Shown here in pieces: positions 1 through 64,000 of a stretch of 64,000 bases of DNA (within the stretch, counting starts at the first letter, position 1; each line of letters begins with the position of its first letter). A program made the position numbers and the translations under genes. Origin of the DNA: an uncultured Planctomycetales bacterium (GTDB taxonomy: Bacteria; Omnitrophota; Gorgyraeia; Zapsychrales; Fredricksoniimonadaceae). The notes below the pieces were generated by a model. It did not search any database. It was not told where the DNA came from and saw only the letters and a list, made by a program, of their open reading frames with translations. The stretch covers positions 375-64,374 of the forward strand of contig CAZACW010000007.1 in NCBI GenBank assembly GCA_964483785.1. The letters are read 5' to 3'.

Positions 1-3000
1 GGTCCGGTGTCAATCTCCCTTGACGTCTCAGCCACAATTGTTTTTCATTCCAATTGTGCAAGGGCTGATAAACCCCTACATAGGTGTTATTTCGAGTGAT
101 GCTGACCATCGCCTGGTCTGCGCTTTCTTCAATGGATTGCTCATCTGTACGGTATTCTTGCCTGAAACTTCTCAATAATCTCCGATGCCCTCCTAATGGC
201 ACTAGAAATCTATTGTAAAACCACATGATCCTGGAGAATAAAATCACAAATGTAAAGATCCCGATGCCCAAATAGGTGCCCAATGCAAAAAGAGGAATCC
301 TGGGAAAATACAGCCCTTGATATCCGATATCGATATCATATGCAAAATGCCTCATTTCGGAGGAAAATCTCTCAATCATCTCCGCATAGCTGTGGGGTAT
401 TTCCCAGTCGAATACAACTTGATTGAACATCCGGGTCACCATTTCCTGCCAACCCTCGCGCGGCACATTTTGGCGGATTTCTGCCACTGTACGCTGCATC
501 ATAAGGGGGTCAATGGTTGTGTTCACGATATCCATGATTTGAGGCAGATCTAATTCTTCATCATGGTACCTGCCTTCACGCGCTGTAATGGGCGATTGGC
601 GGAATTCCTGGCTGGCAAAAATCTCTTGGGCCGCCCATCGGTATCCGATCCTTTCCATCTGTGCCCTAACGCGCAGATCCCCATCCGGACGCGGGTCCTT
701 GTACCGGGATAATTCGGAAGCGCTCATGGTCTCCAGGACCACGTCCATCAAGGGCGCGACTTTTTTGAGCTGATCTGGATTTTCTTTGGGATTTTGGGCA
801 TGCCGATTATACACCATCGTAAGAGATTCGCGCAGCACCCTTTTCCAGGCCGCGTCGTTGCGGTGGGCATCATTCCAAAGATCATAGATGTCCAGTTTGG
901 ATTCAATCAGGTCCTGAAAATCATCGTCCGCGTATCGATAAGCGCTTAATAGCTTCAGACGAAATGCCGGGTCCTTCATATTTTCCTCCAAGGTATTTCC
1001 AGGGACATATTTTAAATATTTCAACAACCGCACCACTTCCGATGGACCTGACCTTGCAATATAGCCTGCTTTTTCCGGAGCTTCGTTCATTTCATAATAA
1101 ATAATGGATGCGCCTTCCATGCTTGGAAGCCTGGAGAGATCATCGATAGGTTCCCCTTGAATGGCAGTTCCTGGAGGGACCCTGGCGATAAAATTCGAGG
1201 TGCGCGGAAGGGATCTTCCCAATAAGGTCGGGTCCTTAAACTCTGGAGCCTCCCAATTGGGTGAAGTCTCCAAAAAGCCTTTGGCATCCTCTCCCCAGCC
1301 GGTCAAACGTTCGCGGTTGCGCTCTTCAAATGGAAAAATCCAAAGCAAGTTTGGATTAAAGGGCCCCTTGTGCCAAATTTCGGGGACCAAATCAAGCTCA
1401 ATGGACCTTTCCACCTGACTGCGTTCCGTGTTCATCAAATTTTCGATTCTCTGCCCTTGAGGGACCGGCTTTTGGTCGTTCTGCAACGTAAATACATAGG
1501 TATTAAGTGCATTTAAATCCTGAGCCCATAAGATCGGCGACATAAAAGGCTGTTGAGGCGAGCGGTCAGGGGAAAAAGGAGGCGGCAAACTGTTCTGTAG
1601 AAACCGGTCCATGTGAATGGTCCCCAGTCTCCAGGCTGTCTCGGTCCTGATAACGCGCCTGACAGCCTCAGGCGTGACCATGGGATAAGGTGAATTGGCG
1701 TTGGGGACAAAACTCAAGATGGATTTGCCCTTAAAAATATCCGGATGGTCCATGAGGATATCCTCAATATAAAGATAGACCAAGGCGGTCAAATCCAACA
1801 GCCTGTCCTTGTCATTCACCAGCTCCAGCTTGGCTTCTTCATTGATTTCGATCAAAAAATGGAGGTTCGGCTTATCCCCCCAGGCCATCCGCCGAAAAAT
1901 TTCCTGCACAACATCCACCTTGCTGGAATGAAAGGTGATGTATTTTAAGGCGCTGATAAAACGCGGATCATTGGAAAATTCAGCATAAATGCTGTCTAAG
2001 GCCGCTATTCTCGCCTGCAAGGTTTCCCCTTCAATGGCCTGTCTCCGGTAATTCTCCAACATATTTTGCTGGCCCTCTCTCTGCTGGGTGGCCCATTGCT
2101 GTTGGGCGCTGTTGGGTACGCCTTGGCCCCAGAACGTCGACGGTAAGATGGACAAAGAGATGAAAATGACCCCTGCCATGGACAAGATCCTTTTCCTTAA
2201 ATGTGATAATTGGGCCTTGTCTGTGCGTTCCTGCAGCATGTTTGCGTTTCTGACGGGGTAGGTAGGCGGATCTAATAAGTACAAATAAACCAAGTCTTCC
2301 CTGGCCTTGGCCCTTAATTCAGCCACCTTCTTGGCCTTTTCCGTGATTTTAAGCCGATAAGAGGCCAAGTCTGCGGCCACGTCGCGATGTCCGGCCAAGA
2401 TCAAGGCATTTTGAGCATGGGCCAATTCCTGTTCTGCCTTAGGAATTTGATCCCTGACTAATGAATTATATTCATCTATGGTATCTCCAGCTTCTTGGGC
2501 GATGGCGATCCTTGTCCTTTCGATATCATCCAAGGAAGCCTGCGCATCTAAGGCCAATACCTTGCGTTTAATCCTGGCTGTGCCGTCATAAATGGGTAAT
2601 TCTCCGCTTAAGACCCCGAAAATTTTATGGATCACCGAACTGATGGATGTGGCGCCCGGGATGATATTATATTGCGCATTAGACAGATCCGCTGTGCCCA
2701 GCAATCCTGTGCCGTTTAATTTTGGATAAAACTCCAATCCTTGGATCCTGATGTCTCTTTCGACACCCCTTTGCGCAGTTAAGACCGACTGTAATCTGGT
2801 ATTAAGGCTTTGGGCACTCAAAATTTTAGCAATGAACGCTTGTTTGTCATTTCCCGCTATCGGTACCATTCTCTGGCTTAAATTGACAGTGGACAAAAGG
2901 GGGTTTTCCAAATGTTCCCATCCCTTGCCGGTCAAGTCATTGATCGGACGCATCAATTTTTGGGCCAGCGTTTCCAATCTGGCAATTTCACCGTCCACAT

Positions 3001-6000
3001 TATCAATATTGCCTTGAGATTGCTCTATTTGAAGGGTCGGGGTCGAGGTTAACCTGCCCTTCATCTGCGCCAAGGCCTTTTCCAAGTCTATCTTTAAACC
3101 CCTGGACAACAAAATCTCATCCTGCACTGCGGCCAATTCAATCAAGAACCTGTTGGTTTCATAACTTTGCTTGAGCAAGGCTGTGACCCAATCATAGTAT
3201 TTCACCTTGGTGGTGGTGGCATTGCTGTCGACCTTTTGGTCAACTTCACCATCCAATGCGCTGATCAAATTCCCTGTGGCCTGCACAGCGGCAGGGATGC
3301 TGGAACCGAGACTGCTTCCTCTGGTCACAGCCAGGTTAAAACCGCCATAACTGCCACTGATCCCGTAATTAAATTTACCATTAGAACTTATGCCGCCAAA
3401 AAGACTGACGGTCACGGCCGCCGGCAGGCCTTCCGAAGCAGCAGCCTTAAACATATCCACTTCTGTCCTGCCGCCGTTTAGCCGATAGGCAAGCACCGCA
3501 TCCGTCGCTGCTTCAGGAGAGAGCCGAAATCCTTGGAAAGAATTAGGGGCCCGAAGTGTAATGCGGATCGGCGGATTTTGTAAAATTGGAAAGGCCTGGT
3601 TGGCTGGCTGAGCCGTCGGGCTGCCAGCTGGCGACGGCAGGGTTGCTGCAGCCAGGGTTGCCGCTCGGGCCCCGCCTCCTGGGGGCCTTCCTCCGGCTCT
3701 TCTTGGCGGTGTAAGGGGTGGAGCCGGGGGTGGCGGAGGCGCTGCGTTATCTAGGTAAGGAACAGCTCTTTGAGCAATATGTTTGCGTTGGGATGGCGGC
3801 ACATACCCGGGTTGGGATTTAATGGCCCTCTGGACTTCAGGGGTTAAAAGAAACACACCAAACCCCCAATCCTTGCGCAGAATATGCTGAGGGTCATAGA
3901 CCATGACAACCAAGGATTGTTCGCTGGACATAACCGTCTTGGAATGCTGGGCAGGCCTGTGATCAATCACCTCCCCCAACAACGGGACCCCATCCAAGGT
4001 TTTGACCACCACCAGATCGCCGTTTTCAATGTTTCTGCGGATATCGGCAAAAATGTGGTATTTATCATCAATACCGACATCATTGGTCCCTAATTCAACG
4101 ACATCCGGCGCATAGGTGAAAAGAATGCCCCCCATTTGGATATTGTCTGACTCATCTTCCCCCGTTGAAAGGACGCGCAAATCTTCAGGGGCAAAGGTAT
4201 CCGCGGAACGGATCAATTCTTCCAGCATTTCCTTTTGCGCTAAAAATTCTCTTTCCCGGCTGTCTAATTCCAGCATTTCCGGGACCTCGGAATAGACAAT
4301 GCTGCCTTGCGGGGCCATCACAGCCTTTCTTTGCCTGACATCGATCAAGGCAGCCTTTACGGCAGCCAATTGGTCTTCGTAGGGCTTGGTCTCAACATGG
4401 GACATCCTCTGCCCGGCTTTGACAAAATCGCCTTGCTTGACAAAGTAGGTCACCTTGCCCGGAACCATCGCTGTAATGGGAAACTTAAACGTTCCAAGGA
4501 CCAGGCCCGTTATGCGCGGGATCCCGTCAATCCCTGAAAAATTCAACGCATCCCGGCGGTCCGGCGGGCGGACTTCCATAGACAGTCCCACTGGATCACC
4601 CAGCCTGATCGGCGAACGCTCAGGAAGCGTGATATGAAGACGAAGGAAATTTTTTCGATGTTCCAGGTCTCCGACCGTTTGTTCACGCAGGATAGGGTCA
4701 AAATAACTTTTAACATCGACCTGGTTTTGCCGGTTTTGATCATCCAGGGTCAAATTCAGATTACCGAAATACGTGATGCCCCGAGGTATTTCCAATTCAA
4801 CGCTAAACCGATCACTGGTGGGATGATAGCGGACAACGTGCCTTTCAGCATTGTGGTCTGTGTCTGACCTTTGCAAATCCTTGTCCGTGATATAGACCCC
4901 ATCATTAAGTCCGCCCCAGGATTCAATGTCCAAATCATACGGGGCCCTGACCACCCCTAACTCGGCTTCGATCTTTTTTTCAGCCAGTTCGCGGGACAAT
5001 TTTTGAAAATTCTCCCTGTATTGGGTCAATTTTTCCGCGGATAGGCTTTGGTTTCTAAAATCCACCTCCGCCTTTCTCCAGGCCTGCCTGGCCTCTTCGG
5101 TCCGGCCTTCCAGGATTTTGATTTGACGCCTCACCTCAAAATTATTGATCCTGAAAATAACTGAATTCTTTGCGTAGTGCATGATTTCAGGATGCAAATC
5201 ATAGACCTGGCCAGTCAGTCTGGGTAAAATTTGCAAAGTTAATTGAGTCAAGGTCCGGTGATCGGGGATATCAATATGTTGAGAACCCGCTTCAGGAGGA
5301 CCTCCAGCAACCAAGGTCACCGATGATCCTTCGTTGGGAATGGTCCTGCCGAATACGGCGGGTTGTAAAGCTTGGGCGTTGCCATCTCTGCGCTGGGTTA
5401 ACCATGGCGCTGCAGGCCGTCCGGGTTCCATCCCCATAGGAGGAATAACAATGGCGGCTCGGGCAGATCCTACTAAGCTGGGACCATCGCCGTTAGGCGG
5501 AGGCGGTTCTGGCATAGGTCTTGGTTCTTCAGGTGCTGGTATAAATTGTACATTGGGTGCATCGCCTGCAACGTTCAAGGACCCTGGACCTGGATTATCT
5601 CCCCTGGGTGAGGCTACAGGGGTGGGGGCATTTCTTGGTTTGTCTGTTGGTGTTGTTTGTGTAGTGCGTAGATCGCCTTGATCAGTCCTTGGCTCAATAG
5701 GTGCAGGTGGAGGCGGCGGTGGCGGGGCCGCCACTGTGGCAGTCCTTGCCCTATTCCTTTGATCTGCGAGCCGCTGTTGCCGCTCAGCCTGGGCCTTTTT
5801 TCTTTGATCAGCGAGCTGCCGTTGTCGCTCAGCCTGGGCCTTTCTGGTTTCTTCCGCTTTCCTCAGTCGTTCAGCTCTAGCGGCTGCTGCTTGAGCAATT
5901 TCTGCATCCTGCTTTGCCTTCCTTGCGATCTCTGCTTCCCTGGCAATTCTCTGTCGTTCGAGGGCTTGCGCACGCTGATCTCTCAAGGCATCAGCAGCCA

Positions 6001-7993
6001 ACTGGGCCCTCCTTGTTCTCTCTAACCGGGCATCGTCAGCGGCTTTGTCTGCCGCTCGTTGCGCGGTCAATCTTGCTTCTCTCATAATTTGAGCATGCTG
6101 GAGCATGGCTGTTGTGCGCACAGCTTCAAACGCATCAGCCCTTGCCTGGGCTGCAGCTGTATCAGCAGCTATTTGTGGCGCAGGTAGAGCAGCTGGGGCC
6201 GCCGGCGCAGCAGGCAAATCGGCAACTGGAGGGGCCTGTGACGCGGGTGGCGGAGGAGGCACAGGGACAGGCTCAGGCGGTGGCGGAACTGGTCCTCTGG
6301 CTATTGGTGGAGATCCACCTGGCACAACTACTTGACGGGGTGGCTCCTCTCGAGGAGGAGGAGCCGCGGCCAGTGGCGACCGAAGTACTGCCTCCCCTAC
6401 CAAAAATGCGATCGCTTTTTGATCTGATACAAGCGCGGTAATATTCATACGCCTATTTTCCAAAATAGGCGTATTACGAGTAACATTAAGTTGGGCTAAA
6501 TAACTGGGAAGCTTTTGATACAATTCTTGCCTGCGATTAACATTAGATAGCTCCGGGTTCTGTGCATTCATTATGTCCAGAACGATTTGACTCAAGGTGC
6601 TGCCTTGTCTAGGTGTGGCAAATACTTGGCCGCCAGTGGCGCTATAGTGTGTAATTGTATGTTGAGGGACTGCTTGAGCAAAGGTAGTTCCATGCGCTAC
6701 TGCGATTAAAGGTATGGCCAAGGCAACGGCCACGGCAAATTTGCCGGACAAGGATTTAAGAAGTGCGGGAGATAAAGGCAATTGGGCCGCGTCCGGCCGC
6801 AGGACCGGATTATTCATCAGCTGGGCCATGTCTCCCCCGATGGGCAAAAGCTCGACCTTGGCCACCCCGTAATCATGCGCTGCGGACAATTGGGCCGCGT
6901 CCAATTTGCCCCTGATGGCATCGAAGCTCGGCACCTGCAGGGTCTTCATGGCCAGGTCCGTTTTGCCGAAATTCAAACCACCGGAAAAATATTTCCGGGG
7001 CACCACCTGCTGGGTCAAGGGGTCCACGTCCTCGCGGATATAATTGTACGCGCCTACCTTATAAATACGCAGGTACTGCTTGTAAATGGCGTCCTTGGCG
7101 CCCTTGTCCACGTCGTCGATGCCGGCGATCTTTCTCTTATCTACATAAAAATTATTTAAAACGTTTCTTTTTAATGCGCGCTTAAACCAGGCCGCTAATA
7201 TGAGAGAATGGAAAACCTGGCGCACCTTGGCAAAGTTCTTGCCCTCATTCACTTCCTTTTCCAATTGCGGAAGGATCAAGTCCCGGGTTATGCCGGCGCT
7301 GATTTGATGGGCAATGCTTGCCGCCTCACCTTTTGGGGCCGTATGGTTTTTCGTGGCCAGATAATCTTCTTCCAGCATCACCTTTAAATGGGTCTCGCCG
7401 ATCAAGGCGGAATTGCCCATGTCATAAACAATGGCCTTGTCCGGCACAATCCAGACCTTGTTGTAGGTATTCACCGGCAGGTTGGTCGTGCCGAATTTGG
7501 CATAGGCCCTTTTGTAGACCTGGTCCCAGAATTTTTTACCCAATTCCGATTCAGGATAGGTCAGGGACGAGGCCAGTTGCTTTAAAAACTTGTCCTGGCG
7601 CAGTAAATCGTTGCCGGCATCGGTGAGCGCAAGCTCATCCGGGATGATGCGCCCGGATTCATACGGGGAAAGATTGACCCAGAGGTCTTCTTCGGGGATG
7701 GTGAGGCAGGTCAGAAAATACTTGATGAGGATGGAGGTCTCTTTCTGGTCAATGGCAAGGTGGCTGCCGGAATCGACCACAAAGTCAAACTCGAAAGGCT
7801 TGGCCGGGTACACGCGCATGCCGCGCAAAACAGGCAGGGAATAGGGCGTGGAAAGGTCTACGAAGTAATGGCCTGCGGGGAAAAACGGGGTGGGCTGGGC
7901 TTGGACGCTTTCCAGGCTGGTTTGAACCAAAAGAAAAGAAAGCAAACAGCAAATGGTCCGAAAAAACCTGGATTTTTTTATAACTATAGCCAT
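1..7993 (-). CDS. Giant secreted/envelope mosaic protein, 5' partial in window (ORF continues beyond position 1; at least ~2660 codons). Signal peptide; N-domain paralogous to ORF 31545..34103; TolA-like charged coiled coil; Pro-rich linkers; HlyD-like and TolC-like segments; C-terminal TM helices
   Basis: Not in the ORF track because there is no stop within the window. ATG at 7993-7991 follows an in-frame stop at 8003-8005. A manual scan of every + strand TTA/CTA/TCA at codon phase (pos mod 3 = 2) across 2..7990 found none, while the other two minus frames have stops in nearly every 60-nt line. The translation is protein-like throughout (MAIVIKKSRFFRTICCLLSFLLVQTSLESVQA...; ...KFGTTNLPVNTYNKVWIVPDKAIVY... 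closely matches the 852-aa ORF N-terminus). Confidence 0.75.
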   Translation of the reverse strand, partial: MAIVIKKSRFFRTICCLLSFLLVQTSLESVQAQPTPFFPAGHYFVDLSTPYSLPVLRGMRVYPAKPFEFDFVVDSGSHLAIDQKETSILIKYFLTCLTIPEEDLWVNLSPYESGRIIPDELALTDAGNDLLRQDKFLKQLASSLTYPESELGKKFWDQVYKRAYAKFGTTNLPVNTYNKVWIVPDKAIVYDMGNSALIGETHLKVMLEEDYLATKNHTAPKGEAASIAHQISAGITRDLILPQLEKEVNEGKNFAKVRQVFHSLILAAWFKRALKRNVLNNFYVDKRKIAGIDDVDKGAKDAIYKQYLRIYKVGAYNYIREDVDPLTQQVVPRKYFSGGLNFGKTDLAMKTLQVPSFDAIRGKLDAAQLSAAHDYGVAKVELLPIGGDMAQLMNNPVLRPDAAQLPLSPALLKSLSGKFAVAVALAIPLIAVAHGTTFAQAVPQHTITHYSATGGQVFATPRQGSTLSQIVLDIMNAQNPELSNVNRRQELYQKLPSYLAQLNVTRNTPILENRRMNITALVSDQKAIAFLVGEAVLRSPLAAAPPPREEPPRQVVVPGGSPPIARGPVPPPPEPVPVPPPPPASQAPPVADLPAAPAAPAALPAPQIAADTAAAQARADAFEAVRTTAMLQHAQIMREARLTAQRAADKAADDARLERTRRAQLAADALRDQRAQALERQRIAREAEIARKAKQDAEIAQAAAARAERLRKAEETRKAQAERQRQLADQRKKAQAERQQRLADQRNRARTATVAAPPPPPPPAPIEPRTDQGDLRTTQTTPTDKPRNAPTPVASPRGDNPGPGSLNVAGDAPNVQFIPAPEEPRPMPEPPPPNGDGPSLVGSARAAIVIPPMGMEPGRPAAPWLTQRRDGNAQALQPAVFGRTIPNEGSSVTLVAGGPPEAGSQHIDIPDHRTLTQLTLQILPRLTGQVYDLHPEIMHYAKNSVIFRINNFEVRRQIKILEGRTEEARQAWRKAEVDFRNQSLSAEKLTQYRENFQKLSRELAEKKIEAELGVVRAPYDLDIESWGGLNDGVYITDKDLQRSDTDHNAERHVVRYHPTSDRFSVELEIPRGITYFGNLNLTLDDQNRQNQVDVKSYFDPILREQTVGDLEHRKNFLRLHITLPERSPIRLGDPVGLSMEVRPPDRRDALNFSGIDGIPRITGLVLGTFKFPITAMVPGKVTYFVKQGDFVKAGQRMSHVETKPYEDQLAAVKAALIDVRQRKAVMAPQGSIVYSEVPEMLELDSREREFLAQKEMLEELIRSADTFAPEDLRVLSTGEDESDNIQMGGILFTYAPDVVELGTNDVGIDDKYHIFADIRRNIENGDLVVVKTLDGVPLLGEVIDHRPAQHSKTVMSSEQSLVVMVYDPQHILRKDWGFGVFLLTPEVQRAIKSQPGYVPPSQRKHIAQRAVPYLDNAAPPPPPAPPLTPPRRAGGRPPGGGARAATLAAATLPSPAGSPTAQPANQAFPILQNPPIRITLRAPNSFQGFRLSPEAATDAVLAYRLNGGRTEVDMFKAAASEGLPAAVTVSLFGGISSNGKFNYGISGSYGGFNLAVTRGSSLGSSIPAAVQATGNLISALDGEVDQKVDSNATTTKVKYYDWVTALLKQSYETNRFLIELAAVQDEILLSRGLKIDLEKALAQMKGRLTSTPTLQIEQSQGNIDNVDGEIARLETLAQKLMRPINDLTGKGWEHLENPLLSTVNLSQRMVPIAGNDKQAFIAKILSAQSLNTRLQSVLTAQRGVERDIRIQGLEFYPKLNGTGLLGTADLSNAQYNIIPGATSISSVIHKIFGVLSGELPIYDGTARIKRKVLALDAQASLDDIERTRIAIAQEAGDTIDEYNSLVRDQIPKAEQELAHAQNALILAGHRDVAADLASYRLKITEKAKKVAELRAKAREDLVYLYLLDPPTYPVRNANMLQERTDKAQLSHLRKRILSMAGVIFISLSILPSTFWGQGVPNSAQQQWATQQREGQQNMLENYRRQAIEGETLQARIAALDSIYAEFSNDPRFISALKYITFHSSKVDVVQEIFRRMAWGDKPNLHFLIEINEEAKLELVNDKDRLLDLTALVYLYIEDILMDHPDIFKGKSILSFVPNANSPYPMVTPEAVRRVIRTETAWRLGTIHMDRFLQNSLPPPFSPDRSPQQPFMSPILWAQDLNALNTYVFTLQNDQKPVPQGQRIENLMNTERSQVERSIELDLVPEIWHKGPFNPNLLWIFPFEERNRERLTGWGEDAKGFLETSPNWEAPEFKDPTLLGRSLPRTSNFIARVPPGTAIQGEPIDDLSRLPSMEGASIIYYEMNEAPEKAGYIARSGPSEVVRLLKYLKYVPGNTLEENMKDPAFRLKLLSAYRYADDDFQDLIESKLDIYDLWNDAHRNDAAWKRVLRESLTMVYNRHAQNPKENPDQLKKVAPLMDVVLETMSASELSRYKDPRPDGDLRVRAQMERIGYRWAAQEIFASQEFRQSPITAREGRYHDEELDLPQIMDIVNTTIDPLMMQRTVAEIRQNVPREGWQEMVTRMFNQVVFDWEIPHSYAEMIERFSSEMRHFAYDIDIGYQGLYFPRIPLFALGTYLGIGIFTFVILFSRIMWFYNRFLVPLGGHRRLLRSFRQEYRTDEQSIEESADQAMVSITRNNTYVGVYQPLHNWNEKQLWLRRQGRLTPD
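5758..5846 (-). repeat. Two tandem ~45-bp direct repeats inside the giant ORF, encoding a repeated charged heptad-like segment (KAQAERQ[RQ]QLADQR)
   Basis: tttgatctgcgagccgctgttgccgctcagcctgggcctttttt followed by tttgatcagcgagctgccgttgtcgctcagcctgggcctttct, read directly from the sequence. Confidence 0.7.
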
Positions 7994-8150
7994 GGCTGGA
8001 ACTTATTGCGTTTGTTTGGGTTTGATCCTTAGTATAGAGAATGGATGTTAAAACCGTGTTAGGGAGCAGTTAATCTTATATAAATACAATGGCTCTATAT
8101 AATATCGCGTAACCCGTTGGCTTGGAATAAGTTATCGGAATTTGACTGGG

Positions 8151-8179
8151 ACCATCACAACCCCCGGGGTTGTGATGGT
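8151..8179. repeat. PR1 palindrome copy 1 (ACCATCACAACCCCCGGGGTTGTGATGGT), in the intergenic gap between the apbC stop and the giant ORF start
   Basis: Perfect 29-nt palindrome seen in the sequence; it is a member of a 7-copy family. Confidence 0.9.
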
Positions 8180-8181
8180 TA

Positions 8182-9222
8182 TTAAGACTTGAACAAGCTG
8201 TAAGGGTAGATGCCTGAAGCATGGCCATCACTCCAGGTAATGCCTACGGCATAATTGCCTAAAGGAAGGATTTCCGTGGGGTTGATGTCCGGAGGGATTT
8301 TCTTGGGGTCCAGCAGGCGCTGGCCCGTGGTTTCCGAAATGCACAAGGCGCAGGCGCAGTTGGCCCGCAGATCAAAGGCTTTGGCAGACAATTCGCGGCC
8401 GTCATCAAAAACCAGCACCACCCTGCCATCGCGATAGCCGGCATCCTTAAGAAAGGATTGATGTATTTGGGCCTGTTTGATGGCTTGTAAAAGCCCCTCT
8501 GCCGCTTTTTGAATATAAGGATTTGAAGGAGGCTGTTCCCCGCTTTTTAAGGGGGCTGTTCCCTTTAACTGAGACAAGTCTTCCTGGATTGGGATCTCCG
8601 CCAGGGTCTTGACGCCGAAGCGCGCGGACAAGGCCCCGGTCTTGGGCTGGCCGAAAACATAATATTTTTGACCGGTGTCCGGCGCTTGAAAATACGCCAT
8701 GTTTTCAATGACCCCTAAAATCGGGACATTGACCTTTTCAAACATCAGGATGCCGCGGGCCGTGTCTGCCAGGGAAAGGCCGTGGGGTGTGGTCACGATC
8801 ACGGCGCCGGCGAGTTTCACCGACTGCGTGATGGTCAACTGCACATCGCCGGTGCCGGGCGGCATGTCGATGATCAAAAAATCCGCCCCGCCCCAGCCGG
8901 TCGGAAACAAAAGCTGCGGCAAATACCGCGGGACAATGGGCCCGGGAATCACCGCCGGAGCATCGCCCAAAAGATAGCCGAAGGACATCAATTTCAGCCC
9001 CTGGCTTTCCAGGGGCGTCAACATTTTGAATTCATTGGCCTGCACGCGGGCCTGGGGCATGGGAAAAAGCAGGGGCATGGAAGGCCCGTAAATGTCCGCG
9101 TCAAGCAAACCGGTCTTGAATTTGCGGCGCACCAGCTCCAGGCCCAGGGCCGCGGCAACAGTGGATTTGCCCACCCCGCCCTTGCAGGAAGAGACCGCGA
9201 TCACGGATTTGATATTTTTCAT
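8182..9222 (-). CDS. apbC: Mrp/ApbC/NBP35 Fe-S cluster carrier ATPase with a C-terminal DUF971-like extension
   Basis: P-loop [10 protein letters not shown] and the ParA/Mrp family fold; the C-terminal ~90 aa ([36 protein letters not shown]...) resemble DUF971. Confidence 0.8.
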
Positions 9223-10088
9223 TTTAAGGCAGCGGCCAGGGCCTGAGGGATTTCGTCGGGAAAGTCGATGACCATGACCCCGGCGTCGCGCAGCATCTGC
9301 ATCTTGGCTTCGGCGGTGGAATCTCCGGACGAGATGATGGCGCCGGCATGGCCCATGCGCTTGCCGACCGGCGCAGTGCGCCCGGCGATAAAGGAGACCA
9401 CGGGTTTGGTGACGTGCTGTTGGATGAACTCCGCGGCCAATTGCTCGTCCCCGCCGCCGATTTCGCCGACCATGACAATGGCGCGGGTGCCGGGATCTTC
9501 CTGAAACATTTTTAGGGCATCTGTAAACCGGGTGCCGATAATGGGGTCACCGCCCAGCCCCACACAGCTGGACTGGCCCATATCATGGGCCGAGAGATTA
9601 AAGACCACCTCGTAAGTGAGGGTGCCGGAGCGGGAGATGACGCCGATATCGCCGGGTTTATGGATATGCCCTGGCATAATGCCCACCTTGGACTTGCCCG
9701 GAGAGATCAGCCCCGGGCAATTGGGCCCGATCAGGCGGCAGGGGCTGTCCTTCAAAGCTTTTTTGACTTCCACCATGTCCAAAACCGGAATGCCCTCGGT
9801 GATGCAGACGATCAAGGGAATGCCGCTGGCAATGTCCTCCAGCATGGCGTCCTTGGCGAATTTGGCCGGGACATAGATCACCGCGGTGTTACAGCCTGTC
9901 TTGTCCCTGGCTTCCTTGACTGTATTAAAGACCGGGATCCCCTCGACATTCTGCCCGCCTTTGCCGGGCGTCACTCCACCTGCGACCTTGGTGCCGTACT
10001 CCTTCATCTGCTTGGCATGGAAGGAGCCGTCGCGGCCGGTAATGCCCTGGACAATCACCTTGGTGTTTAAATCGATTAAGATAGACAT
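9219..10088 (-). CDS. sucD: Succinyl-CoA synthetase alpha subunit
   Basis: CoA-binding and CoA-ligase motifs; the active-site His region [18 protein letters not shown] is present. Confidence 0.9.
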
Positions 10089-10089
10089 G

Positions 10090-11219
10090 TTATTTCGCGT
10101 CCTTCACAGCTTCGGTGACCGCCTGCCTCATCGAAGAAAAGATCGTTAAGCCGGCCTGGGTCAAAATGACCTTGGCCTCTTTTTCATTGGTGCCGGTCAA
10201 GCGGATGATCAAAGGCACCGGGATCTGGATCTGCTTTAAGGCCGTGACAATCCCGTTGGCGATATCATCACAGCGGGTGATGCCGCCGAAAATATTGATG
10301 AGGATGACCTTGATGTCCTTGTTGCGCAAAATGATCTTAAGGGCATTCAAGACCTTTTCCGGGTTCGAGGAGCCGCCCACGTCCAAAAAATTGGCCGGCC
10401 TGCCGCCCAAAAGATTGACCGCGTCCATGGTGCCCATGGCCAGGCCCGCGCCGTTGACGATACAGCCCACATTGCCTTCCAGCTTCACAAAGCTTAAGCC
10501 CTTTTGCTTGGCCTCCAGCTCGTCGGCATCCTCGTATTTCATGTCCCTTAAGGCGGCCAGCTCCGGATGGCGGTCCAGGCCGTTGTCATCGATGATCACC
10601 TTGGCGTCCGCGGCAATGAGATTGCCTTCGCCGTTGATGACAAAGGGATTGATCTCAGCCAGGGAACAGTCTTTCTCGAAAAATAGTTTCAGCAGTTTCT
10701 GCAGAATGGAGGTGGCGCTTTTTTGCAGGCGCGCATCGGGGAATAATTGGGCCACAATCGGCGCCCAGCGCGCCTCATCCAGGTTTTCCCGGCCCTGCAT
10801 GTAAAACTTGATGATTTCTCCGGATGGGTCTTGGCGGTTTCCTCGATTTCCACCCCGCCCTCGGCCGAGGCGATCACCACCACATCGCCCTTGATATTGT
10901 CAATGGTGACCGCCAGATAGTATTCCTTGCGGATATCAATGGCCCGCGCGACCAGTAAGCGGTCAACGGCATAGCCCTTGATGTTGAGATTTTTGATGCG
11001 GTTGAATTCCAGGACAAGCTCTTTATCGTTGCCCACCACCTTGACCCCGCCGGCCTTGCCGCGGCCGCCGACTAAGACCTGGGCCTTGATCACCACCGGA
11101 TACCCGGTTTTCTGGGCAATGGCCACGGCTTCCTGCGGCGTTTGGGCCACATCTCCTTTTGCGATGGGGATATCGTAAGCGGCGAATAAATTCCTGGCTT
11201 GGTATTCGTGGATCTTCAT
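10090..11219 (-). pseudogene. sucC: Succinyl-CoA synthetase beta subunit, split by a 1-bp frameshift (ORFs 10689..11219 and 10090..10800)
   Basis: The N-terminal ORF matches SucC up to ...GGVEIEETAKTHPEK and then becomes nonsense. The C-terminal ORF resumes SucC homology (...LAEINPFV..., GNVGCIVNGAGLAMGTMD). The frames would be restored by one extra A in the run gagaaatcatcaag near 10800. Confidence 0.7.
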
Positions 11220-11306
11220 ACGCTTAAGTACTGAGAACTCCTGATGGTCATAAATGTCTGAATATTATCACAATTTTAAACAAATGCGCCATAAAAATCT
11301 ATTATA

Positions 11307-11369
11307 ATAGGGGACAGCGCCCTATTTTTCAGCTTAGGGTAAAATAAAAATAGGGCGCTGTCCCCTATT
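11307..11369. repeat. PR2 hairpin element copy A (22-bp stem ATAGGGGACAGCGCCCTATTTTT ... AAAAATAGGGCGCTGTCCCCTAT), abutting the start codon of the downstream gene
   Basis: Inverted repeat seen in the sequence; a near-identical copy lies at 57155..57220. Confidence 0.85.
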
Positions 11370-13028
11370 ATGAATGCCTTTCTTGATTATATCGCCACCA
11401 AACGATGGCCAGGTATTGTCCTTATTATCCTCTTCGGCGTCATCGCTTATCACAATTGCCTGCCCAATGAGATGTTCTGGGACGATGACGATTTCATCAA
11501 CAATAACCGCTATATCCGCGATTTTCATGATTGGCCATTATGGTTTAGCCAGAACCTGGTGGCCGGCAGTTTTTTAGTCAGCAATTATTGGCGGCCGCTG
11601 TTATTGGCCATTTTTTCCGTGGAATGGCATCTTTGGCAGCGCTGGGTGTACGGCTGGCACGCGGTCACAGTCAGCTTCCATATCCTGGCAGCCCTGGCCC
11701 TTTATGCTTTGATCCACCGGCTTTTTAGCAGGCGCCTGCTGGCCCTTTTATGCGCCCTGATTTTTGTAGTGCACCCCGTACACAACGAAGCGGTCTGCTA
11801 TGTCAACAGCATGGGTGATTCCCTGGCGAGCTTCCTTCTATTATCCAGCCTCGTCTGCTTTACCCGTTTCCGGCAATCCCAACAGCCGGCCTGGGCTTCC
11901 CGCGCATACTGGGCGGCCCTGCTTTTGTACCCTTTAAGTATGCTTTCCAAGGAAACCGGCTTTGTGCTGGCCGGCCTGCTTCCCCTGACCGATTTTCTCC
12001 TGCTTTCCAAGGACAAAAATTTTTGGCGCCGCGCCGGGCAAACCGCGGCCGCGGTCTGGCCCTTTCTTGTCCTTGCGGTCATTTACATTATCCTGCGCGG
12101 CACGGTGCTGAATTTTAACAACAGCTTTAATTTCTACAACGCCCACAATGATTTCACCAATCACCCCAGCATCCGGGTGATGACCTTTTTCAAGGCCATG
12201 ACGCAGTATGCGGGCTTTTTGTTTGTCCCCTATCAATTGCGGGTGGAACGCAATATGCCCTGGGCCCAATCCCTGTTGGAATGGGATGTGCTTTGGGGCG
12301 GCTTGATCGTCGGGGCCATGCTTTGGGCCGCATTCAAATATTGGAGGACCAAGCCCTGGCTTGCCTTTGGCGTAGGATGGTTTTTTATCGCTATTGCCCC
12401 GGCTTCGAACGTTTTGGTGCCCATCAATGCCGTGATCTACGAGCATTTTCTGTACATGCCCATGATCGGCGTCACCCTGATCGCGGTTTATGCTGGACTG
12501 GACTGGGCCCAAAAACGCCAACGCACTGCGACGCTGGTCAAGGTCCTGGCCGTGATCCTGGTCCTTTTTTGCGCCATCAATATCCACCGCAATTTAGACT
12601 GGCGCACCTCCATCGGCTTTTACGAACAGCTGATCACCTATCAGCCCAATGATTACAGGGTCATCAATAATTTAGGGATGGAATACGCGAATAAAGGCAT
12701 TCATGACAAGGCCCTGGCCACGTATTTGAAGGCCATTGCCCTGGACCCTCAAAACCCCGTGGCCTATCATAATATCGCCGGCACCTACCGCGACACCGGC
12801 CACATTGACCTGGCCCTGCAGAATTTTCAAAAGGCCATTGAGCTTAATCACAACTTTATTTTTTCCTACCGTTCCCTGGCGGATATTTACTGGAGGCTGG
12901 GGCAATGGGAGAACTGCCGGCGCTGTTTGCTGGCGATTTTGAGTTTCGACCCCACGGATGCCAATGTCCGTCAGGTCCTGCAGGAAGTGGAACAGAGATT
13001 AAAACCATCACAACCCCCGGGGTTGTGA
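11370..13028 (+). CDS. Polytopic membrane protein with C-terminal TPR repeats (GT39/PMT-like or TMTC-like topology)
   Basis: Many N-terminal hydrophobic segments and a C-terminal TPR consensus (YNLGMEYANKG..A...Y.KAIALDP..). The last 7 codons and the stop (PSQPPGL*) are encoded by PR1 copy 2. Confidence 0.6.
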   Translation: MNAFLDYIATKRWPGIVLIILFGVIAYHNCLPNEMFWDDDDFINNNRYIRDFHDWPLWFSQNLVAGSFLVSNYWRPLLLAIFSVEWHLWQRWVYGWHAVTVSFHILAALALYALIHRLFSRRLLALLCALIFVVHPVHNEAVCYVNSMGDSLASFLLLSSLVCFTRFRQSQQPAWASRAYWAALLLYPLSMLSKETGFVLAGLLPLTDFLLLSKDKNFWRRAGQTAAAVWPFLVLAVIYIILRGTVLNFNNSFNFYNAHNDFTNHPSIRVMTFFKAMTQYAGFLFVPYQLRVERNMPWAQSLLEWDVLWGGLIVGAMLWAAFKYWRTKPWLAFGVGWFFIAIAPASNVLVPINAVIYEHFLYMPMIGVTLIAVYAGLDWAQKRQRTATLVKVLAVILVLFCAINIHRNLDWRTSIGFYEQLITYQPNDYRVINNLGMEYANKGIHDKALATYLKAIALDPQNPVAYHNIAGTYRDTGHIDLALQNFQKAIELNHNFIFSYRSLADIYWRLGQWENCRRCLLAILSFDPTDANVRQVLQEVEQRLKPSQPPGL

Positions 13029-13032
13029 TGGT
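13004..13032. repeat. PR1 palindrome copy 2, overlapping the 3' end and TGA stop of the TPR membrane protein gene
   Basis: Perfect 29-nt palindrome. Confidence 0.9.
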
Positions 13033-13812
13033 CTAAATTAAGATTTGTTTAAAAAATTTCTGCATTTCATCCCACGAGGCCTTGTCCGCGTCTGCGTTAT
13101 ACAAGGCGCCGGGCGGGTCAATGCCCTTATTGTCCGGGTTGGTAAAGCCGTGCATGGCGCCGGGGTATTTGATCAGGCGGTAATCGACCTTGGCTGTCTT
13201 CATCTCTTCTTCAAAGGCCGCCACTTCCTCAGGCTTGACATAGGGGTCTGCATCACCGTGCAGGACCAGGACCTTGGTCTTGATATTTTTAGCATCCTGC
13301 GGGGTCGGGGTGCTTAAGCCCCCGTGAAAACTGACAATGCCCTTAATATCCGCGCCGCTGCGGGCCAATTCCAAAACAGCGGTACCGCCGAAACAATAGC
13401 CGATGGCCGCCAGCTTGGATGGGTCCACGTTGGCTTGTGATTTGAGGGCATCCAACCCGGCATTGACGCGCGCCCTGAAAAGCGCCCGGTCGCCCTTGTA
13501 TTTCCCCGCGGCGGCACCCGCCTCTGCCGTGGTTTGCGGTTGGGCCCCTTTGCCGTAAATGTCCGCGGCAAAGGCCACGTAGCCCAGTTGTGCCAGCATA
13601 TCTGCCCGCCGTTTGGCATAGGCATTAAGCCCTTTCCATTCATGCACCACCAGAACTCCTGGGCGCTGGCCGCTCAAAGCATTATCATAAGCCAGATAGC
13701 CTTCTAAAACCGTATCGCCCTGCTTATAGTCCACAAGCCGGGTCGTTAAGGCGGCCCAGGATGTTGCGGCCGCGCCTGTCAAAGCCATTAAAAAAACCAA
13801 AAGTAAACGCAT
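13033..13812 (-). CDS. Dienelactone hydrolase-family alpha/beta hydrolase, secreted
   Basis: Signal peptide plus the DLH-family pattern (HEWKG..., GYCFGG nucleophile elbow, ...HGGLS..., HGF). Confidence 0.7.
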   Translation of the reverse strand: MRLLLVFLMALTGAAATSWAALTTRLVDYKQGDTVLEGYLAYDNALSGQRPGVLVVHEWKGLNAYAKRRADMLAQLGYVAFAADIYGKGAQPQTTAEAGAAAGKYKGDRALFRARVNAGLDALKSQANVDPSKLAAIGYCFGGTAVLELARSGADIKGIVSFHGGLSTPTPQDAKNIKTKVLVLHGDADPYVKPEEVAAFEEEMKTAKVDYRLIKYPGAMHGFTNPDNKGIDPPGALYNADADKASWDEMQKFFKQILI

Positions 13813-13839
13813 CTTAAGTTCCCCTTTATTTAACGTTCG

Positions 13840-13868
13840 ACCATCACAACCCCGGGGGTTGTGATGGT
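13840..13868. repeat. PR1 palindrome copy 3 (centre CCCCGGGGG variant)
   Basis: Perfect palindrome lying between two tandem minus-strand genes. Confidence 0.9.
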
Positions 13869-13891
13869 CTGCTAAACATATCTTTACATGT

Positions 13892-14572
13892 TTAATACGA
13901 CGTTGTCGAACCGACGTTATTTAATACTTTTTCCCCCATCAAAATGGGGTCCACCGGCTTGGCGTCGATTCTAAGCCCGCCGTCGTGCTCGATATGGATG
14001 GTGTAAAGATACCCTGGAATAAACACAACCCCCGGCGCCTCGATCTGCACGCTTTTGACACCCGCCTTCCTGGCCCTGACCTCATCAAAGGCAAAGCGCC
14101 AGAAATCATGCCAGAACCTGTTTTCAAAACCGCTGGTCTTGCCTGGCACCTTATAGCCGCCCGGCACCTCATCCACCTGGGTGATGGGAAATTCCTGGGT
14201 CTTGCTGCCGTCGAGCACAAAGGCCTTCCAGAACAGGTACACGCTTTTGCCTTTGAACAGATCGCCGGCAGCCACGAATTTGTCCTCGAAGCGCACCACC
14301 AGGGACTGAAACTGGATCAATTTTCCGCTGAAGGTGAAATATTTAGGGGCCAGGGGCTGATTGTCCGTGTCATATTCGACAAACTTGATGGTGGTTTTGT
14401 CGCGGCGGCTCGCCTCATCAAAATTCACGTCGGTGACTAAGACCTGCGCGGCCCGCGATTCCGCCTGCAGGCGCTGCAGCATCTCTTTGTACACATGCTC
14501 GCGCCTAAGATGCCAGACCAGCCAAAAACCGGCCAGGACCAGGAAAAAAACGATGATGAGCGTCCTGTTCAT
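13892..14572 (-). CDS. Hypothetical membrane-anchored protein
   Basis: The ORF has an N-terminal TM helix; no recognisable family. Confidence 0.4.
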   Translation of the reverse strand: MNRTLIIVFFLVLAGFWLVWHLRREHVYKEMLQRLQAESRAAQVLVTDVNFDEASRRDKTTIKFVEYDTDNQPLAPKYFTFSGKLIQFQSLVVRFEDKFVAAGDLFKGKSVYLFWKAFVLDGSKTQEFPITQVDEVPGGYKVPGKTSGFENRFWHDFWRFAFDEVRARKAGVKSVQIEAPGVVFIPGYLYTIHIEHDGGLRIDAKPVDPILMGEKVLNNVGSTTSY

Positions 14573-14633
14573 GGGCTTATTCTACTTGAAAATTCTATTG
14601 GCGTATCTTGTTTTTTTCGTTATCATTGGCTTT

Positions 14634-15263
14634 ATGGAATTTGTACATCATGTGATCGGCTTTTTTGTGCATCTGGACCAGCACATGGCCTATATCAGTT
14701 CCCATTACGGCAACTGGGCCTACCTGATCATCTTTGCCATCATTTTTTGCGAAACCGGCCTGGTCGTGACCCCTTTTCTGCCCGGGGACTCCCTGCTCTT
14801 TGTCCTGGGCGCCATGGCCGCGGTCGGGGACATGCACCTGGCGCTTTTGATCCTGCTCTTGTCCGCCGCCGCCGTCGGCGGCAATTTGGTCAATTACACC
14901 GTCGGTGTTTTCCTGTCTGAAAAGGTGGTCCATAAGCAGGCCATCCCCTTTGTCAAGCAGGCCTATATTGAGCGCACCCATGCCTATTTTGAAAAATACG
15001 GGGCCAAGACCATTATCATCACGCGCTTTGTCCCTATCCTGCGCACCTTTGCGCCGTTTATGGCCGGGGTAGGGAACATGTCTTTCGGTAAATTCTTTCT
15101 TTATAATGCCGTGGGCGGCGTGGGCTGGGTCCTGGTGGGTGTATTAAGCGGATTTTTCTTCGGCAATCTGCCTTTTGTGCGGGACCATTTTTCGCTGGTG
15201 GTGCTGGCGATCGTGTTTATCTCCCTCATCCCCGCGGTCGTGGAATATATCAAGGCCCGTTAA
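14634..15263 (+). CDS. DedA/SNARE-associated (VTT domain) membrane protein
   Basis: DedA motif region (FCETGLVVTPFLPGDSLLFVLGA). The track ORF start at 14361 overlaps the upstream convergent gene, so the internal Met at 14634 is more likely the true start. Confidence 0.7.
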   Translation: MEFVHHVIGFFVHLDQHMAYISSHYGNWAYLIIFAIIFCETGLVVTPFLPGDSLLFVLGAMAAVGDMHLALLILLLSAAAVGGNLVNYTVGVFLSEKVVHKQAIPFVKQAYIERTHAYFEKYGAKTIIITRFVPILRTFAPFMAGVGNMSFGKFFLYNAVGGVGWVLVGVLSGFFFGNLPFVRDHFSLVVLAIVFISLIPAVVEYIKAR

Positions 15264-15697
15264 TCGCGGTCTGGCCGGTGTTTCCCCATCAAGGTCACAA
15301 ATTTCGCAAACTGCGCGGGCGTTAGAATCGACCTGACGCCTAAGATGCCGTCTAACTTATTGTCCTCCATCTGGGACTGCAGGGCCTTGATCTGGCCATG
15401 AATGGCCATGACCTTAGGCATATCCAGCTGGGGTTTCATCAACTCCGCCTTCATTGATTCCCTGTCCTGCTTCATTTCCTGACGGATCACGTCCATTTTC
15501 CCGTGGTGCTTTTCCTTGTTGGCATCCAGCTGTTTCCTCTGCTCGTCGGTCAGGTCCAGCTGTTTGAAGACAGCTTCGATATGCTGTTTGAAATGCTCCT
15601 TCTCCTGCGGCCCCGGCTCCTGCGCCAAGCCTAACGACCAGGCGCCAAGCGTGTACAGCGCCAGGCCAAAGACCATGACTTGTTTGATTTTTCTCAT
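15260..15697 (-). CDS. Spy/CpxP-family periplasmic chaperone-like protein
   Basis: Signal peptide and an LTDEQRKQL-type repeat typical of CpxP/Spy; it sits downstream of the ECF sigma/anti-sigma pair. Confidence 0.55.
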   Translation of the reverse strand: MRKIKQVMVFGLALYTLGAWSLGLAQEPGPQEKEHFKQHIEAVFKQLDLTDEQRKQLDANKEKHHGKMDVIRQEMKQDRESMKAELMKPQLDMPKVMAIHGQIKALQSQMEDNKLDGILGVRSILTPAQFAKFVTLMGKHRPDRD

Positions 15698-15715
15698 AAG
15701 ACCAACCCCCTTGAT

Positions 15716-16204
15716 TTATAAAAAATAATGCTCAATGGCGGTTTTGCCGTCATTGTTATCATTAAGGGCCAATGGGCCTGTGGGCTCCAGCAGGGAACTT
15801 AAATATTCCCCTTGTTCCTTGTCCTTGGCCTGTTGAAGGCGCATGGTGTTCAAGGTCACGGACCCGGCCAAAAATATCAGGATAAAACTGGCCAAAACCG
15901 GGACCAGCCTCGGCCATATCAGCCATCCTTTTAGATTTTCGATGAATTCTTCCAAGGGGCCTTCAGCGGCCTGGCCCTGGCGCTCGAGCTTTTCCCTGAT
16001 ATTCTCCCAAAGCTGGGCAGGCACCGGCTGCTGGGGCAGGCCGGCAAAAGGCAGGACCGCATTGTTCCTGACCTCTTTGTAAAAGGCGCGGCAATCCGCG
16101 CAATCCTGCAGATGGGATTCCAGGCCGCCGCTAAGTTCCTGGCCGGCCTCAGCGTCCATATAATCCGTCAGGATCAGGTCTTTAAATTGGTCACACTTTT
16201 TCAT
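15716..16204 (-). CDS. Zinc-finger (zf-HC2) transmembrane anti-sigma factor
   Basis: HLQDCADCRAFY (HxxxCxxC) motif plus one TM segment; overlaps the sigma gene by 14 nt. Confidence 0.65.
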   Translation of the reverse strand: MKKCDQFKDLILTDYMDAEAGQELSGGLESHLQDCADCRAFYKEVRNNAVLPFAGLPQQPVPAQLWENIREKLERQGQAAEGPLEEFIENLKGWLIWPRLVPVLASFILIFLAGSVTLNTMRLQQAKDKEQGEYLSSLLEPTGPLALNDNNDGKTAIEHYFL

Positions 16205-16748
16205 AATCCACCTTCCTTAAACTCAGCAATTTCTCACGGGACCTTTTCAGGCGCGAGCGCACGGTATTGATGTTGATATTCAAGGACCGGGCAATATCTT
16301 CATAGCTTAGGCCCTGGATATCGCGCAAGACCACACAGGCCCTTTGGTCAGGGTTGAGCTCAGCCAGCAGGCTTTCCACCAGCTTGCTGCGATGTTCCGC
16401 GTCCATCCGGGCCAGGACCTCGTTGTCCACCGCGCCCTCGCCGAAAGCCTCTTCAAAAGGGGTGGTTTTGACCCGCGAGGCCTTTTTGGCGAAATTGATT
16501 GCGTGATTGGCCGTGATCCTGTAGGCCCAGGTCTTAAATGAAGACTCAAAACGAAAGGTCTTGAGCTTATGATAGACGGCCATAAAGACCTCCTGGGAGA
16601 CTTCCAGGGCATCTTCCCTATTATTGACGATTCTCAGGGCCACGTTATAAACGAAGCTGCTGCTTTTCTGGTACACCTCTTCAAAAGCCTGCCGGTCGCC
16701 CTGGGAGGCCCTGATCAATATGTCCTTGCCTATGTCTTCCATCAGCAC
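16191..16748 (-). CDS. ECF (sigma-70 family) RNA polymerase sigma factor
   Basis: Region 2 (FEEVYQKSSSFVYNVALRIV... FKTWAYRITANH) and region 4 HTH (LSYEDIARSLNININTVRSRL). Confidence 0.85.
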   Translation of the reverse strand: MLMEDIGKDILIRASQGDRQAFEEVYQKSSSFVYNVALRIVNNREDALEVSQEVFMAVYHKLKTFRFESSFKTWAYRITANHAINFAKKASRVKTTPFEEAFGEGAVDNEVLARMDAEHRSKLVESLLAELNPDQRACVVLRDIQGLSYEDIARSLNININTVRSRLKRSREKLLSLRKVDYEKV

Positions 16749-16791
16749 CTTCTAACCTTTAGACAACAAAAGGGAGCCTAAAGTTCCCTGT

Positions 16792-17169
16792 TCAATCGCC
16801 GTCTTCCCGGCTGATCTCCATATGAAATTCGTGCAAAAAGCGGTGGATCAGGGGCGCGAAAATGATGGCCAAAACCATGTAAAACACCACCGCGGTCAAG
16901 ACCGCGTAAACCGTTGTAAAAATTTTGCCTCCATCCGTGTGCAAGGTATCGGTGAGCCCCAGGCCGGTCATCACCAGCACTGCGTTCATCACTGCATCCA
17001 CCCAGGAAAAGCCCTCAACGCCATGATAAACAACGGCGCCCAGGGCAATGGTGGCAACCAGCATCAAAAGGGCCAGGCCGAAACACCTGGTGACCCTTTG
17101 CCAGAACATTTTCTTGGAAATCAGGGGCTGGCGGTGGTGTTCAAAGATCGTAAAGAATTTTCTGCTCAT
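16792..17169 (-). CDS. Small multi-TM membrane protein (ion-channel-like)
   Basis: Three hydrophobic helices; weak resemblance to two-TM channel pore proteins. Confidence 0.3.
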   Translation of the reverse strand: MSRKFFTIFEHHRQPLISKKMFWQRVTRCFGLALLMLVATIALGAVVYHGVEGFSWVDAVMNAVLVMTGLGLTDTLHTDGGKIFTTVYAVLTAVVFYMVLAIIFAPLIHRFLHEFHMEISREDGD

Positions 17170-17354
17170 CCTTCCTCCTCGCTGTCTTTGAGAAGTTTCT
17201 TGATATGGTGCCGCTGGATTTTATTCGGTACAAATTTTCCCATAAACCACCTGTTGACCGTGACAAAGGTAACCCCAAGGATCCCAGCCAATTTGGTCTG
17301 TGATATCTTGTGCTCGAGGCGGTAGTCTTCCAATTTTTTGATCAATTTACTCAT
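17166..17354 (-). CDS. XRE-family helix-turn-helix transcriptional regulator
   Basis: HISQTKLAGILGVTFVTVNRW is an HTH_3 motif. Confidence 0.6.
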   Translation of the reverse strand: MSKLIKKLEDYRLEHKISQTKLAGILGVTFVTVNRWFMGKFVPNKIQRHHIKKLLKDSEEEG

Positions 17355-17510
17355 GATTTTAACATCATTTTATATCACATTATATCATTTTATAAAACAG
17401 AATTTTAAAAATTCAATATCTTTTTATAGCACAATAGATCTTCTTATATCCTAATTTTGCGTAGTTGGTCAGTCTCGATTATTGTAAGTCCTAAAGCTCA
17501 ATAATACCAT

Positions 17511-18360
17511 CTATTTCCCGAGGTTTCTTTGCCACCCTGCTGCCACGGCTGGTGTAGTTCCAAGGCTCTGATGGACGCGGCAGAAGTTATAATACATAAA
17601 GTGAAGGGCCACGGCACACGCTAAATTGTTCACCTTCTTTGAGAACGCATTGGTCAATCGAGTAAATCTTCTCATACTCATCCGCATTGTCAAGTTCTGT
17701 CTTTCAACAAAGTTTGTCGATATGTGGCGGCTCCCAGGGGTTCCGTTGATCTTGGTTTTCTCTGCACCAATGCAGACAGGCGGGCTGTATTTGCTTTTTC
17801 CTTCAAAGGCGTAATCAAGGTCGTAAATCTTATGGAGTTGGCGTAGTCAATCAGTGCCGAATACCTGGCCACAACATAGTGTTTCAGACCGTCTGTGGCC
17901 AGCTGTACCCTGTTTTTAAGGCTCCTGCCAGGTCTTGGATGAAAACCCCTTGCAGAAGTGGCATTCCTCTGCCCCCAATATACCATGAAGGCACCAGCTT
18001 GGTGTCCGCACATATAGCCGTCCAAGTCCATACATCCCCATAGCCAAATTGACCTCGCTTGTCTTTAGGGATATTCCGTTCTTTTGAGTAGCAGAATGAC
18101 CAGATTTCGTCGCATTGGAGGCGTTTACAGGGCAAATCCTTGAATATGCGGTCTTGCTATTCCGTACAGACCGCCCCCAGATCGCATAATAGCTTCAATA
18201 CTGTGCCTTTGGCGACGCCCGTCATACGGCAGGTGGCTCTAATGGAGTTCTCTTCCACTAAGGACGCTACTACCTGCTTACCCTTTTCTCTGGTCAATTG
18301 GTTCATGCTTCTACCCTCACTTTCTAAGGGCATCATACTTGAGCGGTCAAGTATTGTCAA
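17511..18360 (-). mobile_element. Degenerate IS1-family insertion sequence: InsA-like HTH ORF (18157..18360) plus an InsB-like transposase broken into 3 frames (17884..18135, 17690..18031, 17511..17693)
   Basis: InsA-like IRATCRMTGVAKGTVLKLL; InsB-like CDEIWSF..., ...ATDGLKHY..., ...YNFCRVHQSLG...; multiple frame changes indicate decay. Confidence 0.6.
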
Positions 18361-18399
18361 AAAAATATTGCCTTATTCAGTAAGAATCATGTTTGTTCT

Positions 18400-18993
18400 T
18401 TACGATCTTTTTATTTGGAAAGGCGCTACGAATTCTTTGGTAAGGACAGTTCTTTCATCACAATTTTCCCACAATTCTCGATGGGGAGCGCATTCACCGC
18501 TTCCATGATAGAGATGGACAAATACCCCTTCCTTTCTTGCGACCTCGACTGCTGGAAGGAAATCACTATCCCCAGTAATTAGAATAGCATGAGAAATCAT
18601 CCTCTTTGCAGAAAGCAACACCAAGTCCACTCCGAGGGAAATATCGACTCTTTTTTGTTCAAATATGGGCCTATTGTCTACTTTATTTATTCCCCTATAT
18701 TCCAATTTGCCATACCTAACATCAAATCGTGGCAATTGTTTCAAATTATGGAAAAAGGAAGAAGCTTTTGAAAATCGAACACTTTCTTCTTGCGTTGGAG
18801 GATTGCTCTGATATGGCAAACAATTATAATAATGGGTCCTTAATAAATCCATGTTGCCTGCGAGCGCTTCCGCCAATTTCCCAAGATGGATATTAGGCAA
18901 ACATAAGTCTTTCTTACCCACATAACTAAGATATGCCCCATCAATAAAAATGGCTACACGCGTTCCGATCATACACCCTCCTAAAGTTGTCAT
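18400..18993 (-). CDS. NYN-domain (LabA-like) protein
   Basis: ...AIFIDGAYL...ILITGDSDFLPAVEVARKEGVFVHLY is the NYN/LabA signature. Confidence 0.65.
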   Translation of the reverse strand: MTTLGGCMIGTRVAIFIDGAYLSYVGKKDLCLPNIHLGKLAEALAGNMDLLRTHYYNCLPYQSNPPTQEESVRFSKASSFFHNLKQLPRFDVRYGKLEYRGINKVDNRPIFEQKRVDISLGVDLVLLSAKRMISHAILITGDSDFLPAVEVARKEGVFVHLYHGSGECAPHRELWENCDERTVLTKEFVAPFQIKRS

Positions 18994-19172
18994 TTACAAA
19001 ATAAAACGCCTCCCAACACAAAGGAGGCGTTATGTTTTACCGCCATTCAAGATTGCTCTTGGACGGCGGGGATTATCTTTAGGATGTTTCGTCTGCTTTA
19101 AGTATGCACTACAAAATTAGTTCTGTCAAGCTTAAGCAAATAATAATCTATGGCACATGCCATTGTCAAGGA

Positions 19173-19391
19173 TTATTTTTCCCAGCGCTTTTGTGCGGCT
19201 TTTTGAGCAATTTCCCGACGACGTTTTGCAGAAAGGACTTCGGCCCTGGCCTTGCCCCCTTTAAGTCCCCCAAGACGGCCCAAGGCAACGGCGGCAGGAT
19301 TTTTTTCAGGACTTGCTTCTGCGGATTGCATGACCTGCCCAAGCATGGAAGCAGCTATTTGATTTTCGTCTTTGCTTGAACGCTTAGGCAT
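19173..19391 (-). CDS. Small basic KGG-motif protein
   Basis: GRLGGLKGGKARAEVLSAKRRREIAQKAAQKRW. Confidence 0.35.
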   Translation of the reverse strand: MPKRSSKDENQIAASMLGQVMQSAEASPEKNPAAVALGRLGGLKGGKARAEVLSAKRRREIAQKAAQKRWEK

Positions 19392-19465
19392 GGATGAATT
19401 GTATCACAATTTTTAAAATTTGCAAATTTAATTACCTGCCGAGACACCCCGTTTGATTATTGACA

Positions 19466-19494
19466 GCCCCTCTCACAAGAGTATAATAAATCGG
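19466..19494 (+). promoter_or_regulatory. Near-consensus sigma-70 promoter (TTGACA-16nt-TATAAT) upstream of the HicB-like gene
   Basis: ttgacagcccctctcacaagagtataat, followed by the RBS ggaggagg 6 nt before the ATG at 19532. Confidence 0.6.
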
Positions 19495-19531
19495 GTTATT
19501 AAACCAAGTTAAATACACGGGAGGAGGAAAT

Positions 19532-19867
19532 ATGGGATTACAATGCGTAATTAAATTATCAGTCGCTTTCAGACAAGACCCGGAAACGAATCTATTCGTT
19601 GGGTTTTGTCAAGATTTAGGAGTTTATTCTCAAGGGATAACTCACAAAGAAGCAGAAGATGGATTGGCAAGCGCCATTAATTTATTCTTAAAACATGGCG
19701 GTTTTGAAAAATTGATGAAAGAAAAGGGATTTAATACCATCAAGGCCTGCCCTGAAAGGAATTTGGCCATTGCAGGAGATTTAATAGAAAATTACAGTAG
19801 CATAGGTAGCTTTGATTTACCTGCTCAAATCCGAAGGGAAGATGCTGTATGCCAGCCCTGCCACTAA
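19532..19867 (+). CDS. HicB-like (UPF0150) antitoxin-family protein
   Basis: ...VGFCQDLGVYSQGITHKEAEDGLASAINLFL... resembles the HicB N-domain. Confidence 0.45.
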   Translation: MGLQCVIKLSVAFRQDPETNLFVGFCQDLGVYSQGITHKEAEDGLASAINLFLKHGGFEKLMKEKGFNTIKACPERNLAIAGDLIENYSSIGSFDLPAQIRREDAVCQPCH

Positions 19868-20121
19868 TTCCGCCTAAGGCATTATTAGAAATATTGTTAA
19901 AATATGCCTATGAAATTGTCGACGAAGATGCTTTTTGTTGGGTATTACGGCGAGGGGAGGAGCTGCCATTAATCCTAACAAAAAGAGGCCACGTGGTTAC
20001 AAGAGACTTCATGGAAGCCGCCCTTAAGCAAGCTAAAATGGACAATCTTACGTATTTTAAATTTTTAAAAGAGGTTTGCCCAGAAACTATTGCTGGTATG
20101 ACCATCGAAGAAAAATCTTGA
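19849..20121 (+). CDS. HicA/YcfA-like small protein (possible degenerate toxin partner), overlapping the upstream gene by 19 nt
   Basis: Weak HicA-like pattern (K.LLEIL...W.L.R.G..........G.L....LKQA) without the canonical GSH motif. Confidence 0.3.
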   Translation: MPALPLIPPKALLEILLKYAYEIVDEDAFCWVLRRGEELPLILTKRGHVVTRDFMEAALKQAKMDNLTYFKFLKEVCPETIAGMTIEEKS

Positions 20122-20232
20122 CCCCGTTTTGCATATCATTTTATATCATTCTTTCGAATTGACCCACTACCCTGATTTTGTGCAGCACGTAGCAAAATAG
20201 CTGTGTTTCAAGGACTTGGCGCGGTTTCTTCT

Positions 20233-20619
20233 TTAGGCCTCTTCGCTTAAGATACGTCCCAGGATCTTGCTGTCTAAGGCATCAGCCATCTGTTCCATAT
20301 GGCCGTCCATCCACTGGATCCAGGGCCTGCTTTTAAGCGTCTCGATGGAAAAGAGCGCCCCGCACAGATAGCGCTCGCCCTGCGCCCCGATCCTGCGAAA
20401 CCACACCAGGTTTCCTTGCGCGGGAAAGCTCGGCACGCCTTCCACACTGAAATTCATTTTCAATCCGTCTTCGGCTTTGAATAATCTGTCCGTGACAAAA
20501 AGCATTCCCGGCAGGCTGATGTTTAAAATAATGCCCTGGCCCTGCGCTTTTTGGCTGGGCACGGTCCAATGAACATCCAATTGCTTGCGCAGGCGGAAAT
20601 GTTGGCGGCGGTTGATCAT
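20233..20619 (-). CDS. PilZ-domain c-di-GMP-binding protein
   Basis: RRQHFRLR ... NISLPGMLF (RxxxR and D/NxSxxG motifs). Confidence 0.65.
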   Translation of the reverse strand: MINRRQHFRLRKQLDVHWTVPSQKAQGQGIILNISLPGMLFVTDRLFKAEDGLKMNFSVEGVPSFPAQGNLVWFRRIGAQGERYLCGALFSIETLKSRPWIQWMDGHMEQMADALDSKILGRILSEEA

Positions 20620-20640
20620 AACGTGGCCTCCTGATTTAAT

Positions 20641-22116
20641 TTAACGGCGGACCGGATAGATATACGCGAGATCATTCATATCGATGACCACAGCGTTCGG
20701 CAGCAAAGAGTAAGTGTCTCCGGCGTTGGAATAGGTGACGATGCAATGAAGCTCAAAGGGCTCTCCCATGTCGGTCAAGGCCACCCGGATCAGGTCAGGG
20801 ATCTCATAATCATTGATGGCCTTGTTGAAATTATCATAGACCGTCGGCATCCCATTATACCCTACGCCCATGTCTTTTTTGCGAATAATATGGATTTCTT
20901 GCGTTTGGCTGGAGACCTCCTGGGCGATGCGGCTGCGGACAAACATCAATTCAGCATGATTATTCATGACATTCAAGGTAGTGGTGTGATTGGCCATGAC
21001 CAGTCCCCCGCCAAGCAAACAAGCCGGCCATATCAGGGATTTGAAGCGGTTTTCCCTTTTCCATAGCCCTGCCAGCCATTGGCCGCCCTTGTAAACCATG
21101 CCCAATATCACGGCCTGTGCTGCCATAAAATGCTGGGGCATATAATCTCCGTATACTACCCACATTATATTTAATATAAATAATATAGAAAGCAAAGCAA
21201 ACATTCTAAGTATGCTGGTGCTTTTGAACATTGATAATTCAGACAGCACAAAGGCCCCCAGCATAAGATCAATGGCCAGGCCTATGGGTTTTGAACCGTA
21301 GATGTTCCATAAGCTGATGATTTGAGGCAGGCCCTGGGGTAGCAGCGTTCTTAGATGATTGAAGACCAGGGGCCAGCCGAAAAAAACATCATGGCTTGTT
21401 GATTTGATCCGGGCCCAAAAAAACAATTTCAGAGTCAAATAAAACAGCGCCGCGGCCAAAATCCAGATGACGATAAATTTCACCTGGGCGCGCGGGACAA
21501 ACTTTTCTGGCGGCTGAAACAAAACCTGAAAACAGGGCGGCACCAAAATAAAAAAGGTCGATGGAGGGTAGGTGAAAAACGCGGCTTCCACAAGGGCCAG
21601 GGCCAAAAGATACCGCGGTCCTCCCCAAGACGTTTGGGATAAAATCAGGCCGGCGCATAAAGAAATTAACCCGGCCAGGACACAGGGCAGATAAGGGACA
21701 AAGATAAAATCCTGAAAGCCCGGCAGGGTCAGGACCGTTGTTCCCAGGCAAAAAGCCGGGACAGTTTCCAAGCCCGCGGCCCCGGCCAGGACAGCCAGCA
21801 GCGCCGCGCATGCGGCAGCGGCGGCAATGGTCATGAATCTGAGTCTCGCCAGGTCGGTCAAATGCTGGATGGTCTCATAAAAATACTGCTCTATCTCTGC
21901 CAGGATAAAACGGCCTTCGGAAAGGGAATACTCAAACAGCGGGCTGTTCTGGCGATCCAGCGCTTTATTGTAAAACTTATGGAAATACCGGATGCTGTCG
22001 TGATTGATGTAGGTGATATTGACCGTCGGAGCGTAGGCGAGGTACAAGCACAGCAGGCTCCCGGCCCATAGGAGGAAAAACCGTCTCAGGCCTTGAAGGC
22101 AGGATGCATTCGGCAT
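20641..22116 (-). CDS. Polytopic membrane protein of unknown function
   Basis: More than 10 predicted TM helices; no confident family. Confidence 0.4.
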   Translation of the reverse strand: MPNASCLQGLRRFFLLWAGSLLCLYLAYAPTVNITYINHDSIRYFHKFYNKALDRQNSPLFEYSLSEGRFILAEIEQYFYETIQHLTDLARLRFMTIAAAAACAALLAVLAGAAGLETVPAFCLGTTVLTLPGFQDFIFVPYLPCVLAGLISLCAGLILSQTSWGGPRYLLALALVEAAFFTYPPSTFFILVPPCFQVLFQPPEKFVPRAQVKFIVIWILAAALFYLTLKLFFWARIKSTSHDVFFGWPLVFNHLRTLLPQGLPQIISLWNIYGSKPIGLAIDLMLGAFVLSELSMFKSTSILRMFALLSILFILNIMWVVYGDYMPQHFMAAQAVILGMVYKGGQWLAGLWKRENRFKSLIWPACLLGGGLVMANHTTTLNVMNNHAELMFVRSRIAQEVSSQTQEIHIIRKKDMGVGYNGMPTVYDNFNKAINDYEIPDLIRVALTDMGEPFELHCIVTYSNAGDTYSLLPNAVVIDMNDLAYIYPVRR

Positions 22117-22180
22117 GAATTAAAATCTTTGAAGAAAATAAATGGCTTCATTTAGACGAGTTGCGCAACTGGCCGATGAA

Positions 22181-22498
22181 TTACAACACTCCATCCTTAT
22201 TATCAATTGCATCTTGCAAGTAACCTAAAACTATCTTTATCATCTCTTTAACTTTATCATTACAGTTTTTAAATAGCATTATATCTAAAACATCATCCCC
22301 ATATTGTCTAATTGGATCGCTAATGAGTGAATGAATGAAAGACTGCGACGCTCTATCTATTTTATCAAAATTTAGAACCACCTTCTCTCTCTTTTTTAAT
22401 TCAGGCATGATCTCTTCAATACGAATATCTTTGCCAATATCCTTATTCTCGGCGAAGTCCTTATTTCCAATTCTTTCGTAAATATTAATTTCTTTCAT
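22181..22498 (-). CDS. STAS-like DUF4325-family small protein
   Basis: ...REKVVLNFDKIDRASQSFIHSLI... matches the DUF4325 STAS-like pattern; very AT-rich gene. Confidence 0.5.
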   Translation of the reverse strand: MKEINIYERIGNKDFAENKDIGKDIRIEEIMPELKKREKVVLNFDKIDRASQSFIHSLISDPIRQYGDDVLDIMLFKNCNDKVKEMIKIVLGYLQDAIDNKDGVL

Positions 22499-23448
22499 AT
22501 GAATTTTGCCCTTTTATGCGATTTTTTGGTTTTTCTTAATGCGTAATAAATATCCCTAATGGCATCCAGTAATTCCGAATATTCTCTGGTTTGGTCAAGA
22601 CTTATGTCTATGCCGACGAGTGTCCCTTGCCAATAGGGTAATTGATCGGACTTGGAGTGTCTGTCTTCAAATGGGTCTGCATTGAGTTTTACTTTCCCTG
22701 TTTTTTGAGCCAATAACTTATAGAAGCCCTTTCCGCTGTATATAACAAAAAAATCTCTATTCAGATTTGCTATGGACTTGATAAAAAACAAACCCGCGCC
22801 GGCATTTTGCGCGGTCCCGCCAGGGGCACTGGTCGTACCGGTAATACCCGGCCACAATGCCAGGCGGATGGCTTCCAAATCCGTTGTTGCATTGTGCGAT
22901 TGATTTATGGTTCTTTTGATTCCCAACCCTGTATCTGCTATTCCTATACGAATTGAATTGCTTTTTGTGTAAAACTGGGCGCACAGGATCGCTCCATTTT
23001 CTGACAAAGAATGTTCAAGGACATTCCTTCCAAGTTCACTGATGATGTATCCGATTGTTTTTGATTGTTCCGGATCGGAATGTAGAAGGGGTATCATATC
23101 TGTAATAAATTCTGCCAATTCGTCTGATGTACGGACTTGTTTTAATGGAATAAATCTTCCCTCAGAAGCATGTTCTTGTATAACCATATCACAAGGGATA
23201 TTAAGCAACTTATAAAGCCCCATTCTAACTAAATAATGGCTTGATCTTGCCGTCAGTTTATCGATATGAATGTTTTCAGGCTTGACGGTTAGCCCTAATG
23301 ATCCAAGCATTGATAACACAAGAGGATGTACCGATGTCCATTTAGGATTTAATGTTATTTGTAACGAACTTGGATCCATAGGATCAAACCCTTTAAGAAA
23401 AGGGTCTAAATTTCCAAGAAATGCGCTATTGGGGATATGAATTTTCAT
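22495..23448 (-). CDS. GHKL (Bergerat-fold) ATPase, anti-sigma-kinase-like, with an uncharacterised N-domain
   Basis: N-box ELGRNVLEH, G1 IADTGLGI and G2 GAGLFFIKS; its start codon overlaps the stop of the DUF4325 gene, suggesting translational coupling. Confidence 0.55.
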   Translation of the reverse strand: MKIHIPNSAFLGNLDPFLKGFDPMDPSSLQITLNPKWTSVHPLVLSMLGSLGLTVKPENIHIDKLTARSSHYLVRMGLYKLLNIPCDMVIQEHASEGRFIPLKQVRTSDELAEFITDMIPLLHSDPEQSKTIGYIISELGRNVLEHSLSENGAILCAQFYTKSNSIRIGIADTGLGIKRTINQSHNATTDLEAIRLALWPGITGTTSAPGGTAQNAGAGLFFIKSIANLNRDFFVIYSGKGFYKLLAQKTGKVKLNADPFEDRHSKSDQLPYWQGTLVGIDISLDQTREYSELLDAIRDIYYALRKTKKSHKRAKFI

Positions 23449-23455
23449 GGTTTAA

Positions 23456-23511
23456 TTTTACCGGGAATCCCGGTAAAAATCAAGTCAATTTTACCGGGAA
23501 TCCCGGTAAAA
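23456..23511. promoter_or_regulatory. Two copies of the 19-bp palindrome TTACCGGGAATCCCGGTAA, 32 bp apart, each flanked by T/A runs (operator pair or tandem bidirectional terminators)
   Basis: Seen in the sequence 8 bp upstream of the GHKL ATPase start and ~110 bp downstream of the AAA ATPase stop. Confidence 0.5.
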
Positions 23512-23618
23512 TTGAAATAAATAAAAAATCCATAAAAAAAGACGTAACTTAATTATTTCTAATTAATTACGTCTTAATTGACTACTGGTTGCCTCATTTG
23601 GACAAGTTGCGTAACTGG

Positions 23619-24767
23619 CTAATGTTTGAAAGTGAACCTTTGCAAAGGAACGGCTGTCACGTCCTTCGATAAGGGATACTCCTCTTTGCCGGGGTAAACA
23701 ATCCAAACATGCTTAAAAGATAGTTCCTGTATTGCCGATTTGATTGAGGCCGTGACCTCGGGGGCTTGGCTGTACTTGACTTCAATCCCATACAAACGGC
23801 CATTATTCTCAAAGACTAAATCCACCTCTCCCCCGGTGTGAACCCCCCAAAAATATGACTGGTTCTCCCGTATTCCTAAACACTTAATTACCTCTTCGAG
23901 GGCAAACCCCTCCCAGGAGGTCCCGAGTTTAGGGTGGACCAAAAGACCTTTTTTATTTTCAATGGATAATAGGGCGTGTGCGATGCCTGAATCGCGAAAA
24001 TAAATCTTTGGGGTTTTGATAATCCTTTTCTTCGTATTATAAAACCAAGGCCGGACCTCCCGGATCATGAATGTGGCTGTCAATAAATCCAAATATCTTC
24101 GCGCCGTATGGTCTGAAACGCCCAGACTGCGGCCGATTTCAGAGGCATTGAATAATTGCCCGTGATAATGGGCCAACATGCTCCAGAACCGCTGCAACAT
24201 CCGGGCTGGAATCTGCAAACCTAAATTGGGAATGTCCCTTTCCAAGAATGTGGCAATAAAATCCTGGCGCCAATGGAAGGAATCTTTGTCTGTCCGGGCT
24301 AAATAAGAACGCGGAAACCCCCCCCTTAGCCACAGCGCTTCCATTTTGCCTGGCGGGACAAGTTCGCGGTGAAATCCGGAAATCTCCATAAAGGCAATGC
24401 GTCCCGCCAATGTTTCAGAACTTTGTCTCAGCAGATGCGGCGAGGCGCTGCCCAAGATCAAATATTTAACGTGCTTGGCCCGGTCGGATAAAACGCGCAA
24501 AACAGGAAATATCTCCGGCGCCCGCTGGATTTCATCAATAACAACAACACCCTTCAGATCATTTAAAGCAGTTAAAGGGTCTGCCAGCCGTTGGATATCT
24601 TTGGGGTTTTCACAATCAAAGAAATGGACATCGGATTTGATTTGCCGCACAATTTGATGAGAAAGGGTGGTCTTGCCGCATTGCCGGGGCCCCAACAATG
24701 CTACGACGGGGTTGGATTTCAGCAGTTGTTTCGCTTGATCTATTTCAGCATGTCTTATTATCTGCAT
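23619..24767 (-). CDS. AAA+ ATPase with a DUF4143-type C-domain (COG1373)
   Basis: Walker A LLGPRQCGKTTL and the DUF4143-like tail. Confidence 0.65.
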   Translation of the reverse strand: MQIIRHAEIDQAKQLLKSNPVVALLGPRQCGKTTLSHQIVRQIKSDVHFFDCENPKDIQRLADPLTALNDLKGVVVIDEIQRAPEIFPVLRVLSDRAKHVKYLILGSASPHLLRQSSETLAGRIAFMEISGFHRELVPPGKMEALWLRGGFPRSYLARTDKDSFHWRQDFIATFLERDIPNLGLQIPARMLQRFWSMLAHYHGQLFNASEIGRSLGVSDHTARRYLDLLTATFMIREVRPWFYNTKKRIIKTPKIYFRDSGIAHALLSIENKKGLLVHPKLGTSWEGFALEEVIKCLGIRENQSYFWGVHTGGEVDLVFENNGRLYGIEVKYSQAPEVTASIKSAIQELSFKHVWIVYPGKEEYPLSKDVTAVPLQRFTFKH

Positions 24768-24831
24768 GCTATAAGCATACCATGAAAATTCGACATATCA
24801 ATTCGAATTCTCATGAAGATTAAAGTTTTAA

Positions 24832-24902
24832 TTGCCTCGCTTGGACTCGAACCAAGATACTGAGATCCAGAATCTCATGTCCTACCATTAGACGACAAGG
24901 CA
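24832..24902 (-). tRNA. tRNA-Gln (CUG)
   Basis: Hand-folded cloverleaf: 7-bp acceptor, anticodon loop uuCUGga, T-loop GGTTCGAGTCC. Confidence 0.8.
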
Positions 24903-24906
24903 ATAG

Positions 24907-26202
24907 CTACACAAAGGTCTCTTTAAGCCGGCGCACGGTGCGTTCCCTGCCCAATACGGCCATGGTGTCAAACAGGCCAGGGCCCACGGCCTTGCCGGTC
25001 AGGGCCACCCGCACCGGATGCACCAGATGGCCTGCTTCAACGCCCAATTGGCTGACTACACCGCGAAACGCTTCTTCCGCGCTTTTGACGTTAAAATCAC
25101 CGACGCTGTTTAAGCGGTCGGCCAGCAAATGAAATTCCTTGCCCAGGTTCTGGGCAAGGTGCTTGTCCCTGACCCCTTCCTCAAAAACCACCTTATCCTT
25201 AAAGAGAAAGCCGGTCCAGTCCAGAAAATCCAAAAGCGTGTTCATGCGGCCTTTGTACAATTGTACCACATGCTCAAAATCTCTTTCCTGGATTTGGGCC
25301 TCGGGATATTGGGCCGCCACCAACGGCCTTAATAACCCGGCCAATTGCGGCGTATCCATTTCCTTGATGTACTGGCTGTTGAGCCACTGCAGTTTTTCCA
25401 GCGAAAAGGCGGCGCCGGCCTTGTTGATTTTTTTGATGGAAAAATTCTTCAGCGCCGCGGCCATGGCGATTTTTTCCTGATTATTCCCCGGCGACCAGCC
25501 CAAGAGCATCAGGTAATTGACCACGGCCTGCGGCAAATAGCCCTGGGCGCGGTATTCGGTCACCGCGGTAGCCCCTGCCCTTTTGGACATGCGCCCGCCT
25601 TCGGGGTCCAGGATCAAGGGCAGGTGCGCAAATTTGGGCACTTTAAAACCCAACGCCTCATAAATCAAAATTTGCTTCGGGGTATTGGATATATGGTCTT
25701 CCCCGCGGATCACGCAGGAAATGCCCATCAAGGCATCGTCGATGACGCAGGCAAAGCTGTAGGTGGGCGAGCCGTCGGATTTCATCAGCACCTGGTCCTT
25801 GATTTCCTTGCTCTCAACGACAATCTCATCCCGGATCAGATCATAGACCTTGATGGTTTTCTCCGGCACCTTAAGCACCACGGCCTCGCCGTCCTTATAA
25901 GCCTTGCCCTCGGCCAAAAGTTTTTCCGCGTAAGGCCTGTAAATTTCAAAACGCTCGCTTTGCTTATAAAACTCATCCCATTCCAGGCCCAGCCATTTCA
26001 TGCTGTCTAAAATTTCATCCAGATATTCCTGCTGGGAGCGGACCTTGTCCGTGTCTTCAATGCGCAGAATAAAGACGCCGCCCTGGGCCTTGGCGTACAT
26101 CCAGTTAAACAGCGCGGTGCGCGCTCCCCCGATATGCAGGAATCCCGTCGGAGAAGGGGCGAAACGCACACGCAGAGGGGATGCCGGGGCAGGCTGGGTC
26201 AT
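24907..26202 (-). CDS. gltX: Glutamyl-tRNA synthetase (short form)
   Basis: HIGH (FLHIGGARTA) and KMSKS-like (RMSKRAG) motifs. Confidence 0.9.
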   Translation of the reverse strand: MTQPAPASPLRVRFAPSPTGFLHIGGARTALFNWMYAKAQGGVFILRIEDTDKVRSQQEYLDEILDSMKWLGLEWDEFYKQSERFEIYRPYAEKLLAEGKAYKDGEAVVLKVPEKTIKVYDLIRDEIVVESKEIKDQVLMKSDGSPTYSFACVIDDALMGISCVIRGEDHISNTPKQILIYEALGFKVPKFAHLPLILDPEGGRMSKRAGATAVTEYRAQGYLPQAVVNYLMLLGWSPGNNQEKIAMAAALKNFSIKKINKAGAAFSLEKLQWLNSQYIKEMDTPQLAGLLRPLVAAQYPEAQIQERDFEHVVQLYKGRMNTLLDFLDWTGFLFKDKVVFEEGVRDKHLAQNLGKEFHLLADRLNSVGDFNVKSAEEAFRGVVSQLGVEAGHLVHPVRVALTGKAVGPGLFDTMAVLGRERTVRRLKETFV

Positions 26203-26570
26203 GCCTTGTTCCCTTTGTGCTCAAGGGCCAGGATCTCGGAGACCTTGCCCTCAAGAAAGGCGGTCTTGATTTCCCCTAAGGGCTCGAACTGAATGCCCAC
26301 GTTGTGGAATTTTTTGCTTTCACTGCCGGAATGGATCACCACCCCGCTGCATTTGAAGGGGGTCGTGGTGTTGGAGAATAAAAGCTGGATATCGACCTTG
26401 GTCCCCACCCGGACCGATTGGTTTAGATGGACGCTTAAACCGCCCACGCCGATATTGGAAGTATTGGCCAGGATGGTCTCCTGCATGCCGCTGGCCACCC
26501 AAAGCGTCAGATAACAGGGATAATTGGCCCTGGGATATTTTCGCCGATTGTTGCTCAACATAGACGTCAA
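26199..26570 (-). CDS. PilZ-domain protein
   Basis: RRKYPR...NIGVGGLSV. Confidence 0.6.
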   Translation of the reverse strand: MTSMLSNNRRKYPRANYPCYLTLWVASGMQETILANTSNIGVGGLSVHLNQSVRVGTKVDIQLLFSNTTTPFKCSGVVIHSGSESKKFHNVGIQFEPLGEIKTAFLEGKVSEILALEHKGNKA

Positions 26571-26959
26571 ATGTAGGGTTTGGAAAGCGGCGTGCCCTTG
26601 GCCACCAGGCGCTGCAGAACATCGGCCAAGTACGCGCGGTCGTGTTTGGCCAAGTCCGTGAATTCGACGCCGATATCATAAAACATGGGCTTGACCTTTT
26701 CGATGGATTTGCGGCGCACGATCCAGACCACCTTGCCCTTGGCCTTGATGTGCTCGTTGCTGTCTAAAAGGTCCACTTCCAGCTCCACGGGGGTAAAGAG
26801 GCGGATCTCCTGTTTGAGGATAAAGCACAGGCCGCCCTGCCCGATATTTTCCGTGTGCGTCAACAGCGGCAGCTGCGCCCCGTCGGCCGAAAGCACCTTG
26901 ATCATGCATGGATACATCACCCTGGGGAATTTCCTGCGGTCCATGCCTTCCCAGCTCAT
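26567..26959 (-). CDS. PilZ-domain protein
   Basis: RRKFPR...NIGQGGLCF. Confidence 0.6.
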   Translation of the reverse strand: MSWEGMDRRKFPRVMYPCMIKVLSADGAQLPLLTHTENIGQGGLCFILKQEIRLFTPVELEVDLLDSNEHIKAKGKVVWIVRRKSIEKVKPMFYDIGVEFTDLAKHDRAYLADVLQRLVAKGTPLSKPYI

Positions 26960-26996
26960 AACCTTCTCCGATCGTTGATGGTCTTATGTCCACCGC

Positions 26997-27770
26997 TTAA
27001 ATGCGCTTGATCTGCCTGGCCCGGCCGCTGTTGGCATCCACCTGGACCATGACGCCGTGCAGCTCGGCCTCCCCTTGCGCCACATCGAATTTCTGGGGCA
27101 TGCTGGTCAAAAAACGGGTGATGATCTTGGTCTTGTCCTGGCCGATCACGGAATCGTAAGGCCCGCTCATCCCCAAATCCGTGATATACCCTGTTTGCTG
27201 GGGCAGGATTTTTTCATCCGCGGTCTGCACATGCGTGTGCGTGCCGAAGACTAACGAGACCTTACCGTCGGCAAAATGCCCCATGGCCACCTTTTCGCTG
27301 GTGGTCTCCGCGTGCATGTCCACGATGATCACCGGAGTCTGTACAGCGATCTTGGCCGCGATGGCCTCCAGCGCCAGAAAAGGGCAGTTGACATTATAAC
27401 GCATAAAGGTGCGGCCCAAAAGGTTTATTACGCCCACCTTGGCCCCGTTGGAGGCCGCGGCCACGGCCCAGCCCGCGCCTGGGGCCCCGTCGGGGAAATT
27501 GGCCGGCCGGATGATCTTGTGCGTGTGTTCCTGCAGGTAAGGATAGATTTCAGGCTTGTCCCAGGCATGGTCGCCCAGGGTGATGACATCGACGCCGCAG
27601 GCGAAGATCTCCTCCGCGTTTTTGGGTGTCAGGCCGCAGCCGCCGGAAGCGTTCTCGGCGTTGGCGATGACAAAATCAATGCTGTGTTCTTGCTTGAGTT
27701 TGGGCAGGGCCTTGGCCAGCGCCTCCCGGCCCGGCTGGCCTACGATATCACCTATACAAAGAATATTCAT
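26997..27770 (-). CDS. ymdB: YmdB-family metallophosphoesterase (2',3'-cyclic-nucleotide phosphodiesterase)
   Basis: MNILCIGDIVG...GDHAWDK... calcineurin-like motifs; lies in the conserved position next to rny. Confidence 0.8.
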   Translation of the reverse strand: MNILCIGDIVGQPGREALAKALPKLKQEHSIDFVIANAENASGGCGLTPKNAEEIFACGVDVITLGDHAWDKPEIYPYLQEHTHKIIRPANFPDGAPGAGWAVAAASNGAKVGVINLLGRTFMRYNVNCPFLALEAIAAKIAVQTPVIIVDMHAETTSEKVAMGHFADGKVSLVFGTHTHVQTADEKILPQQTGYITDLGMSGPYDSVIGQDKTKIITRFLTSMPQKFDVAQGEAELHGVMVQVDANSGRARQIKRI

Positions 27771-27832
27771 TGTGAGCGAGGACCGCCGGCGTTAAAAATT
27801 CGACCAAAAGCGAAAAACAATAAATTTATCCA

Positions 27833-29404
27833 TTATTTGGCATATTCAATAGCACGGATCTCCCTGACCACCATGACCTTGATATGCCCGGGATATTCCA
27901 TCTCTTCCTCGATCTTCTTGCGGATGTCCCGCGCCATGTTCACGGCCTCATCGTCGTTGACCTTCTCCGGCATCACCACCACGCGGATCTCGCGGCCGGC
28001 TTGCAGAGCGTAGGATTTCTCGACGCCTTTAAACGAGTTGGAAATCTTCTCCAAATTCTCCAGGCGCTTGATGTAGGTTTCCATGCTCTCGGCCCTGGCC
28101 CCCGGGCGCGCGGCGCTGATGGCATCCGCGGCGGAAACCAGGATCCCGTACACCGTGTTCATTTCCACCTCGCCGTGATGGCTTTCCACGGCATAGGCCA
28201 CCTCTTCGGATTCCCCGTATTTGCGCGCCAGCCTTGCCCCCACGATGGCATGGGTGCCTTCTTCCACGTCGGAGGAAACCACCTTGCCGATATCATGCAA
28301 AAGGCCGGAGCGCTTGGCAATCTTGACATCCACCCCCAGTTGATGGGCCATGATGCCCATGAGCTTGGCCACCTCGATGGAGTGGTTAAGGCCGTTCTGG
28401 CCGAAGGAGGTGCGGTAGCGCAGGCGGCCGACCAATTTGATCAGCTCCGGGTGCATGCCGTGGATCCCCAGCTCCAGGGCCGCGCGCTCGCCGTCTTCCT
28501 TGATTTTCTTCTCTAGGTCGGCCTTGGCCTTCTCCACCACTTCCTCGATCCGTCCGGGATGGATGCGCCCGTCGGTAATCAGCGATTCTAAGGCCATGCG
28601 CGCGATTTCGCGGCGCATCATGTCAAAGCCGGAAATGGTCACGGCCTCCGGCGTGTCGTCGATGATGATGTCCACCCCCGTGGCCTGTTCCAAGGTGCGG
28701 ATATTGCGGCCCTCGCGGCCGATGATGCGGCCCTTCATCTCATCCGAAGGCAGGGGCACGACGGAAATCGTGGTCTCGGCCGTGTGGTCCGAGGCACAGC
28801 GCTGGATGGCGGTGCTGATGATCTCCCGCGCCTTTTTGTCTGCATTTTCCTTGATCTCCTCGTTGATCTGGCGCAAACGCAGGGCCTTTTCGTTGAGCAG
28901 TTCTTCCTCGATGCGCCGCAGCAAAAGCTGGCGGGCCTCTTCGGCCGAAAGCTTGGCGATGGTGTGCAGGTGCTCTTTTTCCTGGGTCAGGACGCGGGTC
29001 AACTCTTCGTCCTTTTGTTTGACGTTCGTTTCATTGCGGATCAAAGACTCCAGGCGCAGGGCCATGTCCTTTTCCTTCTTCTCCAGCAAATCGACACGCT
29101 TGTCTAAGCTTTCCTCGCGCTGCAGGACGCGCTTTTCCATGCTGCTTAATTCGTCGCGCCGCTCCTTGGTCTCCTTCTCAAAATCCTGGCGCATCTTGAT
29201 CAAAAGGTCCTTGGCCTGCAGTTCCGCTTCCTTGCGGATGGTCTCTGATTCGCGCTGGGCCATGTCCCTGATCCCGTTGGCGTCCTTGTGCGCCTGGTCC
29301 AGGCGGCGATGGCCCAAAATCCTGTTGAGGTAAAAACCGACGATGACAAAGACGATGGCGGCAAAAACAAAGACCAGTGCCTGGCCGATAGCGTAGCTTT
29401 CCAT
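27833..29404 (-). CDS. rny: Ribonuclease Y
   Basis: N-terminal TM, coiled coil, KH domain, and HD domain (HSIEVAKL...HDIGK). Confidence 0.9.
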   Translation of the reverse strand: MESYAIGQALVFVFAAIVFVIVGFYLNRILGHRRLDQAHKDANGIRDMAQRESETIRKEAELQAKDLLIKMRQDFEKETKERRDELSSMEKRVLQREESLDKRVDLLEKKEKDMALRLESLIRNETNVKQKDEELTRVLTQEKEHLHTIAKLSAEEARQLLLRRIEEELLNEKALRLRQINEEIKENADKKAREIISTAIQRCASDHTAETTISVVPLPSDEMKGRIIGREGRNIRTLEQATGVDIIIDDTPEAVTISGFDMMRREIARMALESLITDGRIHPGRIEEVVEKAKADLEKKIKEDGERAALELGIHGMHPELIKLVGRLRYRTSFGQNGLNHSIEVAKLMGIMAHQLGVDVKIAKRSGLLHDIGKVVSSDVEEGTHAIVGARLARKYGESEEVAYAVESHHGEVEMNTVYGILVSAADAISAARPGARAESMETYIKRLENLEKISNSFKGVEKSYALQAGREIRVVVMPEKVNDDEAVNMARDIRKKIEEEMEYPGHIKVMVVREIRAIEYAK

Positions 29405-29435
29405 GGCTGCCTTTCCTTAAAAAATCTTGATTGAT

Positions 29436-29987
29436 TTACCCTGAGATGACGTCCTGCAGGCGCTTATCATGCGCTTCGACGGGAAGGCGTTCGGTGATTT
29501 GAAAATCAAAGGCAAGGCCGACCGTGGCCACGCGCTCCGCAAGGGTGCTTAAAAAACGGTCGTAATAGCCCTCTCCGCGGCCCAGGCGGAAATGCCGCCT
29601 GTCAAAAGCCAGCCCCGGGACAATCACCGCGTCCAAATCCCGGACATCCAGCGTCCGGCGCGGGTCGTACGGGGGCTCGGCAATGCCGAGCGTGCGTTGG
29701 GAGAGGTCCTTCACGGATTCAATGAGCGTAGGGATTAATGTCCTTTGATTGCGTTCAACAACGGGTAAGCTTACCCGTTTTCCCGAAACAATGGCCTTTT
29801 CGATCATCTCCAGGGTATCCACCTCGTACGAGGTGGATGCGTAAAACAGAATGCTTTGCGCCTTTTGGATGGCCGGCAAATTCCACAGCTGCTCGGTAAT
29901 CCGCCGGCTTTTGCGCAAAGCCTCCTCTTTGTTCTGCTCCTTAAGAAGCTTTAAAAAATGCGCCCTTAAAGAGCCTTTATCCTTCAT
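29436..29987 (-). CDS. 5-formyltetrahydrofolate cyclo-ligase
   Basis: ...GLAFDRRHFRLGRGEGYYDRFL is the 5-FCL signature. Confidence 0.75.
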   Translation of the reverse strand: MKDKGSLRAHFLKLLKEQNKEEALRKSRRITEQLWNLPAIQKAQSILFYASTSYEVDTLEMIEKAIVSGKRVSLPVVERNQRTLIPTLIESVKDLSQRTLGIAEPPYDPRRTLDVRDLDAVIVPGLAFDRRHFRLGRGEGYYDRFLSTLAERVATVGLAFDFQITERLPVEAHDKRLQDVISG

Positions 29988-30002
29988 GAATGGCGTATTT
30001 TA

Positions 30003-31316
30003 TCATTTTTTCTTCAGCTTGTCCATTCTCTCCTTGATCCTGGCCTCATAGCCCTGCTGGGTGGGCTCGTAATACCGGGCCTGGGAAGGCATGTATTCCT
30101 GCTGGACATAATGCTGGGGATAATCATGGGCATATTTGTAGCCTTCCCCGTGGCCGAGGCGGCCGGCGCCCTGATAATGGGCGTCTTTCAGGTGCGCGGG
30201 GACCTCCTGCGTCCGTTTTTCCTTGACGTCAGCCAGCGCGCGTTCAATGGCCTGATAAGAGGCGTTGGATTTAGGCGCGCAAGCCACATACACTGCGGCC
30301 TGGGACAGGATGATCCGCGCCTCCGGCAAGCCGATCATCTCCGACGCTTGAAAAGCGGCATTGGCCAACACAAGGGCCTGGGGATCGGCATTGCCCACGT
30401 CCTCCGCGGCGCAGATCACGATGCGCCGCGCGATAAAGCGCGGGTCTTCGCCGGCGTAGATCATCTTGGCCATCCAGTACAAGGCCGCGTCCGGGTCCGA
30501 GCCGCGCATGGATTTGATGAAGGCCGAGGCCGTGTCATAATGCGCATCGCCGTCCATGTCGTAATTGACTTGTTTTTTCTGGATAGACCCTTCTGCCGCT
30601 TCCAGCGTGATGACAATGCGGCCTTGCCTGTTCTTGAGGGTCGTCAAGGCCGCGACTTCCAGGGCATTGAGCGCCTTGCGGGCGTCCCCGTCGCTGATTT
30701 GCGACAAAAAAGCCAGGGCCGCCTCGTCCATGTCAATGGGCAGGGCCCCCAAGCCCCTTTCCTTGTCTGACAAGGCGCGGCGCAGCAGCACGGACAAATC
30801 CTGCGCGGACAAAGCTTTCAGTTCAAAGACCAGGGAGCGGGACAACAGCGGCGCCACCAAGGCGAAAAAAGGATTAAAGACCGTGGCGCCGATCAAAATG
30901 ATACTGCCCTCCTCGATGTCCGGCATCAGCACATCCTGCTGGGCCTTGTTGAAGCGGTGGATCTCATCGATAAAAAGGATGGTCTTGCGGCTAAAGGAGG
31001 CCCTGCGGTGCTGGGCCGCGGCGATGACCTTACGCATCTCATCGACGTTGGAGGCCACGGCGTTGATTTTTTCAAAATGCGCGCTGGTCTGCCGGGCGAT
31101 GCACAGGGCCAGGGTGGTCTTGCCGCTGCCCGGAGGCCCGTAGAGAATCAGCGACGAGATGCGGTCAGATTCGATGGCGCGCCTAAGCAGCTGGCCTTCG
31201 CCTAAAATGTGCTTTTGGCCCACGTACTCTGCAAGGCTCTGCGGCCGCAGGCGCGTGCTCAACGGCGCGTCGCTGCGGACCTGTGCCTCATCGGGAGAAA
31301 AAAGATCGGCGGACAT
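30003..31316 (-). CDS. rarA: Replication-associated recombination protein A (MgsA/RarA AAA+ ATPase)
   Basis: LILYGPPGSGKTTLA, FIDEIHRFNKAQQD, and the MgsA C-domain. Confidence 0.9.
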   Translation of the reverse strand: MSADLFSPDEAQVRSDAPLSTRLRPQSLAEYVGQKHILGEGQLLRRAIESDRISSLILYGPPGSGKTTLALCIARQTSAHFEKINAVASNVDEMRKVIAAAQHRRASFSRKTILFIDEIHRFNKAQQDVLMPDIEEGSIILIGATVFNPFFALVAPLLSRSLVFELKALSAQDLSVLLRRALSDKERGLGALPIDMDEAALAFLSQISDGDARKALNALEVAALTTLKNRQGRIVITLEAAEGSIQKKQVNYDMDGDAHYDTASAFIKSMRGSDPDAALYWMAKMIYAGEDPRFIARRIVICAAEDVGNADPQALVLANAAFQASEMIGLPEARIILSQAAVYVACAPKSNASYQAIERALADVKEKRTQEVPAHLKDAHYQGAGRLGHGEGYKYAHDYPQHYVQQEYMPSQARYYEPTQQGYEARIKERMDKLKKK

Positions 31317-31544
31317 AGGAGAAAGCCCCGCCTCTGCCGTTGAATCTGGTGTAAATGAGAACCATTATTCTCAAGTGGGTGCCAGTGTGAGGCGGCCTAA
31401 GGCGCGCCAGCAGATGACCGGCTCCCGGTGTATTGTTTTGTGGTTCAATACATCCGAGATCCTATCGAACAGCGCAGGGTTTAAGGCTATTATATCACTA
31501 TTGAATTTTTATGCACGCAAAAGGTGCCCAAGGGGCATTCTCTT

Positions 31545-34103
31545 TTAAACCGGGCCTTGATGCTTAACGCCCAGAAAATTTTGAAGGTCTCCTAACGGCC
31601 GTATATTGATGATATCAAAATCAACGCCCTGAGATGACTGCCAAAGGGCCAGTTGGGCAGGGTCCATCTTTACCTGGATGGCCGCAGAGGCCTTGTCAAA
31701 GGCCATGACTTTGACGGGCCTCAAATCAATCCCGCCGTCGCGGCCGGTCATGGCGGCATTGACCATTTTCAAATAACCCGCCTCCACCCCTTCCATCACC
31801 TGGCGCTGTTTGGGGGCTTCGTTGTGCTCAATGCCTGAAAGGATGGTGATATTGACATCTTTTTTTAATTCTTCGAACTGCTTGCGCAGGGCGGGTGAAC
31901 TGTATTTCCCGGGGTTGTGATGGTCGTTTTCCACCAAATACAAATGATACCCGCCTAAGGCGGCCCTGAACCTGGCATTGTCCGCGACGATCATTTTTTG
32001 GATCTTGCCGTGGGGGTTCTGAGAATACGCCACGCGTTTATGCAAAAAAATGGTGCTGGGCACGACCACGTTGCGGACAAAATAGTACCTAAGCTGGTCC
32101 GCTTTCGCGGAGCCGCCCAACGGGGGCGCGATCTCATCGTAAAATAGGCCTTGGTATTTTCTGGTCTGGTGCGTCTGTAAAAAAGCAAGGCGAAACACCG
32201 TCGTCCCGTTGGAAAATGCAATGACATGATACGGCGCTTTAAGGCCATGGGCGGTCAAAAGCCCGTGCCTGGATAGAAAAAGCGCCAATTGTTCATCAAA
32301 TCTTTGGGAGGTGGTGAGGATATCGGCGAATTCATTGTATTCAAAAACGCCGATATTGTATTTGTCCTTCATGGCTTCAAACATGCCTCCAAAACTGCTG
32401 GTGGAACCTTCCAAAAGGCCCCTCACAAAAATTTTCAAAGGCTTGGACGGGTCATAAGCATCATTCAACAAATGGATGGTTTGGACATCCCGTAAAGCTT
32501 GGCGCACGGCATCGACGCGCTCGTCATGGGATTTGTGGGTCCCTGAGATTAAAACAGAGGACATCAGGCTGATGATCGGATGGATCACATACCCATGGGT
32601 GACCAAATCCTCGGCGATCTTTTTGCGCATGGCCTTAAACCATCCTGTATTGAAGCCCATGTATTTTCTTTGATATTGGTCTTCCCTGCCCAAGCTGATG
32701 GCTGTCCCCAAGGCGTTCATGAGCGGCTTCCATGTTTTGCGTTCTAAGGAAGGGACAAAGCCGATGCTTGGATCAAGGTCATTCCTGCGGACAAAGGCCT
32801 TCCATGCGTCTTTGACGCCGCCATATTGCGGCATAATGTGGTATTCGATCATACCCTTGGTCTCTTCTGTCAGCCATCGCACCGTGGCCCTGATTTTTTT
32901 TCGCTCGCCCTTGGTTTGGGCCTCGGCTCTTCTTAACTCTGCGGTGATCAGCTGGTCGTGCACATAGTCATCCGGACGAAAGTCTCCGGGTTTAAAATCC
33001 TCAACGGTGCGCATGGCCGCATCCACTTTAAGAGCAAACCCTCCCGAGAAATACTTGCGGGGCACAGCTTGCAGGGTGACTGGATCCGGCTCTTCCTTGA
33101 TATAGTTGTAAACACCTTTCTTGAAAGCCTGCAGGTACCGATGGTAAATAACCATCACAACCCCGGGGGTTGTGATGGTTATTCCTTGGATTTTGTTCTG
33201 GTTGGCATATACGGCAGTCAGTATGCTGTCCTTGATCTTCTTCTTGTACCAGGTGGCTAAAATCAGGCTGTTGTACACCTGTCTTAGCTTAGCAAAATTG
33301 GCTCCGGTATTGACTTCTTTCGTCAATTCAGGAATGACAATCTCACGGATCATTTGCGAGCCCAGCATATGAATATTGGAACCCCTCAAAATGGGGACAG
33401 TCCCTTGGGAAACAATGTTAACGGGACAGTCCCCATTTTGAAGGACCCCAACATCCCCGTGCTTGGCTTGCGATAAATAATCCTCTTCCAGCATAACCTT
33501 TAATGTTGACTCAACAACATACGCCGTTCCTGCTTTCGCGTTTTCATACACTACAGCCTTATCAGGCACAATCCAGACCTTGTTGAAGGTATTGACCGCT
33601 ATATCGGTTGTACCGAATCTCTTGGCCGCTTCAGCGTAGACCTTCTTCCAAAACTTCTTCCCTGTCTCCCCTTCCGGGTAAATCAAGCTGGCCGTGATTT
33701 GCTTGAGCATATAATCTTCAATAAGCAAATCGCGGCCCATCTCGGTCCGGCCGAAGGCCGGCGGGATGATCCTGTTTTGCTCATAAGGGCTTAGATTGAC
33801 CCAAAGGTCATCTTCAGGGATGGTCAGGCTTGCCAGGAAATATTTAATGAGCTTGGCAATGTCCTTGATTTCAGCGGGATTCCGGCCTGCGTTATTTAAA
33901 ATGAATTCCAAACGCAAGGGGTTGTCCGGATGGATCTTGATGCCTTTAAAGATGGGCGGATCAAATTCCGGGCTTAAGGCGATCCTTCGGCCGGGTTCTG
34001 GCAGCTGCAGGCAATTTTGCGCAAAAAGGGCCGGGTCCGAGGGACAAAGGAAGGAAATGGTTATGTTCAAAAAGATAAAAACTTTAATGAATTTATCATT
34101 CAT
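31545..34103 (-). CDS. Large secreted hypothetical protein (852 aa) whose N-terminal ~320 aa are paralogous to the giant ORF N-domain; contains an in-frame PR1 palindrome
   Basis: Signal-peptide-like N-terminus. Shared blocks VNLSPYE..RIIP, GKKFW, KFGTT..VNT.NKVWIVPDKA.VY and KVMLEEDYL align with the translation of 7993..7000. PR1 copy 4 encodes ITTPGVVMV in frame. Confidence 0.6.
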   Translation of the reverse strand: MNDKFIKVFIFLNITISFLCPSDPALFAQNCLQLPEPGRRIALSPEFDPPIFKGIKIHPDNPLRLEFILNNAGRNPAEIKDIAKLIKYFLASLTIPEDDLWVNLSPYEQNRIIPPAFGRTEMGRDLLIEDYMLKQITASLIYPEGETGKKFWKKVYAEAAKRFGTTDIAVNTFNKVWIVPDKAVVYENAKAGTAYVVESTLKVMLEEDYLSQAKHGDVGVLQNGDCPVNIVSQGTVPILRGSNIHMLGSQMIREIVIPELTKEVNTGANFAKLRQVYNSLILATWYKKKIKDSILTAVYANQNKIQGITITTPGVVMVIYHRYLQAFKKGVYNYIKEEPDPVTLQAVPRKYFSGGFALKVDAAMRTVEDFKPGDFRPDDYVHDQLITAELRRAEAQTKGERKKIRATVRWLTEETKGMIEYHIMPQYGGVKDAWKAFVRRNDLDPSIGFVPSLERKTWKPLMNALGTAISLGREDQYQRKYMGFNTGWFKAMRKKIAEDLVTHGYVIHPIISLMSSVLISGTHKSHDERVDAVRQALRDVQTIHLLNDAYDPSKPLKIFVRGLLEGSTSSFGGMFEAMKDKYNIGVFEYNEFADILTTSQRFDEQLALFLSRHGLLTAHGLKAPYHVIAFSNGTTVFRLAFLQTHQTRKYQGLFYDEIAPPLGGSAKADQLRYYFVRNVVVPSTIFLHKRVAYSQNPHGKIQKMIVADNARFRAALGGYHLYLVENDHHNPGKYSSPALRKQFEELKKDVNITILSGIEHNEAPKQRQVMEGVEAGYLKMVNAAMTGRDGGIDLRPVKVMAFDKASAAIQVKMDPAQLALWQSSQGVDFDIINIRPLGDLQNFLGVKHQGPV
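31908..31924. repeat. PR1 half-site (CCCGGGGTTGTGATGGT) inside the 852-aa ORF
   Basis: One-arm match; on the minus strand it encodes DHHNPG. Confidence 0.5.
33152..33180. repeat. PR1 palindrome copy 4, inside the coding sequence (in frame)
   Basis: Perfect palindrome; it replaces about 9 codons (DVDKGAKDA in the giant ORF paralog) with TITTPGVVMV. Confidence 0.9.
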
Positions 34104-34200
34104 AGATGGTTTTATCTTCTTAATACCAACGTATTATTTTAAAAATTTAATGTAGATATTGGGTTAAGAACAAATTAATTATTGGGTGGGATTTACGGAA

Positions 34201-36219
34201 TTACCGACGGGTGGCCTTGAGTTCGCGGGTGAGGGCATCGAGCAGGCGCGCGTGGACGGCCGCGGCCTCGTCTTCGCGCAGGGTCCTCTCTTGAGACTGG
34301 TATTGACAGGAAAATACAAAGGCTTTCTGGGAAGGCTGGACCTTCTCCCCCGCATACTGTTCGATCAAATGCACCGCGTTTAAGATCCCCTGGCCCTGGG
34401 CCCGGCAAATGTCTTCGACCTGTTTCCAGGCCGTGTCCTTGTCAACCGCCAGGGACACGTCGCGCACGATGGCCGGATATTCAGAAACCGGCTGGTATTT
34501 TTGGTGTTTGGCCGGCAAGGCCAGGACCCCGTCCAAATCAAGGCCCGCATAATAGATGTCCTGGTGCTTGATCTCCCAATCCCTCAAGACCTCAGGAGCG
34601 ACCTTGCCCAAAAGGCCTATGGGCGCACCCTTCATGATCACCGAGGCCGCGTATTCAAAGGTCGGCATGCTCAATGTTTCAAAAATAACTTCCGCGGACA
34701 AGGCCCCAAAAAGCCTCTCTACAATCCCTTTAAGATCATAGAAGTCCACATTTTCTTTTTTGTTCGAGCGCCAGTCCTGCCCGCGCCTCCCAGTCAACAA
34801 AATCCCTAACGCCTCCTGCTCCCCGTCGGGCAGATACCTTTTGCCCAGTTCAAAAAACCGAAGGTCTTTTTGGCCGCGGTTGATATTGGTCAAGGCCACC
34901 TGAAGCAGGGAAGGCAGAAGAATGGGCCGCATCAATTCCTGTTCCTGGCTTAAGGGATTAAATATCTTCAGGGCTTTGCGGTCTTGCTTCCTGATGCGGT
35001 CCAGGTCCTTGCCGCTGATCATCGAAAGGGTGATGGCCTCATCCAGGCCGCCTGCGGTCAGGACCCTGCGGATCGTGTCCTTGACCTGGCGCGGCCTTGA
35101 ATCATGCGGGATATTGATGGATTTGACCGTCGGTAATCGGCAAGGGATGCGGTCAAACCCGACCATGCGGGCGATCTCTTCAACCACATCCACGGCCTGC
35201 CGGATATCGGCGCGATGAGACGGCGCAGTCACGGTCAGGGTGCTGGAACCTGTTTTGACCTTAAACCCCAGACGGATAAGCCAGGCCTTGATCTTGGCCA
35301 AAGACAGGCTCATGCCGAGCAAAGATTCAATCTCTGCTGTCTTGATGGTCATGGGCCTGGCTGATCTTGCCTGCCTGGCCTTGATCTCCTGGCGGCCGCT
35401 GATCTTGCCGCCGGTCATTTGATGCAATAAATCGACGGCGCGCAAAGACGCGGCCAGGACCCCTTCCATATCCACCCTGCGCTCAAAGCGGTAGGAAGAA
35501 TCACTGCGCAGGCCGAGGCTCTGCGAGGCCCGGCGGATGAGGCCCATGTCAAAATGGGCGGATTCCAGCAAAATATTTTTCGTCTGGGGCGTGATCTGAG
35601 AATGCAAACCGCCCATGATCCCGGCAATGGCCACGGGTTTTTCCGCGTCCGCGATCACCAGGATGGAAGGATCCAGCACGCGTTCCACCCCGTCGAGGGT
35701 GATGAGGCGCTCCCCGGCCCTGGCCCGGCGCACCATGATCCTGCCGCCGGCCAAGGTATCGTAATCAAAGGCATGCAGGGGCTGGCCGCCTTCCATCATG
35801 ACGAAATTGGTGATGTCCACCGCATTATGGATGGATTTAAGGCCCACCGCGGATAGGTATTGCTTCATCTCAGACGGGGCCTCGGCGATGCAAAGGCCGG
35901 TAATCAAGACCGCGATGTAACGGCCGCAGTCCTTGGTATTCTCGATCTGCACCAGGTCTCGACGGGAGACGGTTTGATATGTTTTGATTTTGGGATAGCG
36001 GACCGCTTTGGACGTCATGGCCCCGATCTCCCTGGCCAAGCCCAAAATGGAAAGACAATCGGGCCGGTTAGGCGTGATCTCGATGTCCAGCACCGTGTCC
36101 TTACCCGCAGCTTCCAGCGCACCCACCTCAAAGCCGGCCATGGTCAGCCGGTCGATGAGTTTCTCCGTCGGCAGTTTGGGGTCAATGTACTCTTTGAGCC
36201 AATTTAAAGAAAGCTTCAT
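34201..36219 (-). CDS. pheT: Phenylalanyl-tRNA synthetase beta subunit (short form)
   Basis: tRNA-binding N-domain, B3/B4 and B5 domains; adjacent to pheS. Confidence 0.85.
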   Translation of the reverse strand: MKLSLNWLKEYIDPKLPTEKLIDRLTMAGFEVGALEAAGKDTVLDIEITPNRPDCLSILGLAREIGAMTSKAVRYPKIKTYQTVSRRDLVQIENTKDCGRYIAVLITGLCIAEAPSEMKQYLSAVGLKSIHNAVDITNFVMMEGGQPLHAFDYDTLAGGRIMVRRARAGERLITLDGVERVLDPSILVIADAEKPVAIAGIMGGLHSQITPQTKNILLESAHFDMGLIRRASQSLGLRSDSSYRFERRVDMEGVLAASLRAVDLLHQMTGGKISGRQEIKARQARSARPMTIKTAEIESLLGMSLSLAKIKAWLIRLGFKVKTGSSTLTVTAPSHRADIRQAVDVVEEIARMVGFDRIPCRLPTVKSINIPHDSRPRQVKDTIRRVLTAGGLDEAITLSMISGKDLDRIRKQDRKALKIFNPLSQEQELMRPILLPSLLQVALTNINRGQKDLRFFELGKRYLPDGEQEALGILLTGRRGQDWRSNKKENVDFYDLKGIVERLFGALSAEVIFETLSMPTFEYAASVIMKGAPIGLLGKVAPEVLRDWEIKHQDIYYAGLDLDGVLALPAKHQKYQPVSEYPAIVRDVSLAVDKDTAWKQVEDICRAQGQGILNAVHLIEQYAGEKVQPSQKAFVFSCQYQSQERTLREDEAAAVHARLLDALTRELKATRR

Positions 36220-36221
36220 AA

Positions 36222-37235
36222 TTAAAATTGCTTCAAGAAACGCACATCATTTTCATAGAAAAGACGGATATCATTGATGCCGTATTTGAGCATGGCCATG
36301 CGCTCCACCCCCATGCCGAAGGCAAAGCCCTGGTAGCGTCCCTTGGGATAGCCGGCCGCTTCAAAGACCTTGGGGTTGACCATGCCGCAGCCTAAGATCT
36401 CCAGCCATTTTTTACGCTTGATCCCCAGAATTTCCGCGTTGATGTCCACCTCGGCCGACGGCTCCGTGAAGGGAAAAAAATGCGGGCGAAAGCGCATCGC
36501 GACCTTAGGTCCAAAAAAACGGCGGCAGAATTCCGTCAACAGGCCTTTAAGCCCGGAAAACTGCGCTTTTTCATCGACGAGCAGGCCCTCGATCTGATGA
36601 AACATGAAAGAATGGCTGGCATCCACGGCGTCCGGCCGGTACACGCGGCCAGGCACGATCACCGCCAGGGGCGGCTTGTGCTTTTTCATGATCCGCACCT
36701 GGCCCGGCGAGGTGTGGCTGCGCAAAAGCAGGCGCCGACCCTTGGCCGAAGGGTCCACAGCGTCCAGATAAAAGGTATCAAAGGCATCGCGGGAAGGATG
36801 GTCGACGGGGATGTTGAGCCCCGTAAAATTATGGAATTCCGTCTCGATTTCCGGGGTCTCGATGGTGACAAAACCCATCTGCTCAAAGACCGTGATGATC
36901 TCCTGCATGGTCTTAGTCAAAATATGCGTGCGGCCAAGCGGCCTGCCTGTGCCGGGCAGGGAGATGTCGACACATGCGGATTTGGTCTGGGAAGATTGGA
37001 GCGCGCCGGATTTCTCGGCCATCAGGCCCTCGACGAGGACTTTCAGGTCATTGGCGCCCTTGCCGATGGCGGCCTTTTCCGGGGGGGCGGCCTGGCCCAG
37101 TGAAGCGAAGATCTCAGCCACCAGGCCTTTCTTGCCTAAATATTTCAAACGAAAGGATTCCAGGGCCTGGGGGCTGTTGAGCGCCTTGGCCTCGCTCAGG
37201 GCCTGCTCATGGATGTCCTGGAAATTCCACTTCAT
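36222..37235 (-). CDS. pheS: Phenylalanyl-tRNA synthetase alpha subunit
   Basis: Class II motifs (FRPHFFPFTEPSAEVD...GCGMVNPKV). Confidence 0.9.
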   Translation of the reverse strand: MKWNFQDIHEQALSEAKALNSPQALESFRLKYLGKKGLVAEIFASLGQAAPPEKAAIGKGANDLKVLVEGLMAEKSGALQSSQTKSACVDISLPGTGRPLGRTHILTKTMQEIITVFEQMGFVTIETPEIETEFHNFTGLNIPVDHPSRDAFDTFYLDAVDPSAKGRRLLLRSHTSPGQVRIMKKHKPPLAVIVPGRVYRPDAVDASHSFMFHQIEGLLVDEKAQFSGLKGLLTEFCRRFFGPKVAMRFRPHFFPFTEPSAEVDINAEILGIKRKKWLEILGCGMVNPKVFEAAGYPKGRYQGFAFGMGVERMAMLKYGINDIRLFYENDVRFLKQF

Positions 37236-37292
37236 ATTAACTCTCTGATAGGAGTTGGCGGACCCTCTCTTCGCTGCAGTCGAATGGTGGAT

Positions 37293-37724
37293 TTAATCTT
37301 TTTCCACGACTTTTGCTTTGCGTGCAGTTTTCTTGGCTTCCTTTTTAGCTTCGGCTTTAGGCTCTGCCGGGGCCTGGCCCTGCCGGGCTTTGTCGACGAG
37401 CTGGGCAAAGACCTCAGGCTCCCTGACCGCCAAGTCCGCCAGCACCTTGCGGTCCAGCGTGATCTTGGCCTCTTTGAGGCCCTTGACAAAACGGCTGTAA
37501 TTGAGGCCCGACTCGCGGCAGGCTGCGTTGAGCCGGATGATCCACAGGCTGCGGTATTCGCCCTTTTTCTTTTTACGGTCGAAATACGCGTATTGGCGGG
37601 AGGCGATCAGGGACTTGATGGCCTCTTTGTAGCGCTTGCTGCGGTCGCCAAACTGGCCCTTGGCTTCCTTGAGCACGCGCTTCTTGCGCGCGTGGGCGTA
37701 GACATTGCTTTTAATGCGTACCAT
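37293..37724 (-). CDS. rplT: Ribosomal protein L20
   Basis: [23 protein letters not shown]... Confidence 0.9.
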
Positions 37725-37923
37725 ACGGCAACACCTTCCTGATGCGCTTGGCGTCCGTCGCTGATACGTAGCCGCTGTGGCGCAACTGTCGTTTATGTTT
37801 GCGTGATTTTTTGCCCAAAATGTGCTGGCGGCCGGCGTTGCGTTTCTTCAACAGCCCGCTCTTGGTCATGCGCAGGCGCTTGGCCGCCGCTTTTTTGGTC
37901 TTTAGCTTTCTTTTTTTAGCCAT
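37711..37923 (-). CDS. rpmI: Ribosomal protein L35
   Basis: A small basic protein in the infC-rpmI-rplT operon position. Confidence 0.8.
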
Positions 37924-37995
37924 AGGTGATCCTTCATCCTCGTTGGTCCGTCCCGCGCCCGGCGGCTTGGGAGGACGCCGGGCCTTGGTTGGGCG

Positions 37996-38513
37996 TCATT
38001 TTTCCGATTTGGGGGACAAGACCATCGACACGATGCGGCCCTCGGCCACGGGCGCTTTCTCGACGGTGGCGTACTGGGCGGTGGCGGCCACCACCTTTTC
38101 CAAGACCGCCTTCCACTGCTCGCGGAAACTCATTTCCCGGCCCTGGAACATCATGTTGATCTTGACCTTGTCCTTCTTGCTCAAAAACGCGATGGCCTGG
38201 CGCATCTTGGTCTCCAGGTCATGGTCGTCGATGTGCGGCTTGATGCGGATCTGCTTCAAGTGCGTCACATGCTGGTGCTTCTTGACCTTGCGTTCTTTTT
38301 TCTGCTGATCGTATTTATATTTGCTGAAGTCGATAATCCGGCACACCGGCGGGGCCGCGGTCGGGGCCACCTCGATGAGGTCCAGGCCGTATTCCGAGGC
38401 CAGCTCCAGGGCCCGGCCGATGTTGACCACGCCCAGCTGTTCGGAATTGGGGCCGATCACCCTGACTTCCTTGGAACGGATTTGATTGTTGATCCTGATG
38501 TTCTTTAAAATAA
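37996..38513 (-). CDS. infC: Translation initiation factor IF-3; the likely start is a non-ATG (ATT) codon upstream of the track ATG at 38460
   Basis: The ORF continues in frame upstream of Met-38460 as ILKNIRINNQIRSKEVRV-, which matches the IF3 N-terminus. An ATT codon at ~38513 fits the classic autoregulated AUU start. Confidence 0.7.
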
Positions 38514-38578
38514 ATAATCCTCCCGGATGATGGTTGGCCTTGCGGCTTTGTTAAAGAGTTTATTATTATCCCTTAATT

Positions 38579-40309
38579 TTATTGCTTGTCAATGATCTGC
38601 TGCTTCAGCCGCCCAAGCAGGGCCTCCAGGCCCATGCTGCCCAAATCCTGGCTGTTTTGCAGGCGCACCGCCACCTGGGAGGCCTCGACTTCCTTGTCCC
38701 CGATGATGATCTGGTAGGGGATTTTCTGCACCGAGGCTTCCCGGATGCGCTTGGCCAAGGACTCATTGCGCTCATCGACGATGACCCTGAACCCCTCCGC
38801 TTCCAAGGCCTGCTTGACCTTGGCGGCATGGCCCTGGTGTTCGTCCTTGATGGGGATCACCGCCACCTGATGCGGCGCCAGCCACAAAGGAAAATGGCCC
38901 GCGTAATGCTCGATCAAGGTGCCGATGAACCTTTCCAAACTGCCGAAGATGGCCCGGTGCAGCATCACCGGTGTCGCCGGCTGGCCGTTTTCGTCGATAT
39001 AGCTTAATTCAAAACGCTCCGGCAAAAGAAAATCGCATTGGATGGTGCCGCATTGCCACTGGCGGCCGATGGCATCCTTTAATTTGATGTCGATCTTGGG
39101 GCCGTAAAAGGCCCCGTCCCCCTCATTGATCGCGTAGTGAAGCTTCTTGGCCTCCAGCGCTTCTTTAAGAGACGCGGTGGCCTTGTCCCAGTTGGCCTCA
39201 CTGCCCATGAATTTCTCGGGCCTCGTCGATAATTCAATGTGCAGGTCGGTAAAGCCGAAATCCTTCATGACCGCAAAGACAAAGTCCATGACGCCGATCA
39301 CTTCTTCCTTGATCTGCTGGGGCCGCAGGAAAATGTGCGCATCATCCTGCGTAAAGCCGCGCACGCGCAAAAGCCCGTGCAGGACGCCGGCCTTTTCCTG
39401 GCGGTACACGGTGCCTAATTCAAAATAACGGACGGGCAAATCCCTGTAGGAGCGGGTCTGGGACTTGAAAATCAGGATATGCCCCGGGCAGTTCATGGGC
39501 TTGACCGCGTAATCCTCGTCGTCGACCTTGAAATAATACATGTTCTCCCGGTAATTCTCGGCATGGCCTGAAATGTCCCACAATTTGCCTTTGAGCATGT
39601 GCGGGGTCATCACCATCTTGTAGCCGCGCTTAAGGTGCTGGGCGCGGGCATAATCTTCGATCACCTTCCTTAACATGGCGCCGTTGGGATGGTAAAAAAT
39701 GAGGCCGGCCCCGGCGGTGTCATGGTAGATATGAAACAAATCCAGCTGGGTGGCGATTTTGCGGTGGTCGCGCTTGGAGGCCTCCTCGAGCATTTTTAAG
39801 TACGCGTCGAGTTCCGGCCGGGAAAAAAAGGCCGTGCCGTAGATGCGCTGGAGCATGGGCCTTTTTTCATCCCCGCGCCAGTAGGCGCCGGCAACGGAGA
39901 GCAGTTTGAAGCCCTTGATCAGGCCGGTTGAGGCCACATGCGGCCCTTTGCACAAATCCGCGAATTCATCGCCGGTCTTGAAAATCGAGACCTCCTTATC
40001 CGGGATGCCCTCGATCAATTCCACCTTGTAGGTCTCGTTTTTGGCGGCGAAAAATTTTTTGGCCTCTTCGCGCGGCATCATGGACTGCGTCAAGGGCAGG
40101 TCCTTGGCCACGATGCGGGCCATGGCTTTCTCGATCTTGCGCAGATCATCGTCGGTGAACGGCTCCTTCTTGTCGAAATCGTAATAAAAGCCGTTCTCCA
40201 CGGCCGGGCCGATGGTGACCTTGGCCTCGGGCCAAAGTTCCTGCACGGCCTGGGCCATCACGTGCGCGCAGGTGTGGCGCAATTTATCGATGTCGCGGCT
40301 GTAATCCAT
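38579..40309 (-). CDS. thrS: Threonyl-tRNA synthetase
   Basis: Class II motifs and a zinc site (...CPGHILIF..., ...HRAIFGSLERFIG...). Confidence 0.95.
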   Translation of the reverse strand: MDYSRDIDKLRHTCAHVMAQAVQELWPEAKVTIGPAVENGFYYDFDKKEPFTDDDLRKIEKAMARIVAKDLPLTQSMMPREEAKKFFAAKNETYKVELIEGIPDKEVSIFKTGDEFADLCKGPHVASTGLIKGFKLLSVAGAYWRGDEKRPMLQRIYGTAFFSRPELDAYLKMLEEASKRDHRKIATQLDLFHIYHDTAGAGLIFYHPNGAMLRKVIEDYARAQHLKRGYKMVMTPHMLKGKLWDISGHAENYRENMYYFKVDDEDYAVKPMNCPGHILIFKSQTRSYRDLPVRYFELGTVYRQEKAGVLHGLLRVRGFTQDDAHIFLRPQQIKEEVIGVMDFVFAVMKDFGFTDLHIELSTRPEKFMGSEANWDKATASLKEALEAKKLHYAINEGDGAFYGPKIDIKLKDAIGRQWQCGTIQCDFLLPERFELSYIDENGQPATPVMLHRAIFGSLERFIGTLIEHYAGHFPLWLAPHQVAVIPIKDEHQGHAAKVKQALEAEGFRVIVDERNESLAKRIREASVQKIPYQIIIGDKEVEASQVAVRLQNSQDLGSMGLEALLGRLKQQIIDKQ

Positions 40310-40316
40310 AAATTGA

Positions 40317-40394
40317 TGGTGGACTCGACAAGACTTGAACTTGTGGCCTTCTCCATGTCAAGGAGACGCTCTAACCAAACTGAGCTACGAGTCC
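40317..40394 (-). tRNA. tRNA-Val (GAC), CCA encoded
   Basis: Hand-folded: GGACTCGTAGCTCAGTTTGG...anticodon loop ttGACat...GTTCAAGTC...TCCACCA. Confidence 0.8.
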
Positions 40395-40413
40395 ATTGGA
40401 AATTGATCTTTAA

Positions 40414-40497
40414 TGGGCGGGGAGGGACTTGAACCCTCACGACCTTACGGTCACAGGATTTTAAGTCCTGCGCGCATACCAATTCCGCCACCCGCCC
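40414..40497 (-). tRNA. tRNA-Leu (UAA), long variable arm
   Basis: GGGCGGGTGGCGGAATTGGTA...anticodon loop ctTAAaa...long extra arm...GGTTCAAGTCC. Confidence 0.8.
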
Positions 40498-40525
40498 AAA
40501 TGCACTGTGCGCCAAACCCTGAAAC

Positions 40526-40600
<75 letters not shown>

Positions 40601-40601
40601 G

Positions 40602-41141
40602 CTAACCTTTTAAAACCGCCTTGACGATATCTTCAATCTCGGCCAAATGCCCGATCCCGACGGTGCCGCAGGCCAATCGGCCATGAACAGGCTCAATGAA
40701 TTTAAATCCGTGCTTTTTCAATTTCGCGCAATTGTCCATCACCATGGGATTGGCAAACATCTGGTCGTTCATCGCCGGGGCCACCCACACCGGGGCGCGG
40801 CAGGCGGTCACAAAACTGGTGAGCAGATCATCGGCCAGGCCGTGCGCCAATTTTCCGATGATATTGGCCGTGGCCGGCGCGATGAGCACCGCCTGCGCCC
40901 AGCGGGCCAGCTCGACGTGGGCCATGGCCCACGCTTCCTTGTCGAACATGCCGCTGTACACGGGCTTGCCGGACAAGGTGGACAAGGTCAGCGGCGTGAT
41001 AAACGCCTCGGCTTCCTTGGTCATGATCACGCTGACCTCGGCCTTCTCATCCCGCAGGCGGCGGATGAGGTCCCCCGCCTTATAGGCCGCGATGCTGCCG
41101 CAGACACCCACGACGATCCTGGTGCTTTTAGGACTTGGCAT
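40602..41141 (-). CDS. Flavoprotein (phosphopantothenoylcysteine decarboxylase, CoaC-like, decarboxylase domain only)
   Basis: ...IVVGVCGSIAAYKAG... flavoprotein fold. The track ORF N-terminal 72 aa are a spurious read-through overlapping rpoZ; the true start Met is at 41141. Confidence 0.7.
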   Translation of the reverse strand: MPSPKSTRIVVGVCGSIAAYKAGDLIRRLRDEKAEVSVIMTKEAEAFITPLTLSTLSGKPVYSGMFDKEAWAMAHVELARWAQAVLIAPATANIIGKLAHGLADDLLTSFVTACRAPVWVAPAMNDQMFANPMVMDNCAKLKKHGFKFIEPVHGRLACGTVGIGHLAEIEDIVKAVLKG

Positions 41142-41373
41142 TCTTTTTGGCCTTTTCTTCTTTAGCTTCCGGCAGGCCGCTGCCTTTTTCGATGACTTTT
41201 CCGGCGCGGATCTCATCCAGCGCCGTGGTCGCCAATTTCTGCTCAGCCGGCGCGTGCACCAATTTGACGCCGGTGGCGGCCAATTCGGTGGCGCGGGTGG
41301 AGGCCAGGCGGACCAGGCGGTAAACGCTGTGGTTGGCCCTGGATAACAATTCTTCAAGCGGTTGATAAGCCAT
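41128..41373 (-). CDS. rpoZ: RNA polymerase omega subunit
   Basis: ...VYRLVRLASTRATEL... is the RpoZ signature. Confidence 0.8.
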   Translation of the reverse strand: MAYQPLEELLSRANHSVYRLVRLASTRATELAATGVKLVHAPAEQKLATTALDEIRAGKVIEKGSGLPEAKEEKAKKNAKS

Positions 41374-41460
41374 ACGTCAATTCCTTCCTGTTAAACGACT
41401 TAAAAGATAATCGAGAAAACCATTTTTATAACATACAAGAGGGGGTATTGTCAATCTTCC

Positions 41461-42087
41461 CTACGGGCCGATCCCAAGCTCTTGGCAGACGATCTGCTGC
41501 AGGGCCTGCAGGGCCTTGGCCAGCTTTGCGTTGATGATGACATGGTCGTAATGCCCGGCCTCCTTCAATTCCCGGCGCGCCACCTGCAAACGCTTTTGTA
41601 AACTGGCGGGGGTTTCCGTGCCCCTGGCCTCCAGCCGCGCCTCCAGCACCTTCAGCGACGGGGCCTTGATGAAAATTTTCAGGGCCTGCGGGAATTCGCG
41701 GGCCACGGTCTTGGCGCCTTTGACGTCGATGCACAAAAGTACATGAACGCCTTTCTGCAGCAATTGGAGGGCGTGCTTTTTGGGCGTTCCGTAATACTGG
41801 CCAAAGACCTTTTCCCATTCTAAAAAATACCCCTTCTTGATCTTGGCTTCAAAGGAGCGCGCGTCCAAAAACAGATAGTCCCGGCCATTCCTCTCCCCCG
41901 GCCGCCGGGGCCTGGTGGTGGCGGAAATGGATTTGACCAGCCGGCCTTTCATCGCCGGGTCAGCCAGCAGGGCCTTGTGCAGGGTGGTCTTGCCGCAGCC
42001 GGAAGGGCCGGAGAGAATGACAATCTTGGCCTTAAGGGGCGGCGATGTTCTATTCGACATTGTTGGATTGTTCGCGGATCTTTTCAA
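41461..42087 (-). CDS. gmk: Guanylate kinase
   Basis: P-loop LSGPSGCGKTTL plus the GMP-binding region. Confidence 0.9.
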   Translation of the reverse strand: MKRSANNPTMSNRTSPPLKAKIVILSGPSGCGKTTLHKALLADPAMKGRLVKSISATTRPRRPGERNGRDYLFLDARSFEAKIKKGYFLEWEKVFGQYYGTPKKHALQLLQKGVHVLLCIDVKGAKTVAREFPQALKIFIKAPSLKVLEARLEARGTETPASLQKRLQVARRELKEAGHYDHVIINAKLAKALQALQQIVCQELGIGP

Positions 42088-42952
42088 CCTTGCTTTTGAT
42101 GGCGATCACGGCGGCGGCCACCACCTTGTCCTGCACCTTGGAGCCGATGGTGTTGGTCTCGCGCTGCATTTCCTGGGCGATGAAATCAAGCTTTTTGCCC
42201 GCCCCCTCGGCCTGCCTCAACAGCGCCTTGGCCTCGTCGATATAATGCTCCAGGCGGGCGGTCTCTTCGTTGATGTCATTGCTTTTTTGGAAGGAGGAAA
42301 ATTCATCCGGGGCCATGCCGGCCTTGGCCTCTTTCAAAAGGGCGGCACCCCGCTGCTTGATCTGGCGGATATGCTGGCGCATACGCATCAACTGGCCGCC
42401 GATGTCCGCGGCCAGCGACCGGCCTTCCCTGCGGCGCATATGCACCACCCCTTCGGCCGCCTTGCGCAAGGAGCGCTCCAGGGCCGGCCACAGCTCGCCG
42501 GGCTGAACAAAGACCTCCTGCGCCACGATGACGCCGGGCAGGCGCAGGATGTCGGCGACGGTGATGTCGTTGCGGATGCGGTGCTTTTCTTTCAGGGCCC
42601 TGGCAAAACCAAGGTAGCGGCGCACCGCCTCCTGGTTTAAGGCAATGCTCGTCTGCGGCTTGTCCGTGATCTTGACCGTGACCGTGACCCGGCCGCGCTT
42701 GATGCGGCTGGAAATGATTTTCTGGATCTTCTCCTCGAGCGAGGAAAAGCCCGAGGGCAGATAAAACGCCACATCCAGATAACGGTGGTTCACCGTCTTG
42801 ATCTCGACGATGCCCTTGACCCTGCCGAAGGTGATTTCCCCGGCCCCGAACCCTGTCATGCCTGTGATCATAACGCTCCTAATCCAATAGTTCCTTATTT
42901 TTAAACCAGAGGGCGATTTCCCGGCGGGCTTCCCTGGCGTCGGAAGAGACAT
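42050..42952 (-). CDS. yicC: YicC-family stress-induced protein
   Basis: YicC N/C domain pattern (MTGFG...; C-terminal ...REQSNNVE). Confidence 0.75.
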   Translation of the reverse strand: MSLPTPGKPAGKSPSGLKIRNYWIRSVMITGMTGFGAGEITFGRVKGIVEIKTVNHRYLDVAFYLPSGFSSLEEKIQKIISSRIKRGRVTVTVKITDKPQTSIALNQEAVRRYLGFARALKEKHRIRNDITVADILRLPGVIVAQEVFVQPGELWPALERSLRKAAEGVVHMRRREGRSLAADIGGQLMRMRQHIRQIKQRGAALLKEAKAGMAPDEFSSFQKSNDINEETARLEHYIDEAKALLRQAEGAGKKLDFIAQEMQRETNTIGSKVQDKVVAAAVIAIKSKVEKIREQSNNVE

Positions 42953-43328
42953 GCACCACGTTCTCGAACACGCCCTTGGTCGTCACCCGGCCGAATTTGC
43001 CGCGCACGGACCGGGGGTCCGCTTCCTCGGGGTTGGTGGCGCCGGCAATGCCGCGGCAGACGGCCACGGCGTTCTTGCCCGAAAACACCATGGCCACGAC
43101 GGGATTGTCCCCGTGCAAATGGCCCATCAAATAATTGACGATTTCCTTGAAAAAAGGTTTTTGACGCAAATGCCTGTAATGGGCCTGGGCCAGCTTGCGC
43201 GGGACCCGCACCAGTTTAAGGCCGCTTAAGCGCAGATGGCCGGCCAAAAACAGGCTGATCACCTCGCCGGCGATGCCTTTCTGGATCCCGTCGGGCTTGA
43301 TCAAGACCAGGGCCGCGTGCGCCTTCAT
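42879..43328 (-). CDS. ndk: Nucleoside diphosphate kinase
   Basis: ...LVLIKPDG...NVVHVSS... Confidence 0.85.
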   Translation of the reverse strand: MKAHAALVLIKPDGIQKGIAGEVISLFLAGHLRLSGLKLVRVPRKLAQAHYRHLRQKPFFKEIVNYLMGHLHGDNPVVAMVFSGKNAVAVCRGIAGATNPEEADPRSVRGKFGRVTTKGVFENVVHVSSDAREARREIALWFKNKELLD

Positions 43329-44254
43329 TGCCGCAGCACCCCGAGAATGCGGTCCAAATCATCGAGCGTGTAATATTCTATGACGAGTTTGCCCTTGCCC
43401 CGCCGGTCCTTGATGAAGACCTTGGTCCCCAAAATTTTGCGCAGTTCTTCTTCCAGTATCTCAATGTCCCGGTTTCTCGGCCTGGCCTTGGCGCCGGCAA
43501 CCGCCTCATGCCCCTGCTGGGCCTGCTTGACCATGTCCTCGATTTGGCGCACGGAAAGGCCCTTGTCGATGACCGCCTGGGCCATTTTTTTCTGGATGGC
43601 CGCGTCGCCTAAGCCTAAAATGGCCCTGGCATGGCCCATGGAGATTTCAGCGTCAATGACCTGCTGTTGAATATCTTGCGGAAGCTTTAGAAGCCGTATG
43701 AGATTATGGACCGTGGCCCGGTCCTTGCCAACGGCCTCAGCCACCTCATCCATGGTAAATTTAAACTCATCAATCAGCTTTTTAAAGGCCAGGCCTTCTT
43801 CAATGGCATTTAAATCTTCTCTTTGGATATTTTCCACCAAGGCCAGGACCAGGGATTCCCTGTCCGTAACGTTCTTGATAATAACCGGTACTTCTTGCAG
43901 GCCAATGGCTTTAGCCGCTCTTAAGCGCCTTTCTCCTGCTACGACCTCATAATGTTCCCCTTGCTTGCGTACCAAGATAGGCTGTAATACGCCTTTTTCC
44001 TTAATTGACGCTTTTAAATCTTCCAATCTGGATTCATCATAGTTTTGCCTTGGTTGAAGTCTATTTTCCAGAATGGAAATTAATTTTACGGTTTTGACAT
44101 TTGAAGATGCGGAAGATTCCAGATTGGACATTTCCAGATTGGACATTTTCTGTGCATTTAATCTATCCCTATCGGTTACAGATAAAAGCGCTGAAAGTCC
44201 CTTTCCTAAGACTTTTTTTTCCATTCTGGAATCTCCTAAGTTAATAACAAACAA
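43325..44254 (-). CDS. parB: Chromosome partitioning protein ParB
   Basis: ParB box (...GVLQPILVR..., HTH, ...GERRLRAAK...). Confidence 0.9.
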   Translation of the reverse strand: MFVINLGDSRMEKKVLGKGLSALLSVTDRDRLNAQKMSNLEMSNLESSASSNVKTVKLISILENRLQPRQNYDESRLEDLKASIKEKGVLQPILVRKQGEHYEVVAGERRLRAAKAIGLQEVPVIIKNVTDRESLVLALVENIQREDLNAIEEGLAFKKLIDEFKFTMDEVAEAVGKDRATVHNLIRLLKLPQDIQQQVIDAEISMGHARAILGLGDAAIQKKMAQAVIDKGLSVRQIEDMVKQAQQGHEAVAGAKARPRNRDIEILEEELRKILGTKVFIKDRRGKGKLVIEYYTLDDLDRILGVLRQ

Positions 44255-44267
44255 TTAAGTCGGAATA

Positions 44268-44296
44268 ACCATCACAACCCCGGGGGTTGTGATGGT
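44268..44296. repeat. PR1 palindrome copy 5, between the parA stop and the parB start
   Basis: Perfect palindrome. Confidence 0.9.
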
Positions 44297-44308
44297 TTCT
44301 AACCTACG

Positions 44309-45091
44309 TTAAGTCAAATTGCCAATGGGTTTATTGGTCAATAAAAACTCTTCCGCCAGCTCCTTGTACTTTAAAGAACCAATGGAATGCGGATCGTAAT
44401 AATTGATGGGCTTGCCGAAACTGGGCGCTTCGCTTAGACGTATGTTCCTGGGAATAATAGGCTTATAAACTTTTTCCTTGAAATAGTTTTTGATCTCATT
44501 GATCACTTCATTGGTTAAATTGGTCCTGAAATCCGCCATGGTCATAAGCACCCCTTCAATGTGCAGATCAGGGTTTAAGCCATCCTTGACTAAGGATATG
44601 GTGTTCAAGAGCTGGGAAACCCCTTCAAGGGCATAAAACTCGCATTGTATGGGCACCAGGATGGAATCTGCGGCCACCAGGGCATTCAGGGTCAAAAGGC
44701 CTAAGGACGGCGGAGAATCGATCAGGATGAAATCATAACGGTCCTTAACCGCTTCCAGGGCCTTTTTAAGGCGGGTTTCCCTGGATAAAACACCGACAAG
44801 CTCGATCTCCGCTCCGGTCAGGTTGATATTACAAGGAATAATGTCCAAATTATTGAATTCGGTCTTGATCAGGGCCTGGGCAGTGGATACGCGGTGGATG
44901 AGAACGTCGTAGAGGGAATCCTTGATTTCGTTTTTATTAATCCCCACCCCGCTGCTGGCATTGCCCTGGGGATCCATGTCTACGATCAGGACTTTCTTAT
45001 TTAAAGCAGAGAGCGCCGAAGCCAAATTAATGGTGGTGGTCGTCTTGCCAGTACCGCCTTTTTGATTACAAACAGCAATAATTTTTGACAT
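44309..45091 (-). CDS. parA: Chromosome partitioning ATPase ParA/Soj
   Basis: KGGTGKTT deviant Walker A. The start Met is probably MSKIIAV..., 8 codons inside the track ORF, whose extension overlaps PR1 copy 6. Confidence 0.9.
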   Translation of the reverse strand: MSKIIAVCNQKGGTGKTTTTINLASALSALNKKVLIVDMDPQGNASSGVGINKNEIKDSLYDVLIHRVSTAQALIKTEFNNLDIIPCNINLTGAEIELVGVLSRETRLKKALEAVKDRYDFILIDSPPSLGLLTLNALVAADSILVPIQCEFYALEGVSQLLNTISLVKDGLNPDLHIEGVLMTMADFRTNLTNEVINEIKNYFKEKVYKPIIPRNIRLSEAPSFGKPINYYDPHSIGSLKYKELAEEFLLTNKPIGNLT

Positions 45092-45105
45092 ATTCCACGT
45101 GAAAC

Positions 45106-45134
45106 CCCTCCACAACCCCCGGGGTTGTGATGGT
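45106..45134. repeat. PR1 palindrome copy 6 (left arm degenerate, 3 mismatches), between jag and parA
   Basis: CCCTCCACAACCCCCGGGGTTGTGATGGTT. Confidence 0.75.
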
Positions 45135-45138
45135 TTTT

Positions 45139-45324
45139 TTATTTTATCGTGACCTTGATTTTTGCTTGCTTTGCTCCATGCATTCCAAACAGCCCCCTCT
45201 TCTCCTCACACACAATTTTAATGTCCAATCTGCTTTTGGAAACGCCCAATTTGACAACCGCCTTATTAATGGCCTCCTCTACCGTATCCCCTTCAAACTC
45301 GCTTGATTCAGATTTAATTGCCAT
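45139..45324 (-). CDS. Jag/KhpB N-terminal-domain-only small protein
   Basis: Jag_N-like sequence in the conserved position downstream of yidC; lacks KH/R3H domains. Confidence 0.5.
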   Translation of the reverse strand: MAIKSESSEFEGDTVEEAINKAVVKLGVSKSRLDIKIVCEEKRGLFGMHGAKQAKIKVTIK

Positions 45325-45331
45325 ACAATGA

Positions 45332-46927
45332 TTATTTACTGCTGCTGGCCTTGGCTATCTTCCACTGGGTCAAGGTGGACAAAACGTAAAATACCAGGAA
45401 ATAAATGGCCCAGGAACTGGCAAATTTATAGAACAAAAAAGTCATCATCACCGGCATTATATACATCATCATCCTCTGCTGGGTCGCCTGCTGTTCATCC
45501 ATCACGATCATATTTTTGCTTGATATTTTCTGCTGGAAAAACATCATGCCCCCGGTCAGCACAGGTAATATATTAAGCTCATTCCCAAGCAAAGGCAAAT
45601 AAAAAGGAAAAATTATCAAACGGTCCGGCTGGGAAAGGTCCTTGATCCACAAAAAGCCCTGGCCTTGAAAATACTGGGCCCGCCATAAAATCTGGTACAG
45701 GGCCATAAAAAACGGCATCTGGATCAAAAACGGCAGACAGCCGCCGAAAGGATTGATCTTTTCTCGACGGTAAATCTCGATCATTTCCGCGTTAAGCTTT
45801 TGGGGATCATTTTTATACCGCTCCTTTAAAGCAGTCAATTTAGGCTGGACTTCCTGCATTCTACGCATGGACATCATGCTTTGCATGGTCAATGGATAAG
45901 TAATTCCATAAATCAGCATACTGATTAGAATAATGCCCAGGCCCCAGCTTTTAAAAATATTATGGAAAAACGGTATAGTATAATAAATGGCCTGGGCGAT
46001 CCACTCAATGACCGGGAAACTGCTGAAAGCAACAATCTTTTCAAATCCTTGATGATAGGTCTTCATCAGCCATGGATTTTGAGGCCCAAGATATATATTG
46101 AAATCATAAACAGCACTCTCCCCTGGCCCTAAAATTTTATCCTGGGGCTTGATGGATATGGACAGCTGTTTTTCGTTATCTGCTTTGATTTCATAAGATT
46201 TTGTCTCAAATCCAGGTTTTATGACCAAGGCCTGATAATGGCTTCTAAATCCAGCCCAAAGTACCGCGGCATTATCCGATTTATTATTCTTGTCCGAGAA
46301 TTTAATGGCATTGCCTTTGCGTACTGTTCCACGATTAGATGAAACCGAGTACTCGTACAAGGCGCTGTCTCTGGAATTCTGATTAATGTCCATTCTGGAA
46401 ACATCAACCGTATAAAGCCTGAAGCTTAGATTTTCCAGATTGGACATTTCCGTCAAATTTTTAATTTCCATTCTGACCTTGATCAGGTCCTGATCAACCA
46501 ATTCATAGGTCTTGGCAATCTGCCAATTCTGATTTTTATAGGTCAAAAAGATCCTTTTCTCATCGATTCTTTGGCCTGAATAAACCCAATTATCTAACTC
46601 ATCTATGCTGATAATATTTGTGACCGGGAAGGGAAGATTGCGGGTAAATTCTACTTTGTGGAGTGATCCACCCACATTTGTAAAGGAAATGTCCTTATCA
46701 GTGGATTTGATATCATAATCAGATGTTTTATCTGGCACATTTGTGGATAATTCATGTGTTTTTTGACTCTCCGCGATCTGATTGTCTATATTTGACGCAA
46801 CATGTTGTTGTGCAGTATTTTGTGGATTATTTACGCTGGGGGGAGCTTTGGGCGGAACAAAGACCGTCTGATAGGCAAATAATACAGCGGCCGCAAGAAC
46901 AATGGCTAATAGGGTGTTTCGGTCCAT
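45332..46927 (-). CDS. yidC: Membrane protein insertase YidC (long periplasmic domain form)
   Basis: C-terminal 60 kDa inner-membrane insertase motifs (...GCLPFLIQMPFFMALYQ...). Confidence 0.9.
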   Translation of the reverse strand: MDRNTLLAIVLAAAVLFAYQTVFVPPKAPPSVNNPQNTAQQHVASNIDNQIAESQKTHELSTNVPDKTSDYDIKSTDKDISFTNVGGSLHKVEFTRNLPFPVTNIISIDELDNWVYSGQRIDEKRIFLTYKNQNWQIAKTYELVDQDLIKVRMEIKNLTEMSNLENLSFRLYTVDVSRMDINQNSRDSALYEYSVSSNRGTVRKGNAIKFSDKNNKSDNAAVLWAGFRSHYQALVIKPGFETKSYEIKADNEKQLSISIKPQDKILGPGESAVYDFNIYLGPQNPWLMKTYHQGFEKIVAFSSFPVIEWIAQAIYYTIPFFHNIFKSWGLGIILISMLIYGITYPLTMQSMMSMRRMQEVQPKLTALKERYKNDPQKLNAEMIEIYRREKINPFGGCLPFLIQMPFFMALYQILWRAQYFQGQGFLWIKDLSQPDRLIIFPFYLPLLGNELNILPVLTGGMMFFQQKISSKNMIVMDEQQATQQRMMMYIMPVMMTFLFYKFASSWAIYFLVFYVLSTLTQWKIAKASSSK

Positions 46928-46932
46928 GGCCT

Positions 46933-47145
46933 TTACCTTACTGGATCATACCCGCCGTCGCACGCCGGAGAACAGCGCAGAAGGCGATAGAGGGATTGCA
47001 TAATACCGGCGCGCAGGCCATGCCGCTCGATGGCCTCGATGGCATAGTGCGAGCACGACGGGTAAAACCGGCAATGCCTGACGCAAAATACCCGGCTTAG
47101 ACACTGATAGGTTTTGATGCAAAGGATCAAGGCCTTAGTCAGCAT
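46933..47145 (-). CDS. yidD: Membrane protein insertion efficiency factor YidD
   Basis: CRFYPSCSHYAIEAIERHG motif. The track ORF extends spuriously upstream into rpmH; the Met at 47145 gives a typical 70-aa YidD. Confidence 0.85.
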   Translation of the reverse strand: MLTKALILCIKTYQCLSRVFCVRHCRFYPSCSHYAIEAIERHGLRAGIMQSLYRLLRCSPACDGGYDPVR

Positions 47146-47170
47146 GGATGAATGCGCCTGCGGGCTAACT

Positions 47171-47308
47171 TTAGGAAGATATGCGGTGGCGGCCCTTAGC
47201 TCGTCGACGGCTGAGCACTTTGCGGCCGTCCGAGGTCGCCATGCGCTTACGGAATCCGTGTTTTTTCTTTCCAACGATATTCGTCGGCGTCTTTAAATGC
47301 TTCTTCAT
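47171..47308 (-). CDS. rpmH: Ribosomal protein L34
   Basis: Hand translation gives [45 protein letters not shown]. It is below the ORF-track length cutoff. Confidence 0.9.
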
Positions 47309-47521
47309 GGTGCCATTCTTTCTCGATCATCTCCTTAGGGCTTAAATGTTGGGCAATTATAACATACCCCAAAGTGAAGTCAAGCGCTTTGAAGGCAAAA
47401 AACCATTGCAATCCAAAAATGCTTTGTTATAATGCCCATCGCATCTTAACTGGAGCTTAACACAGCCTCGAGATTGAGGTTTCGCCTCTCTTCGAATTGA
47501 ATCCACAGCTGTGCATAACTT

Positions 47522-48868
47522 GTGATCTCGTCTCAAATGACCCTGAATGACGTCTGGCAGAAGGCCCAAATTCCCATCAAAACCACCATCGGGGAGACCT
47601 CCTACGGCACCTGGTTTTCCCACTTGAAAACCTGCGAAAAAAACCCCGGCGTGCTGACCATTGAAGCTCCCGACGAGTACTTCAAGAACTGGATCGACGA
47701 GCGCTACCGGGGGATCATCGAACGCTGCCTGCGCACCGAGGGGGGGCAGGGGATCGCCGTCGAATTTTCCGTCAATCCCGAGCTGTTGAACAAAAAGACC
47801 CAGCAGAAGCTCGACCAGATCGAAAAATCCTTCGCGCCCACGGACAAAAACATCCATTTAAACCCCCGTTTCCTGTTTGAAAATTTCGTGGTGGGCCAAA
47901 GCAACCGCTTCGCCTTCGCGGCCGCGCAGGCCGTGGCGGAAAACCCGGCCAAATCCTACAATCCTTTCTTTATCTACGGCCCGGTGGGCTTAGGCAAGAC
48001 CCATCTTTTGCAGGCCATCACCCACGAGGCCCAGCGCAAAAACCCGGCCCTGAAAATCTGCTACCTCTCTTCCGAACAGTTTACCAACGAGCTCATCAAT
48101 TCCATCCGCCACCACGCCTCGGAAAGCTTCCGGCAGAAATACCGCCACGTCGACATCTTGTTGATCGACGATATCCATTTCATCGCCGGCAAGGTCTCGA
48201 CCCAGGAGGAGTTTTTCCATACCTTCAACACCCTGCATGACCACCACAAGCAGATCATCATCTGCTCGGACAGGCCGCCCAAGGAAATCGCCAACCTGGA
48301 AGAGCGCCTGGTCTCGCGCTTCGCCTGGGGCCTGATCACGGACATCCAGCCGCCGGACTATGAGACCCGGGTGGCCATTCTGCGCAAAAAATTAGAATTA
48401 GAATCTGTGGAAGTCCCGGATGATGTGGTATTATTTATAGCCCAAGAGATCAAGACCAATATCCGCGAGCTGGAGGGGGCCTTGATCAGGGTCGTGGCCT
48501 ATGCGCTTTTGGAAGACAAGGTCATTTCCCTGCCCGTCGCTAAACAGGTCCTTAAGGACATGGTCAAAGAAACGATCAAGACCATCAGCGTCGACATGGT
48601 CCAGAAAGAAGTGGCGGCCTATTACCAGGTGGCTTTGGCGGACTTAAAAACCAAGAAACGCAATAAGAATGTGGTGGTGCCCCGGCAGGTGGCCATGTAC
48701 CTGGCCCGCAAATTGACCACCCATTCCTTGCCGGAAATCGGGGCCGCTTTCGGCGGCAAGGACCATACCACGGTCCTGCATGCCTATAAGAAGGTGGAGA
48801 GGGACTTTTTGACCAATCAAGAAATCAAAAAAAGCGTTGATTATTTAAACGCGATCCTTTTACAATGA
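47522..48868 (+). CDS. dnaA: Chromosomal replication initiator DnaA
   Basis: AAA+ [10 protein letters not shown] and the C-terminal DnaA box-binding domain. Confidence 0.95.
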
Positions 48869-49037
48869 ATTGATGTGGATAAGGCCTTGGGCTTATCCAA
48901 GGGTTATCCACAACTGTTAATAGCTCTAACCGTATTCAAATAATCAGGTTTTGTTCTTAATTCAACTTATCCACAGGCCCTATTACAATTTCTACTGATT
49001 GGCCCAAGGGCTTCCAAAATCATATTAGGCAAAGGTT
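48869..49037. promoter_or_regulatory. Putative oriC core: cluster of DnaA boxes (TGTGGATAA at ~48875, TTATCCAAG at ~48898, TTATCCACA at ~48913 and ~48975) between dnaA and dnaN
   Basis: Three perfect and one near-perfect 9-mers seen directly; the first two form an inverted pair. Confidence 0.7.
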
Positions 49038-49043
49038 GTGCAT

Positions 49044-50132
49044 ATGAAAATCAAGTCGAATAAAGAAGAACTTCAGGCCGCCATCGCAACGGTCAGCAAT
49101 ATCGTTTCGCCCAAAACCACCTTACCTATATTATCCAACATGCTCTTGGAGACGCATAACAGCGCTTTAAAGCTCAACACCACGGATTTGGACATCGGGA
49201 TATCTTGTGAATTGCCTGTGCATGTGTATGAACAAGGGGCGATCACGATTCCGGCCAAGCGTTTCAGCGATATTGTGCGGGAACTGCCGGCCGGCGATGT
49301 GGTGATTTCCGCGCGCAAGAACAATCAGATTGAAATCGAAGGCCTAAACTGCAGTTTTAAACTCAACGGCCTGCCTAAAGAGGAGTTTCCCAAATTCCCG
49401 GAGTTTAAAGACAAGGACGCGGTGTTGATCAAACAGGCGGACTTAAAAGAGATGATCCGCTTGACCAGTTTCGCGGTCTCCTATGAGGAATCCCGCTATG
49501 TTTTAAACGGGATTCTGCTGGAAGTGGCAGGGGAGGTGGCGCGCATGGTCGCCACCGACGGAAGGCGCCTGGCCAAGATGGAAAGAAAACTACTGCACCC
49601 CGCGCACAAGGAATTCCATATCATCATCCCGATCAAGGCCATCCATGAAATCAACCGCAATTTGAAGGACGAGGGGCAGGTGAGCATCATCAACGGCACG
49701 ACCCAAGTCCTGTTTAATATTGACGGGGTCTTAATCGCCACCCGCATCATCGAAGGGGAGTTTCCCAATTACAAGCAGGTGATCCCTAAGGAAATCCCGC
49801 ACAAGGTGAGGCTTAAAACCGCGCATCATCTCTCCGCGATCCGCCGGGCCAATCTGCTTTCGACCCCGGATTTTCAGGCGGTGAAATTCGAACTTTTCAA
49901 GGACAAGCTGGTGATTTCCAAATCGACACCGGATATCGGCGAGCACCGGGAAGAAATCGACATCGCTTACGGGCACCAGGAGCTGATCGCCGGGTTTAAC
50001 CCGCAGTTTTTCATCGATGTCTTAAAGCAGCTGCCGCAGGATGAGATTGAACTGGAATTTTTAGGGCCCGACAAGCCGTGCGTCCTGCGCACGCCGGACT
50101 ATTTGTACCTGGCCCTGCCCATGAGGCTTTAA
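49044..50132 (+). CDS. dnaN: DNA polymerase III beta subunit (sliding clamp)
   Basis: Three-domain clamp homology; an RBS aaagg lies 8 nt before the ATG at 49044 (the track uses GTG at 49038). Confidence 0.9.
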   Translation: MKIKSNKEELQAAIATVSNIVSPKTTLPILSNMLLETHNSALKLNTTDLDIGISCELPVHVYEQGAITIPAKRFSDIVRELPAGDVVISARKNNQIEIEGLNCSFKLNGLPKEEFPKFPEFKDKDAVLIKQADLKEMIRLTSFAVSYEESRYVLNGILLEVAGEVARMVATDGRRLAKMERKLLHPAHKEFHIIIPIKAIHEINRNLKDEGQVSIINGTTQVLFNIDGVLIATRIIEGEFPNYKQVIPKEIPHKVRLKTAHHLSAIRRANLLSTPDFQAVKFELFKDKLVISKSTPDIGEHREEIDIAYGHQELIAGFNPQFFIDVLKQLPQDEIELEFLGPDKPCVLRTPDYLYLALPMRL

Positions 50133-50150
50133 GATCAAGGGGAGGCGGCC

Positions 50151-52891
<2,741 letters not shown>

Positions 52892-52913
52892 ACTGTAGAA
52901 AGGCCTTATTGTC

Positions 52914-55370
52914 ATGTCACGCGATTTGAACAAAAAAGAACGGGTGATCCCGGTCTATATCGAAGAGGAAATGAAGAATTCCTACCTGTCCTATTCCATG
53001 TCCGTGATCGTGGGCCGCGCCCTGCCGGACGTGCGCGACGGCCTCAAGCCCGTGCACCGGCGCATCCTCTTTGCCATGAAGGAGCTCAATCTCGAGCACA
53101 ACAAGCCCTACAAGAAAAGCGCGCGTATCGTCGGGGAAGTGCTGGGCAAATACCATCCCCACGGGGACTCCGCGGTCTATGACACCATGGTGCGCATGGT
53201 GCAGGACTTTTCCCTGCGCTATCCTTTGATCGACGGCCAGGGCAATTTCGGCTCCATCGACGGCGACGCGGCCGCGGCCATGCGTTACACCGAGGCCAGG
53301 ATGGATGCCGTGGCCGAGGAAATGCTCAATGATATCGAGAAGCAGACCGTTGATTTCAGCCCCAATTTCGACGGGTCCTTGGAAGAGCCCGACATCCTGC
53401 CGGCCATGATCCCCAATCTTTTGGTCAACGGCTCCTCCGGGATCGCCGTGGGCATGGCCACCAACATGGCCCCGCACAATCTGGGCGAGATCACAGACGG
53501 CCTGGTGTTTCTGCTGGATAATCCCGAGGCCACGATCAAGGAATTGATGAAATGCGTCAAGGGGCCGGATTTCCCGACGGCAGGCATCATCTGCGGCCGG
53601 GAGGGCTTTACCGACGCCTACAATACCGGCCGCGGCAAGGTGATCCTGCGGGCCCGGGCCAGCATCGAGCAGCAGAAGAGCAACAAGGAAGCGATCATCA
53701 TCACCGAGATCCCCTATCAGGTCAACAAGGCCAATCTGATTTTAAACATCGCGGACTTGGTGCAGAACAAGCAGGTGGACGGGATCACGGACATCCGCGA
53801 CGAGAGCGACAAGGACGGCATCCGGGTGGTGATCGAACTGCGGCGCGACGTGGACGCGAATATTGTCCTCAACTACCTTTTCAAGCACACCCAGATGGAG
53901 ATCACCTTCGGGATCATCAACCTGGCCTTGGTCAACAAGTCCCCTAAGGTCCTGAATTTGAAGCAATTGATGCACCATTACCTCGTCCACCGGCGGGTGG
54001 TGATCCGCCGGCGCACCCAATTTGATTTGGACAAGGCCCTGCGCCGCGCCCATATCCTGGAGGGCTTAAGGATCGCCTTTAAGCACCTGGATGAGATCAT
54101 CAAGACCATCCGCGCTTCCAAGACCACGGCCGACGCCAAGGAAGCCCTGATGAAGAAATTCGAACTCACCGAGGCGCAGGCCGTGGCCATCCTGGAGATG
54201 CAGCTGCAGCGCCTGGCCGCCCTGGAGCGCGACAAGATCGAGGCGGAATACCAGCAGCTCTTGAAGGACATCGATAATTTCCGCGCGATTTTGGCCTCGG
54301 AGAAAAGGGTGGACGGCCTCATCAAGGAAGAGCTGGAGGAGATCAAGAAAAAATATGCCGATGAGCGCCGCACGGAAATCGCGGCCAAGGCCGAGGACAT
54401 CGCCATCGAGGACATGATCGCCGAGGAGGACATGGCCATCACCATCAGCAACAAGGGCTATGTCAAGCGCCTGGCCGTGGACAGCTACCGCTCCCAGAAG
54501 CGCGGGGGCAAGGGGGTCACGGCCATGACCACCTCCGACGAGGACTTTGTGGAGCGCATGTTTGTGGCCTCGTCCAAGGACTTTTTGTTGATATTCTCGA
54601 ATTTGGGCGCCGTGCGCTGGCTCAAAGTTTATGAAATCCCGGTGGCTTCGCGCACCGCCAAGGGCAAGGCCATCGTGAATTTGCTGTCGTTCAAGCCCGA
54701 GGAGAAGATCAGCGCCATCGTGGCGGTGAAGGAATTCAGGGAAGACCAATTCCTGGTCTTTGCCACCAAACAGGGCCTGGTCAAGAAGACCAAGGTCTCT
54801 GCCTACAACAACCCCCGCAAAGGCGGCATCGTCGGCATAGGCCTGGAGCCTAAGGATGAGCTCATCGGTGTTGCTTTAAGCAACGGCAAGGAAGATGTGC
54901 TGCTGGCCACGCGCGAGGGCATTTCCTTGAGATTTCCCGAGAAGCAGCTGCGCGAGATGGGGCGTTCGGCCAAGGGAGTGCGCGGCATCAACCTGGAAAA
55001 GGGCGACTTTGTCGTGGGCATGCTGGTTTTTGCGCCGGACGTGGACAAGACCGGCGCCAAACTGCTCTCCGTCTGTGAATTGGGCTTTGCCAAGCGCTCG
55101 GACTTTACCGAGTACCGTACCCAGGCGCGCGGGGGCAAGGGGATCATCAACGTCAAGATCACCGAGAAAAACGGCAGCGTGGTGGGCGTGATGGCTGTTT
55201 CCGACGGGGATGAGATCATGGCCGTGACCAAGAAAGGCATGGTGGTGCGCTCCTCGCCGGCCGAGATCCGCGAGACCGGCCGCAGCGCCGTGGGCGTACG
55301 CCTGATTTCCATGGAGTCCGGGGACAAGGTCTCCTCCATCGCCCACGTCGTCAGCCACGAAGAAGAATAG
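52914..55370 (+). CDS. gyrA: DNA gyrase subunit A
   Basis: Active-site Tyr region (AAMRYTE), GyrA box and C-terminal beta-pinwheel repeats. Confidence 0.95.
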
Positions 55371-55375
55371 TTTCA

Positions 55376-55405
55376 ACTTGACGAAAAGGGCCGCCGTCCT
55401 ATAAT
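55376..55405 (+). promoter_or_regulatory. Sigma-70-like promoter (TTGACG-17nt-TATAAT) upstream of tRNA-Glu
   Basis: cttgacgaaaagggccgccgtcctataat. Confidence 0.5.
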
Positions 55406-55430
55406 AGCGGATTCCATCCGCAATTTTTTA

Positions 55431-55504
55431 GACCCCATCGTCTAGCCTGGTCAGGACACGAGCTTTTCAAGCTCGCAGCACGGGTTCAAATCCCGTTGGG
55501 GTCG
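55431..55504 (+). tRNA. tRNA-Glu (UUC)
   Basis: Hand-folded: 7-bp acceptor GACCCCA/TGGGGTC, anticodon loop ttTTCaa, T-loop GGTTCAAATCC. Confidence 0.8.
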
Positions 55505-55545
55505 TTAATTTTGAAAGGGCATTTTGCCCTTTCAAAATTAATAAC
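55505..55545 (+). terminator. Perfect 17-bp-stem hairpin (TTAATTTTGAAAGGGCA tt TGCCCTTTCAAAATTAA) immediately after tRNA-Glu
   Basis: Seen in the sequence. Confidence 0.7.
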
Positions 55546-55623
55546 CGCCTTCGCGTTTGAAGCTCTCAGACGAGTCAGATGCGGGAGGGTTGACGAGCAA
55601 GAGAGCGTTCACTGAAGCCTTTT

Positions 55624-55670
55624 CCCGTTGGGGTCGTTAATTTTGAAAGGGCATTTGCCCTTTCAAAATT
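55624..55670 (+). repeat. Direct repeat of the tRNA-Glu 3' end (13 nt) plus the terminator hairpin, 47/48 identical to 55493..55540
   Basis: cccgttggggtcgttaattttgaaagggcatttgccctttcaaaatt. Confidence 0.8.
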
Positions 55671-55682
55671 GAGGAGGGCAAC

Positions 55683-56330
55683 ATGCTTACCATCTACGGT
55701 TCCGACCTTTCCGGCCCAGCCATCAAGGTCCGCTTGACCGCCGCTTATTTAGGGATTGCCCACCAATGGCAGGTCCTCAATCTGCGCGAGGGCGAGCATA
55801 AGCAGGAATGGTTTTTAAAGATCAATCCCGCGGGCAAGATCCCGGCCATCGACGACGACGGCTTCCGCCTGTTTGAAAGCAATGCCATCTGCCGCTATTT
55901 GTGCGACAAGCACAACGCGCCCCTTTACCCCAAGGAGACCAGGCCGCGCGCCGTCATTGACCAATGGATCGATTTTATTTCTTTTCATATAGGCGCCAAT
56001 TTCATGCCCATTGTCTACAACCGGGTCTTTGCCCCGCGCCGCGGCCTGCCGGTCAATGCAGCCGCCATTGCCGACGGAGAAAAATTTCTCAAACAATATT
56101 TTCCGGTCATTGAACAACAGCTGGAGGGGCATCGCATGATCGCCGGGGACGAGCTGAGCCTGGCGGATATCATCCTTTTGGCCCTGCTCGAGCCTGCGGA
56201 GATGGCCCAATACGATCTTTGCGCCTACCCCAAGCTCTCGGCCTGGCGCGCTTTTTTAAAGAAACAGCCGTTTTATACCAGCTGTTATAAGGAATACGGG
56301 GAGATTTTAAAAACCCCTGCGGCGCGCTGA
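55683..56330 (+). CDS. Glutathione S-transferase family protein
   Basis: GST N-domain (...KINPAGKIPAIDDDGFRLFESNAICRYL...) and C-domain. Confidence 0.8.
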   Translation: MLTIYGSDLSGPAIKVRLTAAYLGIAHQWQVLNLREGEHKQEWFLKINPAGKIPAIDDDGFRLFESNAICRYLCDKHNAPLYPKETRPRAVIDQWIDFISFHIGANFMPIVYNRVFAPRRGLPVNAAAIADGEKFLKQYFPVIEQQLEGHRMIAGDELSLADIILLALLEPAEMAQYDLCAYPKLSAWRAFLKKQPFYTSCYKEYGEILKTPAAR

Positions 56331-56342
56331 TCAAACCGTGCG

Positions 56343-57158
56343 ATGACCAAGACACCAGGAATTTTGAAAATTGCCCTTTTGCAGTTTAGCGCCGGGACGG
56401 ACAAAGGTTCGAATCTCAAGACCGCCCTGGCGCTGACACAGGAGGCCCTGGCCAAGGGCGCCCAAGGCGTTCTGCTTCCGGAAGTTTTTAATTTTCGGGG
56501 CGATGCGAAGGACCAAGAAGCTTTTCGCGCGGCCAGGGAAAATATACCAGGCCCGACGGTGGAAGCCTTCCGGCCCCTGGCCCGGCGCGCCAAGGCCTTT
56601 ATTTTGCTGGGCTCCCTGCTGGAGCGCGCGCCCCAAGGCCTTGCCTATAACACGTCGGTATTCCTGGATGGCTGCGGGCAGATCCAGGCCCGGTACCGCA
56701 AAATCCATTTATTCGATGCCCGGCTGGCGGATAAGATCATCCGGGAAGCAGAGCTCATGAAGGCAGGGCAGCGTCCGGCCTTGGCCAGGGCAGGGGCCTT
56801 TACCTTCGGCCTTTCCGTCTGCTATGATCTGCGTTTTCCTGATCTTTACCAGCGCTATGCGCGCCAAGGGGCAAAGGTCTTGACGGTCCCGTCGTGTTTT
56901 ACCCGCAAAACCGGCGAGGCGCATTGGGAGCCCCTGCTGCGGGCCCGCGCCATTGAAAATTTGTCCTATGTGCTGGCGCCGGCCCAGGTCGGCACAGACC
57001 GCCGGGGCATCCAGGCCCATGGCCACAGCATGATTGTCGCGCCGTGGGGGGAGATCATCGCTGAAGGCAGCGGCGATCGGGAAGAGATCATTTTCGGTCA
57101 AATCGAGATGGAAGAAGTGCAGAAAGCCAGAAAGGCCTTGCCGGGCGTCTTAAAATAG
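56343..57158 (+). CDS. Carbon-nitrogen hydrolase (nitrilase superfamily) protein
   Basis: E-K-C triad context (...LLPEVF..., ...RKIHLFD..., ...GLSVCYDLRFP...). Confidence 0.8.
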   Translation: MTKTPGILKIALLQFSAGTDKGSNLKTALALTQEALAKGAQGVLLPEVFNFRGDAKDQEAFRAARENIPGPTVEAFRPLARRAKAFILLGSLLERAPQGLAYNTSVFLDGCGQIQARYRKIHLFDARLADKIIREAELMKAGQRPALARAGAFTFGLSVCYDLRFPDLYQRYARQGAKVLTVPSCFTRKTGEAHWEPLLRARAIENLSYVLAPAQVGTDRRGIQAHGHSMIVAPWGEIIAEGSGDREEIIFGQIEMEEVQKARKALPGVLK

Positions 57159-57220
57159 GGGACAGCGCCCTATTTTTCAGCATGACGTGAAATAAAAATA
57201 GGGCGCTGTCCCCTATTTTT
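57155..57220. repeat. PR2 hairpin element copy B, overlapping the nitrilase-family gene stop codon; behaves as a bidirectional terminator
   Basis: ATAGGGGACAGCGCCCTATTTTT-cagcatgacgtgaaat-AAAAATAGGGCGCTGTCCCCTATTTTT. Confidence 0.85.
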
Positions 57221-57330
57221 AAGCCCGCCGGCCAGACGGCTGTTTCCGCTGAGCTTATGGCCCATCCCTAATTTGTATTGAAGCTCATATTAGCCGCGGT
57301 TATAATCATTTAAACATAAATTGGTTGTAA

Positions 57331-57837
57331 ATGAGGTGGCGGATGTTTTACGGAGAAGCATTCAAGGCGTTAAATAAAGCCAAGGTGAAGTATGTCGTTG
57401 CCGGAGGGGTGGCCGTTGTTTTATACGGATATACACGCAATACCGGTGATTTGGATTTAATTGTTTTTTTAGAAGAAAAAAATTTAAAGAAATTATATGA
57501 TGCTTTAAAATCGGTGGGTTATTTGCCCAAAGTCCCTGTTACTCAAGAACAATTTTGTGATGCAAAACTGCGCCATGATTGGAAAAAAACAAAGGGGATG
57601 ATCGTATTTTCATTTGTAGATAAAAATCCTCCATTCCAATTAATTGATATGTTTGTCGATGAACCCATAGACTTTAGAGAACTTTATAAAAAGAAGAAAG
57701 TCATAACGGTAGAAGGGGTTTCTATCCCACTCATTAATATCAATCATCTTATTAAGCTTAAAAAAAAGGCCGGCCGCTTTAAAGATTTAGATGACGTTCT
57801 TCAATTAAATGAAATCAAACGGCTCCAGAAAATATGA
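57331..57837 (+). CDS. Minimal nucleotidyltransferase-fold protein (AbiEii/MNT-like) in an AT-rich segment
   Basis: ...VVAGGVAVVLYGYTRNTGDLDLIVF... is the NTase G[SG]x9-13Dx[DE] motif. A 55-aa ORF (57834..58001) overlaps its stop (ATGA). Confidence 0.5.
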   Translation: MRWRMFYGEAFKALNKAKVKYVVAGGVAVVLYGYTRNTGDLDLIVFLEEKNLKKLYDALKSVGYLPKVPVTQEQFCDAKLRHDWKKTKGMIVFSFVDKNPPFQLIDMFVDEPIDFRELYKKKKVITVEGVSIPLININHLIKLKKKAGRFKDLDDVLQLNEIKRLQKI

Positions 57838-57925
57838 AAGCCATTAAAGTTAAAAAGAGAAACCCCAATATTTATGAACATCTGGAACATTACGTCAAGC
57901 ATACGACCTATGCTCAACGCCTGCA

Positions 57926-58150
57926 ATGGCTGGAACAAGCCAATGCATTTGTCCGCATGATTGGGCGCAAGCGCAAAAAAGGGACCTTGTTTGCAGATTG
58001 AATGCGGGCAGATTAAAGGCCAAGAAGGGTTCGGGGAAGGCGATTATAGCGACGGCACGTAAATGGTTAGGAATTATTTACAACACCCTTAAGAATAAGT
58101 GGGTGTTTGAAGACGTTGCAAGTTATAAACTGGCGCCGCAGTGCGCTTAA
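57926..58150 (+). mobile_element. IS110-family transposase C-terminal remnant
   Basis: ...KAIIATARKWLGIIYNTLKN... is the conserved IS110 C-terminal motif; a fragment only. Confidence 0.5.
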
Positions 58151-58200
58151 TAACATCAGTTGAGTAGAATCAATTTTTTTTTAATATCTTAGGAGGGAGC

Positions 58201-59181
58201 ATGTCCAATCGCATCAAGGTCGCTGTCACCGGTGCCGCGGGCCAGATCGGCTACGCGCTTTTGTTTCGCATCGCCGCCGGAGAAATGTTCGGGCCTGACA
58301 CCCAAATCGATTTAAGCCTGCTCGAATTAGAGAAGGCCCTGCCGGCCTTAAGCGGGGTGGTGATGGAGCTTAACGATTGCGCCTTTCCCTTGCTGCGCTC
58401 GGTCGCCCTTTTTTCAGACCCTAACGCGGCGTTTCAGGATTTGGACTGGGCCCTTTTGATCGGCAGCGTGCCCCGCAAGGAGGGGATGGAGCGCAGCGAC
58501 CTTTTAAAGATCAACGGCGGGGTCTTTACCGTGCAGGGCCGGGCCCTTTCTGCACACGCCAAGCCCGGCTGCAAGGTCCTGGTGGTGGGCAATCCCTGCA
58601 ACACCAACGCCTATATCGCCAAAAGCGTCTGCAAGAATATCCCCCCTCAAAATTTTTTCGCCATGACCATGCTCGACGAGAACCGTGCCCGCACCCAGCT
58701 GGCGCAAAAAGCCAAGGCCCCGGTCAGCGGTGTTAAGAATGTGGCCATCTGGGGCAATCATTCCGCGACCCAATATCCGGATTTTTACAACGCGGCCATC
58801 AACGGCCGCCCGGCCATGGACAGCATCAAGGACGAGGCCTGGCTGCAGGGCCCCTTCATTGAGACCGTGCAAAAACGGGGGGCCGCAGTGATCAAGGCCC
58901 GCGGCCTTTCTTCCGTCGCTTCGGCCGCAAACGCAGTGGTCGATACCGTCCGCCGCATCATCACCCCCACCCCCGCAGGAGAATTTTTTTCAGCGGCAGT
59001 TTGTTCCGATGGCAGTTACGGCATTGAGCCGGGCCTGATCTTCGGCTTTCCGGTGCGCTCCAACGGCCGGGAATGCGCCATTGTCCAGGGGATCAAGCAT
59101 AATGCCTTTGCCCAGGCCAAAATCAAGGCCACCTATGATGAACTGCTCGCGGAAAAGCAGGCCGTCGCTGAAATAATTTGA
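58201..59181 (+). CDS. mdh: Malate dehydrogenase (LDH-like NAD-dependent)
   Basis: [19 protein letters not shown] Rossmann motif and MDH substrate-loop residues. Confidence 0.9.
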
Positions 59182-59348
59182 CTTTTTATTGACCCTCACA
59201 AAATCTTCATATATCATTTTATCTATTGGGCGAGAATAAGTTACGATACAAATTTGAAGAATTTACAAGGAAAAATCAGGGCCGCGGCTTGTTTTTTTGC
59301 AATTGGCCGTATATACTTTAATAGATTTTTTATCATAGGGAGAGTTTT

Positions 59349-60320
59349 ATGAAAATGTCTGGCTTGTCAGGTTTAGCCTTGTTTTCTTTGTTTCTAGTTT
59401 GTGTCAGTATTGCCGGCTGTGATTGGCTGGGCTTAGGCTCCAAAAAACAGGACAATGCCCAAAGCCAGCCTGCCGCTTCACCCACTGCGCCCGCCGCCCC
59501 CGCGCCTGCCGTTCAAAATATTTCAGACAACAGCGGTCCCTTGCCCGGCAATGCCCTGGTGCGCATCGGCAAATGGACCTTGACCGCCGAAGAATTCAAT
59601 GACCGTGTCGCCCTTTTAAAACAGCAGCTGCCGGATTTCAAGGCAGACGATGCCAACAGCAAAAAGGCCGTCCTGGAAGAACTGGTCCGCCAGCAATTAT
59701 TGGTGGATGACGCCGAGAATTCCGGCCTGGCGGATACAAAGGAAGTGAAGGACGCTGTGGAGGATTTCCGCAAGACCCTGCTCGTGCAGGAATTGGCCGG
59801 CAAGCTCACCAAGGAAATCGCAGCCACCGAGGACGATGCCCGCGTGTATTATGACGCGAACAAGTCCAAATTTGCCGAACCGGTCAAATGGAGCGTGCGC
59901 GAGATCATCGTGGCGGATGAGGCCACGGCCAAGGGCCTGCTGGTGCAGATTTTGCAGGGCGCTGATTTTGCCCAGCTCGCCCAGGCCCAGTCCAAGGGGG
60001 CCACGGCCGCCGACGGCGGGAAGCTGAAACCTTTCACCAGCGCCAAAGCGCCGTTTGAAGCCATGGATACCGCGATCGCTAATTTGGAAGAAGGCGGCGT
60101 CAGCGCCGCGTTTAAGGGGCCGCAAGGCTATTACATCGTAAAGGTCGATTCTAAAACAGGCGGCATGGTCAAGTCCTTCGCGGAAATCAAGAAGGACCTG
60201 ATTTATGGGTTGACCCTGCAGAAACAGCAGGAGAAGATCCTCAGCCACCTGAGAGACTTGGCGCAGAAGGACAAGCCGGAGTATAACCAGGACTTGATCG
60301 TCCAAGTCGTCGGTAAATGA
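59349..60320 (+). CDS. Lipoprotein peptidyl-prolyl isomerase (SurA/PrsA-like, parvulin domain)
   Basis: Lipobox ...SIAGC, SurA-N-like region, PpiC domain (...GPQGYYIVKV...). Confidence 0.7.
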   Translation: MKMSGLSGLALFSLFLVCVSIAGCDWLGLGSKKQDNAQSQPAASPTAPAAPAPAVQNISDNSGPLPGNALVRIGKWTLTAEEFNDRVALLKQQLPDFKADDANSKKAVLEELVRQQLLVDDAENSGLADTKEVKDAVEDFRKTLLVQELAGKLTKEIAATEDDARVYYDANKSKFAEPVKWSVREIIVADEATAKGLLVQILQGADFAQLAQAQSKGATAADGGKLKPFTSAKAPFEAMDTAIANLEEGGVSAAFKGPQGYYIVKVDSKTGGMVKSFAEIKKDLIYGLTLQKQQEKILSHLRDLAQKDKPEYNQDLIVQVVGK

Positions 60321-60341
60321 GAATACACACTGGAGGGTCCA

Positions 60342-61196
60342 TTGCCTCTCGAGAATAGAAAACAGATCATCATCATCGCCGGTGCCGTGATCGCCGGCGT
60401 TGTGGCGGTTTTTTTGACCAGCAATTATGTCAGGGTCAGCATCCAGAAACAGACCGCGACCCTGGCCGAGCATTATGACGCCAAGCAAAAGGCGGCCATG
60501 GGCCAATTGGAACAGAAGAGCGCAATGCAGATGGCGGCCCTGGCGCAGGAACTGCAGCGCGTGAAGACCGAACAGGCCCAGGACACCAAACGCCAGATCG
60601 ATTCCATGAAGGCGGCCCTGGAGCAGGCCGAGGCGCGCGCCCGCCAGCCTGTGGTGGTGGCGCCTGTCAAGGTCCGCAAGCCGTCCTTGGCCTTAAAGAC
60701 GCCCGCGGGCAAACGCGCGGTGACCGTGATGATCAGTTCCCTGGAAGCCGTGGGCGGCCTGCTTAATCCCGGAGATTTTGTGGACGTGATCGCCCAGCTG
60801 AGTGTCCCGGCCCAGGATGTGGACAAGAAAAACGTCACGGCGATGATTTTTCAGGGCCTGCAAGTCTTGGCCATCAACACCAATTTGGATGATCCCGGGG
60901 CCTATGACGACCAGCAGGCGGCCCCGGCCTTAAAGATCACCCTGGCGGTGGACCCTCAGGAAGCCGGGCTTTTGTCTTTTGCCAACAAGAACGGTTCCAT
61001 CCAGCTGGCCCTGCGCTCGCCGGATGAGACCGAACATCAAATGGTCAAGGCCTCCACCTGGAAGACCTTGGCGGATTATGTGATGAAAAACCAGGGCGTC
61101 AACATTCAGGACCCCGACGGGGAAAATGCCAACGCCAAACCCATCGAAAACAACAAGCCGGCCATCCAGATCTATAGGGCCGGCAAGGAATTATAG
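60342..61196 (+). CDS. cpaB: Flp/Tad pilus assembly protein CpaB/RcpC
   Basis: N-terminal TM, SAF/CpaB motifs (...NPGDFVDVIA..., ...LQVLAINT...). Confidence 0.7.
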   Translation: MPLENRKQIIIIAGAVIAGVVAVFLTSNYVRVSIQKQTATLAEHYDAKQKAAMGQLEQKSAMQMAALAQELQRVKTEQAQDTKRQIDSMKAALEQAEARARQPVVVAPVKVRKPSLALKTPAGKRAVTVMISSLEAVGGLLNPGDFVDVIAQLSVPAQDVDKKNVTAMIFQGLQVLAINTNLDDPGAYDDQQAAPALKITLAVDPQEAGLLSFANKNGSIQLALRSPDETEHQMVKASTWKTLADYVMKNQGVNIQDPDGENANAKPIENNKPAIQIYRAGKEL

Positions 61197-61201
61197 ACCC
61201 T

Positions 61202-62926
61202 ATGAAATCTCCTTTGATTAAAACAGCACTGGCCTTGAGCCTCGCAGCGGGCCTGTGCGCTTATTTTATGCCGCGGCTTTTGGCCGACGATGAGGCCGCG
61301 GCCCAGCAGGACGTCATTGACCTTGTCGTCGGCGACATCCAGACCGTGCAGGCCTCCGGCCTGACCAGGGTCTCGGTCACGAACCCGGACATCGCGGACA
61401 TTTCCGACGCTAAAGAAGACAAGGTTTCGCTGTTGGCCAAAAGGCAGGGCAAGACCATCCTGTTTTTGTGGGATGCCAACGGCAAGCGCACCGTCATCGT
61501 GCAGGTGATCAATGAAGAGCTTGGCTCCGTCAAGGCGCGCTTGCAGAAGATTTTGGCCGAGGCCAATATCACCGGCGTTGCCCTGGAAGAAAACCCCGAA
61601 GAAGGCAAGGTGGTGGTTTCCGGGTCCATGTCCAAGGAAGACAAGGACAGGCTTAACAATGTCCTGGCCCCCTACAGCGAGGGCCTGCTGAATCTCGTGA
61701 AGACGCAAAAGGACGAGGATTTGATCCAGGTGGACATGGAGGTCGTGGAAATCCAGACCAATTATGAAAAGAGCTTAGGCATTCTCTGGGGCTCGACCAG
61801 CTCCGGCGCCAACGGCGGGGGCGGCAGCAGTGCCGGCAATATCACGCTCAATTATAACGAGACCCTGCCGCAGATGAACGGCCATCCGGACAATTTTTTT
61901 AAGATCGGCAATTTCCGCAGGACAACGCCCCTGGAAGCCACGGTGCAGGCCCTGATCCAGGACGGCAAGGCCAGGCTGATTTCCAAGCCCAGGCTCGTCG
62001 CTGTCAGCGGCAAACAGGCCTCCTTCCTGGTGGGCGGCGAGATCCCCATTGAAACAACGACCACCAATACGACGGGCAGCACCTTGACCCAAAATACGAG
62101 CTATGCGCAGTACGGTGTCAACATGATGGTCACGCCCACCATCCGCGGCAGCAAGATCGATGTTTTGCTTAACATGGACATCCGCGACATCGACGCGGCC
62201 AATTCTTCCAACGGCAATGTGGCCTTTATCACCCGCAATGCCACCACCGACCTTTTGATGGAGAACAAGCAGACCATTGTGCTGGCGGGCCTGATCAAAT
62301 ATTCGGACAGCAAGCAGATCACCAAGGTCCCGTTTTTGGGGGACATCCCGGTCTTGGGGCTGTTGTTTCGCAGTTCCTCCTATCCTTCCCCGACGAATAA
62401 CACCGAGATGGTGATCATCTTGACGCCGACCGTGCTGACTGAAAAGAAATTCGAGCAGAAACAGCTGATCATGCCGACCCCTGAGGAGAACAAGGCCTGG
62501 AATGAGATCGACGGAAAATATCCGCATGAGGCCATGCACTCGGAGTGGCCGCATCCTAAGTCCTCCGGGGATGAGACCTCCCTGGTGCTTCCGGTGATGA
62601 CCGCCTACGCGCGCACGGTGCAGGAGAAGATTTCCCGGGCCATCGCCTATCCGCCCGCGGCCCTGGGGCAGGATCTGGCCGGCACGGTGAAGCTTAAACT
62701 GCACATTCTTAAAGACGGGTCCCTGGATTCGGAAGAGCTTCTGCAATCGTCGGGCAGCAATATCCTGGACCAGGACGCCATGCAGGCGGCCAGGTCCGCG
62801 GCCCCGTTTGACGCGTTTGCCTCCGGCATGGACCAGGACGATATTGTCTTTACCATCCCCATCGTGTACAACCGGATGATCACGCAGGGGCAGGCCGCTC
62901 CGGAGAAGGTCATCGCCTCGTATTAG
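61202..62926 (+). CDS. cpaC: Secretin (CpaC/RcpA-type) with a C-terminal TonB-C-like domain
   Basis: Secretin core (...VLAGLIKYSDSKQITKVPFLGDIPVLGLLFRSS...). The C-terminal ~120 aa (...AIAYPPAALGQDLAGTVKLKLHILKDGSL...) resemble the TonB_C/energy-transducer fold. Confidence 0.7.
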   Translation: MKSPLIKTALALSLAAGLCAYFMPRLLADDEAAAQQDVIDLVVGDIQTVQASGLTRVSVTNPDIADISDAKEDKVSLLAKRQGKTILFLWDANGKRTVIVQVINEELGSVKARLQKILAEANITGVALEENPEEGKVVVSGSMSKEDKDRLNNVLAPYSEGLLNLVKTQKDEDLIQVDMEVVEIQTNYEKSLGILWGSTSSGANGGGGSSAGNITLNYNETLPQMNGHPDNFFKIGNFRRTTPLEATVQALIQDGKARLISKPRLVAVSGKQASFLVGGEIPIETTTTNTTGSTLTQNTSYAQYGVNMMVTPTIRGSKIDVLLNMDIRDIDAANSSNGNVAFITRNATTDLLMENKQTIVLAGLIKYSDSKQITKVPFLGDIPVLGLLFRSSSYPSPTNNTEMVIILTPTVLTEKKFEQKQLIMPTPEENKAWNEIDGKYPHEAMHSEWPHPKSSGDETSLVLPVMTAYARTVQEKISRAIAYPPAALGQDLAGTVKLKLHILKDGSLDSEELLQSSGSNILDQDAMQAARSAAPFDAFASGMDQDDIVFTIPIVYNRMITQGQAAPEKVIASY

Positions 62927-62934
62927 TCCCTTCC

Positions 62935-62965
62935 AACCATCACAACCCCCGGGGTTGTGATGGTT
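62935..62965. repeat. PR1 palindrome copy 7, immediately after the secretin stop
   Basis: AACCATCACAACCCCCGGGGTTGTGATGGTT. Confidence 0.9.
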
Positions 62966-63017
62966 TCCTTTAAAATCGTCAGTGACAAAGCCGGGATTCA
63001 TGGTAAAATAGAGAGCC

Positions 63018-64000
63018 ATGTCCTCCAAGGTCATCACCATTTTCAGCAATAAAGGCGGTGTTGGGAAAACCTTTGTCGCCGTCAATATCGCCTGCGCCCT
63101 GGCCTTGAAAGGCCGGCGGGTGTTGATCGTGGATTTGAACCTGCAGGCCAGCCAGGACATGGCGCGCATGCTCAATCTGCCGCCCGCCTATTGCCTCATC
63201 GACATCCTGGCGGACATGGACCCTCCGGATGCCATCCGCAAGCACGTGATCAACCACAGCTGCGGCCTGCATTTTCTGCCCGGCATCAAGTCCCCGCGCC
63301 AAATCGGCCATATCACGGCCGACAATCTGCGCCTCTTTTTCAAGAAAGCTTCCAACCATTACGAATACATCATCGTCGACGGAGGCAGCACCTTCAGCGA
63401 GATTTTGATCAGCATCATGGACTCCTCCAACCTGATTTTTCTAGTTGGCACGCCGGACATTTTGGCCGTGTACCAGGTCAAGACCAGCCTGGAGATCATC
63501 CAGAGCCTGCATTTTCCTTTAAAAATGGTGCGGCTGATCCTTAACCGCGCCGAAAGCCGCGGCGGGGTGGCCTGGCAGGAGGTGAAAAACGCCCTGGCCT
63601 GCGAGGTCTTTTCCCTGATCCCCTCCGATGGCAAGACCGTGGGCATGGCCTTAAACCGCGGGGTGCCCTGCGTCATCGACAGCGCCAAGACCAAGGTCGC
63701 GGAAACTTTTTTCGAGATCGCCGACCATTTGGGCGACGAAAGCCTGTATATGCAGGCCAGCGACGTGATCAAGGTCCGCAGTTCGGACCACGCCTCCAAG
63801 AAATCCGACGAATTCTGGGAAAAATTCGGCATCACGCCCAACATGTCCGAGGGGGTGATGGATTTCAAGAAGGAAGAGGACGAGGTGATTAAGCTTAAAA
63901 GGGCCGTGCACAACCTGCTGGTTGAGCGCATGAACCTGCAAAAAATGTCCCCGGAGGTCTTGAACGACCCTTCGCAGGCCGCCAATCTGCGCAAGGCCGC
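63018..64000 (+). CDS. CpaE/TadZ-like ParA/MinD-family ATPase, continuing without a stop into a CpaF/TadA-like N-terminal region; 3' partial (runs off the window)
   Basis: Not in the ORF track (no in-window stop). Hand translation from the ATG at 63018: MSSKVITIFSNKGGVGKTFVAVNIACALA...; later ...EVIKLKRAVHNLLVERMNL..., which is typical of the CpaF N-terminus. Confidence 0.65.
   Translation, partial: MSSKVITIFSNKGGVGKTFVAVNIACALALKGRRVLIVDLNLQASQDMARMLNLPPAYCLIDILADMDPPDAIRKHVINHSCGLHFLPGIKSPRQIGHITADNLRLFFKKASNHYEYIIVDGGSTFSEILISIMDSSNLIFLVGTPDILAVYQVKTSLEIIQSLHFPLKMVRLILNRAESRGGVAWQEVKNALACEVFSLIPSDGKTVGMALNRGVPCVIDSAKTKVAETFFEIADHLGDESLYMQASDVIKVRSSDHASKKSDEFWEKFGITPNMSEGVMDFKKEEDEVIKLKRAVHNLLVERMNLQKMSPEVLNDPSQAANLRKA

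What the first reader, a model, noticed from the sequence alone, without database searches (positions are those of the whole stretch)
1..7993. Giant (>2,660 codon, still open) mosaic ORF missing from the ORF track
The minus-strand frame beginning at ATG 7993 has no stop codon anywhere down to position 2. I checked every + strand TTA/CTA/TCA for codon phase; the other two minus frames are riddled with stops. It is absent from the supplied track only because it lacks an in-window stop. The product is at least 2,660 aa and continues off the window, with the following order: signal peptide; an N-domain shared with the 852-aa ORF at 31545..34103; a long Ala/Arg/Glu/Gln-rich TolA-like coiled coil with 45-bp tandem repeats; poly-Pro tracts (PPPPPPPAP, APPPPPAPP); a coiled-coil plus barrel-sandwich stretch resembling HlyD-type periplasmic adaptors (...VTYFVKQGDFVKAGQRMSHVE...); a region resembling TolC-type outer-membrane factor repeats (...SLFGGISSNGKFNYGISGSYGGFNLAVT...; ...LEKALAQMKGRLTST...); and hydrophobic helices at the C-terminal side. 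An adaptor-like and an OMF-like segment inside one giant secreted polypeptide would be unusual. Giant multi-domain envelope proteins of this size are rare in bacteria and poorly characterised.
Basis: partly seen in the sequence, partly recalled or inferred. Interest (0 to 1): 0.85.

Follow-up and report, generated by a model that had tools for sequence, protein, structure and literature searches.

The report
Giant fused TolC-plus-adaptor envelope protein
The open frame is a real, window-truncated gene for a ~3,400-residue envelope protein of an uncultured Omnitrophota bacterium; it joins two efflux-pump adaptor modules and one complete TolC-like outer-membrane channel unit in a single chain, and belongs to a large undescribed protein family with the same conserved domain at each end.

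Summary
The minus frame from ATG 7993 to position 2 has 0 stops in 2,664 codons, against 72-145 in the other five frames (chance ~1e-55). The gene is real: about 25 collinear ~3,000-aa orthologues exist in independent Omnitrophota assemblies, one in the same gene order. About 735 residues lie beyond the window edge. Architecture: signal peptide; a ~360-aa N-domain with no known fold; a low-complexity Pro/coiled-coil spacer; two homologous adaptor (MFP) modules; a Pro linker; one complete TolC-type protomer; a ~610-aa unknown domain; a strong membrane helix. Two adaptors per TolC unit reproduces the 6:3 ratio of classical tripartite pumps if the protein trimerises, so I read it as a single-chain, membrane-anchored trans-envelope duct or strut. 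No energising domain and no conserved partner transporter was found, so function is inferred. New here: the N-domain and a ~60-aa C-terminal module bracket highly variable middles in over 1,500 large Omnitrophota proteins, including the window's 852-aa ORF. Neither module has a Pfam or NCBIfam model or a description in the searchable literature. The membrane topology is unresolved because of internal signal-peptide-like segments.

The parts
2..7993 (-). Giant ORF, 5'-complete and cut at its 3' end by the window edge (2,664 of an estimated ~3,400 codons)
   Evidence: No stop in the frame. Collinear with ~3,000-aa orthologues, with residue 2664 aligning to about residue 2250 of those orthologues.
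7895..7993 (-). N-terminal Sec-type signal peptide (aa 1-33, ...SVQA|QP)
   Evidence: It has a K/R n-region, a ~13-aa h-region and an AxA motif. The same layout is seen in nearly all 120 family members inspected.
6794..7894 (-). Omnitrophota-specific N-terminal 'bookend' domain (aa ~34-400)
6695..6751 (-). Internal signal-peptide-like hydrophobic segment (aa 415-433, ...TFA|QA)
   Evidence: Mean Kyte-Doolittle hydropathy 2.1. Orthologues show a K/R n-region, a ~15-aa h-region and AxA at the same place. Predicted membrane insertion is only marginal.
5261..6694 (-). Low-complexity spacer: Pro-rich tracts flanking an Ala/Arg/Glu/Gln-rich coiled coil (aa 434-911); includes the 45-bp repeat at 5757-5843
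   Evidence: Composition per 100 aa. Weak sub-threshold TolA hit. Tandem repeat of 1.9 copies. Its length varies among orthologues.
4577..5260 (-). Periplasmic adaptor (MFP/HlyD-type) module 1 (aa ~912-1139): lipoyl half, alpha-hairpin, lipoyl half, beta-barrel
   Evidence: AF2 model residues 13-240. Profile hits to EmrA and CusB. Homologous to module 2 (hhalign probability 95.7%, E=8.8e-9).
3848..4513 (-). Periplasmic adaptor module 2 (aa ~1161-1382); contains VTYFVKQGDFVKAGQRMSHVE
   Evidence: AF2 model residues 262-483. Profile hits to MacA (1.9e-11) and MexA (5e-7). Foldseek matches MexA and MacA at E~1e-7, TM-score 0.63-0.66. HlyD_3 and HlyD_D23 are found in 10 and 9 of 15 orthologue regions.
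3530..3796 (-). Pro/Ala-rich disordered linker (aa ~1400-1488)
   Evidence: Composition. pLDDT below 50 in the model.
2273..3529 (-). Complete TolC-type outer-membrane-factor protomer (aa ~1489-1907)
   Evidence: In the AF2 model, beta-strands plus 64-65-residue helices occur twice. Foldseek matches TolC, ST50, OprM, CusC, VceC and TOprJ1 at E 1e-11 to 1e-9 over ~450 columns, TM-score 0.55-0.69. Pfam OEP is found in 14 of 15 orthologue regions; the window copy scores 18.2 bits, E=0.002.
2132..2188 (-). Second internal SP-like or marginal TM segment (aa 1936-1954, preceded by RKR)
   Evidence: It is SP-like (MPLAA|QQ and similar) in close orthologues and absent in distant ones.
293..2131 (-). 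Conserved domain of unknown function (aa 1955-2567)
   Evidence: It aligns with orthologues at 23-27% identity. No Pfam or PDB sequence match.
236..292 (-). Strongly hydrophobic transmembrane helix (aa 2568-2586) followed by an Arg-rich cluster
   Evidence: Mean Kyte-Doolittle hydropathy 2.21. Insertion energy sum -1.5, and orthologues conserve it with 3-6 K/R residues after it.
2..235 (-). Start of the predicted cytoplasmic segment (aa 2587-2664); the rest lies outside the window (about 735 aa: two more TM helices, an unknown domain and the C-terminal bookend module)
   Evidence: Orthologue alignment.
31545..34103 (-). 852-aa paralogue: the shortest complete member of the same N-domain / C-terminal-module family
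   Evidence: N-domain at aa 28-377 (E=1e-157) and C-terminal module at aa 789-849 (E=1.6e-19). No Pfam or NCBIfam family.

Best explanation
SHOWN: This is a genuine chromosomal gene of an uncultured Omnitrophota bacterium, complete at its start and cut by the window edge, encoding about 3,400 aa. Its parts, in order, are: a Sec signal peptide; a ~360-aa phylum-specific N-terminal domain with no recognisable fold; a variable Pro-rich/coiled-coil spacer; two homologous periplasmic-adaptor (MFP) modules; a Pro-rich linker; one complete TolC-type outer-membrane-factor protomer; a ~610-aa conserved unknown domain; and a strong transmembrane helix. By orthology, it continues with a ~300-aa segment, two more helices, a ~500-aa unknown domain and a conserved ~60-aa C-terminal module.

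INFERRED: The chain trimerises through its TolC-like part into an outer-membrane channel-tunnel. The two adaptor modules per chain form the six-membered adaptor ring under it, giving the 6:3 adaptor:OMF ratio of AcrAB-TolC and MacAB-TolC (from my own knowledge). The C-terminal helices anchor the assembly in the inner membrane. The result would be a covalently linked, envelope-spanning duct or strut. It carries no recognisable energising module, so it either docks on a separately encoded transporter, conducts passively, or mainly ties the two membranes together. The body evolves much faster than its neighbours, as expected for an exposed envelope protein.

The confidence of 0.55 is for the whole statement: about 0.9 for the shown architecture and about 0.45 for the inferred duct mechanism.
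For: Reality of the gene: 0 stops against 72-145 in the other frames. It is collinear with ~25 orthologues from independent ENA, NCBI and JGI assemblies, one of them seen on 15 contigs. P0003 sits in the same DLH-TPR-sucCD-Mrp-giant gene order.

Adaptor modules: PDB profile hits to MacA (1.9e-11), an RND MFP (2.7e-8), EmrA (1.7e-7) and MexA (5e-7). The AF2 model shows two beta/hairpin/beta plus beta-barrel units. Foldseek matches MexA and MacA at E~1e-7 with TM-score 0.63-0.66. The two modules are homologous to each other (hhalign probability 95.7%).

OMF: Foldseek aligns a full protomer to TolC, OprM, CusC and others at E~1e-11. Pfam OEP is found in 14 of 15 orthologue regions, best 6.3e-13.

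Anchoring: the conserved strong helix carries its K/R cluster on the C-terminal side, and the downstream helix pair has the complementary charge pattern.

Fast-evolving body: neighbours are 61-88% identical and the N-domain 62-67%, but the body is 26-29% identical or undetectable.

Lineage: hits are named Candidatus Omnitrophica/Omnitrophota.
Against: The window copy has no Pfam domain above threshold, and its first OMF hairpin tip lacks the GGF-type motif that most orthologues conserve. Inter-domain geometry is not predicted (pTM 0.40), and no oligomer was modelled, so the trimer and the 6:3 ring are inference. No ATPase, RND or MFS module and no conserved Walker A motif was found. No transporter gene is conserved next to the orthologues. 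Topology is ambiguous: two or three signal-peptide-like segments occur in series, and a naive positive-inside reading would put the MFP/OMF part in the cytoplasm. The 3' end and the C-terminal module of this particular gene were not seen.
Confidence: 0.55

Rival explanations
1. It is cargo, not machine. Like the other members of the N-domain / C-terminal-module family, the whole protein is a substrate of a dedicated export or surface-anchoring route. Its TolC/adaptor-like middle would then act outside the producer, for example by inserting into or bridging to the envelope of a host or prey cell.
For: 118 of 140 family proteins share both end modules around unrelated middles, and the orthologues of the giant carry both. 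Family members begin with signal peptides, and most show no later TM helix. The body diverges very fast. Omnitrophota are inferred to be host-dependent or predatory, and their giant proteins are proposed to act on target cells (PMC10066038; 10.1101/2023.11.21.568195).
Against: The giant and its orthologues have conserved strong TM helices with a coherent charge pattern, which argues for retention in the producer's inner membrane. No secretion apparatus is linked to these genes in the loci examined. No function is known for either end module.
Confidence: 0.15
2. It is a structural tether. The protein does not transport anything; it uses TolC-like and adaptor-like folds plus long spacers as a rigid strut that links the outer membrane, the periplasm and the inner membrane in an ultra-small cell.
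For: No energising domain and no partner transporter was found. A long TolA-like low-complexity spacer is present. The gene sits among housekeeping genes. The window copy's OMF tip motif is degenerate.
Against: Full OMF and adaptor folds are kept across orthologues that are only 20-30% identical, including the two-adaptors-per-OMF arrangement. That looks like selection on a duct assembly. The genomes also have ordinary OEP/RND genes the adaptors could serve.
Confidence: 0.2
3. It is an artefact: a mis-assembly, or several adjacent genes fused by sequencing errors into one apparent ORF.
For: The neighbouring sucC carries a frameshift around 10779-10818, so the sequence is either not error-free or holds pseudogenes. 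The spacer is low-complexity and contains a 45-bp repeat. The internal signal-peptide-like segments look like the starts of separate pre-proteins.
Against: The same continuous architecture, including the internal SP-like segments, occurs in ~25 orthologues from independent assemblies and sequencing technologies. A 2,664-codon open frame cannot arise by chance. Errors usually break frames rather than join them.
Confidence: 0.03
4. Non-canonical cytoplasmic placement. The N-domain is exported, the segment at aa 415-433 acts as a stop-transfer, and the adaptor/TolC-like region lies in the cytoplasm between two membrane helices, doing something unrelated to efflux ducts.
For: This is the topology given by simple rules for the window protein: a cleaved signal peptide, then helices at 415, 1936 (RKR before it) and 2568 (Arg cluster after it).
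Against: An OMF beta-barrel needs the periplasmic BAM route (established knowledge). The 415 segment has its positive charges on the wrong side for a stop-transfer and is only marginally hydrophobic. The 1936 segment is not conserved as a helix in distant orthologues.
Confidence: 0.05

Closest known systems
TolC / OprM / CusC outer-membrane factors (Pfam OEP, PF02321)
   Same: The predicted protomer has the same fold over its whole length: beta-strands plus long antiparallel helices, twice (Foldseek E~1e-11, TM-score 0.55-0.69). Orthologues pass the Pfam OEP threshold.
   Different: It is not a free-standing ~450-aa protein with its own signal or lipobox. It is embedded at residues ~1489-1907 of a ~3,400-aa chain, between adaptor modules and a membrane-anchored C-terminal half. 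It is only 12-16% identical to solved OMFs, and the window copy falls below the Pfam threshold. An exhaustive HMMER search with this region found no ordinary TolC.
Periplasmic adaptor proteins (MFP: MexA, AcrA, MacA, EmrA, HlyD)
   Same: Each module has a lipoyl (barrel-sandwich) domain split by an alpha-hairpin, followed by a beta-barrel domain.
   Different: Two modules occur in tandem in one chain, covalently joined to the OMF. No membrane-proximal domain is apparent. No adjacent transporter gene is present.
TriABC-OpmH of Pseudomonas aeruginosa (two different adaptors, TriA and TriB; PDB 6vej was solved as a fused TriA-TriB construct)
   Same: Two non-identical adaptor units per OMF protomer, which work when linked in one chain. 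6vej is among the best profile hits (2.7e-8).
   Different: In TriABC the natural genes are separate and the fusion was engineered (my own knowledge). Here the tandem is natural and extends to the OMF itself.
TolA
   Same: A long Ala/Glu/Lys/Arg/Gln-rich helical spacer, placed where it could span the periplasm.
   Different: It scores 21.6 bits against a cutoff of 59.45. There is no TolA N-terminal anchor or C-terminal domain arrangement, so the resemblance is compositional only.
Omnitrophota giant proteins (Archaeovorins and Dockerin-type giants; long-protein catalogue)
   Same: Same phylum, an unusually long ORF, and signal-peptide-plus-TM architecture (10.1101/2023.11.21.568195; 10.64898/2026.06.07.730766; PMC10066038).
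   Different: It is ten to forty times shorter. It has no C39/S8 peptidase, dockerin or TSP3 domains. TolC and HlyD are not mentioned in those papers, and none of their 'N-terminal' passages describes this domain.
Terminal sorting or trafficking domains of large secreted proteins (TPS domain of two-partner secretion, T9SS C-terminal domain, TANFOR N-domain of Bacteroidetes polymorphic toxins, conserved N/C regions of MARTX toxins)
   Same: Conserved modules at the ends of very large proteins whose middle or cargo varies freely. The N-module sits directly behind a signal peptide (PMC7073777 and PMC5422565 for the comparators).
   Different: There is no sequence or fold similarity to any of them. 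The cargo here is mostly cytoplasmic-type enzymes. No dedicated transporter has been identified.

Membership tests
Outer membrane factor (TolC family, PF02321 OEP) | Sequence match to the OEP repeat model above Pfam's gathering score | tested here: inconclusive
   The window copy scores 18.2 bits (E=0.002) against a cutoff of 22, and gives no hit when the whole protein is scanned. Orthologues pass: 43.5, 30.5 and 24.5 bits, and 14 of 15 regions match at E<=0.01.
Outer membrane factor (TolC family, PF02321 OEP) | Protomer fold: a two-fold repeat of beta-strands plus long alpha-hairpins covering ~430 residues | tested here: met
   AF2 model. Foldseek matches TolC, OprM, CusC, VceC and others at E 1e-11 to 1e-9 over ~450 columns, TM-score up to 0.69. 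The internal repeat is not detectable by sequence (hhalign E=0.27).
Outer membrane factor (TolC family, PF02321 OEP) | Homotrimer forming a 12-stranded beta-barrel and an alpha-barrel tunnel | not testable with these tools
Outer membrane factor (TolC family, PF02321 OEP) | Free-standing outer-membrane protein with its own signal peptide or lipobox | tested here: not met
   It is embedded at aa ~1489-1907 of the giant chain.
Periplasmic adaptor / membrane fusion protein (HlyD, AcrA, MacA type) | Lipoyl/barrel-sandwich domain interrupted by an alpha-helical hairpin | tested here: met
   Present twice in the AF2 model. PDB profile hits to MacA (1.9e-11), EmrA (1.7e-7) and MexA (5e-7). HlyD_3, HlyD_D23 and Biotin_lipoyl are found in 9-10 of 15 orthologue regions.
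Periplasmic adaptor / membrane fusion protein (HlyD, AcrA, MacA type) | Beta-barrel domain following the lipoyl domain | tested here: met
   Strand-rich units at model residues 155-240 and 391-483. The MexA three-domain crystal chain aligns over ~250 columns, TM-score 0.63-0.66.
Periplasmic adaptor / membrane fusion protein (HlyD, AcrA, MacA type) | Encoded next to, and working with, an inner-membrane ABC, RND or MFS transporter | tested here: not met
   No transporter gene is conserved beside the window gene or four orthologues. The OEP+ACR_tran pair in L003 lies 6 kb away and is not conserved.
TolA | Match to the TolA equivalog model (TIGR02794) at or above its cutoff | tested here: not met
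   21.6 bits against a cutoff of 59.45, confined to the low-complexity stretch at aa 573-748.
Omnitrophota N-domain / C-terminal-module ('bookend') family (defined here) | Signal peptide followed at about residue 35 by the conserved ~360-aa N-domain (motifs KYFL..LT.PE.DLWVNLSPYE, FNKVWIVP, PRKYFSGG) | tested here: met
   HMM E=1.6e-168 at aa 30-395. 46% identity to the 852-aa ORF. Invariant motifs are listed in A1.
Omnitrophota N-domain / C-terminal-module ('bookend') family (defined here) | Conserved ~60-aa module (GGIDxN ... GFxPVIxxIxP ... FLG) ending about 10 residues from the C-terminus | not testable with these tools
   The window ends before the 3' end, and the contig could not be extended. 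The module is present in the full-length orthologues and in the window's 852-aa ORF.
Archaeovorin / Dockerin-type giant proteins of Omnitrophota | Tens of thousands of residues, with C39 or S8 peptidase near the N-terminus or dockerin/TSP3 repeats | tested here: not met
   About 3,400 aa, with no such Pfam domains. Features taken from 10.1101/2023.11.21.568195.
Known terminal secretion domains (TPS domain, T9SS CTD, autotransporter beta-domain) | Match to the corresponding Pfam/NCBIfam models or folds | tested here: not met

The most novel reading that the evidence does not exclude
The N-terminal domain and the C-terminal GGIDxN...PVIxNIxP module would be the two recognition or anchoring handles of a phylum-wide, so far undescribed sorting pathway. 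Through it Omnitrophota would export or display hundreds of giant, cargo-swapping proteins, many loaded with cytoplasmic-type enzymes. The TolC-plus-two-adaptor giant would be either that pathway's built-in envelope conduit or a cargo that builds a channel into a partner cell. The serial internal signal-peptide-like segments would then mark stepwise membrane threading or processing of a polyprotein.
Probability: 0.2. Interest if true: 0.85.

Novelty: new variant of a known kind. Interest (0 to 1): 0.66.

Why it matters
Tripartite efflux and type I secretion systems are always described as three separate proteins assembled at a 3:6 OMF:adaptor ratio. A natural chain that hard-wires two adaptors to one TolC unit and to its own membrane anchor would be an independent, evolutionary confirmation of that ratio. 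It would also give a simplified model for how such ducts assemble, and it raises the question of what powers or gates a duct with no recognisable motor. Separately, the shared end modules give a simple sequence handle for cataloguing and comparing the otherwise unannotatable large proteins of Omnitrophota: over 1,500 proteins, with multiple copies in several genomes. They also turn an open question into a testable one: are these enzyme-laden giants exported effectors or membrane-tethered cytoplasmic assemblies?

Tried and rejected
(1) Extending the contig failed. An exact 40-mer scan of genome contigs and of metagenome contigs, and an exact look-up of the adjacent Mrp protein, all found nothing, so the stop was not reached.

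(2) The word-indexed search with aa 900-2664 returned nothing, probably because Pro/Ala-rich words filled the candidate list. I replaced it with the exhaustive HMMER search of aa 1500-2664.

(3) TolA membership was rejected because the score is far below the cutoff.

(4) I suspected a LysM-like peptidoglycan-binding domain after the internal SP-like segment, from the look of the sequence. Seven segments gave no Pfam hit even at E<=10, so I dropped it.

(5) An energising module in the C-terminal half was not found: no Pfam hit, no PDB sequence hit, and no conserved Walker A motif.

(7) A conserved partner gene was not found; orthologues sit in unrelated housekeeping contexts.

(8) The profile search with the C-terminal module returned only unnamed proteins, mostly short ones on short contigs, and gave no name or new context.

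(9) Literature searches for the N-domain, for a TolC/HlyD fusion in Omnitrophota, or for natural OMF-adaptor fusions found nothing relevant.

(10) The internal sequence repeat of the OMF was not detectable.
Full report
OBSERVATION. Translating window 2-7993 on the minus strand gives 2,664 codons with no stop. The same stretch holds 127 and 145 stops in the other two minus frames and 72-117 in the plus frames. From base composition, the chance of an open frame this long is about 1e-55. An in-frame stop lies four codons upstream of ATG 7993, and the first residues (MAIVIKKSRFFR...) align with orthologues from their residue 1, so the start is correct. The frame is still open at the window edge, which is why it is missing from ORF lists. 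The 45-bp repeat is a single array of 1.9 copies at 5757-5843. The N-domain is shared with the 852-aa ORF at 46% identity over 330 aa, E=3e-90. That ORF is on the minus strand, and these are the only two copies in the window.

IS THE GENE REAL? A database search found 1,503 proteins. The top ~28 are ~3,000-aa proteins from Candidatus Omnitrophota assemblies held by ENA, NCBI, JGI and Logan. BLAST shows they are collinear with the window protein: ~65-73% identity in the N-domain and 20-35% in the body. Window residue 2664 falls at about residue 2250 of ~3,000, so roughly 735 residues are missing and the full length is about 3,400 aa. One orthologue (P0003, 3,009 aa) lies in the same DLH-TPR-sucC-sucD-Mrp-giant gene order, followed by a CbiA/DRTGG gene and the nuo operon (window neighbours). 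Another (P0009) was seen on 15 contigs. This rules out a chimeric assembly as the origin of the architecture. I could not extend the contig: exact-match scans and an exact protein look-up found nothing. An exhaustive HMMER search of 1.84 billion cluster representatives with residues 1500-2664 found only 27 clusters, all giants or their fragments, and no ordinary TolC. The orthologous group is therefore small and lineage-restricted.

ANATOMY. The window protein itself has no Pfam hit at E<=1, and only weak NCBIfam hits to TolA (21.6 bits, cutoff 59.45) and to HlyD/RND adaptors (E~0.06). Family-level evidence is much stronger.

- Orthologues pass Pfam's own thresholds for OEP (43.5, 30.5 and 24.5 bits against 22) and HlyD_3 (28.4 against 22.2). 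Across 15 orthologue regions, OEP is found in 14, HlyD_3 in 10 and HlyD_D23 in 9; the window copy reaches 18.2 bits for OEP.
- A profile of residues 900-1960 plus 14 orthologues matches solved MacA (1.9e-11), an RND adaptor (2.7e-8), EmrA (1.7e-7) and MexA (5e-7), and weakly an OprJ-like OMF (0.004).
- An AlphaFold2 model of this region has mean pLDDT 66, with domain cores at 80-92 and a low pTM of 0.40, as expected for beads on a string. It shows two units of beta / alpha-hairpin / beta plus beta-barrel (model residues 13-240 and 262-483). A disordered Pro/Ala linker follows, then a unit with beta-strands and 64-65-residue helices occurring twice.
- Foldseek aligns that last unit with whole protomers of TolC, ST50, OprM, CusC, SilC, VceC, MtrE and TOprJ1 (E 1e-11 to 1e-8, ~450 columns, TM-score 0.55-0.69 on the target). 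It aligns the first units with MexA and MacA (E~1e-7, TM-score 0.63-0.66).
- The two adaptor units are homologous to each other (hhalign probability 95.7%, E=8.8e-9 over 128 columns).

So each chain carries two adaptor modules and one OMF protomer. Downstream lie a ~610-aa conserved region with no Pfam or PDB relative and a strongly hydrophobic helix at 2568-2586. The stretch between the N-domain and the adaptors (aa 434-911) is Pro-rich and Ala/Arg/Glu/Gln-rich and varies in length among orthologues. It is a spacer, and 'TolA-like' describes its composition only.

The domain heads over 1,500 large proteins whose other domains include methyltransferases, kinases, UbiB, M48 peptidase, Snf2 helicases, radical SAM, GNAT and glycolytic enzymes. 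A scan of species-representative genomes confirmed at least 572 loci. All are Omnitrophota MAGs, though some submitters labelled theirs 'uncultured Planctomycetales', and several genomes have multiple copies. Nearly all members start with a classical signal peptide.

Aligning full-length orthologues exposed a second conserved element at the extreme C-terminus. The same ~60-aa module (GGIDxN ... GFxPVIxxIxP ... FLG) ends most of the unrelated N-domain proteins, and also the window's 852-aa ORF. With HMMs built from both modules, 131 of 140 proteins have the N-domain (median start at residue 35) and 121 have the C-terminal module (median end 10 residues from the terminus); 118 have both. The exceptions include proteins that NCBI labels partial, and the window giant. 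A profile search with the C-terminal module returned only unnamed proteins, mostly short ones on short contigs. The three papers on Omnitrophota giant proteins do not mention TolC or HlyD, and their 'N-terminal' passages do not describe this domain; I did not search them for the C-terminal module. Further literature searches found nothing on either module. The window giant is therefore one specialised member of a large 'bookend' family, and the 852-aa ORF is its shortest complete member.

TOPOLOGY, AN UNRESOLVED POINT. Besides the N-terminal signal peptide, the giant and its orthologues carry a second segment directly after the N-domain that looks like a signal peptide: a K/R n-region, a ~15-residue h-region, then AxA. 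In one orthologue it looks like a lipobox. The window protein and its closest relatives have a third such segment right after the OMF (...MPLAA|QQ and similar). On a simple insertion-energy sum these segments are marginal. The helix at 2568 and a downstream pair in the orthologues are strong and have a coherent charge pattern: K/R after the first, before the second and after the third. The scale values were recalled from Hessa et al. 2005, so this is approximate.

Two consecutive N-in/C-out signals cannot both be used. Either the internal one is simply translocated, so everything from residue 34 to 2567 is periplasmic, or the N-domain stays in the cytoplasm and the internal signal exports the rest. 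Both readings place the adaptor and TolC parts in the periplasm, where such folds work. A naive reading of the window protein alone would put them in the cytoplasm, which I consider unlikely because an OMF barrel needs the periplasmic assembly route (established knowledge). I could not settle on which side the N-domain and the C-terminal module lie.

HOW IT MOST LIKELY WORKS. Shown: the gene, its lineage, the order of its parts, two adaptors plus one OMF per chain, and conserved membrane helices. Inferred: TolC-family proteins function as trimers, and adaptors as hexamers beneath them (my knowledge of AcrAB-TolC and MacAB-TolC). A trimer of this chain would supply exactly three OMF protomers and six adaptor modules. 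The ~90-residue Pro-rich linker is long enough to let the adaptors fold back under the tunnel, and the C-terminal helices would fix the assembly to the inner membrane. I therefore read it as a single-chain, envelope-spanning duct.

What it conducts and what drives it are unknown. No ATPase, RND or MFS module and no conserved Walker A motif was found. No transporter gene is conserved next to orthologues, which sit among suc/Mrp/nuo genes, inside a kdp operon, or between thrS and infC. A purely structural tether, or a role as exported cargo like other family members, remains possible. The body of the protein is only 26-29% identical, or undetectable, between genomes whose flanking genes are 61-88% identical and whose N-domains are 62-67% identical. 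That fits an exposed, fast-diversifying envelope component.

COMPARISON WITH WHAT IS KNOWN. It has the folds of the OMF and adaptor families but fails the contextual criteria of both: neither part is free-standing, and there is no partner transporter. It is not TolA. It does not fit the described Archaeovorin or Dockerin-type giants. The nearest functional parallel for two different adaptors per OMF is TriABC, which was solved as an engineered TriA-TriB fusion (PDB 6vej, hit). A comprehensive review of tripartite systems mentions no natural adaptor-OMF fusion in the portion held. The end modules resemble, in position only, the TPS domain, the T9SS C-terminal domain, the TANFOR domain and the MARTX conserved regions.

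VERDICT. It is refined by three findings: two adaptor modules, placement in Omnitrophota, and the bookend family. The specific orthologues already sit in public databases as 'TolC family protein' or unnamed entries, so the protein is not unseen. But the architecture, the 2:1 arrangement and the family-wide end modules appear undescribed. I rate it a new variant of a known kind, with interest 0.66.

Noticed in passing
window 31545-34103 (-): This 852-aa ORF is the shortest complete member found of the signal peptide + N-domain + C-terminal GGIDxN module family, with only ~410 aa of unannotated middle. It lies directly downstream of pheS-pheT. It could serve as a minimal model for studying the two end modules.
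   Followed up: partly
window 6695-6751 and 2132-2188 (-); orthologues P0001-P0028: Internal segments that look like complete signal peptides (K/R n-region, short h-region, AxA; a lipobox-like LAASAGLC in P0025) follow the N-domain and, in close relatives, the OMF. It is as if pre-proteins had been fused without losing their signals. Whether they are used, cleaved or simply translocated is unknown.
   Followed up: partly
window 10090-11219 (-), frame switch around 10779-10818: sucC is split into two overlapping ORFs by a frameshift; the orthologous loci have a single 376-377-aa gene. It is either a sequencing error or a pseudogene, which is a reason to check read support in this region.
   Followed up: partly
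window 61202-62926 (+): A 574-aa protein combines a pilus-type secretin (T2SS-T3SS_pil_N + Secretin) with a C-terminal TonB_C domain, which is an unusual fusion.
   Followed up: no
L003 8001-17261; L004 8001-17045: Orthologues of the giant sit inside otherwise conserved housekeeping arrays: between kdpC and kdpD in one genome, and between thrS and infC-rpmI-rplT-pheST in another. This suggests the gene relocates or inserts freely.
   Followed up: no
window 1-8000 compared with L001 and L002: There is a strong rate contrast within one gene. The N-domain is 62-67% identical and the neighbouring genes 61-88%, but the adaptor, OMF and C-domain body is 26-29% identical, or undetectable, between the same genomes.
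   Followed up: yes
window ~18000-20000, 22000-24000 and 44000-46000: Three low-GC stretches (0.40-0.43 against ~0.55 elsewhere). The second carries an AAA_14/DUF4143 ATPase gene (23619-24767), so these may be acquired islands. A 491-aa ORF at 20641-22116 has no Pfam match.
   Followed up: no
L001 1-2526 and 28687-29030; L002 1-6037: Other very long genes flank the orthologues: 2,613-aa and 2,180-aa products with faint Glug/Peptidase_M26_N hits, and a 4,524-aa product with a Glucan_synthase hit. Large genes seem to cluster in these genomes.
   Followed up: no
Genome-contig loci L006, L011, L013 and others: Many MAGs that carry the Omnitrophota-specific N-domain are titled 'uncultured Planctomycetales bacterium' by their submitters. 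This is probably a taxonomic label problem in those records.
   Followed up: no

Follow-up and report, generated by a model that had tools for sequence, protein, structure and literature searches.

The 64,000 nucleotides (64 kb, hereafter the window) analysed here are a contig from close to the replication origin of a Candidatus Omnitrophota metagenome-assembled genome and carry dnaA-dnaN-gyrB-gyrA and yidC-jag-parA-parB as well as a Tad/Flp-type pilus locus with a secretin. A short palindrome, termed PR1, recurs along it at gene boundaries and within coding sequence, and this raises the question of what kind of element PR1 is, how it reached these positions, and whether it could have a function there.

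The repeat unit and its copies

PR1 is a 29-nt sequence, A-CCATCACAACCCC-[C/G]-GGGGTTGTGATGG-T, built on a 27-nt core of 13+1+13 nt (CCATCACAACCCC[C/G]GGGGTTGTGATGG), the A...T flank being present in 6/6 perfect copies. Apart from these six 29-mers, the window contains one copy with two mismatches and a 17-nt half-site. The seven copies and the half-site had been located at the same places by an earlier examination of this DNA (the sequence-only reading), and their number is far from that expected by chance (seven observed versus 0.00 in 100 dinucleotide-preserving shuffles). The palindrome with a variable C/G centre described in that reading has also held, but its literal 31-nt string, AAC-CCCC[C/G]GGGG-GTT, gives 0 matches even with three mismatches allowed, because it holds one C and one G too many. 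Both orientations occur, as had been proposed, the central base on the plus strand being C at 8152, 13005, 45107 and 62937 and G at 13841, 33152 and 44269 (starts of the 27-nt core); the copies split 4:3 or similar whether they are scored against transcription or against the presumed origin close to dnaA, so no bias of strand or orientation is seen. CCCGGG lies inside every copy, but the idea of a restriction-modification or SmaI site was rejected, its occurrence being incidental (22 sites in the window versus 31 expected). The copies and the features next to them are as follows.

2-7993, minus strand: giant ORF
8151..8179: PR1 copy 1, perfect, centre C; follows the apbC/Mrp-like stop by 2 nt and precedes the giant ORF start by about 157 nt
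8182-9222, minus strand: apbC/Mrp-like gene (PF10609, ParA/NUBPL)
11370-13028, plus strand: TPR gene; its last seven codons (PSQPPGL) and TGA (13026-13028) come from PR1 copy 2
13004..13032: PR1 copy 2, perfect, centre C; between the convergent TPR and dienelactone hydrolase genes
13033-13812, minus strand: dienelactone hydrolase gene, its stop adjoining PR1 copy 2
13840..13868: PR1 copy 3, perfect, centre G; between co-directional minus-strand genes, 23 nt past the stop of the ORF at 13892-14572 and 28 nt before the hydrolase start (13812)
31545-34103, minus strand: 852-aa ORF, a called NCBI protein
31908..31924: half-site, 17 nt, PR1 centre and right arm (CCCGGGGTTGTGATGGT) with the left arm missing; inside the 852-aa ORF
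33151..33179: PR1 copy 4, perfect, centre G; in frame within the 852-aa ORF, encoding T-ITTPGVVM-V
44268..44296: PR1 copy 5, perfect, centre G; in the 54-nt gap from the parA stop (44309) to the parB start (44254), both minus strand
45092-45105: parS-like site, abutting the parA ATG (45091)
45106..45134: PR1 copy 6, degenerate, two left-arm mismatches (CCTCC for CCATC), centre C; between the parS-like site and the jag_N stop (45139)
61202-62926, plus strand: secretin gene
62936..62964: PR1 copy 7, perfect, centre C; 9 nt past the secretin stop, the CpaE-like ATPase gene following after 53 nt
63018-63998, plus strand: CpaE-like ATPase gene

Folding of the unit gives a 13-bp hairpin at about -22 kcal/mol, the calculated values ranging from -22 to -28 kcal/mol (z-scores of -3.9 to -6.8), and the flanks of copy 4 (AATAA...TTATT) lengthen its palindrome to 37 nt. 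All copies are singletons, the nearest neighbours being 836 and 838 nt apart with whole genes between them. After normalisation for orientation, the flanks contain only the A...T pair and AT-rich sequence, without a GTAG or CGTC tag, and no direct target duplications are present in them. At the gathering threshold of Rfam 15, PR1 belongs to no family, the window yielding only five tRNAs and 6S RNA. A 12-nt partial match at 14024-14035 was discarded as compatible with chance (about 0.1-0.3 expected). Two of the three reading frames through PR1 are open and the remaining one gives TGA. The repeat also holds small traps for annotation, namely this stop codon and a spurious TTG start.

Placement relative to genes

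Although about 92% of the window is coding, five of the seven copies fall between genes (binomial P of about 4e-5, calculated by ourselves), and these counts therefore support a strong bias of PR1 towards DNA just 3' of genes. The intergenic copies lie 2-23 nt downstream of a stop codon, and among the window copies none lies between divergent genes. The sequence-only reading was thus right to place most copies next to genes, but the gaps that hold them measure about 54-190 nt and not a few base pairs; its observation of a palindrome inside coding sequence applies to copy 4, in frame in the 852-aa ORF, and to copy 2, which forms the tail of the TPR gene. Taken together, this placement shows that PR1 survives almost only where it is harmless, just past stops or in a tolerant protein loop.

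Such a distribution could also mean that PR1 serves first of all as a common transcription terminator or attenuator, a hairpin favoured by selection at the ends of genes, and that its spread is secondary. Intrinsic (Rho-independent) terminators similarly present a GC-rich stem immediately 3' of genes, and a strong GC-centred 13-bp stem, the position of each intergenic copy no more than 23 nt from a stop, and the presence of one copy between convergent genes are all in line with this role, for which the inverted DUS pairs of Neisseria provide an example of a repeated palindrome doubling as terminator (PMC2397512). However, the perfect copies lack the U-tract of intrinsic terminators (0/6 pass a hairpin-plus-T-run scan), a terminator-like score being obtained only for the degenerate copy at 45106..45134 and only on its antisense strand, and an identical 29 nt is reused at each site. 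Moreover, the genes on either side of four copies are co-directional and tightly spaced, parA|parB among them, and one copy lies inside a coding sequence that needs read-through. We regard selection as a terminator as an unlikely origin of the repeat.

The location of the window close to the origin, the two copies that flank parA, one of them abutting the parS-like site, and the dyad symmetry around a C/G centre would, on the other hand, fit a site enriched near the origin and bound in a sequence-specific way by a protein, for example a chromosome-organising or ParB/Noc-like factor or a global regulator. parS itself, which is conserved near parAB in different taxa, is a 16-bp palindrome of the TGTTNCACGTGAAACA type; PR1 does not have this form, and the parS-like site at 45092-45105 is separate from it. 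Against a binding site it can be argued that six copies show no variation at any of the 27-29 positions, far beyond what recognition by a protein needs, that copies occur within a coding sequence and as a gene tail, and that they span 55 kb without visible clustering near dnaA. Relatives, furthermore, retain a perfect canonical parS near parA with no PR1 at those places, and a protein-binding site is in our view very unlikely.

Comparison with orthologous sites

Orthologues of the TPR protein have a modal length of 546 aa and end in ...EEKLKP, stopping about one residue past ...KLK, whereas the window protein has 552 aa and the extra PSQPPGL derived from PR1; deletion of the 29-mer from the gene end brings back an immediate TAA. 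This comparison shows copy 2 to be a net insertion of about 6-7 codons. Copy 4 lies in a loop of 11 aa, which is equally long in a paralogue from the same genome (gapless alignment) and is the most common length among 59 homologues, so that this copy is length-neutral, with nine codons replaced, a result that is not predicted by simple insertion. The half-site in the same ORF encodes DHHNPG and overlaps a D-x-H-N-P motif conserved in distant homologues. As regards the intergenic copies, a relative whose GyrB is 89% identical has no PR1 where synteny is kept. Locus L060, syntenic with the window over 40.5-63.6 kb, lacks the repeat at parB|parA, upstream of parA and after the secretin gene, and L003 and L005 lack it at the parA/parB site. 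Compared with L005, the window has a longer parB|parA gap, and the CCCTCC of degenerate copy 6 is also present in L060 at the corresponding spot.

Some of these data could be taken to mean that new copies of PR1 overwrite resident sequence, the element replacing DNA instead of being inserted into it, under a drive that resembles conversion or an uptake signal. The in-CDS copy that swaps nine codons at unchanged length, the half-site on a conserved DxHNP motif and the CCCTCC shared with L060 would be explained in this way, and a Tad/Flp-type pilus locus with secretin is present in the window. The DUS of Neisseria also resemble PR1 in that their inverted pairs form a palindromic repeat right after genes, and they arise by recombination, can pair as terminators, and in new copies can replace resident sequence (PMC2397512). 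However, the copy in the TPR gene is a net insertion and the parB|parA gap has grown relative to L005. DUS are also 10-12 nt long (core 9-12), mostly single and genus-wide, with a density close to 1 per kb (about 1 per 1.1-1.5 kb), a variable pair spacing of up to 21 nt and U-tracts (PMC2397512), whereas PR1 occurs at about 1 per 9 kb, as one half-site against seven fused pairs (singles 1/8) whose arms are always joined at a fixed spacing, and its sequence is not common to close relatives, setting it apart from DUS/USS. Spread by such a drive has little probability, comparable to that of a protein-binding site.

Distribution, class of repeat and possible mode of spread

Outside the window, exact PR1 has no match in 185,579 species genomes (GTDB) or in the JGI metagenomes, and a looser pattern of its core returned only three matches, at chance level and with unrelated flanks. 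Viral contigs gave no matches, plasmids and phages gave only partial matches at chance level, and no PR1 is found in 80 related gyrB loci. In a set of 83 other loci, mostly from Omnitrophota and about 1.25 Mb in all, just one contains a perfect palindrome that is repeated. On these searches, PR1 appears to be private to its lineage.

The sequence-only reading had raised collapsed assembly as a possible source of the copies, and the independent Logan assembly of SRR12313480 speaks against it, as two of its contigs, both falling inside the window and matching it with 99.97% and 100% identity, reproduce the copies at 13005, 44269 and 45107. Contig L084 carries copy 2, and L085 carries degenerate copy 6 unchanged and ends inside copy 5; both contigs terminate within PR1, indicating that repeats of this type break short-k assemblies. 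An assembly, adapter or amplification artefact, which a perfect palindrome in a metagenome-assembled contig and Logan contigs breaking within perfect copies might suggest, has a negligible probability given that two assemblies agree base for base over three copies including the degenerate one, that placement respects reading frames and stop codons, that decayed copies exist, and that plasmid and phage records hold no match.

Among known repeats, those closest to PR1 are the REP/REPIN-RAYT elements of Enterobacteria and Pseudomonas, which are likewise described as 20-40 nt hairpins, species-specific, mostly extragenic and found in both orientations (PMC3733652; PMC3337134). REPs typically follow closely on the 3' end of the upstream ORF, the neighbouring genes being co-directional or convergent (PMC3733652), and their ends can supply stop codons while some lie in frame in ORFs and encode short peptides (Di Nocera et al. 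2013, PMC3733652). PR1 corresponds to the broad definition of a REP, being a 20-40 nt stem-loop unit with dispersed copies that are intergenic near upstream 3' ends. Stop-codon supply and in-frame intragenic copies are also known from the GTAG and CGTC super-families, which bear an unpaired tetranucleotide at one end (PMC3733652); in contrast, PR1 has neither tag at either end, and no residues are gained through its intragenic copy. Rickettsia palindromic elements (RPE) are similar to PR1 in being tolerated in frame in protein-coding genes, but RPE-1 is described as a longer palindrome whose insertion adds residues, and RPE-4/6, which are REP-like, bear the CGTC tag (PMC3733652), whereas PR1 has 29 nt and no tag and leaves protein length unchanged in its sole CDS copy. 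The MITE half of the earlier "REP/MITE-like" label has to be dropped, MITEs being 70-300 bp in size (PMC3733652) and PR1 only 29 nt, while its REP half stands for a dispersed hairpin 3' of genes. PR1 consists of its two arms only, with no internal segment enclosed by terminal inverted repeats. MITEs possess terminal inverted repeats and direct target-site duplications, and no such duplications accompany PR1.

REPIN-RAYT systems combine two inverted REPs separated by a short spacer with a single-copy RAYT gene, encoding a Y1/HUH transposase, that is flanked by the repeat. Neither the GTAG tag nor REPIN doublets, that is, inverted pairs with a short spacer, are seen with PR1, its palindrome is perfect and not imperfect, and Pfam scans of about 55 window ORFs detected no transposase domain, the lack of a RAYT- or IS200-type gene in the window having been correctly noted before. 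These points (nearly perfect symmetry, no tag, no close inverted pairs and no transposase in the window) weigh against a REP. Nevertheless, PR1 is probably a lineage-specific REP-class repeat that has recently multiplied in one Candidatus Omnitrophota lineage, with one degenerate copy and one half-site as its decay products.

As a genomic repeat, PR1 is real but of a fairly common type, and only its untagged symmetric structure and its length-neutral coding copy go beyond the ordinary. Work on REP-like repeats has, to our knowledge, been confined almost wholly to Proteobacteria. No paper describing one in Omnitrophota, an uncultivated phylum of very small cells that are possibly predatory or parasitic, turned up in a text search of a literature library. 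PR1 points to a recent burst of a private hairpin repeat in one lineage, with relatives that do not have it, and if both of its unusual traits recur genome-wide they would have a bearing on how tag-less REPs arise.

As to how a REP-class PR1 might have multiplied, its hairpin could be taken up in single-stranded form and copied into new sites by an enzyme whose gene lies elsewhere in the genome, the candidate mobiliser being an HUH/tyrosine transposase of the RAYT/IS200 type, despite the missing asymmetric tag. Known Y1 transposases act on asymmetric hairpins with a guide tetranucleotide. A movement without any REP-type tyrosine transposase, in which a symmetric hairpin overwrites resident DNA via hairpin-primed template switching or microhomology-seeded short-patch conversion, is quite unlikely, though it would explain the nine-codon swap, the half-site on a pre-existing similar motif and the missing Y1-type asymmetric tag.

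For PR1 as a REP-class repeat, an effect at the RNA level may also be envisaged by analogy. E. coli REPs block 3'-5' exonucleases or mark points of RNA processing or attenuation, and the stem of PR1, where transcribed within or at the end of operons, would do the same; it would not be expected to serve as a canonical intrinsic terminator. Finally, the 226-aa ORF beside copy 3 (13892-14572, minus strand), which matches no Pfam family, has an apparent N-terminal hydrophobic segment.

The PR1 unit and its placement

The palindromic repeat PR1 was defined from its arm, CCATCACAAC, which has 15 exact matches in the window, forming seven close inverted pairs (with a mismatched left arm in the pair at 45107) and one single. 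The consensus string proposed in the sequence-only reading carried one surplus C and one surplus G and does not occur in the window, even with three mismatches allowed; the true unit is CCATCACAACCCC-[C/G]-GGGGTTGTGATGG, 27 nt in length, and an A...T flank on all six perfect copies extends it to a 29-mer that starts 1 nt earlier. The 27-nt unit has seven matches (three or fewer mismatches) in the window against 0.00 expected from shuffles. The copy positions reported previously hold, as does the half-site, which is 17 nt long (31908-31924). The occurrence of PR1 in both orientations also holds, since on the plus strand four copies are centred on C and three on G.

PR1 copies in the window (start of the 29-mer) and their gene context
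8151: 2 nt downstream of the stop codon of the apbC/Mrp-like gene
13004: between convergent genes, giving the TPR gene (11370-13028, plus strand) the ending PSQPPGL and TGA
13840: 23 nt downstream of the stop codon of ORF 13892-14572
33151: in frame within the 852-aa ORF (31545-34103, minus strand; NCBI protein P0001), as T-ITTPGVVM-V
44268: 12 nt downstream of the parA stop codon
45106 (degenerate): directly after the jag_N stop
62936: 9 nt downstream of the secretin stop codon

The coding share is about 92% (rough gene set), and with about 7.5% of the DNA non-coding, a binomial calculation gives a probability of roughly 4e-5 that five of seven randomly placed copies would land there. The copy at 62936 also lies between co-directional genes, because the gene following the secretin encodes a CpaE-like ATPase on the plus strand. 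On either strand, one PR1 frame contains TGA and two are open. It has been described that REPs lie where neighbouring ORFs run in the same direction or converge, at a distance of less than 20 bp from the 3' end, that they supply stop codons and that they occasionally occur as in-frame intragenic copies (Di Nocera et al., PMC3733652), and the distribution of PR1 is the same. PR1 is a real repeat of a known general kind, being REP-like. The pairs 13004/13840 and 44268/45106 each bracket one gene (dienelactone hydrolase and parA, respectively), with opposite centre bases within each pair and nearly equal spacings of 836 and 838 nt, a similarity that is probably coincidental.

Fold, flanks and lineage distribution

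As RNA, PR1 folds into a 13-bp stem capped by a 3-nt loop (-22 to -28 kcal/mol; z -3.9 to -6.8), for which Rfam holds no family, and its structure and position make an mRNA 3' barrier or processing hairpin a candidate role. Transcription termination is an unlikely function, as the T-run (U-tract) of an intrinsic terminator is missing from all six perfect copies and PR1 resides mostly inside operon-like gene runs; a terminator score was obtained only for the degenerate copy, on the antisense strand. Unlike the REPs of the two large super-families, PR1 is untagged, with neither GTAG nor CGTC in its flanks, and it is fully symmetric. The flanks also lack direct target duplications, which speaks against the MITE-like half of the original interpretation, and AATAA|CC is present in 4 of the 14 outward flanks. 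That no RAYT-like gene is visible in the window was borne out, with no transposase domain in about 55 window ORFs.

Exact scans of 185,579 species-representative genomes and of JGI metagenomes returned nothing, viral contigs gave no match, and the 19-nt core had three matches, roughly as many as chance would give, whose flanks are unrelated. All GyrB relatives are MAGs of Candidatus Omnitrophota, with 89-90% identity for the best of them, and none of 80 gyrB loci carries a PR1 arm (at most one mismatch) in palindromic form. The related-genome locus L060, whose GyrB is 89% identical, shows synteny with window positions 40.5-63.6 kb and lacks PR1 in the parB-parA gap, upstream of parA and after the secretin gene; two further loci, L003 and L005, likewise lack it, the parB-parA gap measuring 54 bases here versus about a dozen in L005. 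A perfect palindrome present twice was found in one of 83 other loci (about 1.25 Mb) versus four such families in the window. As far as public sequence data go, PR1 is private to one Omnitrophota lineage, and a literature search found no description of REP-like repeats in Omnitrophota. The best-supported reading, and a reasonably probable one, is that PR1 is a REP-like, non-autonomous hairpin repeat that would have expanded recently in this lineage, its copies presumably being kept where they are harmless.

Insertion, replacement and the remaining alternatives

Orthologues of the TPR gene product (72-77% identity) are mostly 546 aa long and end about one residue after ...KLK, compared with 552 aa for the window protein (NCBI protein P0121), to which PR1 adds PSQPPGL. 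In silico deletion of the 29-mer leaves ...AGA TTA AAC TAA, an immediate stop overlapping the hydrolase stop codon, and comparison at this site favours insertion. In the 852-aa ORF, the segment between a conserved G and IY comprises 11 aa. So does the segment that BLASTP aligns to it without gaps in its giant paralogue, which the same window encodes (IDDVDKGAKDA), and this is the commonest length of the loop among 59 homologues; therefore, nine codons were replaced rather than added. Homologues with other repeat-like peptides in this loop (e.g. VIPAKAGIQ, NASIGNP) are longer there. Such codon-for-codon replacement inside a gene is the one odd feature of PR1 and may reflect either insertion with a compensating deletion or conversion-type replacement. 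The half-site encodes DHHNPG, on a D-x-H-N-P motif common to distant homologues, and the two mismatches of the degenerate copy coincide with CCCTCC, also present at that place in L060, where it adjoins a different CCCGGG-centred hairpin.

Spread as an uptake signal or through conversion drive does not agree with the density, pairing and conservation of PR1 (PMC2397512); the length-neutral copy at 33151 keeps the idea of a replacement mechanism alive at low probability. A protein-binding site is comparably improbable, since 29 invariant positions are implausible for one, copies also occur in coding sequence, and relatives keep parS and not PR1. Collapsed assembly artefacts, raised as a possible refutation of the original observation, can be ruled out with near certainty by independent contigs and by plasmid and phage records, which gave no significant PR1 match. 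In the Logan assembly of run SRR12313480, contig L084 matches window 9785-13029 at 99.97% identity and contig L085 matches 44271-49623 at 100% identity; together they recover the copies at 13005, 44269 and 45107 (27-mer starts), including both mismatches of the degenerate one. Both contigs break off within a perfect copy, at the same base of the repeat, as expected because a repeated palindrome interrupts a short-k graph.

Genomic setting and other repeats of the window

The window is origin-proximal, since it contains dnaA-dnaN-DciA-gyrB-gyrA on the plus strand and yidD-yidC-jag_N-parA-parB on the minus strand. NCBI lists the products of the 852-aa and 552-aa ORFs as proteins of a 64,925-nt contig. 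A parS-like site (ATTCCACGTGAAAC) at 45092-45105 adjoins the parA start codon, and a perfect GTTTCACGTGAAACA lies between jag and parA in L060 (about 4616-4631), L003 and L005. A low-GC stretch at about 16000-24000 (0.45 versus 0.52-0.57 elsewhere), encoding an ECF sigma factor, an NYN-domain protein, a DUF4143 ATPase, PilZ, a weak HATPase-like ORF and several ORFs giving no matches, may have been acquired as an island. The succinyl-CoA ligase beta gene (10090-11219, minus strand) appears in the window as two ORFs that overlap (ATP-grasp_2 and Ligase_CoA) and in L084 as one intact 376-aa gene. A single indel distinguishes the two sequences, and the split probably stems from a frameshift in the MAG contig, either an error or a variant.

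A second repeat family consists of a 73-nt unit at 11302-11374 and 57150-57222 (89% identical), absent from 83 other loci, with two 26-nt arms, 100% complementary and 16 nt apart, each forming a small hairpin (AAAATAGGG-GACAGCG-CCCTATTTT); it is a REPIN-like doublet. Two adjacent copies of the palindrome TTTTACCGGGAATCCCGGTAAAA occupy 23451-23516, in the stretch that separates ORF 22495-23448 from ORF 23619-24767. A 46-nt direct repeat (55491-55536 and 55623-55668, 89% identical), whose copies each carry the hairpin TTTGAAAGGGCA..TGCCCTTTCAAA and whose first copy starts within the 3' end of tRNA-Glu (55431-55504), looks like the attachment-site scar of an integrated element.

A 6S RNA gene (31321-31483, minus strand) lies just downstream of the 852-aa ORF, within which an inverted repeat on GGGGACTGTCCC / GGGACTGTCCCCATTTTG (33356-33471) corresponds to a net gain of 19 residues over the giant paralogue. 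The latter (2-7993, minus strand; more than 2,664 aa) continues past the window edge and shares with the 852-aa ORF an N-terminal domain of about 330 aa (46% identity) without a match in Pfam. Databases contain more than 4,000 homologues, the named ones from Omnitrophica, with very different C-terminal parts and with variable loops that often contain peptides resembling translated palindromic repeats.

What the first reader, a model, noticed from the sequence alone, without database searches (positions are those of the whole stretch)
31545..34103. 852-aa ORF: paralog of the giant ORF N-domain with an in-frame palindrome insertion
The first ~320 residues align block-by-block with the N-terminal domain of the giant ORF (VNLSPYE, GKKFW, KFGTT..VNT.NKVWIVPDKA.VY, KVMLEEDYL, YNYI.E..DP.T.Q.VPRKYFSGG). 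At 33152..33180, PR1 sits in frame and encodes TITTPGVVMV where the paralog has DVDKGAKDA, so the mobile palindrome was domesticated into coding sequence without breaking the frame. A PR1 half-site at 31908 also encodes DHHNPG. The antisense ORFs 32958..33260 and 61775..63175 show HHNPGGCDG only because they read the same palindrome. Like the giant ORF, this gene follows a PR1 copy and carries a signal peptide. The shared N-domain could be a targeting or anchoring module.
Basis: partly seen in the sequence, partly recalled or inferred. Interest (0 to 1): 0.6.

Follow-up and report, generated by a model that had tools for sequence, protein, structure and literature searches.

The report
Exported hydrolase carrying in-frame palindromes
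This is an intact gene for an exported enzyme from an Omnitrophota bacterium; its front end is a conserved, so far undescribed module shared with thousands of proteins of that phylum, and two surface loops of that module have absorbed short palindromic repeat DNA without breaking the reading frame.

Summary
The core observation holds. ORF 31545..34103 (-) is 852 aa, and residues 41-368 match the N-terminus of the giant ORF (window 2..8002, -) at 46% identity, E=1e-90. PR1 is real: a 29-nt palindrome with 7 copies in 64 kb, none expected by chance. One copy lies in frame and encodes TITTPGVVMV.

Three points need correcting:
- PR1 is not a net insertion. It replaces exactly the 10 codons of a loop that is 10 residues long across the family.
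- No PR1 copy lies upstream of this gene.
- The lone PR1 arm (DHHNPG) overlies the conserved catalytic-Asp motif D-x-H-N-P of the C-terminal domain.

New findings:
- The N-domain is an Omnitrophota-wide module with more than 4,260 protein hits and several copies per genome. It has no Pfam, NCBIfam or PDB match.
- It is usually paired with a conserved C-terminal "GGIDL...PVIINIQP" module, and the two flank varied enzyme cargo.
- The cargo here is an alpha/beta-hydrolase with triad Ser631-Asp727-His760.
- A second hairpin adds about 19 residues to the other variable loop.
- In other Omnitrophota the same two loops carry other dispersed hairpin repeats.

The palindromes look like tolerated passengers in permissive loops, as with Rickettsia palindromic elements. 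Domestication is not shown.

The parts
31545..34103 (-). 852-aa ORF (stop codon at 31545-31547). Layout: signal peptide, N-module, linker, alpha/beta-hydrolase, C-terminal GGIDL module.
34017..34103 (-). Residues 1-29, MNDKFIKVFIFLNITISFLCPSDPALFAQ: probable Sec signal peptide (inferred)
   Evidence: Hydrophobic stretch, predicted helix 3-19, family consensus ...AQAQ; no predictor run
33036..34004 (-). Conserved N-module (residues 34-356, LPEPG...PRKYFSGG), paralogous to the giant ORF and to more than 4,260 Omnitrophota proteins
   Evidence: no Pfam/NCBIfam/PDB match
33347..33478 (.). Second, single-copy imperfect palindrome (core arms 33388-33404 / 33423-33439). It encodes hypervariable loop A (residues ~213-243) and adds ~19 residues relative to the giant ORF.
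   Evidence: DNA fold -34.9 kcal/mol, z=-6.7; loop disordered in the model
33147..33183 (.). PR1 copy inside the ORF: perfect 37-nt palindrome with core 33151-33179. Codons 33150-33179 = T309-V318 (TITTPGVVMV), replacing the 10-residue loop B.
33012..33023 (-). D361-A-A-M364: the D-x-A-M motif that follows the N-module in 108 of 120 family members
31746..32477 (-). Alpha/beta-hydrolase domain (residues ~543-786). Ser631 = 32211-32213, Asp727 = 31923-31925, His760 = 31824-31826.
31908..31924 (-). Lone PR1 arm ACCATCACAACCCC(GGG), encoding (D)HHNPG over the catalytic-Asp motif D-x-H-N-P
31548..31736 (-). C-terminal module (residues 790-852: GGIDL...DPAQL...DIINIRPL...FLG), shared by 82 of 120 N-module proteins and by some proteins lacking the N-module
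6935..7861 (-). Paralogous N-module of the giant ORF (window 2..8002, -)
8151..8179 (.). PR1 copy, 2 nt past the stop of gene 8182..9222 (-) and upstream of the giant ORF
13004..13032 (.). PR1 copy between convergent genes. It supplies the last 7 codons and the stop (PSQPPGL*) of the TPR gene 11370..13028.
13840..13868 (.). PR1 copy, 23 nt past the stop of ORF 13892..14572 (-)
44268..44296 (.). PR1 copy between parA-like and parB genes, 12 nt past the parA-like stop
45106..45134 (.). PR1 copy with a degenerate left arm, between the yidC and parA-like genes
62936..62964 (.). PR1 copy, 10 nt past the stop of the secretin gene 61202..62926

Best explanation
The ORF is a functional gene of an Omnitrophota bacterium that encodes an exported, modular enzyme.

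Layout, from the N-terminus:
1. A Sec-type signal peptide (inferred).
2. A ~320-residue N-module that is a phylum-wide, many-copies-per-genome 'head'. It always sits at the N-terminus, ahead of unrelated cargo domains.
3. A D-x-A-M linker motif and a helical region.
4. An alpha/beta-hydrolase with Ser631-Asp727-His760 (shown by fold and conserved residues; activity and substrate unknown).
5. A ~60-residue C-terminal GGIDL...IINI.P module that most family members also carry.

Because the N-module stays 60-70% identical across paralogs with different cargo, it most likely binds one common partner. That would make it a handling, targeting or anchoring module rather than a ligand sensor (inference).

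PR1 is a lineage-specific, REP-like perfect palindrome. Five of its six extragenic copies lie 0-23 nt beyond a stop codon, so it probably acts as a 3'-end hairpin (inference). One copy occupies exactly the ten codons of the loop between two helices of the N-module (loop B), in one of PR1's two stop-free frames. A second, unrelated hairpin adds ~19 residues to the disordered loop A. These two loops are the family's permissive sites, and in other Omnitrophota they hold other dispersed hairpin repeats. The palindromes are therefore best read as tolerated, selfish or neutral passengers, analogous to Rickettsia palindromic elements. Nothing marks them as domesticated parts.
For: Paralogy and family:
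- BLASTP gives 46% identity over 330 residues, E=1e-90.
- More than 4,260 hits, all with the W[VI]NLSP motif near residue 100, and cargo domains including GGDEF, methyltransferases, HATPase_c, NUDIX, guanylate kinase, CheR, HAD and GT1.
- More than 588 loci in Omnitrophota MAGs, with up to 9 from one assembly among the best 80.
- 82 of 120 proteins end with the C-module, and 108 of 120 have D-x-A-[MQ] just after the N-module.

Gene integrity: the query shares every invariant column of the alignments it is part of, including PRKYFSGG and the Ser, Asp and His columns.

Hydrolase: the model has pLDDT 76.5 and pTM 0.72. Foldseek finds 519 PDB hits at E<=1e-3, all esterases, thioesterases or lipases among the 50 listed.

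PR1:
- 7 copies against 0 expected.
- Positions relative to stop codons.
- Reading frames NHHNPGGCDG, TITTPGVVMV and PSQPPGL*.
- Loop B has a modal length of 10 residues, the same as the PR1 peptide.
- PR1 residues fall between helix 302-307 and helix 313-328. Loop A (217-240) has pLDDT below 50.

Hot-spot generalisation, in 50 homologous genes:
- Perfect inverted repeats occur at 14.3 per kb in loop A and 17.6 per kb in loop B, against 2.1 per kb in the rest of the module.
- 12 of 19 long B loops carry such a repeat, against 2 of 31 short ones.
- The loop hairpins recur across loci. For example, GTCATTCCCGCGAA gives 22 hits in 10 loci.

Precedent: in-frame palindromic elements in Rickettsia genes (PMC10969869).
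Against: - A simple insertion cannot give a length-neutral swap, and there is no microhomology between PR1 and the family's loop codons (8.4 of 30 nt, which is chance level). How PR1 got there is unexplained.
- No transposase, no target-site duplication and no PR1 copy outside this 64-kb window were found. Mobility is inferred only from copy number and sequence identity.
- No close ortholog exists; the best full-length relative is 38% identical and not syntenic. The event cannot be dated, and selection on the PR1 codons cannot be measured.
- The N-module model is only moderate (pLDDT 66, pTM 0.57), so placing the loops on the surface is provisional.
- The signal peptide was not tested with a predictor.
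- The oxyanion motif is RG rather than the family's HG.
Confidence: 0.7

Rival explanations
1. PR1 spreads, at least inside genes, by templated replacement (gene-conversion-like copying from the many extragenic copies) rather than by cut-and-paste insertion. On this view loop B was overwritten codon for codon. The lone arm arose when a PR1 arm converted a site that already resembled it, namely the D-x-H-N-P motif.
For: - Both intragenic PR1 sequences are length-neutral.
- The lone arm overlies a motif conserved in PR1-free homologs: DPHNP, DIHNP, DRHNP. Only the variable second residue and the synonymous positions need to change.
- My estimate of a chance 14-nt match, given the motif, is about 8e-4.
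- No target-site duplication appears at any copy.
- All arms are identical.
Against: - Loop B shows no microhomology that could seed conversion.
- The window holds one lone arm against 13 arms paired in palindromes.
- No comparative data are available.
Confidence: 0.3
2. The PR1 copy has been domesticated. Either the peptide TITTPGVVMV or the 17-18-bp mRNA hairpin now serves the gene, for example as a translational pause between folding units or as an internal terminator yielding an N-module-only product.
For: - The hairpin is strong in RNA (-28.3 kcal/mol, z=-4.8).
- It is flagged as terminator-like, but on the plus strand, opposite to the gene.
- The frame and the loop length are preserved.
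Against: - The copy is a perfect consensus palindrome with no sign of protein-level divergence.
- The same loop in other paralogs holds unrelated repeats or the plain NIDDPQEKEK loop, so no specific sequence is required there.
- No T-run follows the hairpin on the coding strand.
Confidence: 0.1
3. PR1 arms are uptake-signal-like or protein-binding words, maintained by a molecular drive as with DUS/USS in Neisseria and Haemophilus. They would occur as inverted pairs behind genes and as single words inside genes.
For: - Inverted pairs lie directly after stop codons.
- One single word inside a gene causes no length change.
Against: - There is only one lone arm in 64 kb against 7 palindromes, and near-matches are at chance level. 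DUS/USS systems have many single copies.
- No competence evidence was sought.
Confidence: 0.05
4. The feature is an artefact: a pseudogene, or a metagenomic misassembly joined at a repeat.
For: - The window comes from a metagenome-type contig (64,925 nt).
- Repeats can cause chimeric joins.
Against: - Both flanks of PR1 continue the same N-module alignment in frame (...NKIQGI | PR1 | IYHRYLQAFKKGVYNYI...).
- The 852 codons are uninterrupted.
- All invariant family residues and the catalytic triad are kept.
Confidence: 0.03

Closest known systems
Rickettsia palindromic elements (RPEs; Ogata et al. 2000, 2002, as reviewed in PMC10969869)
   Same: - Repeated palindromic DNA sits in frame inside intact protein-coding genes.
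- It lands in positions compatible with the fold and adds or alters a peptide segment.
- The same repeats also occur between genes.
   Different: - RPEs are ~100-150 bp and add residues. PR1 is 29-37 nt and here is length-neutral.
- The phylum differs.
- Here the insertions concentrate in two loops of one multi-copy module rather than in unrelated housekeeping genes.
REP / REPIN elements of proteobacteria (mobilised by RAYT Y1 transposases)
   Same: - Short, GC-rich palindromes that are highly repeated.
- They lie mostly just downstream of stop codons.
- Copies within a genome are identical.
   Different: - No RAYT was found in the window.
- REPs are by definition extragenic and usually imperfect.
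- PR1 is a perfect palindrome, and one copy is coding.
Omnitrophota giant proteins ('Archaeovorins', West-Roberts et al. 2023, bioRxiv 10.1101/2023.11.21.568195; 2026 preprint 10.64898/2026.06.07.730766)
   Same: - Same phylum.
- Same repertoire of cargo domains: HATPase_c, methyltransferase, NUDIX, GGDEF, HAD.
- Signal peptides are present.
- The N-module also heads a protein of more than 2,667 residues in this window.
- A Rotamase_2-RcpC-secretin locus of the reported kind is present at 59349-62926.
   Different: - This protein has only 852 residues and a single cargo domain.
- Those papers describe the N-terminal regions as lacking identifiable domains, and do not describe this N-module, the D-x-A-M motif or the GGIDL C-module.
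Modular secreted proteins with a constant sorting or trafficking module and variable cargo (polymorphic toxins, T9SS C-terminal-domain substrates, SLH-anchored enzymes)
   Same: Constant N- and C-terminal modules bracket highly variable enzymatic cargo, with many paralogs per genome.
   Different: - No sequence or fold similarity to any of these.
- No dedicated partner gene is conserved nearby.
- The analogy is architectural only.
Alpha/beta-hydrolase fold esterases, thioesterases and lipases (e.g. SulM thioesterase 8w2d, monoacylglycerol lipase 7l4t, CesB 4ccy)
   Same: The fold and the Ser-Asp-His order of catalytic residues are the same.
   Different: - Only 10-16% identity.
- No Pfam family reaches threshold.
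- The nucleophile elbow is A-F-S-N-G rather than G-x-S-x-G.
- The oxyanion motif is RG rather than HG.
- The family is small: 44 hits among 1.84 billion representative proteins.

Membership tests
Alpha/beta-hydrolase superfamily | Alpha/beta-hydrolase fold | tested here: met
   Model pLDDT 76.5, pTM 0.72. Foldseek against the PDB gives 519 hits at E<=1e-3, best 2.7e-7, all hydrolases of this fold among the 50 listed.
Alpha/beta-hydrolase superfamily | Catalytic triad in the order nucleophile-acid-His on the canonical loops | tested here: met
   S631, D727 and H760 are invariant in the 4-sequence alignment A1. In the 27 homologs shown from A4, Ser and His are kept in all rows aligned at those blocks (26 and 27), and Asp in 26 of 27 (P0121 has E).
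Alpha/beta-hydrolase superfamily | Nucleophile elbow G-x-S-x-G and oxyanion HG motif | tested here: inconclusive
   The elbow is F-S-N-G (x-S-x-G only), as in most homologs. The query has VRG where most homologs have HG.
Alpha/beta-hydrolase superfamily | Hydrolytic activity on an ester, thioester or amide substrate | not testable with these tools
   Needs biochemistry.
REP / REPIN elements | Short repeated palindrome, many near-identical copies | tested here: met
   7 copies in 64 kb, 13 identical arms, 0 expected by chance.
REP / REPIN elements | Extragenic location, typically at the 3' ends of genes | tested here: met
   6 of 7 copies are intergenic, and 5 of those lie 0-23 nt from a stop codon. 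The seventh is the coding copy.
REP / REPIN elements | Associated RAYT (IS200/IS605-like Y1) transposase in the genome | tested here: inconclusive
   No transposase domain was found among the 42 proteins of the window scanned against Pfam. The rest of the genome was not available.
Rickettsia palindromic elements (RPE) | In-frame presence inside an intact protein-coding gene | tested here: met
Rickettsia palindromic elements (RPE) | ~100-150-bp element that adds a peptide segment; sequence families specific to Rickettsia | tested here: not met
   PR1 is 29-37 nt and length-neutral. The loop A hairpin does add ~19 residues, but it is single-copy in the window. PR1 is therefore an analogue, not a member.
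MITE | Terminal inverted repeats flanked by target-site duplications | tested here: not met
   The flanks of the 7 copies share no direct repeat.
Sec-dependent signal peptide | n-h-c regions with a small-x-small cleavage site | tested here: inconclusive
   By inspection only: K4/K7, hydrophobic stretch 8-19, ALFA/Q; family consensus AQA/Q. No predictor was available.
Omnitrophota N-module family (undescribed; defined here) | N-terminal position, with motifs DLWVNLSPYE, NKVWIVP.KA.VYE, LKVMLE.DY and PRKYFSGG | tested here: met
   All four motifs are present in the query and the giant ORF (the second as NKVWIVPDKA.VY; the giant has D where the query has the final E). 58 invariant columns in the 116-sequence alignment.
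Archaeovorin-type giant proteins (West-Roberts et al. 2023) | Giant length, with HEAT repeats and many enzyme domains | tested here: not met
   852 residues with one cargo domain. Whether the published giant proteins carry this N-module was not tested.

The most novel reading that the evidence does not exclude
The N-module, the D-x-A-M motifs and the GGIDL C-module together mark an Omnitrophota-specific export or delivery system. In this system a signal-peptide-bearing constant head and tail carry interchangeable cargo out of the cell and possibly into prey or host cells. The cargo runs from this single hydrolase up to multi-enzyme giant proteins, and includes nucleotide-dependent 'cytoplasmic' enzymes. 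The D-x-A-M sites would be where the cargo is cut free. The two loops of the head would then be free to absorb hairpin repeats because only its conserved faces contact the machinery.
Probability: 0.25. Interest if true: 0.75.

Novelty: new variant of a known kind. Interest (0 to 1): 0.5.

Why it matters
Two things make this worth noting.

First, it extends protein-coding palindromes, best known from Rickettsia, to a free-living or predatory candidate phylum. It adds two twists: the repeats land repeatedly in the same two loops of one multi-copy module, and here a 30-nt palindrome overwrote a loop codon for codon. That length-neutral swap, together with the lone arm over a catalytic motif, raises the question of how such repeats spread, by transposition or by templated conversion.

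Second, following the paralogy exposed a very large protein family that is not in Pfam, NCBIfam or the PDB. It has a constant head and a constant tail around variable enzymes, and the head also begins a giant ORF. If head and tail are sorting or delivery signals, they give a direct handle on how Omnitrophota export their unusual enzyme-laden and giant proteins, which the current literature leaves open.

Tried and rejected
- The search for homologous proteins with the C-terminal 482 residues returned nothing, not even the protein itself. I treat this as a word-index failure. The exhaustive HMMER search replaced it.
- Exact PR1 scans of genome contigs, metagenome contigs with the 27-nt and then the 21-nt core, viral contigs and the 80 fetched Omnitrophota loci all gave zero hits. 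PR1 therefore cannot be studied outside this window.
- The loop A hairpin core is likewise absent from the 80 loci and single-copy in the window.
- The look-up of encoding contigs for the protein itself found no record. The listing of cluster members gave no names.
- The closest full-length relative, P0015, is not syntenic, so no ancestral state can be read from synteny.
- The profile search of the PDB gave only low-complexity hits such as huntingtin and Mediator 15. I rejected these as spurious.
- A search for conserved neighbours of N-module genes in 80 loci found none.
- Literature searches for the GGIDL motif and for a described Omnitrophota N- or C-terminal module found nothing relevant.
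- I considered microhomology between PR1 and ancestral loop codons and rejected it, because identity is at chance level.
- I considered a lipoprotein signal and rejected it, because there is no lipobox before Cys20 (inspection).
Full report
**1. The observation**

The ORF is as described: 31545..34103 on the minus strand, ATG start, 852 residues. The "giant ORF" does not appear in the ORF list because it runs off the window. It is the stop-free frame at 2..8002 (-), at least 2,667 codons.

BLASTP of the two proteins gives one strong segment: residues 41-368 against 44-352, 151/330 identical (46%), E=1e-90. Nothing else is significant. tblastn finds only these two N-domain copies in the window.

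**2. PR1**

The core ACCATCACAACCCC[C/G]GGGGTTGTGATGGT occurs seven times, centred at 8165, 13018, 13854, 33165, 44282, 45120 and 62950. Shuffles expect none, and 13 arms are identical.

Six copies are intergenic, and five of those lie 0-23 nt beyond a stop codon:
- the Mrp/ParA-like gene;
- the convergent TPR / dienelactone-hydrolase pair;
- ORF 13892..14572;
- the parA-like gene;
- the secretin gene.

The copy at 13004-13032 supplies the last seven codons and the stop (PSQPPGL*) of the TPR gene.

Because PR1 is a palindrome, both strands give the same three readings: NHHNPGGCDG, TITTPGVVMV and PSQPPGL*. Two of the three frames are open. The one at 61775..63175 overlaps a genuine secretin gene and has no domain hit.

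No PR1 copy lies in the 97-nt spacer upstream of the 852-residue ORF, so "this gene follows a PR1 copy" is wrong. PR1 was not found in the GTDB genome collection, JGI metagenomes, IMG/VR or 80 other Omnitrophota loci. No transposase domain was found among the 42 proteins of the window that I scanned.

**3. The in-gene PR1 copy is a swap, not an insertion**

The copy is a perfect 37-nt palindrome at 33147-33183. Its core fills codons T309-V318.

In 120 homologs the segment between the invariant G307-[V/I] and I319-Y320 is most often ten residues long, with consensus NIDDPQEKEK. That is the same length as TITTPGVVMV, and the giant ORF also has ten residues there.

Identity between PR1 and the loop codons of 27 relatives is 8.4 of 30 nt, which is chance level. 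The palindrome has therefore overwritten the loop codon for codon without microhomology. The outer four bases of each arm of the 37-mer overlap the conserved flanking codons: the last base of the G307 codon plus the I308 codon (ATA) on one side, and the last base of the V318 codon plus the I319 codon (ATT) on the other.

In the AlphaFold model of residues 1-372 (50-sequence alignment, pLDDT 66, pTM 0.57), these residues fall between helix 302-307 and helix 313-328. In mRNA the site folds into a 17-18-bp hairpin of -28.3 kcal/mol.

**4.

The only gap in the BLASTP alignment is 19 residues, at VLQNGDCPVNIVSQGTVPILRG. It coincides with a long imperfect inverted repeat: arms 33356-33404 and 33423-33471, fold 33347-33478, -34.9 kcal/mol, z=-6.7. 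The repeat is single-copy in the window.

It encodes the family's hypervariable loop A, which is disordered in the model (residues 217-240, pLDDT below 50).

**5. The two loops are family-wide hot spots**

I fetched 80 Omnitrophota loci that encode the module. In the 50 genes where both loops could be parsed:
- Perfect inverted repeats (stem at least 8, loop at most 60) occur at 14.3 per kb in loop A and 17.6 per kb in loop B, against 2.1 per kb in the rest of the module.
- 12 of 19 B loops longer than 11 residues carry one, against 2 of 31 short loops.
- The inserted peptides have the look of translated hairpin repeats: VIPAKAGIQ, SSPNVLVGDP, VIASAAKQSF.
- Their DNA recurs across loci. GTCATTCCCGCGAA gives 22 hits in 10 loci, and GTCATCCCCGAATG gives 17 hits in 11 loci, within 613 kb.

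The PR1 case is thus one instance of a general tolerance of these two loops for palindromic repeat DNA. The nearest precedent is the in-frame Rickettsia palindromic elements (PMC10969869).

**6. What the protein is**

*N-module.* It has no match in Pfam (query and 49 relatives), NCBIfam, PDB sequences, a PDB profile search, or Foldseek against PDB and viral models. It is nonetheless very widespread:
- More than 4,260 proteins among the 8,000 scored candidates.
- It is always N-terminal, with the WVNLSP motif near residue 100.
- Identity to the query is 45-71% across the aligned relatives, mostly 60-70%.
- More than 588 genomic loci, with several per MAG.
- Named sources are all Candidatus Omnitrophica/Omnitrophota. 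Some ENA bins carry a placeholder "Planctomycetales" label.

*Family architecture.* Downstream cargo domains vary widely: GGDEF, several methyltransferases, HATPase_c, NUDIX, guanylate kinase, CheR, HAD, GT1, FHA and receiver domains. Further regularities are:
- 82 of 120 proteins end with a conserved ~60-residue module, GGIDLT...IKFH.DPAML.QLQNAPGFVPVIINIQP...FLG. The query has it too, at residues 790-852.
- 108 of 120 have a D-x-A-[MQ] motif within 90 residues after PRKYFSGG, against a background of 0.27 per 90 residues.
- 63 of 106 have the same motif just before the C-module.
- Only 15 of 120 have a transmembrane-like segment after the head.
- No neighbouring gene is conserved within 4 kb on either side.

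*C-terminal half of this protein.* It is an alpha/beta-hydrolase. The model has pLDDT 76.5 and pTM 0.72. Foldseek gives 519 PDB hits at E<=1e-3, to thioesterases, esterases and lipases. S631, D727 and H760 are conserved across homologs.

This hydrolase subfamily is small: 44 hits in 1.84 billion representative proteins, the best at 29% identity. Pfam shows only sub-threshold Abhydrolase_6 and DUF676 signals in relatives.

*Gene context.* Neighbours are housekeeping genes: pheS and pheT upstream, then a 6S RNA, rarA, 5-FTHF cyclo-ligase and RNase Y downstream.

**7. The lone PR1 arm**

The exact arm at 31911-31924 (-), 17 nt with the following GGG, encodes D727-H-H-N-P-G. That is the hydrolase family's catalytic-Asp motif D-x-H-N-P, seen in PR1-free homologs as DPHNP, DIHNP and DRHNP, and there is no length difference.

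Given that motif, I estimate the chance of the 14-nt arm at about 8e-4. A causal link is therefore likely. Either PR1 arms converted an already similar site, or PR1 arose from this motif. Neither can be tested without more genomes.

**8. Interpretation**

Shown:
- the paralogy;
- PR1 as a repeat family;
- its in-frame, length-neutral presence in a loop;
- a second hairpin in the other loop;
- enrichment of hairpins in these loops across the family;
- the hydrolase fold and triad;
- the head / cargo / tail architecture.

Inferred:
- export through a signal peptide;
- a common-partner (targeting or anchoring) role for the head, argued from its high conservation across paralogs with different cargo;
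- PR1 as a 3'-end hairpin element;
- the palindromes as tolerated passengers.

Not shown: mobility, domestication, the enzyme's substrate, or how a 30-nt swap arose.

**9. What is known and what is new**

The two papers on Omnitrophota giant proteins report the same cargo repertoire and a conserved Rotamase_2 / RcpC / secretin locus. One such locus sits at 59349-62926 in this window. They state that the N-terminal regions lack identifiable domains, and they do not mention this head, the D-x-A-M motif or the GGIDL tail.

In-frame palindromic repeats are a known kind of event. Three things appear to be new:
- the concentration of repeats in two loops of one multi-copy module across a phylum;
- the length-neutral overwrite;
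- the overlap of an arm with a catalytic motif.

**10. Verdict**

I rate it a new variant of a known kind, with moderate interest (0.5). Most of the interest lies in the undescribed head-and-tail module family that the paralogy points to.

Noticed in passing
window 33347-33478: A second, single-copy imperfect palindrome (DNA fold -34.9 kcal/mol, z=-6.7) encodes the hypervariable loop A of the N-module. It accounts for the only gap (19 residues) between the two paralogs.
   Followed up: yes
window 31908-31925 (-): The lone PR1 arm encodes D727-HHNPG, which is the conserved catalytic-Asp motif D-x-H-N-P of the hydrolase family. Chance seems unlikely (about 8e-4 by my estimate). Either PR1 converted this site or PR1 arose from it.
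   Followed up: partly
window 13004-13032: This PR1 copy provides the last seven codons and the stop codon (PSQPPGL*) of the TPR gene 11370..13028. It also abuts the stop of the convergent dienelactone-hydrolase gene 13033..13812.
   Followed up: partly
window 31321-31483 (-): A 6S RNA (Rfam RF00013, 53.7 bits against a gathering score of 46.4) lies directly downstream of the 852-residue ORF. It is followed by rarA and a 5-formyl-THF cyclo-ligase gene.
   Followed up: no
window 59349-62926 (+): The gene order Rotamase_2 PPIase, RcpC, then secretin (with a TonB_C domain) matches the conserved secretion locus that West-Roberts et al. report upstream of Omnitrophota giant genes. A PR1 copy follows the secretin.
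   Followed up: no
P0002-P0120 (homologs of the N-module): Cargo domains are bracketed by D-x-A-[MQ] motifs: 108 of 120 after the head and 63 of 106 before the tail. 82 of 120 proteins end with a GGIDL...PVIINIQP...FLG module. Only 15 of 120 have a transmembrane-like segment, although much of the cargo is nucleotide-dependent and of 'cytoplasmic' type.
   Followed up: partly
P0149 (169 aa): A minimal protein made of a signal peptide, the first ~45 residues of the N-module, and then the GGIDL C-module fused directly. This hints that head and tail may interact.
   Followed up: no
L013, L019, L030, L047, L048, L073 and others (loops A/B of the N-module genes): Dispersed hairpin repeats (for example GTCATTCCCGCGAA..., translated as VIPAKAGIQ, and GTCATCCCCGAATG..., translated as SSPNVLVGDP) are inserted in frame in the same two loops in many Omnitrophota genomes.
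   Followed up: partly
window 34069-34121: A 24-nt imperfect inverted repeat (79% complementary, 5-nt spacer) spans the start codon of the 852-residue ORF. It could occlude the ribosome-binding region.
   Followed up: no
window 43325-55370: parB, parA-like, yidC, dnaA, dnaN, gyrB and gyrA lie together, so the window covers the origin-proximal region of the chromosome. A cluster of three tRNA genes lies at 40320-40600.
   Followed up: no
window 2-8002 (-), giant ORF: After its N-module the giant ORF has transmembrane-like segments at residues 410-438, 1935-1954 and 2565-2592, and a proline/alanine-rich TolA-like stretch (NCBIfam TolA, E=1e-4). Otherwise it has no Pfam domain.
   Followed up: partly
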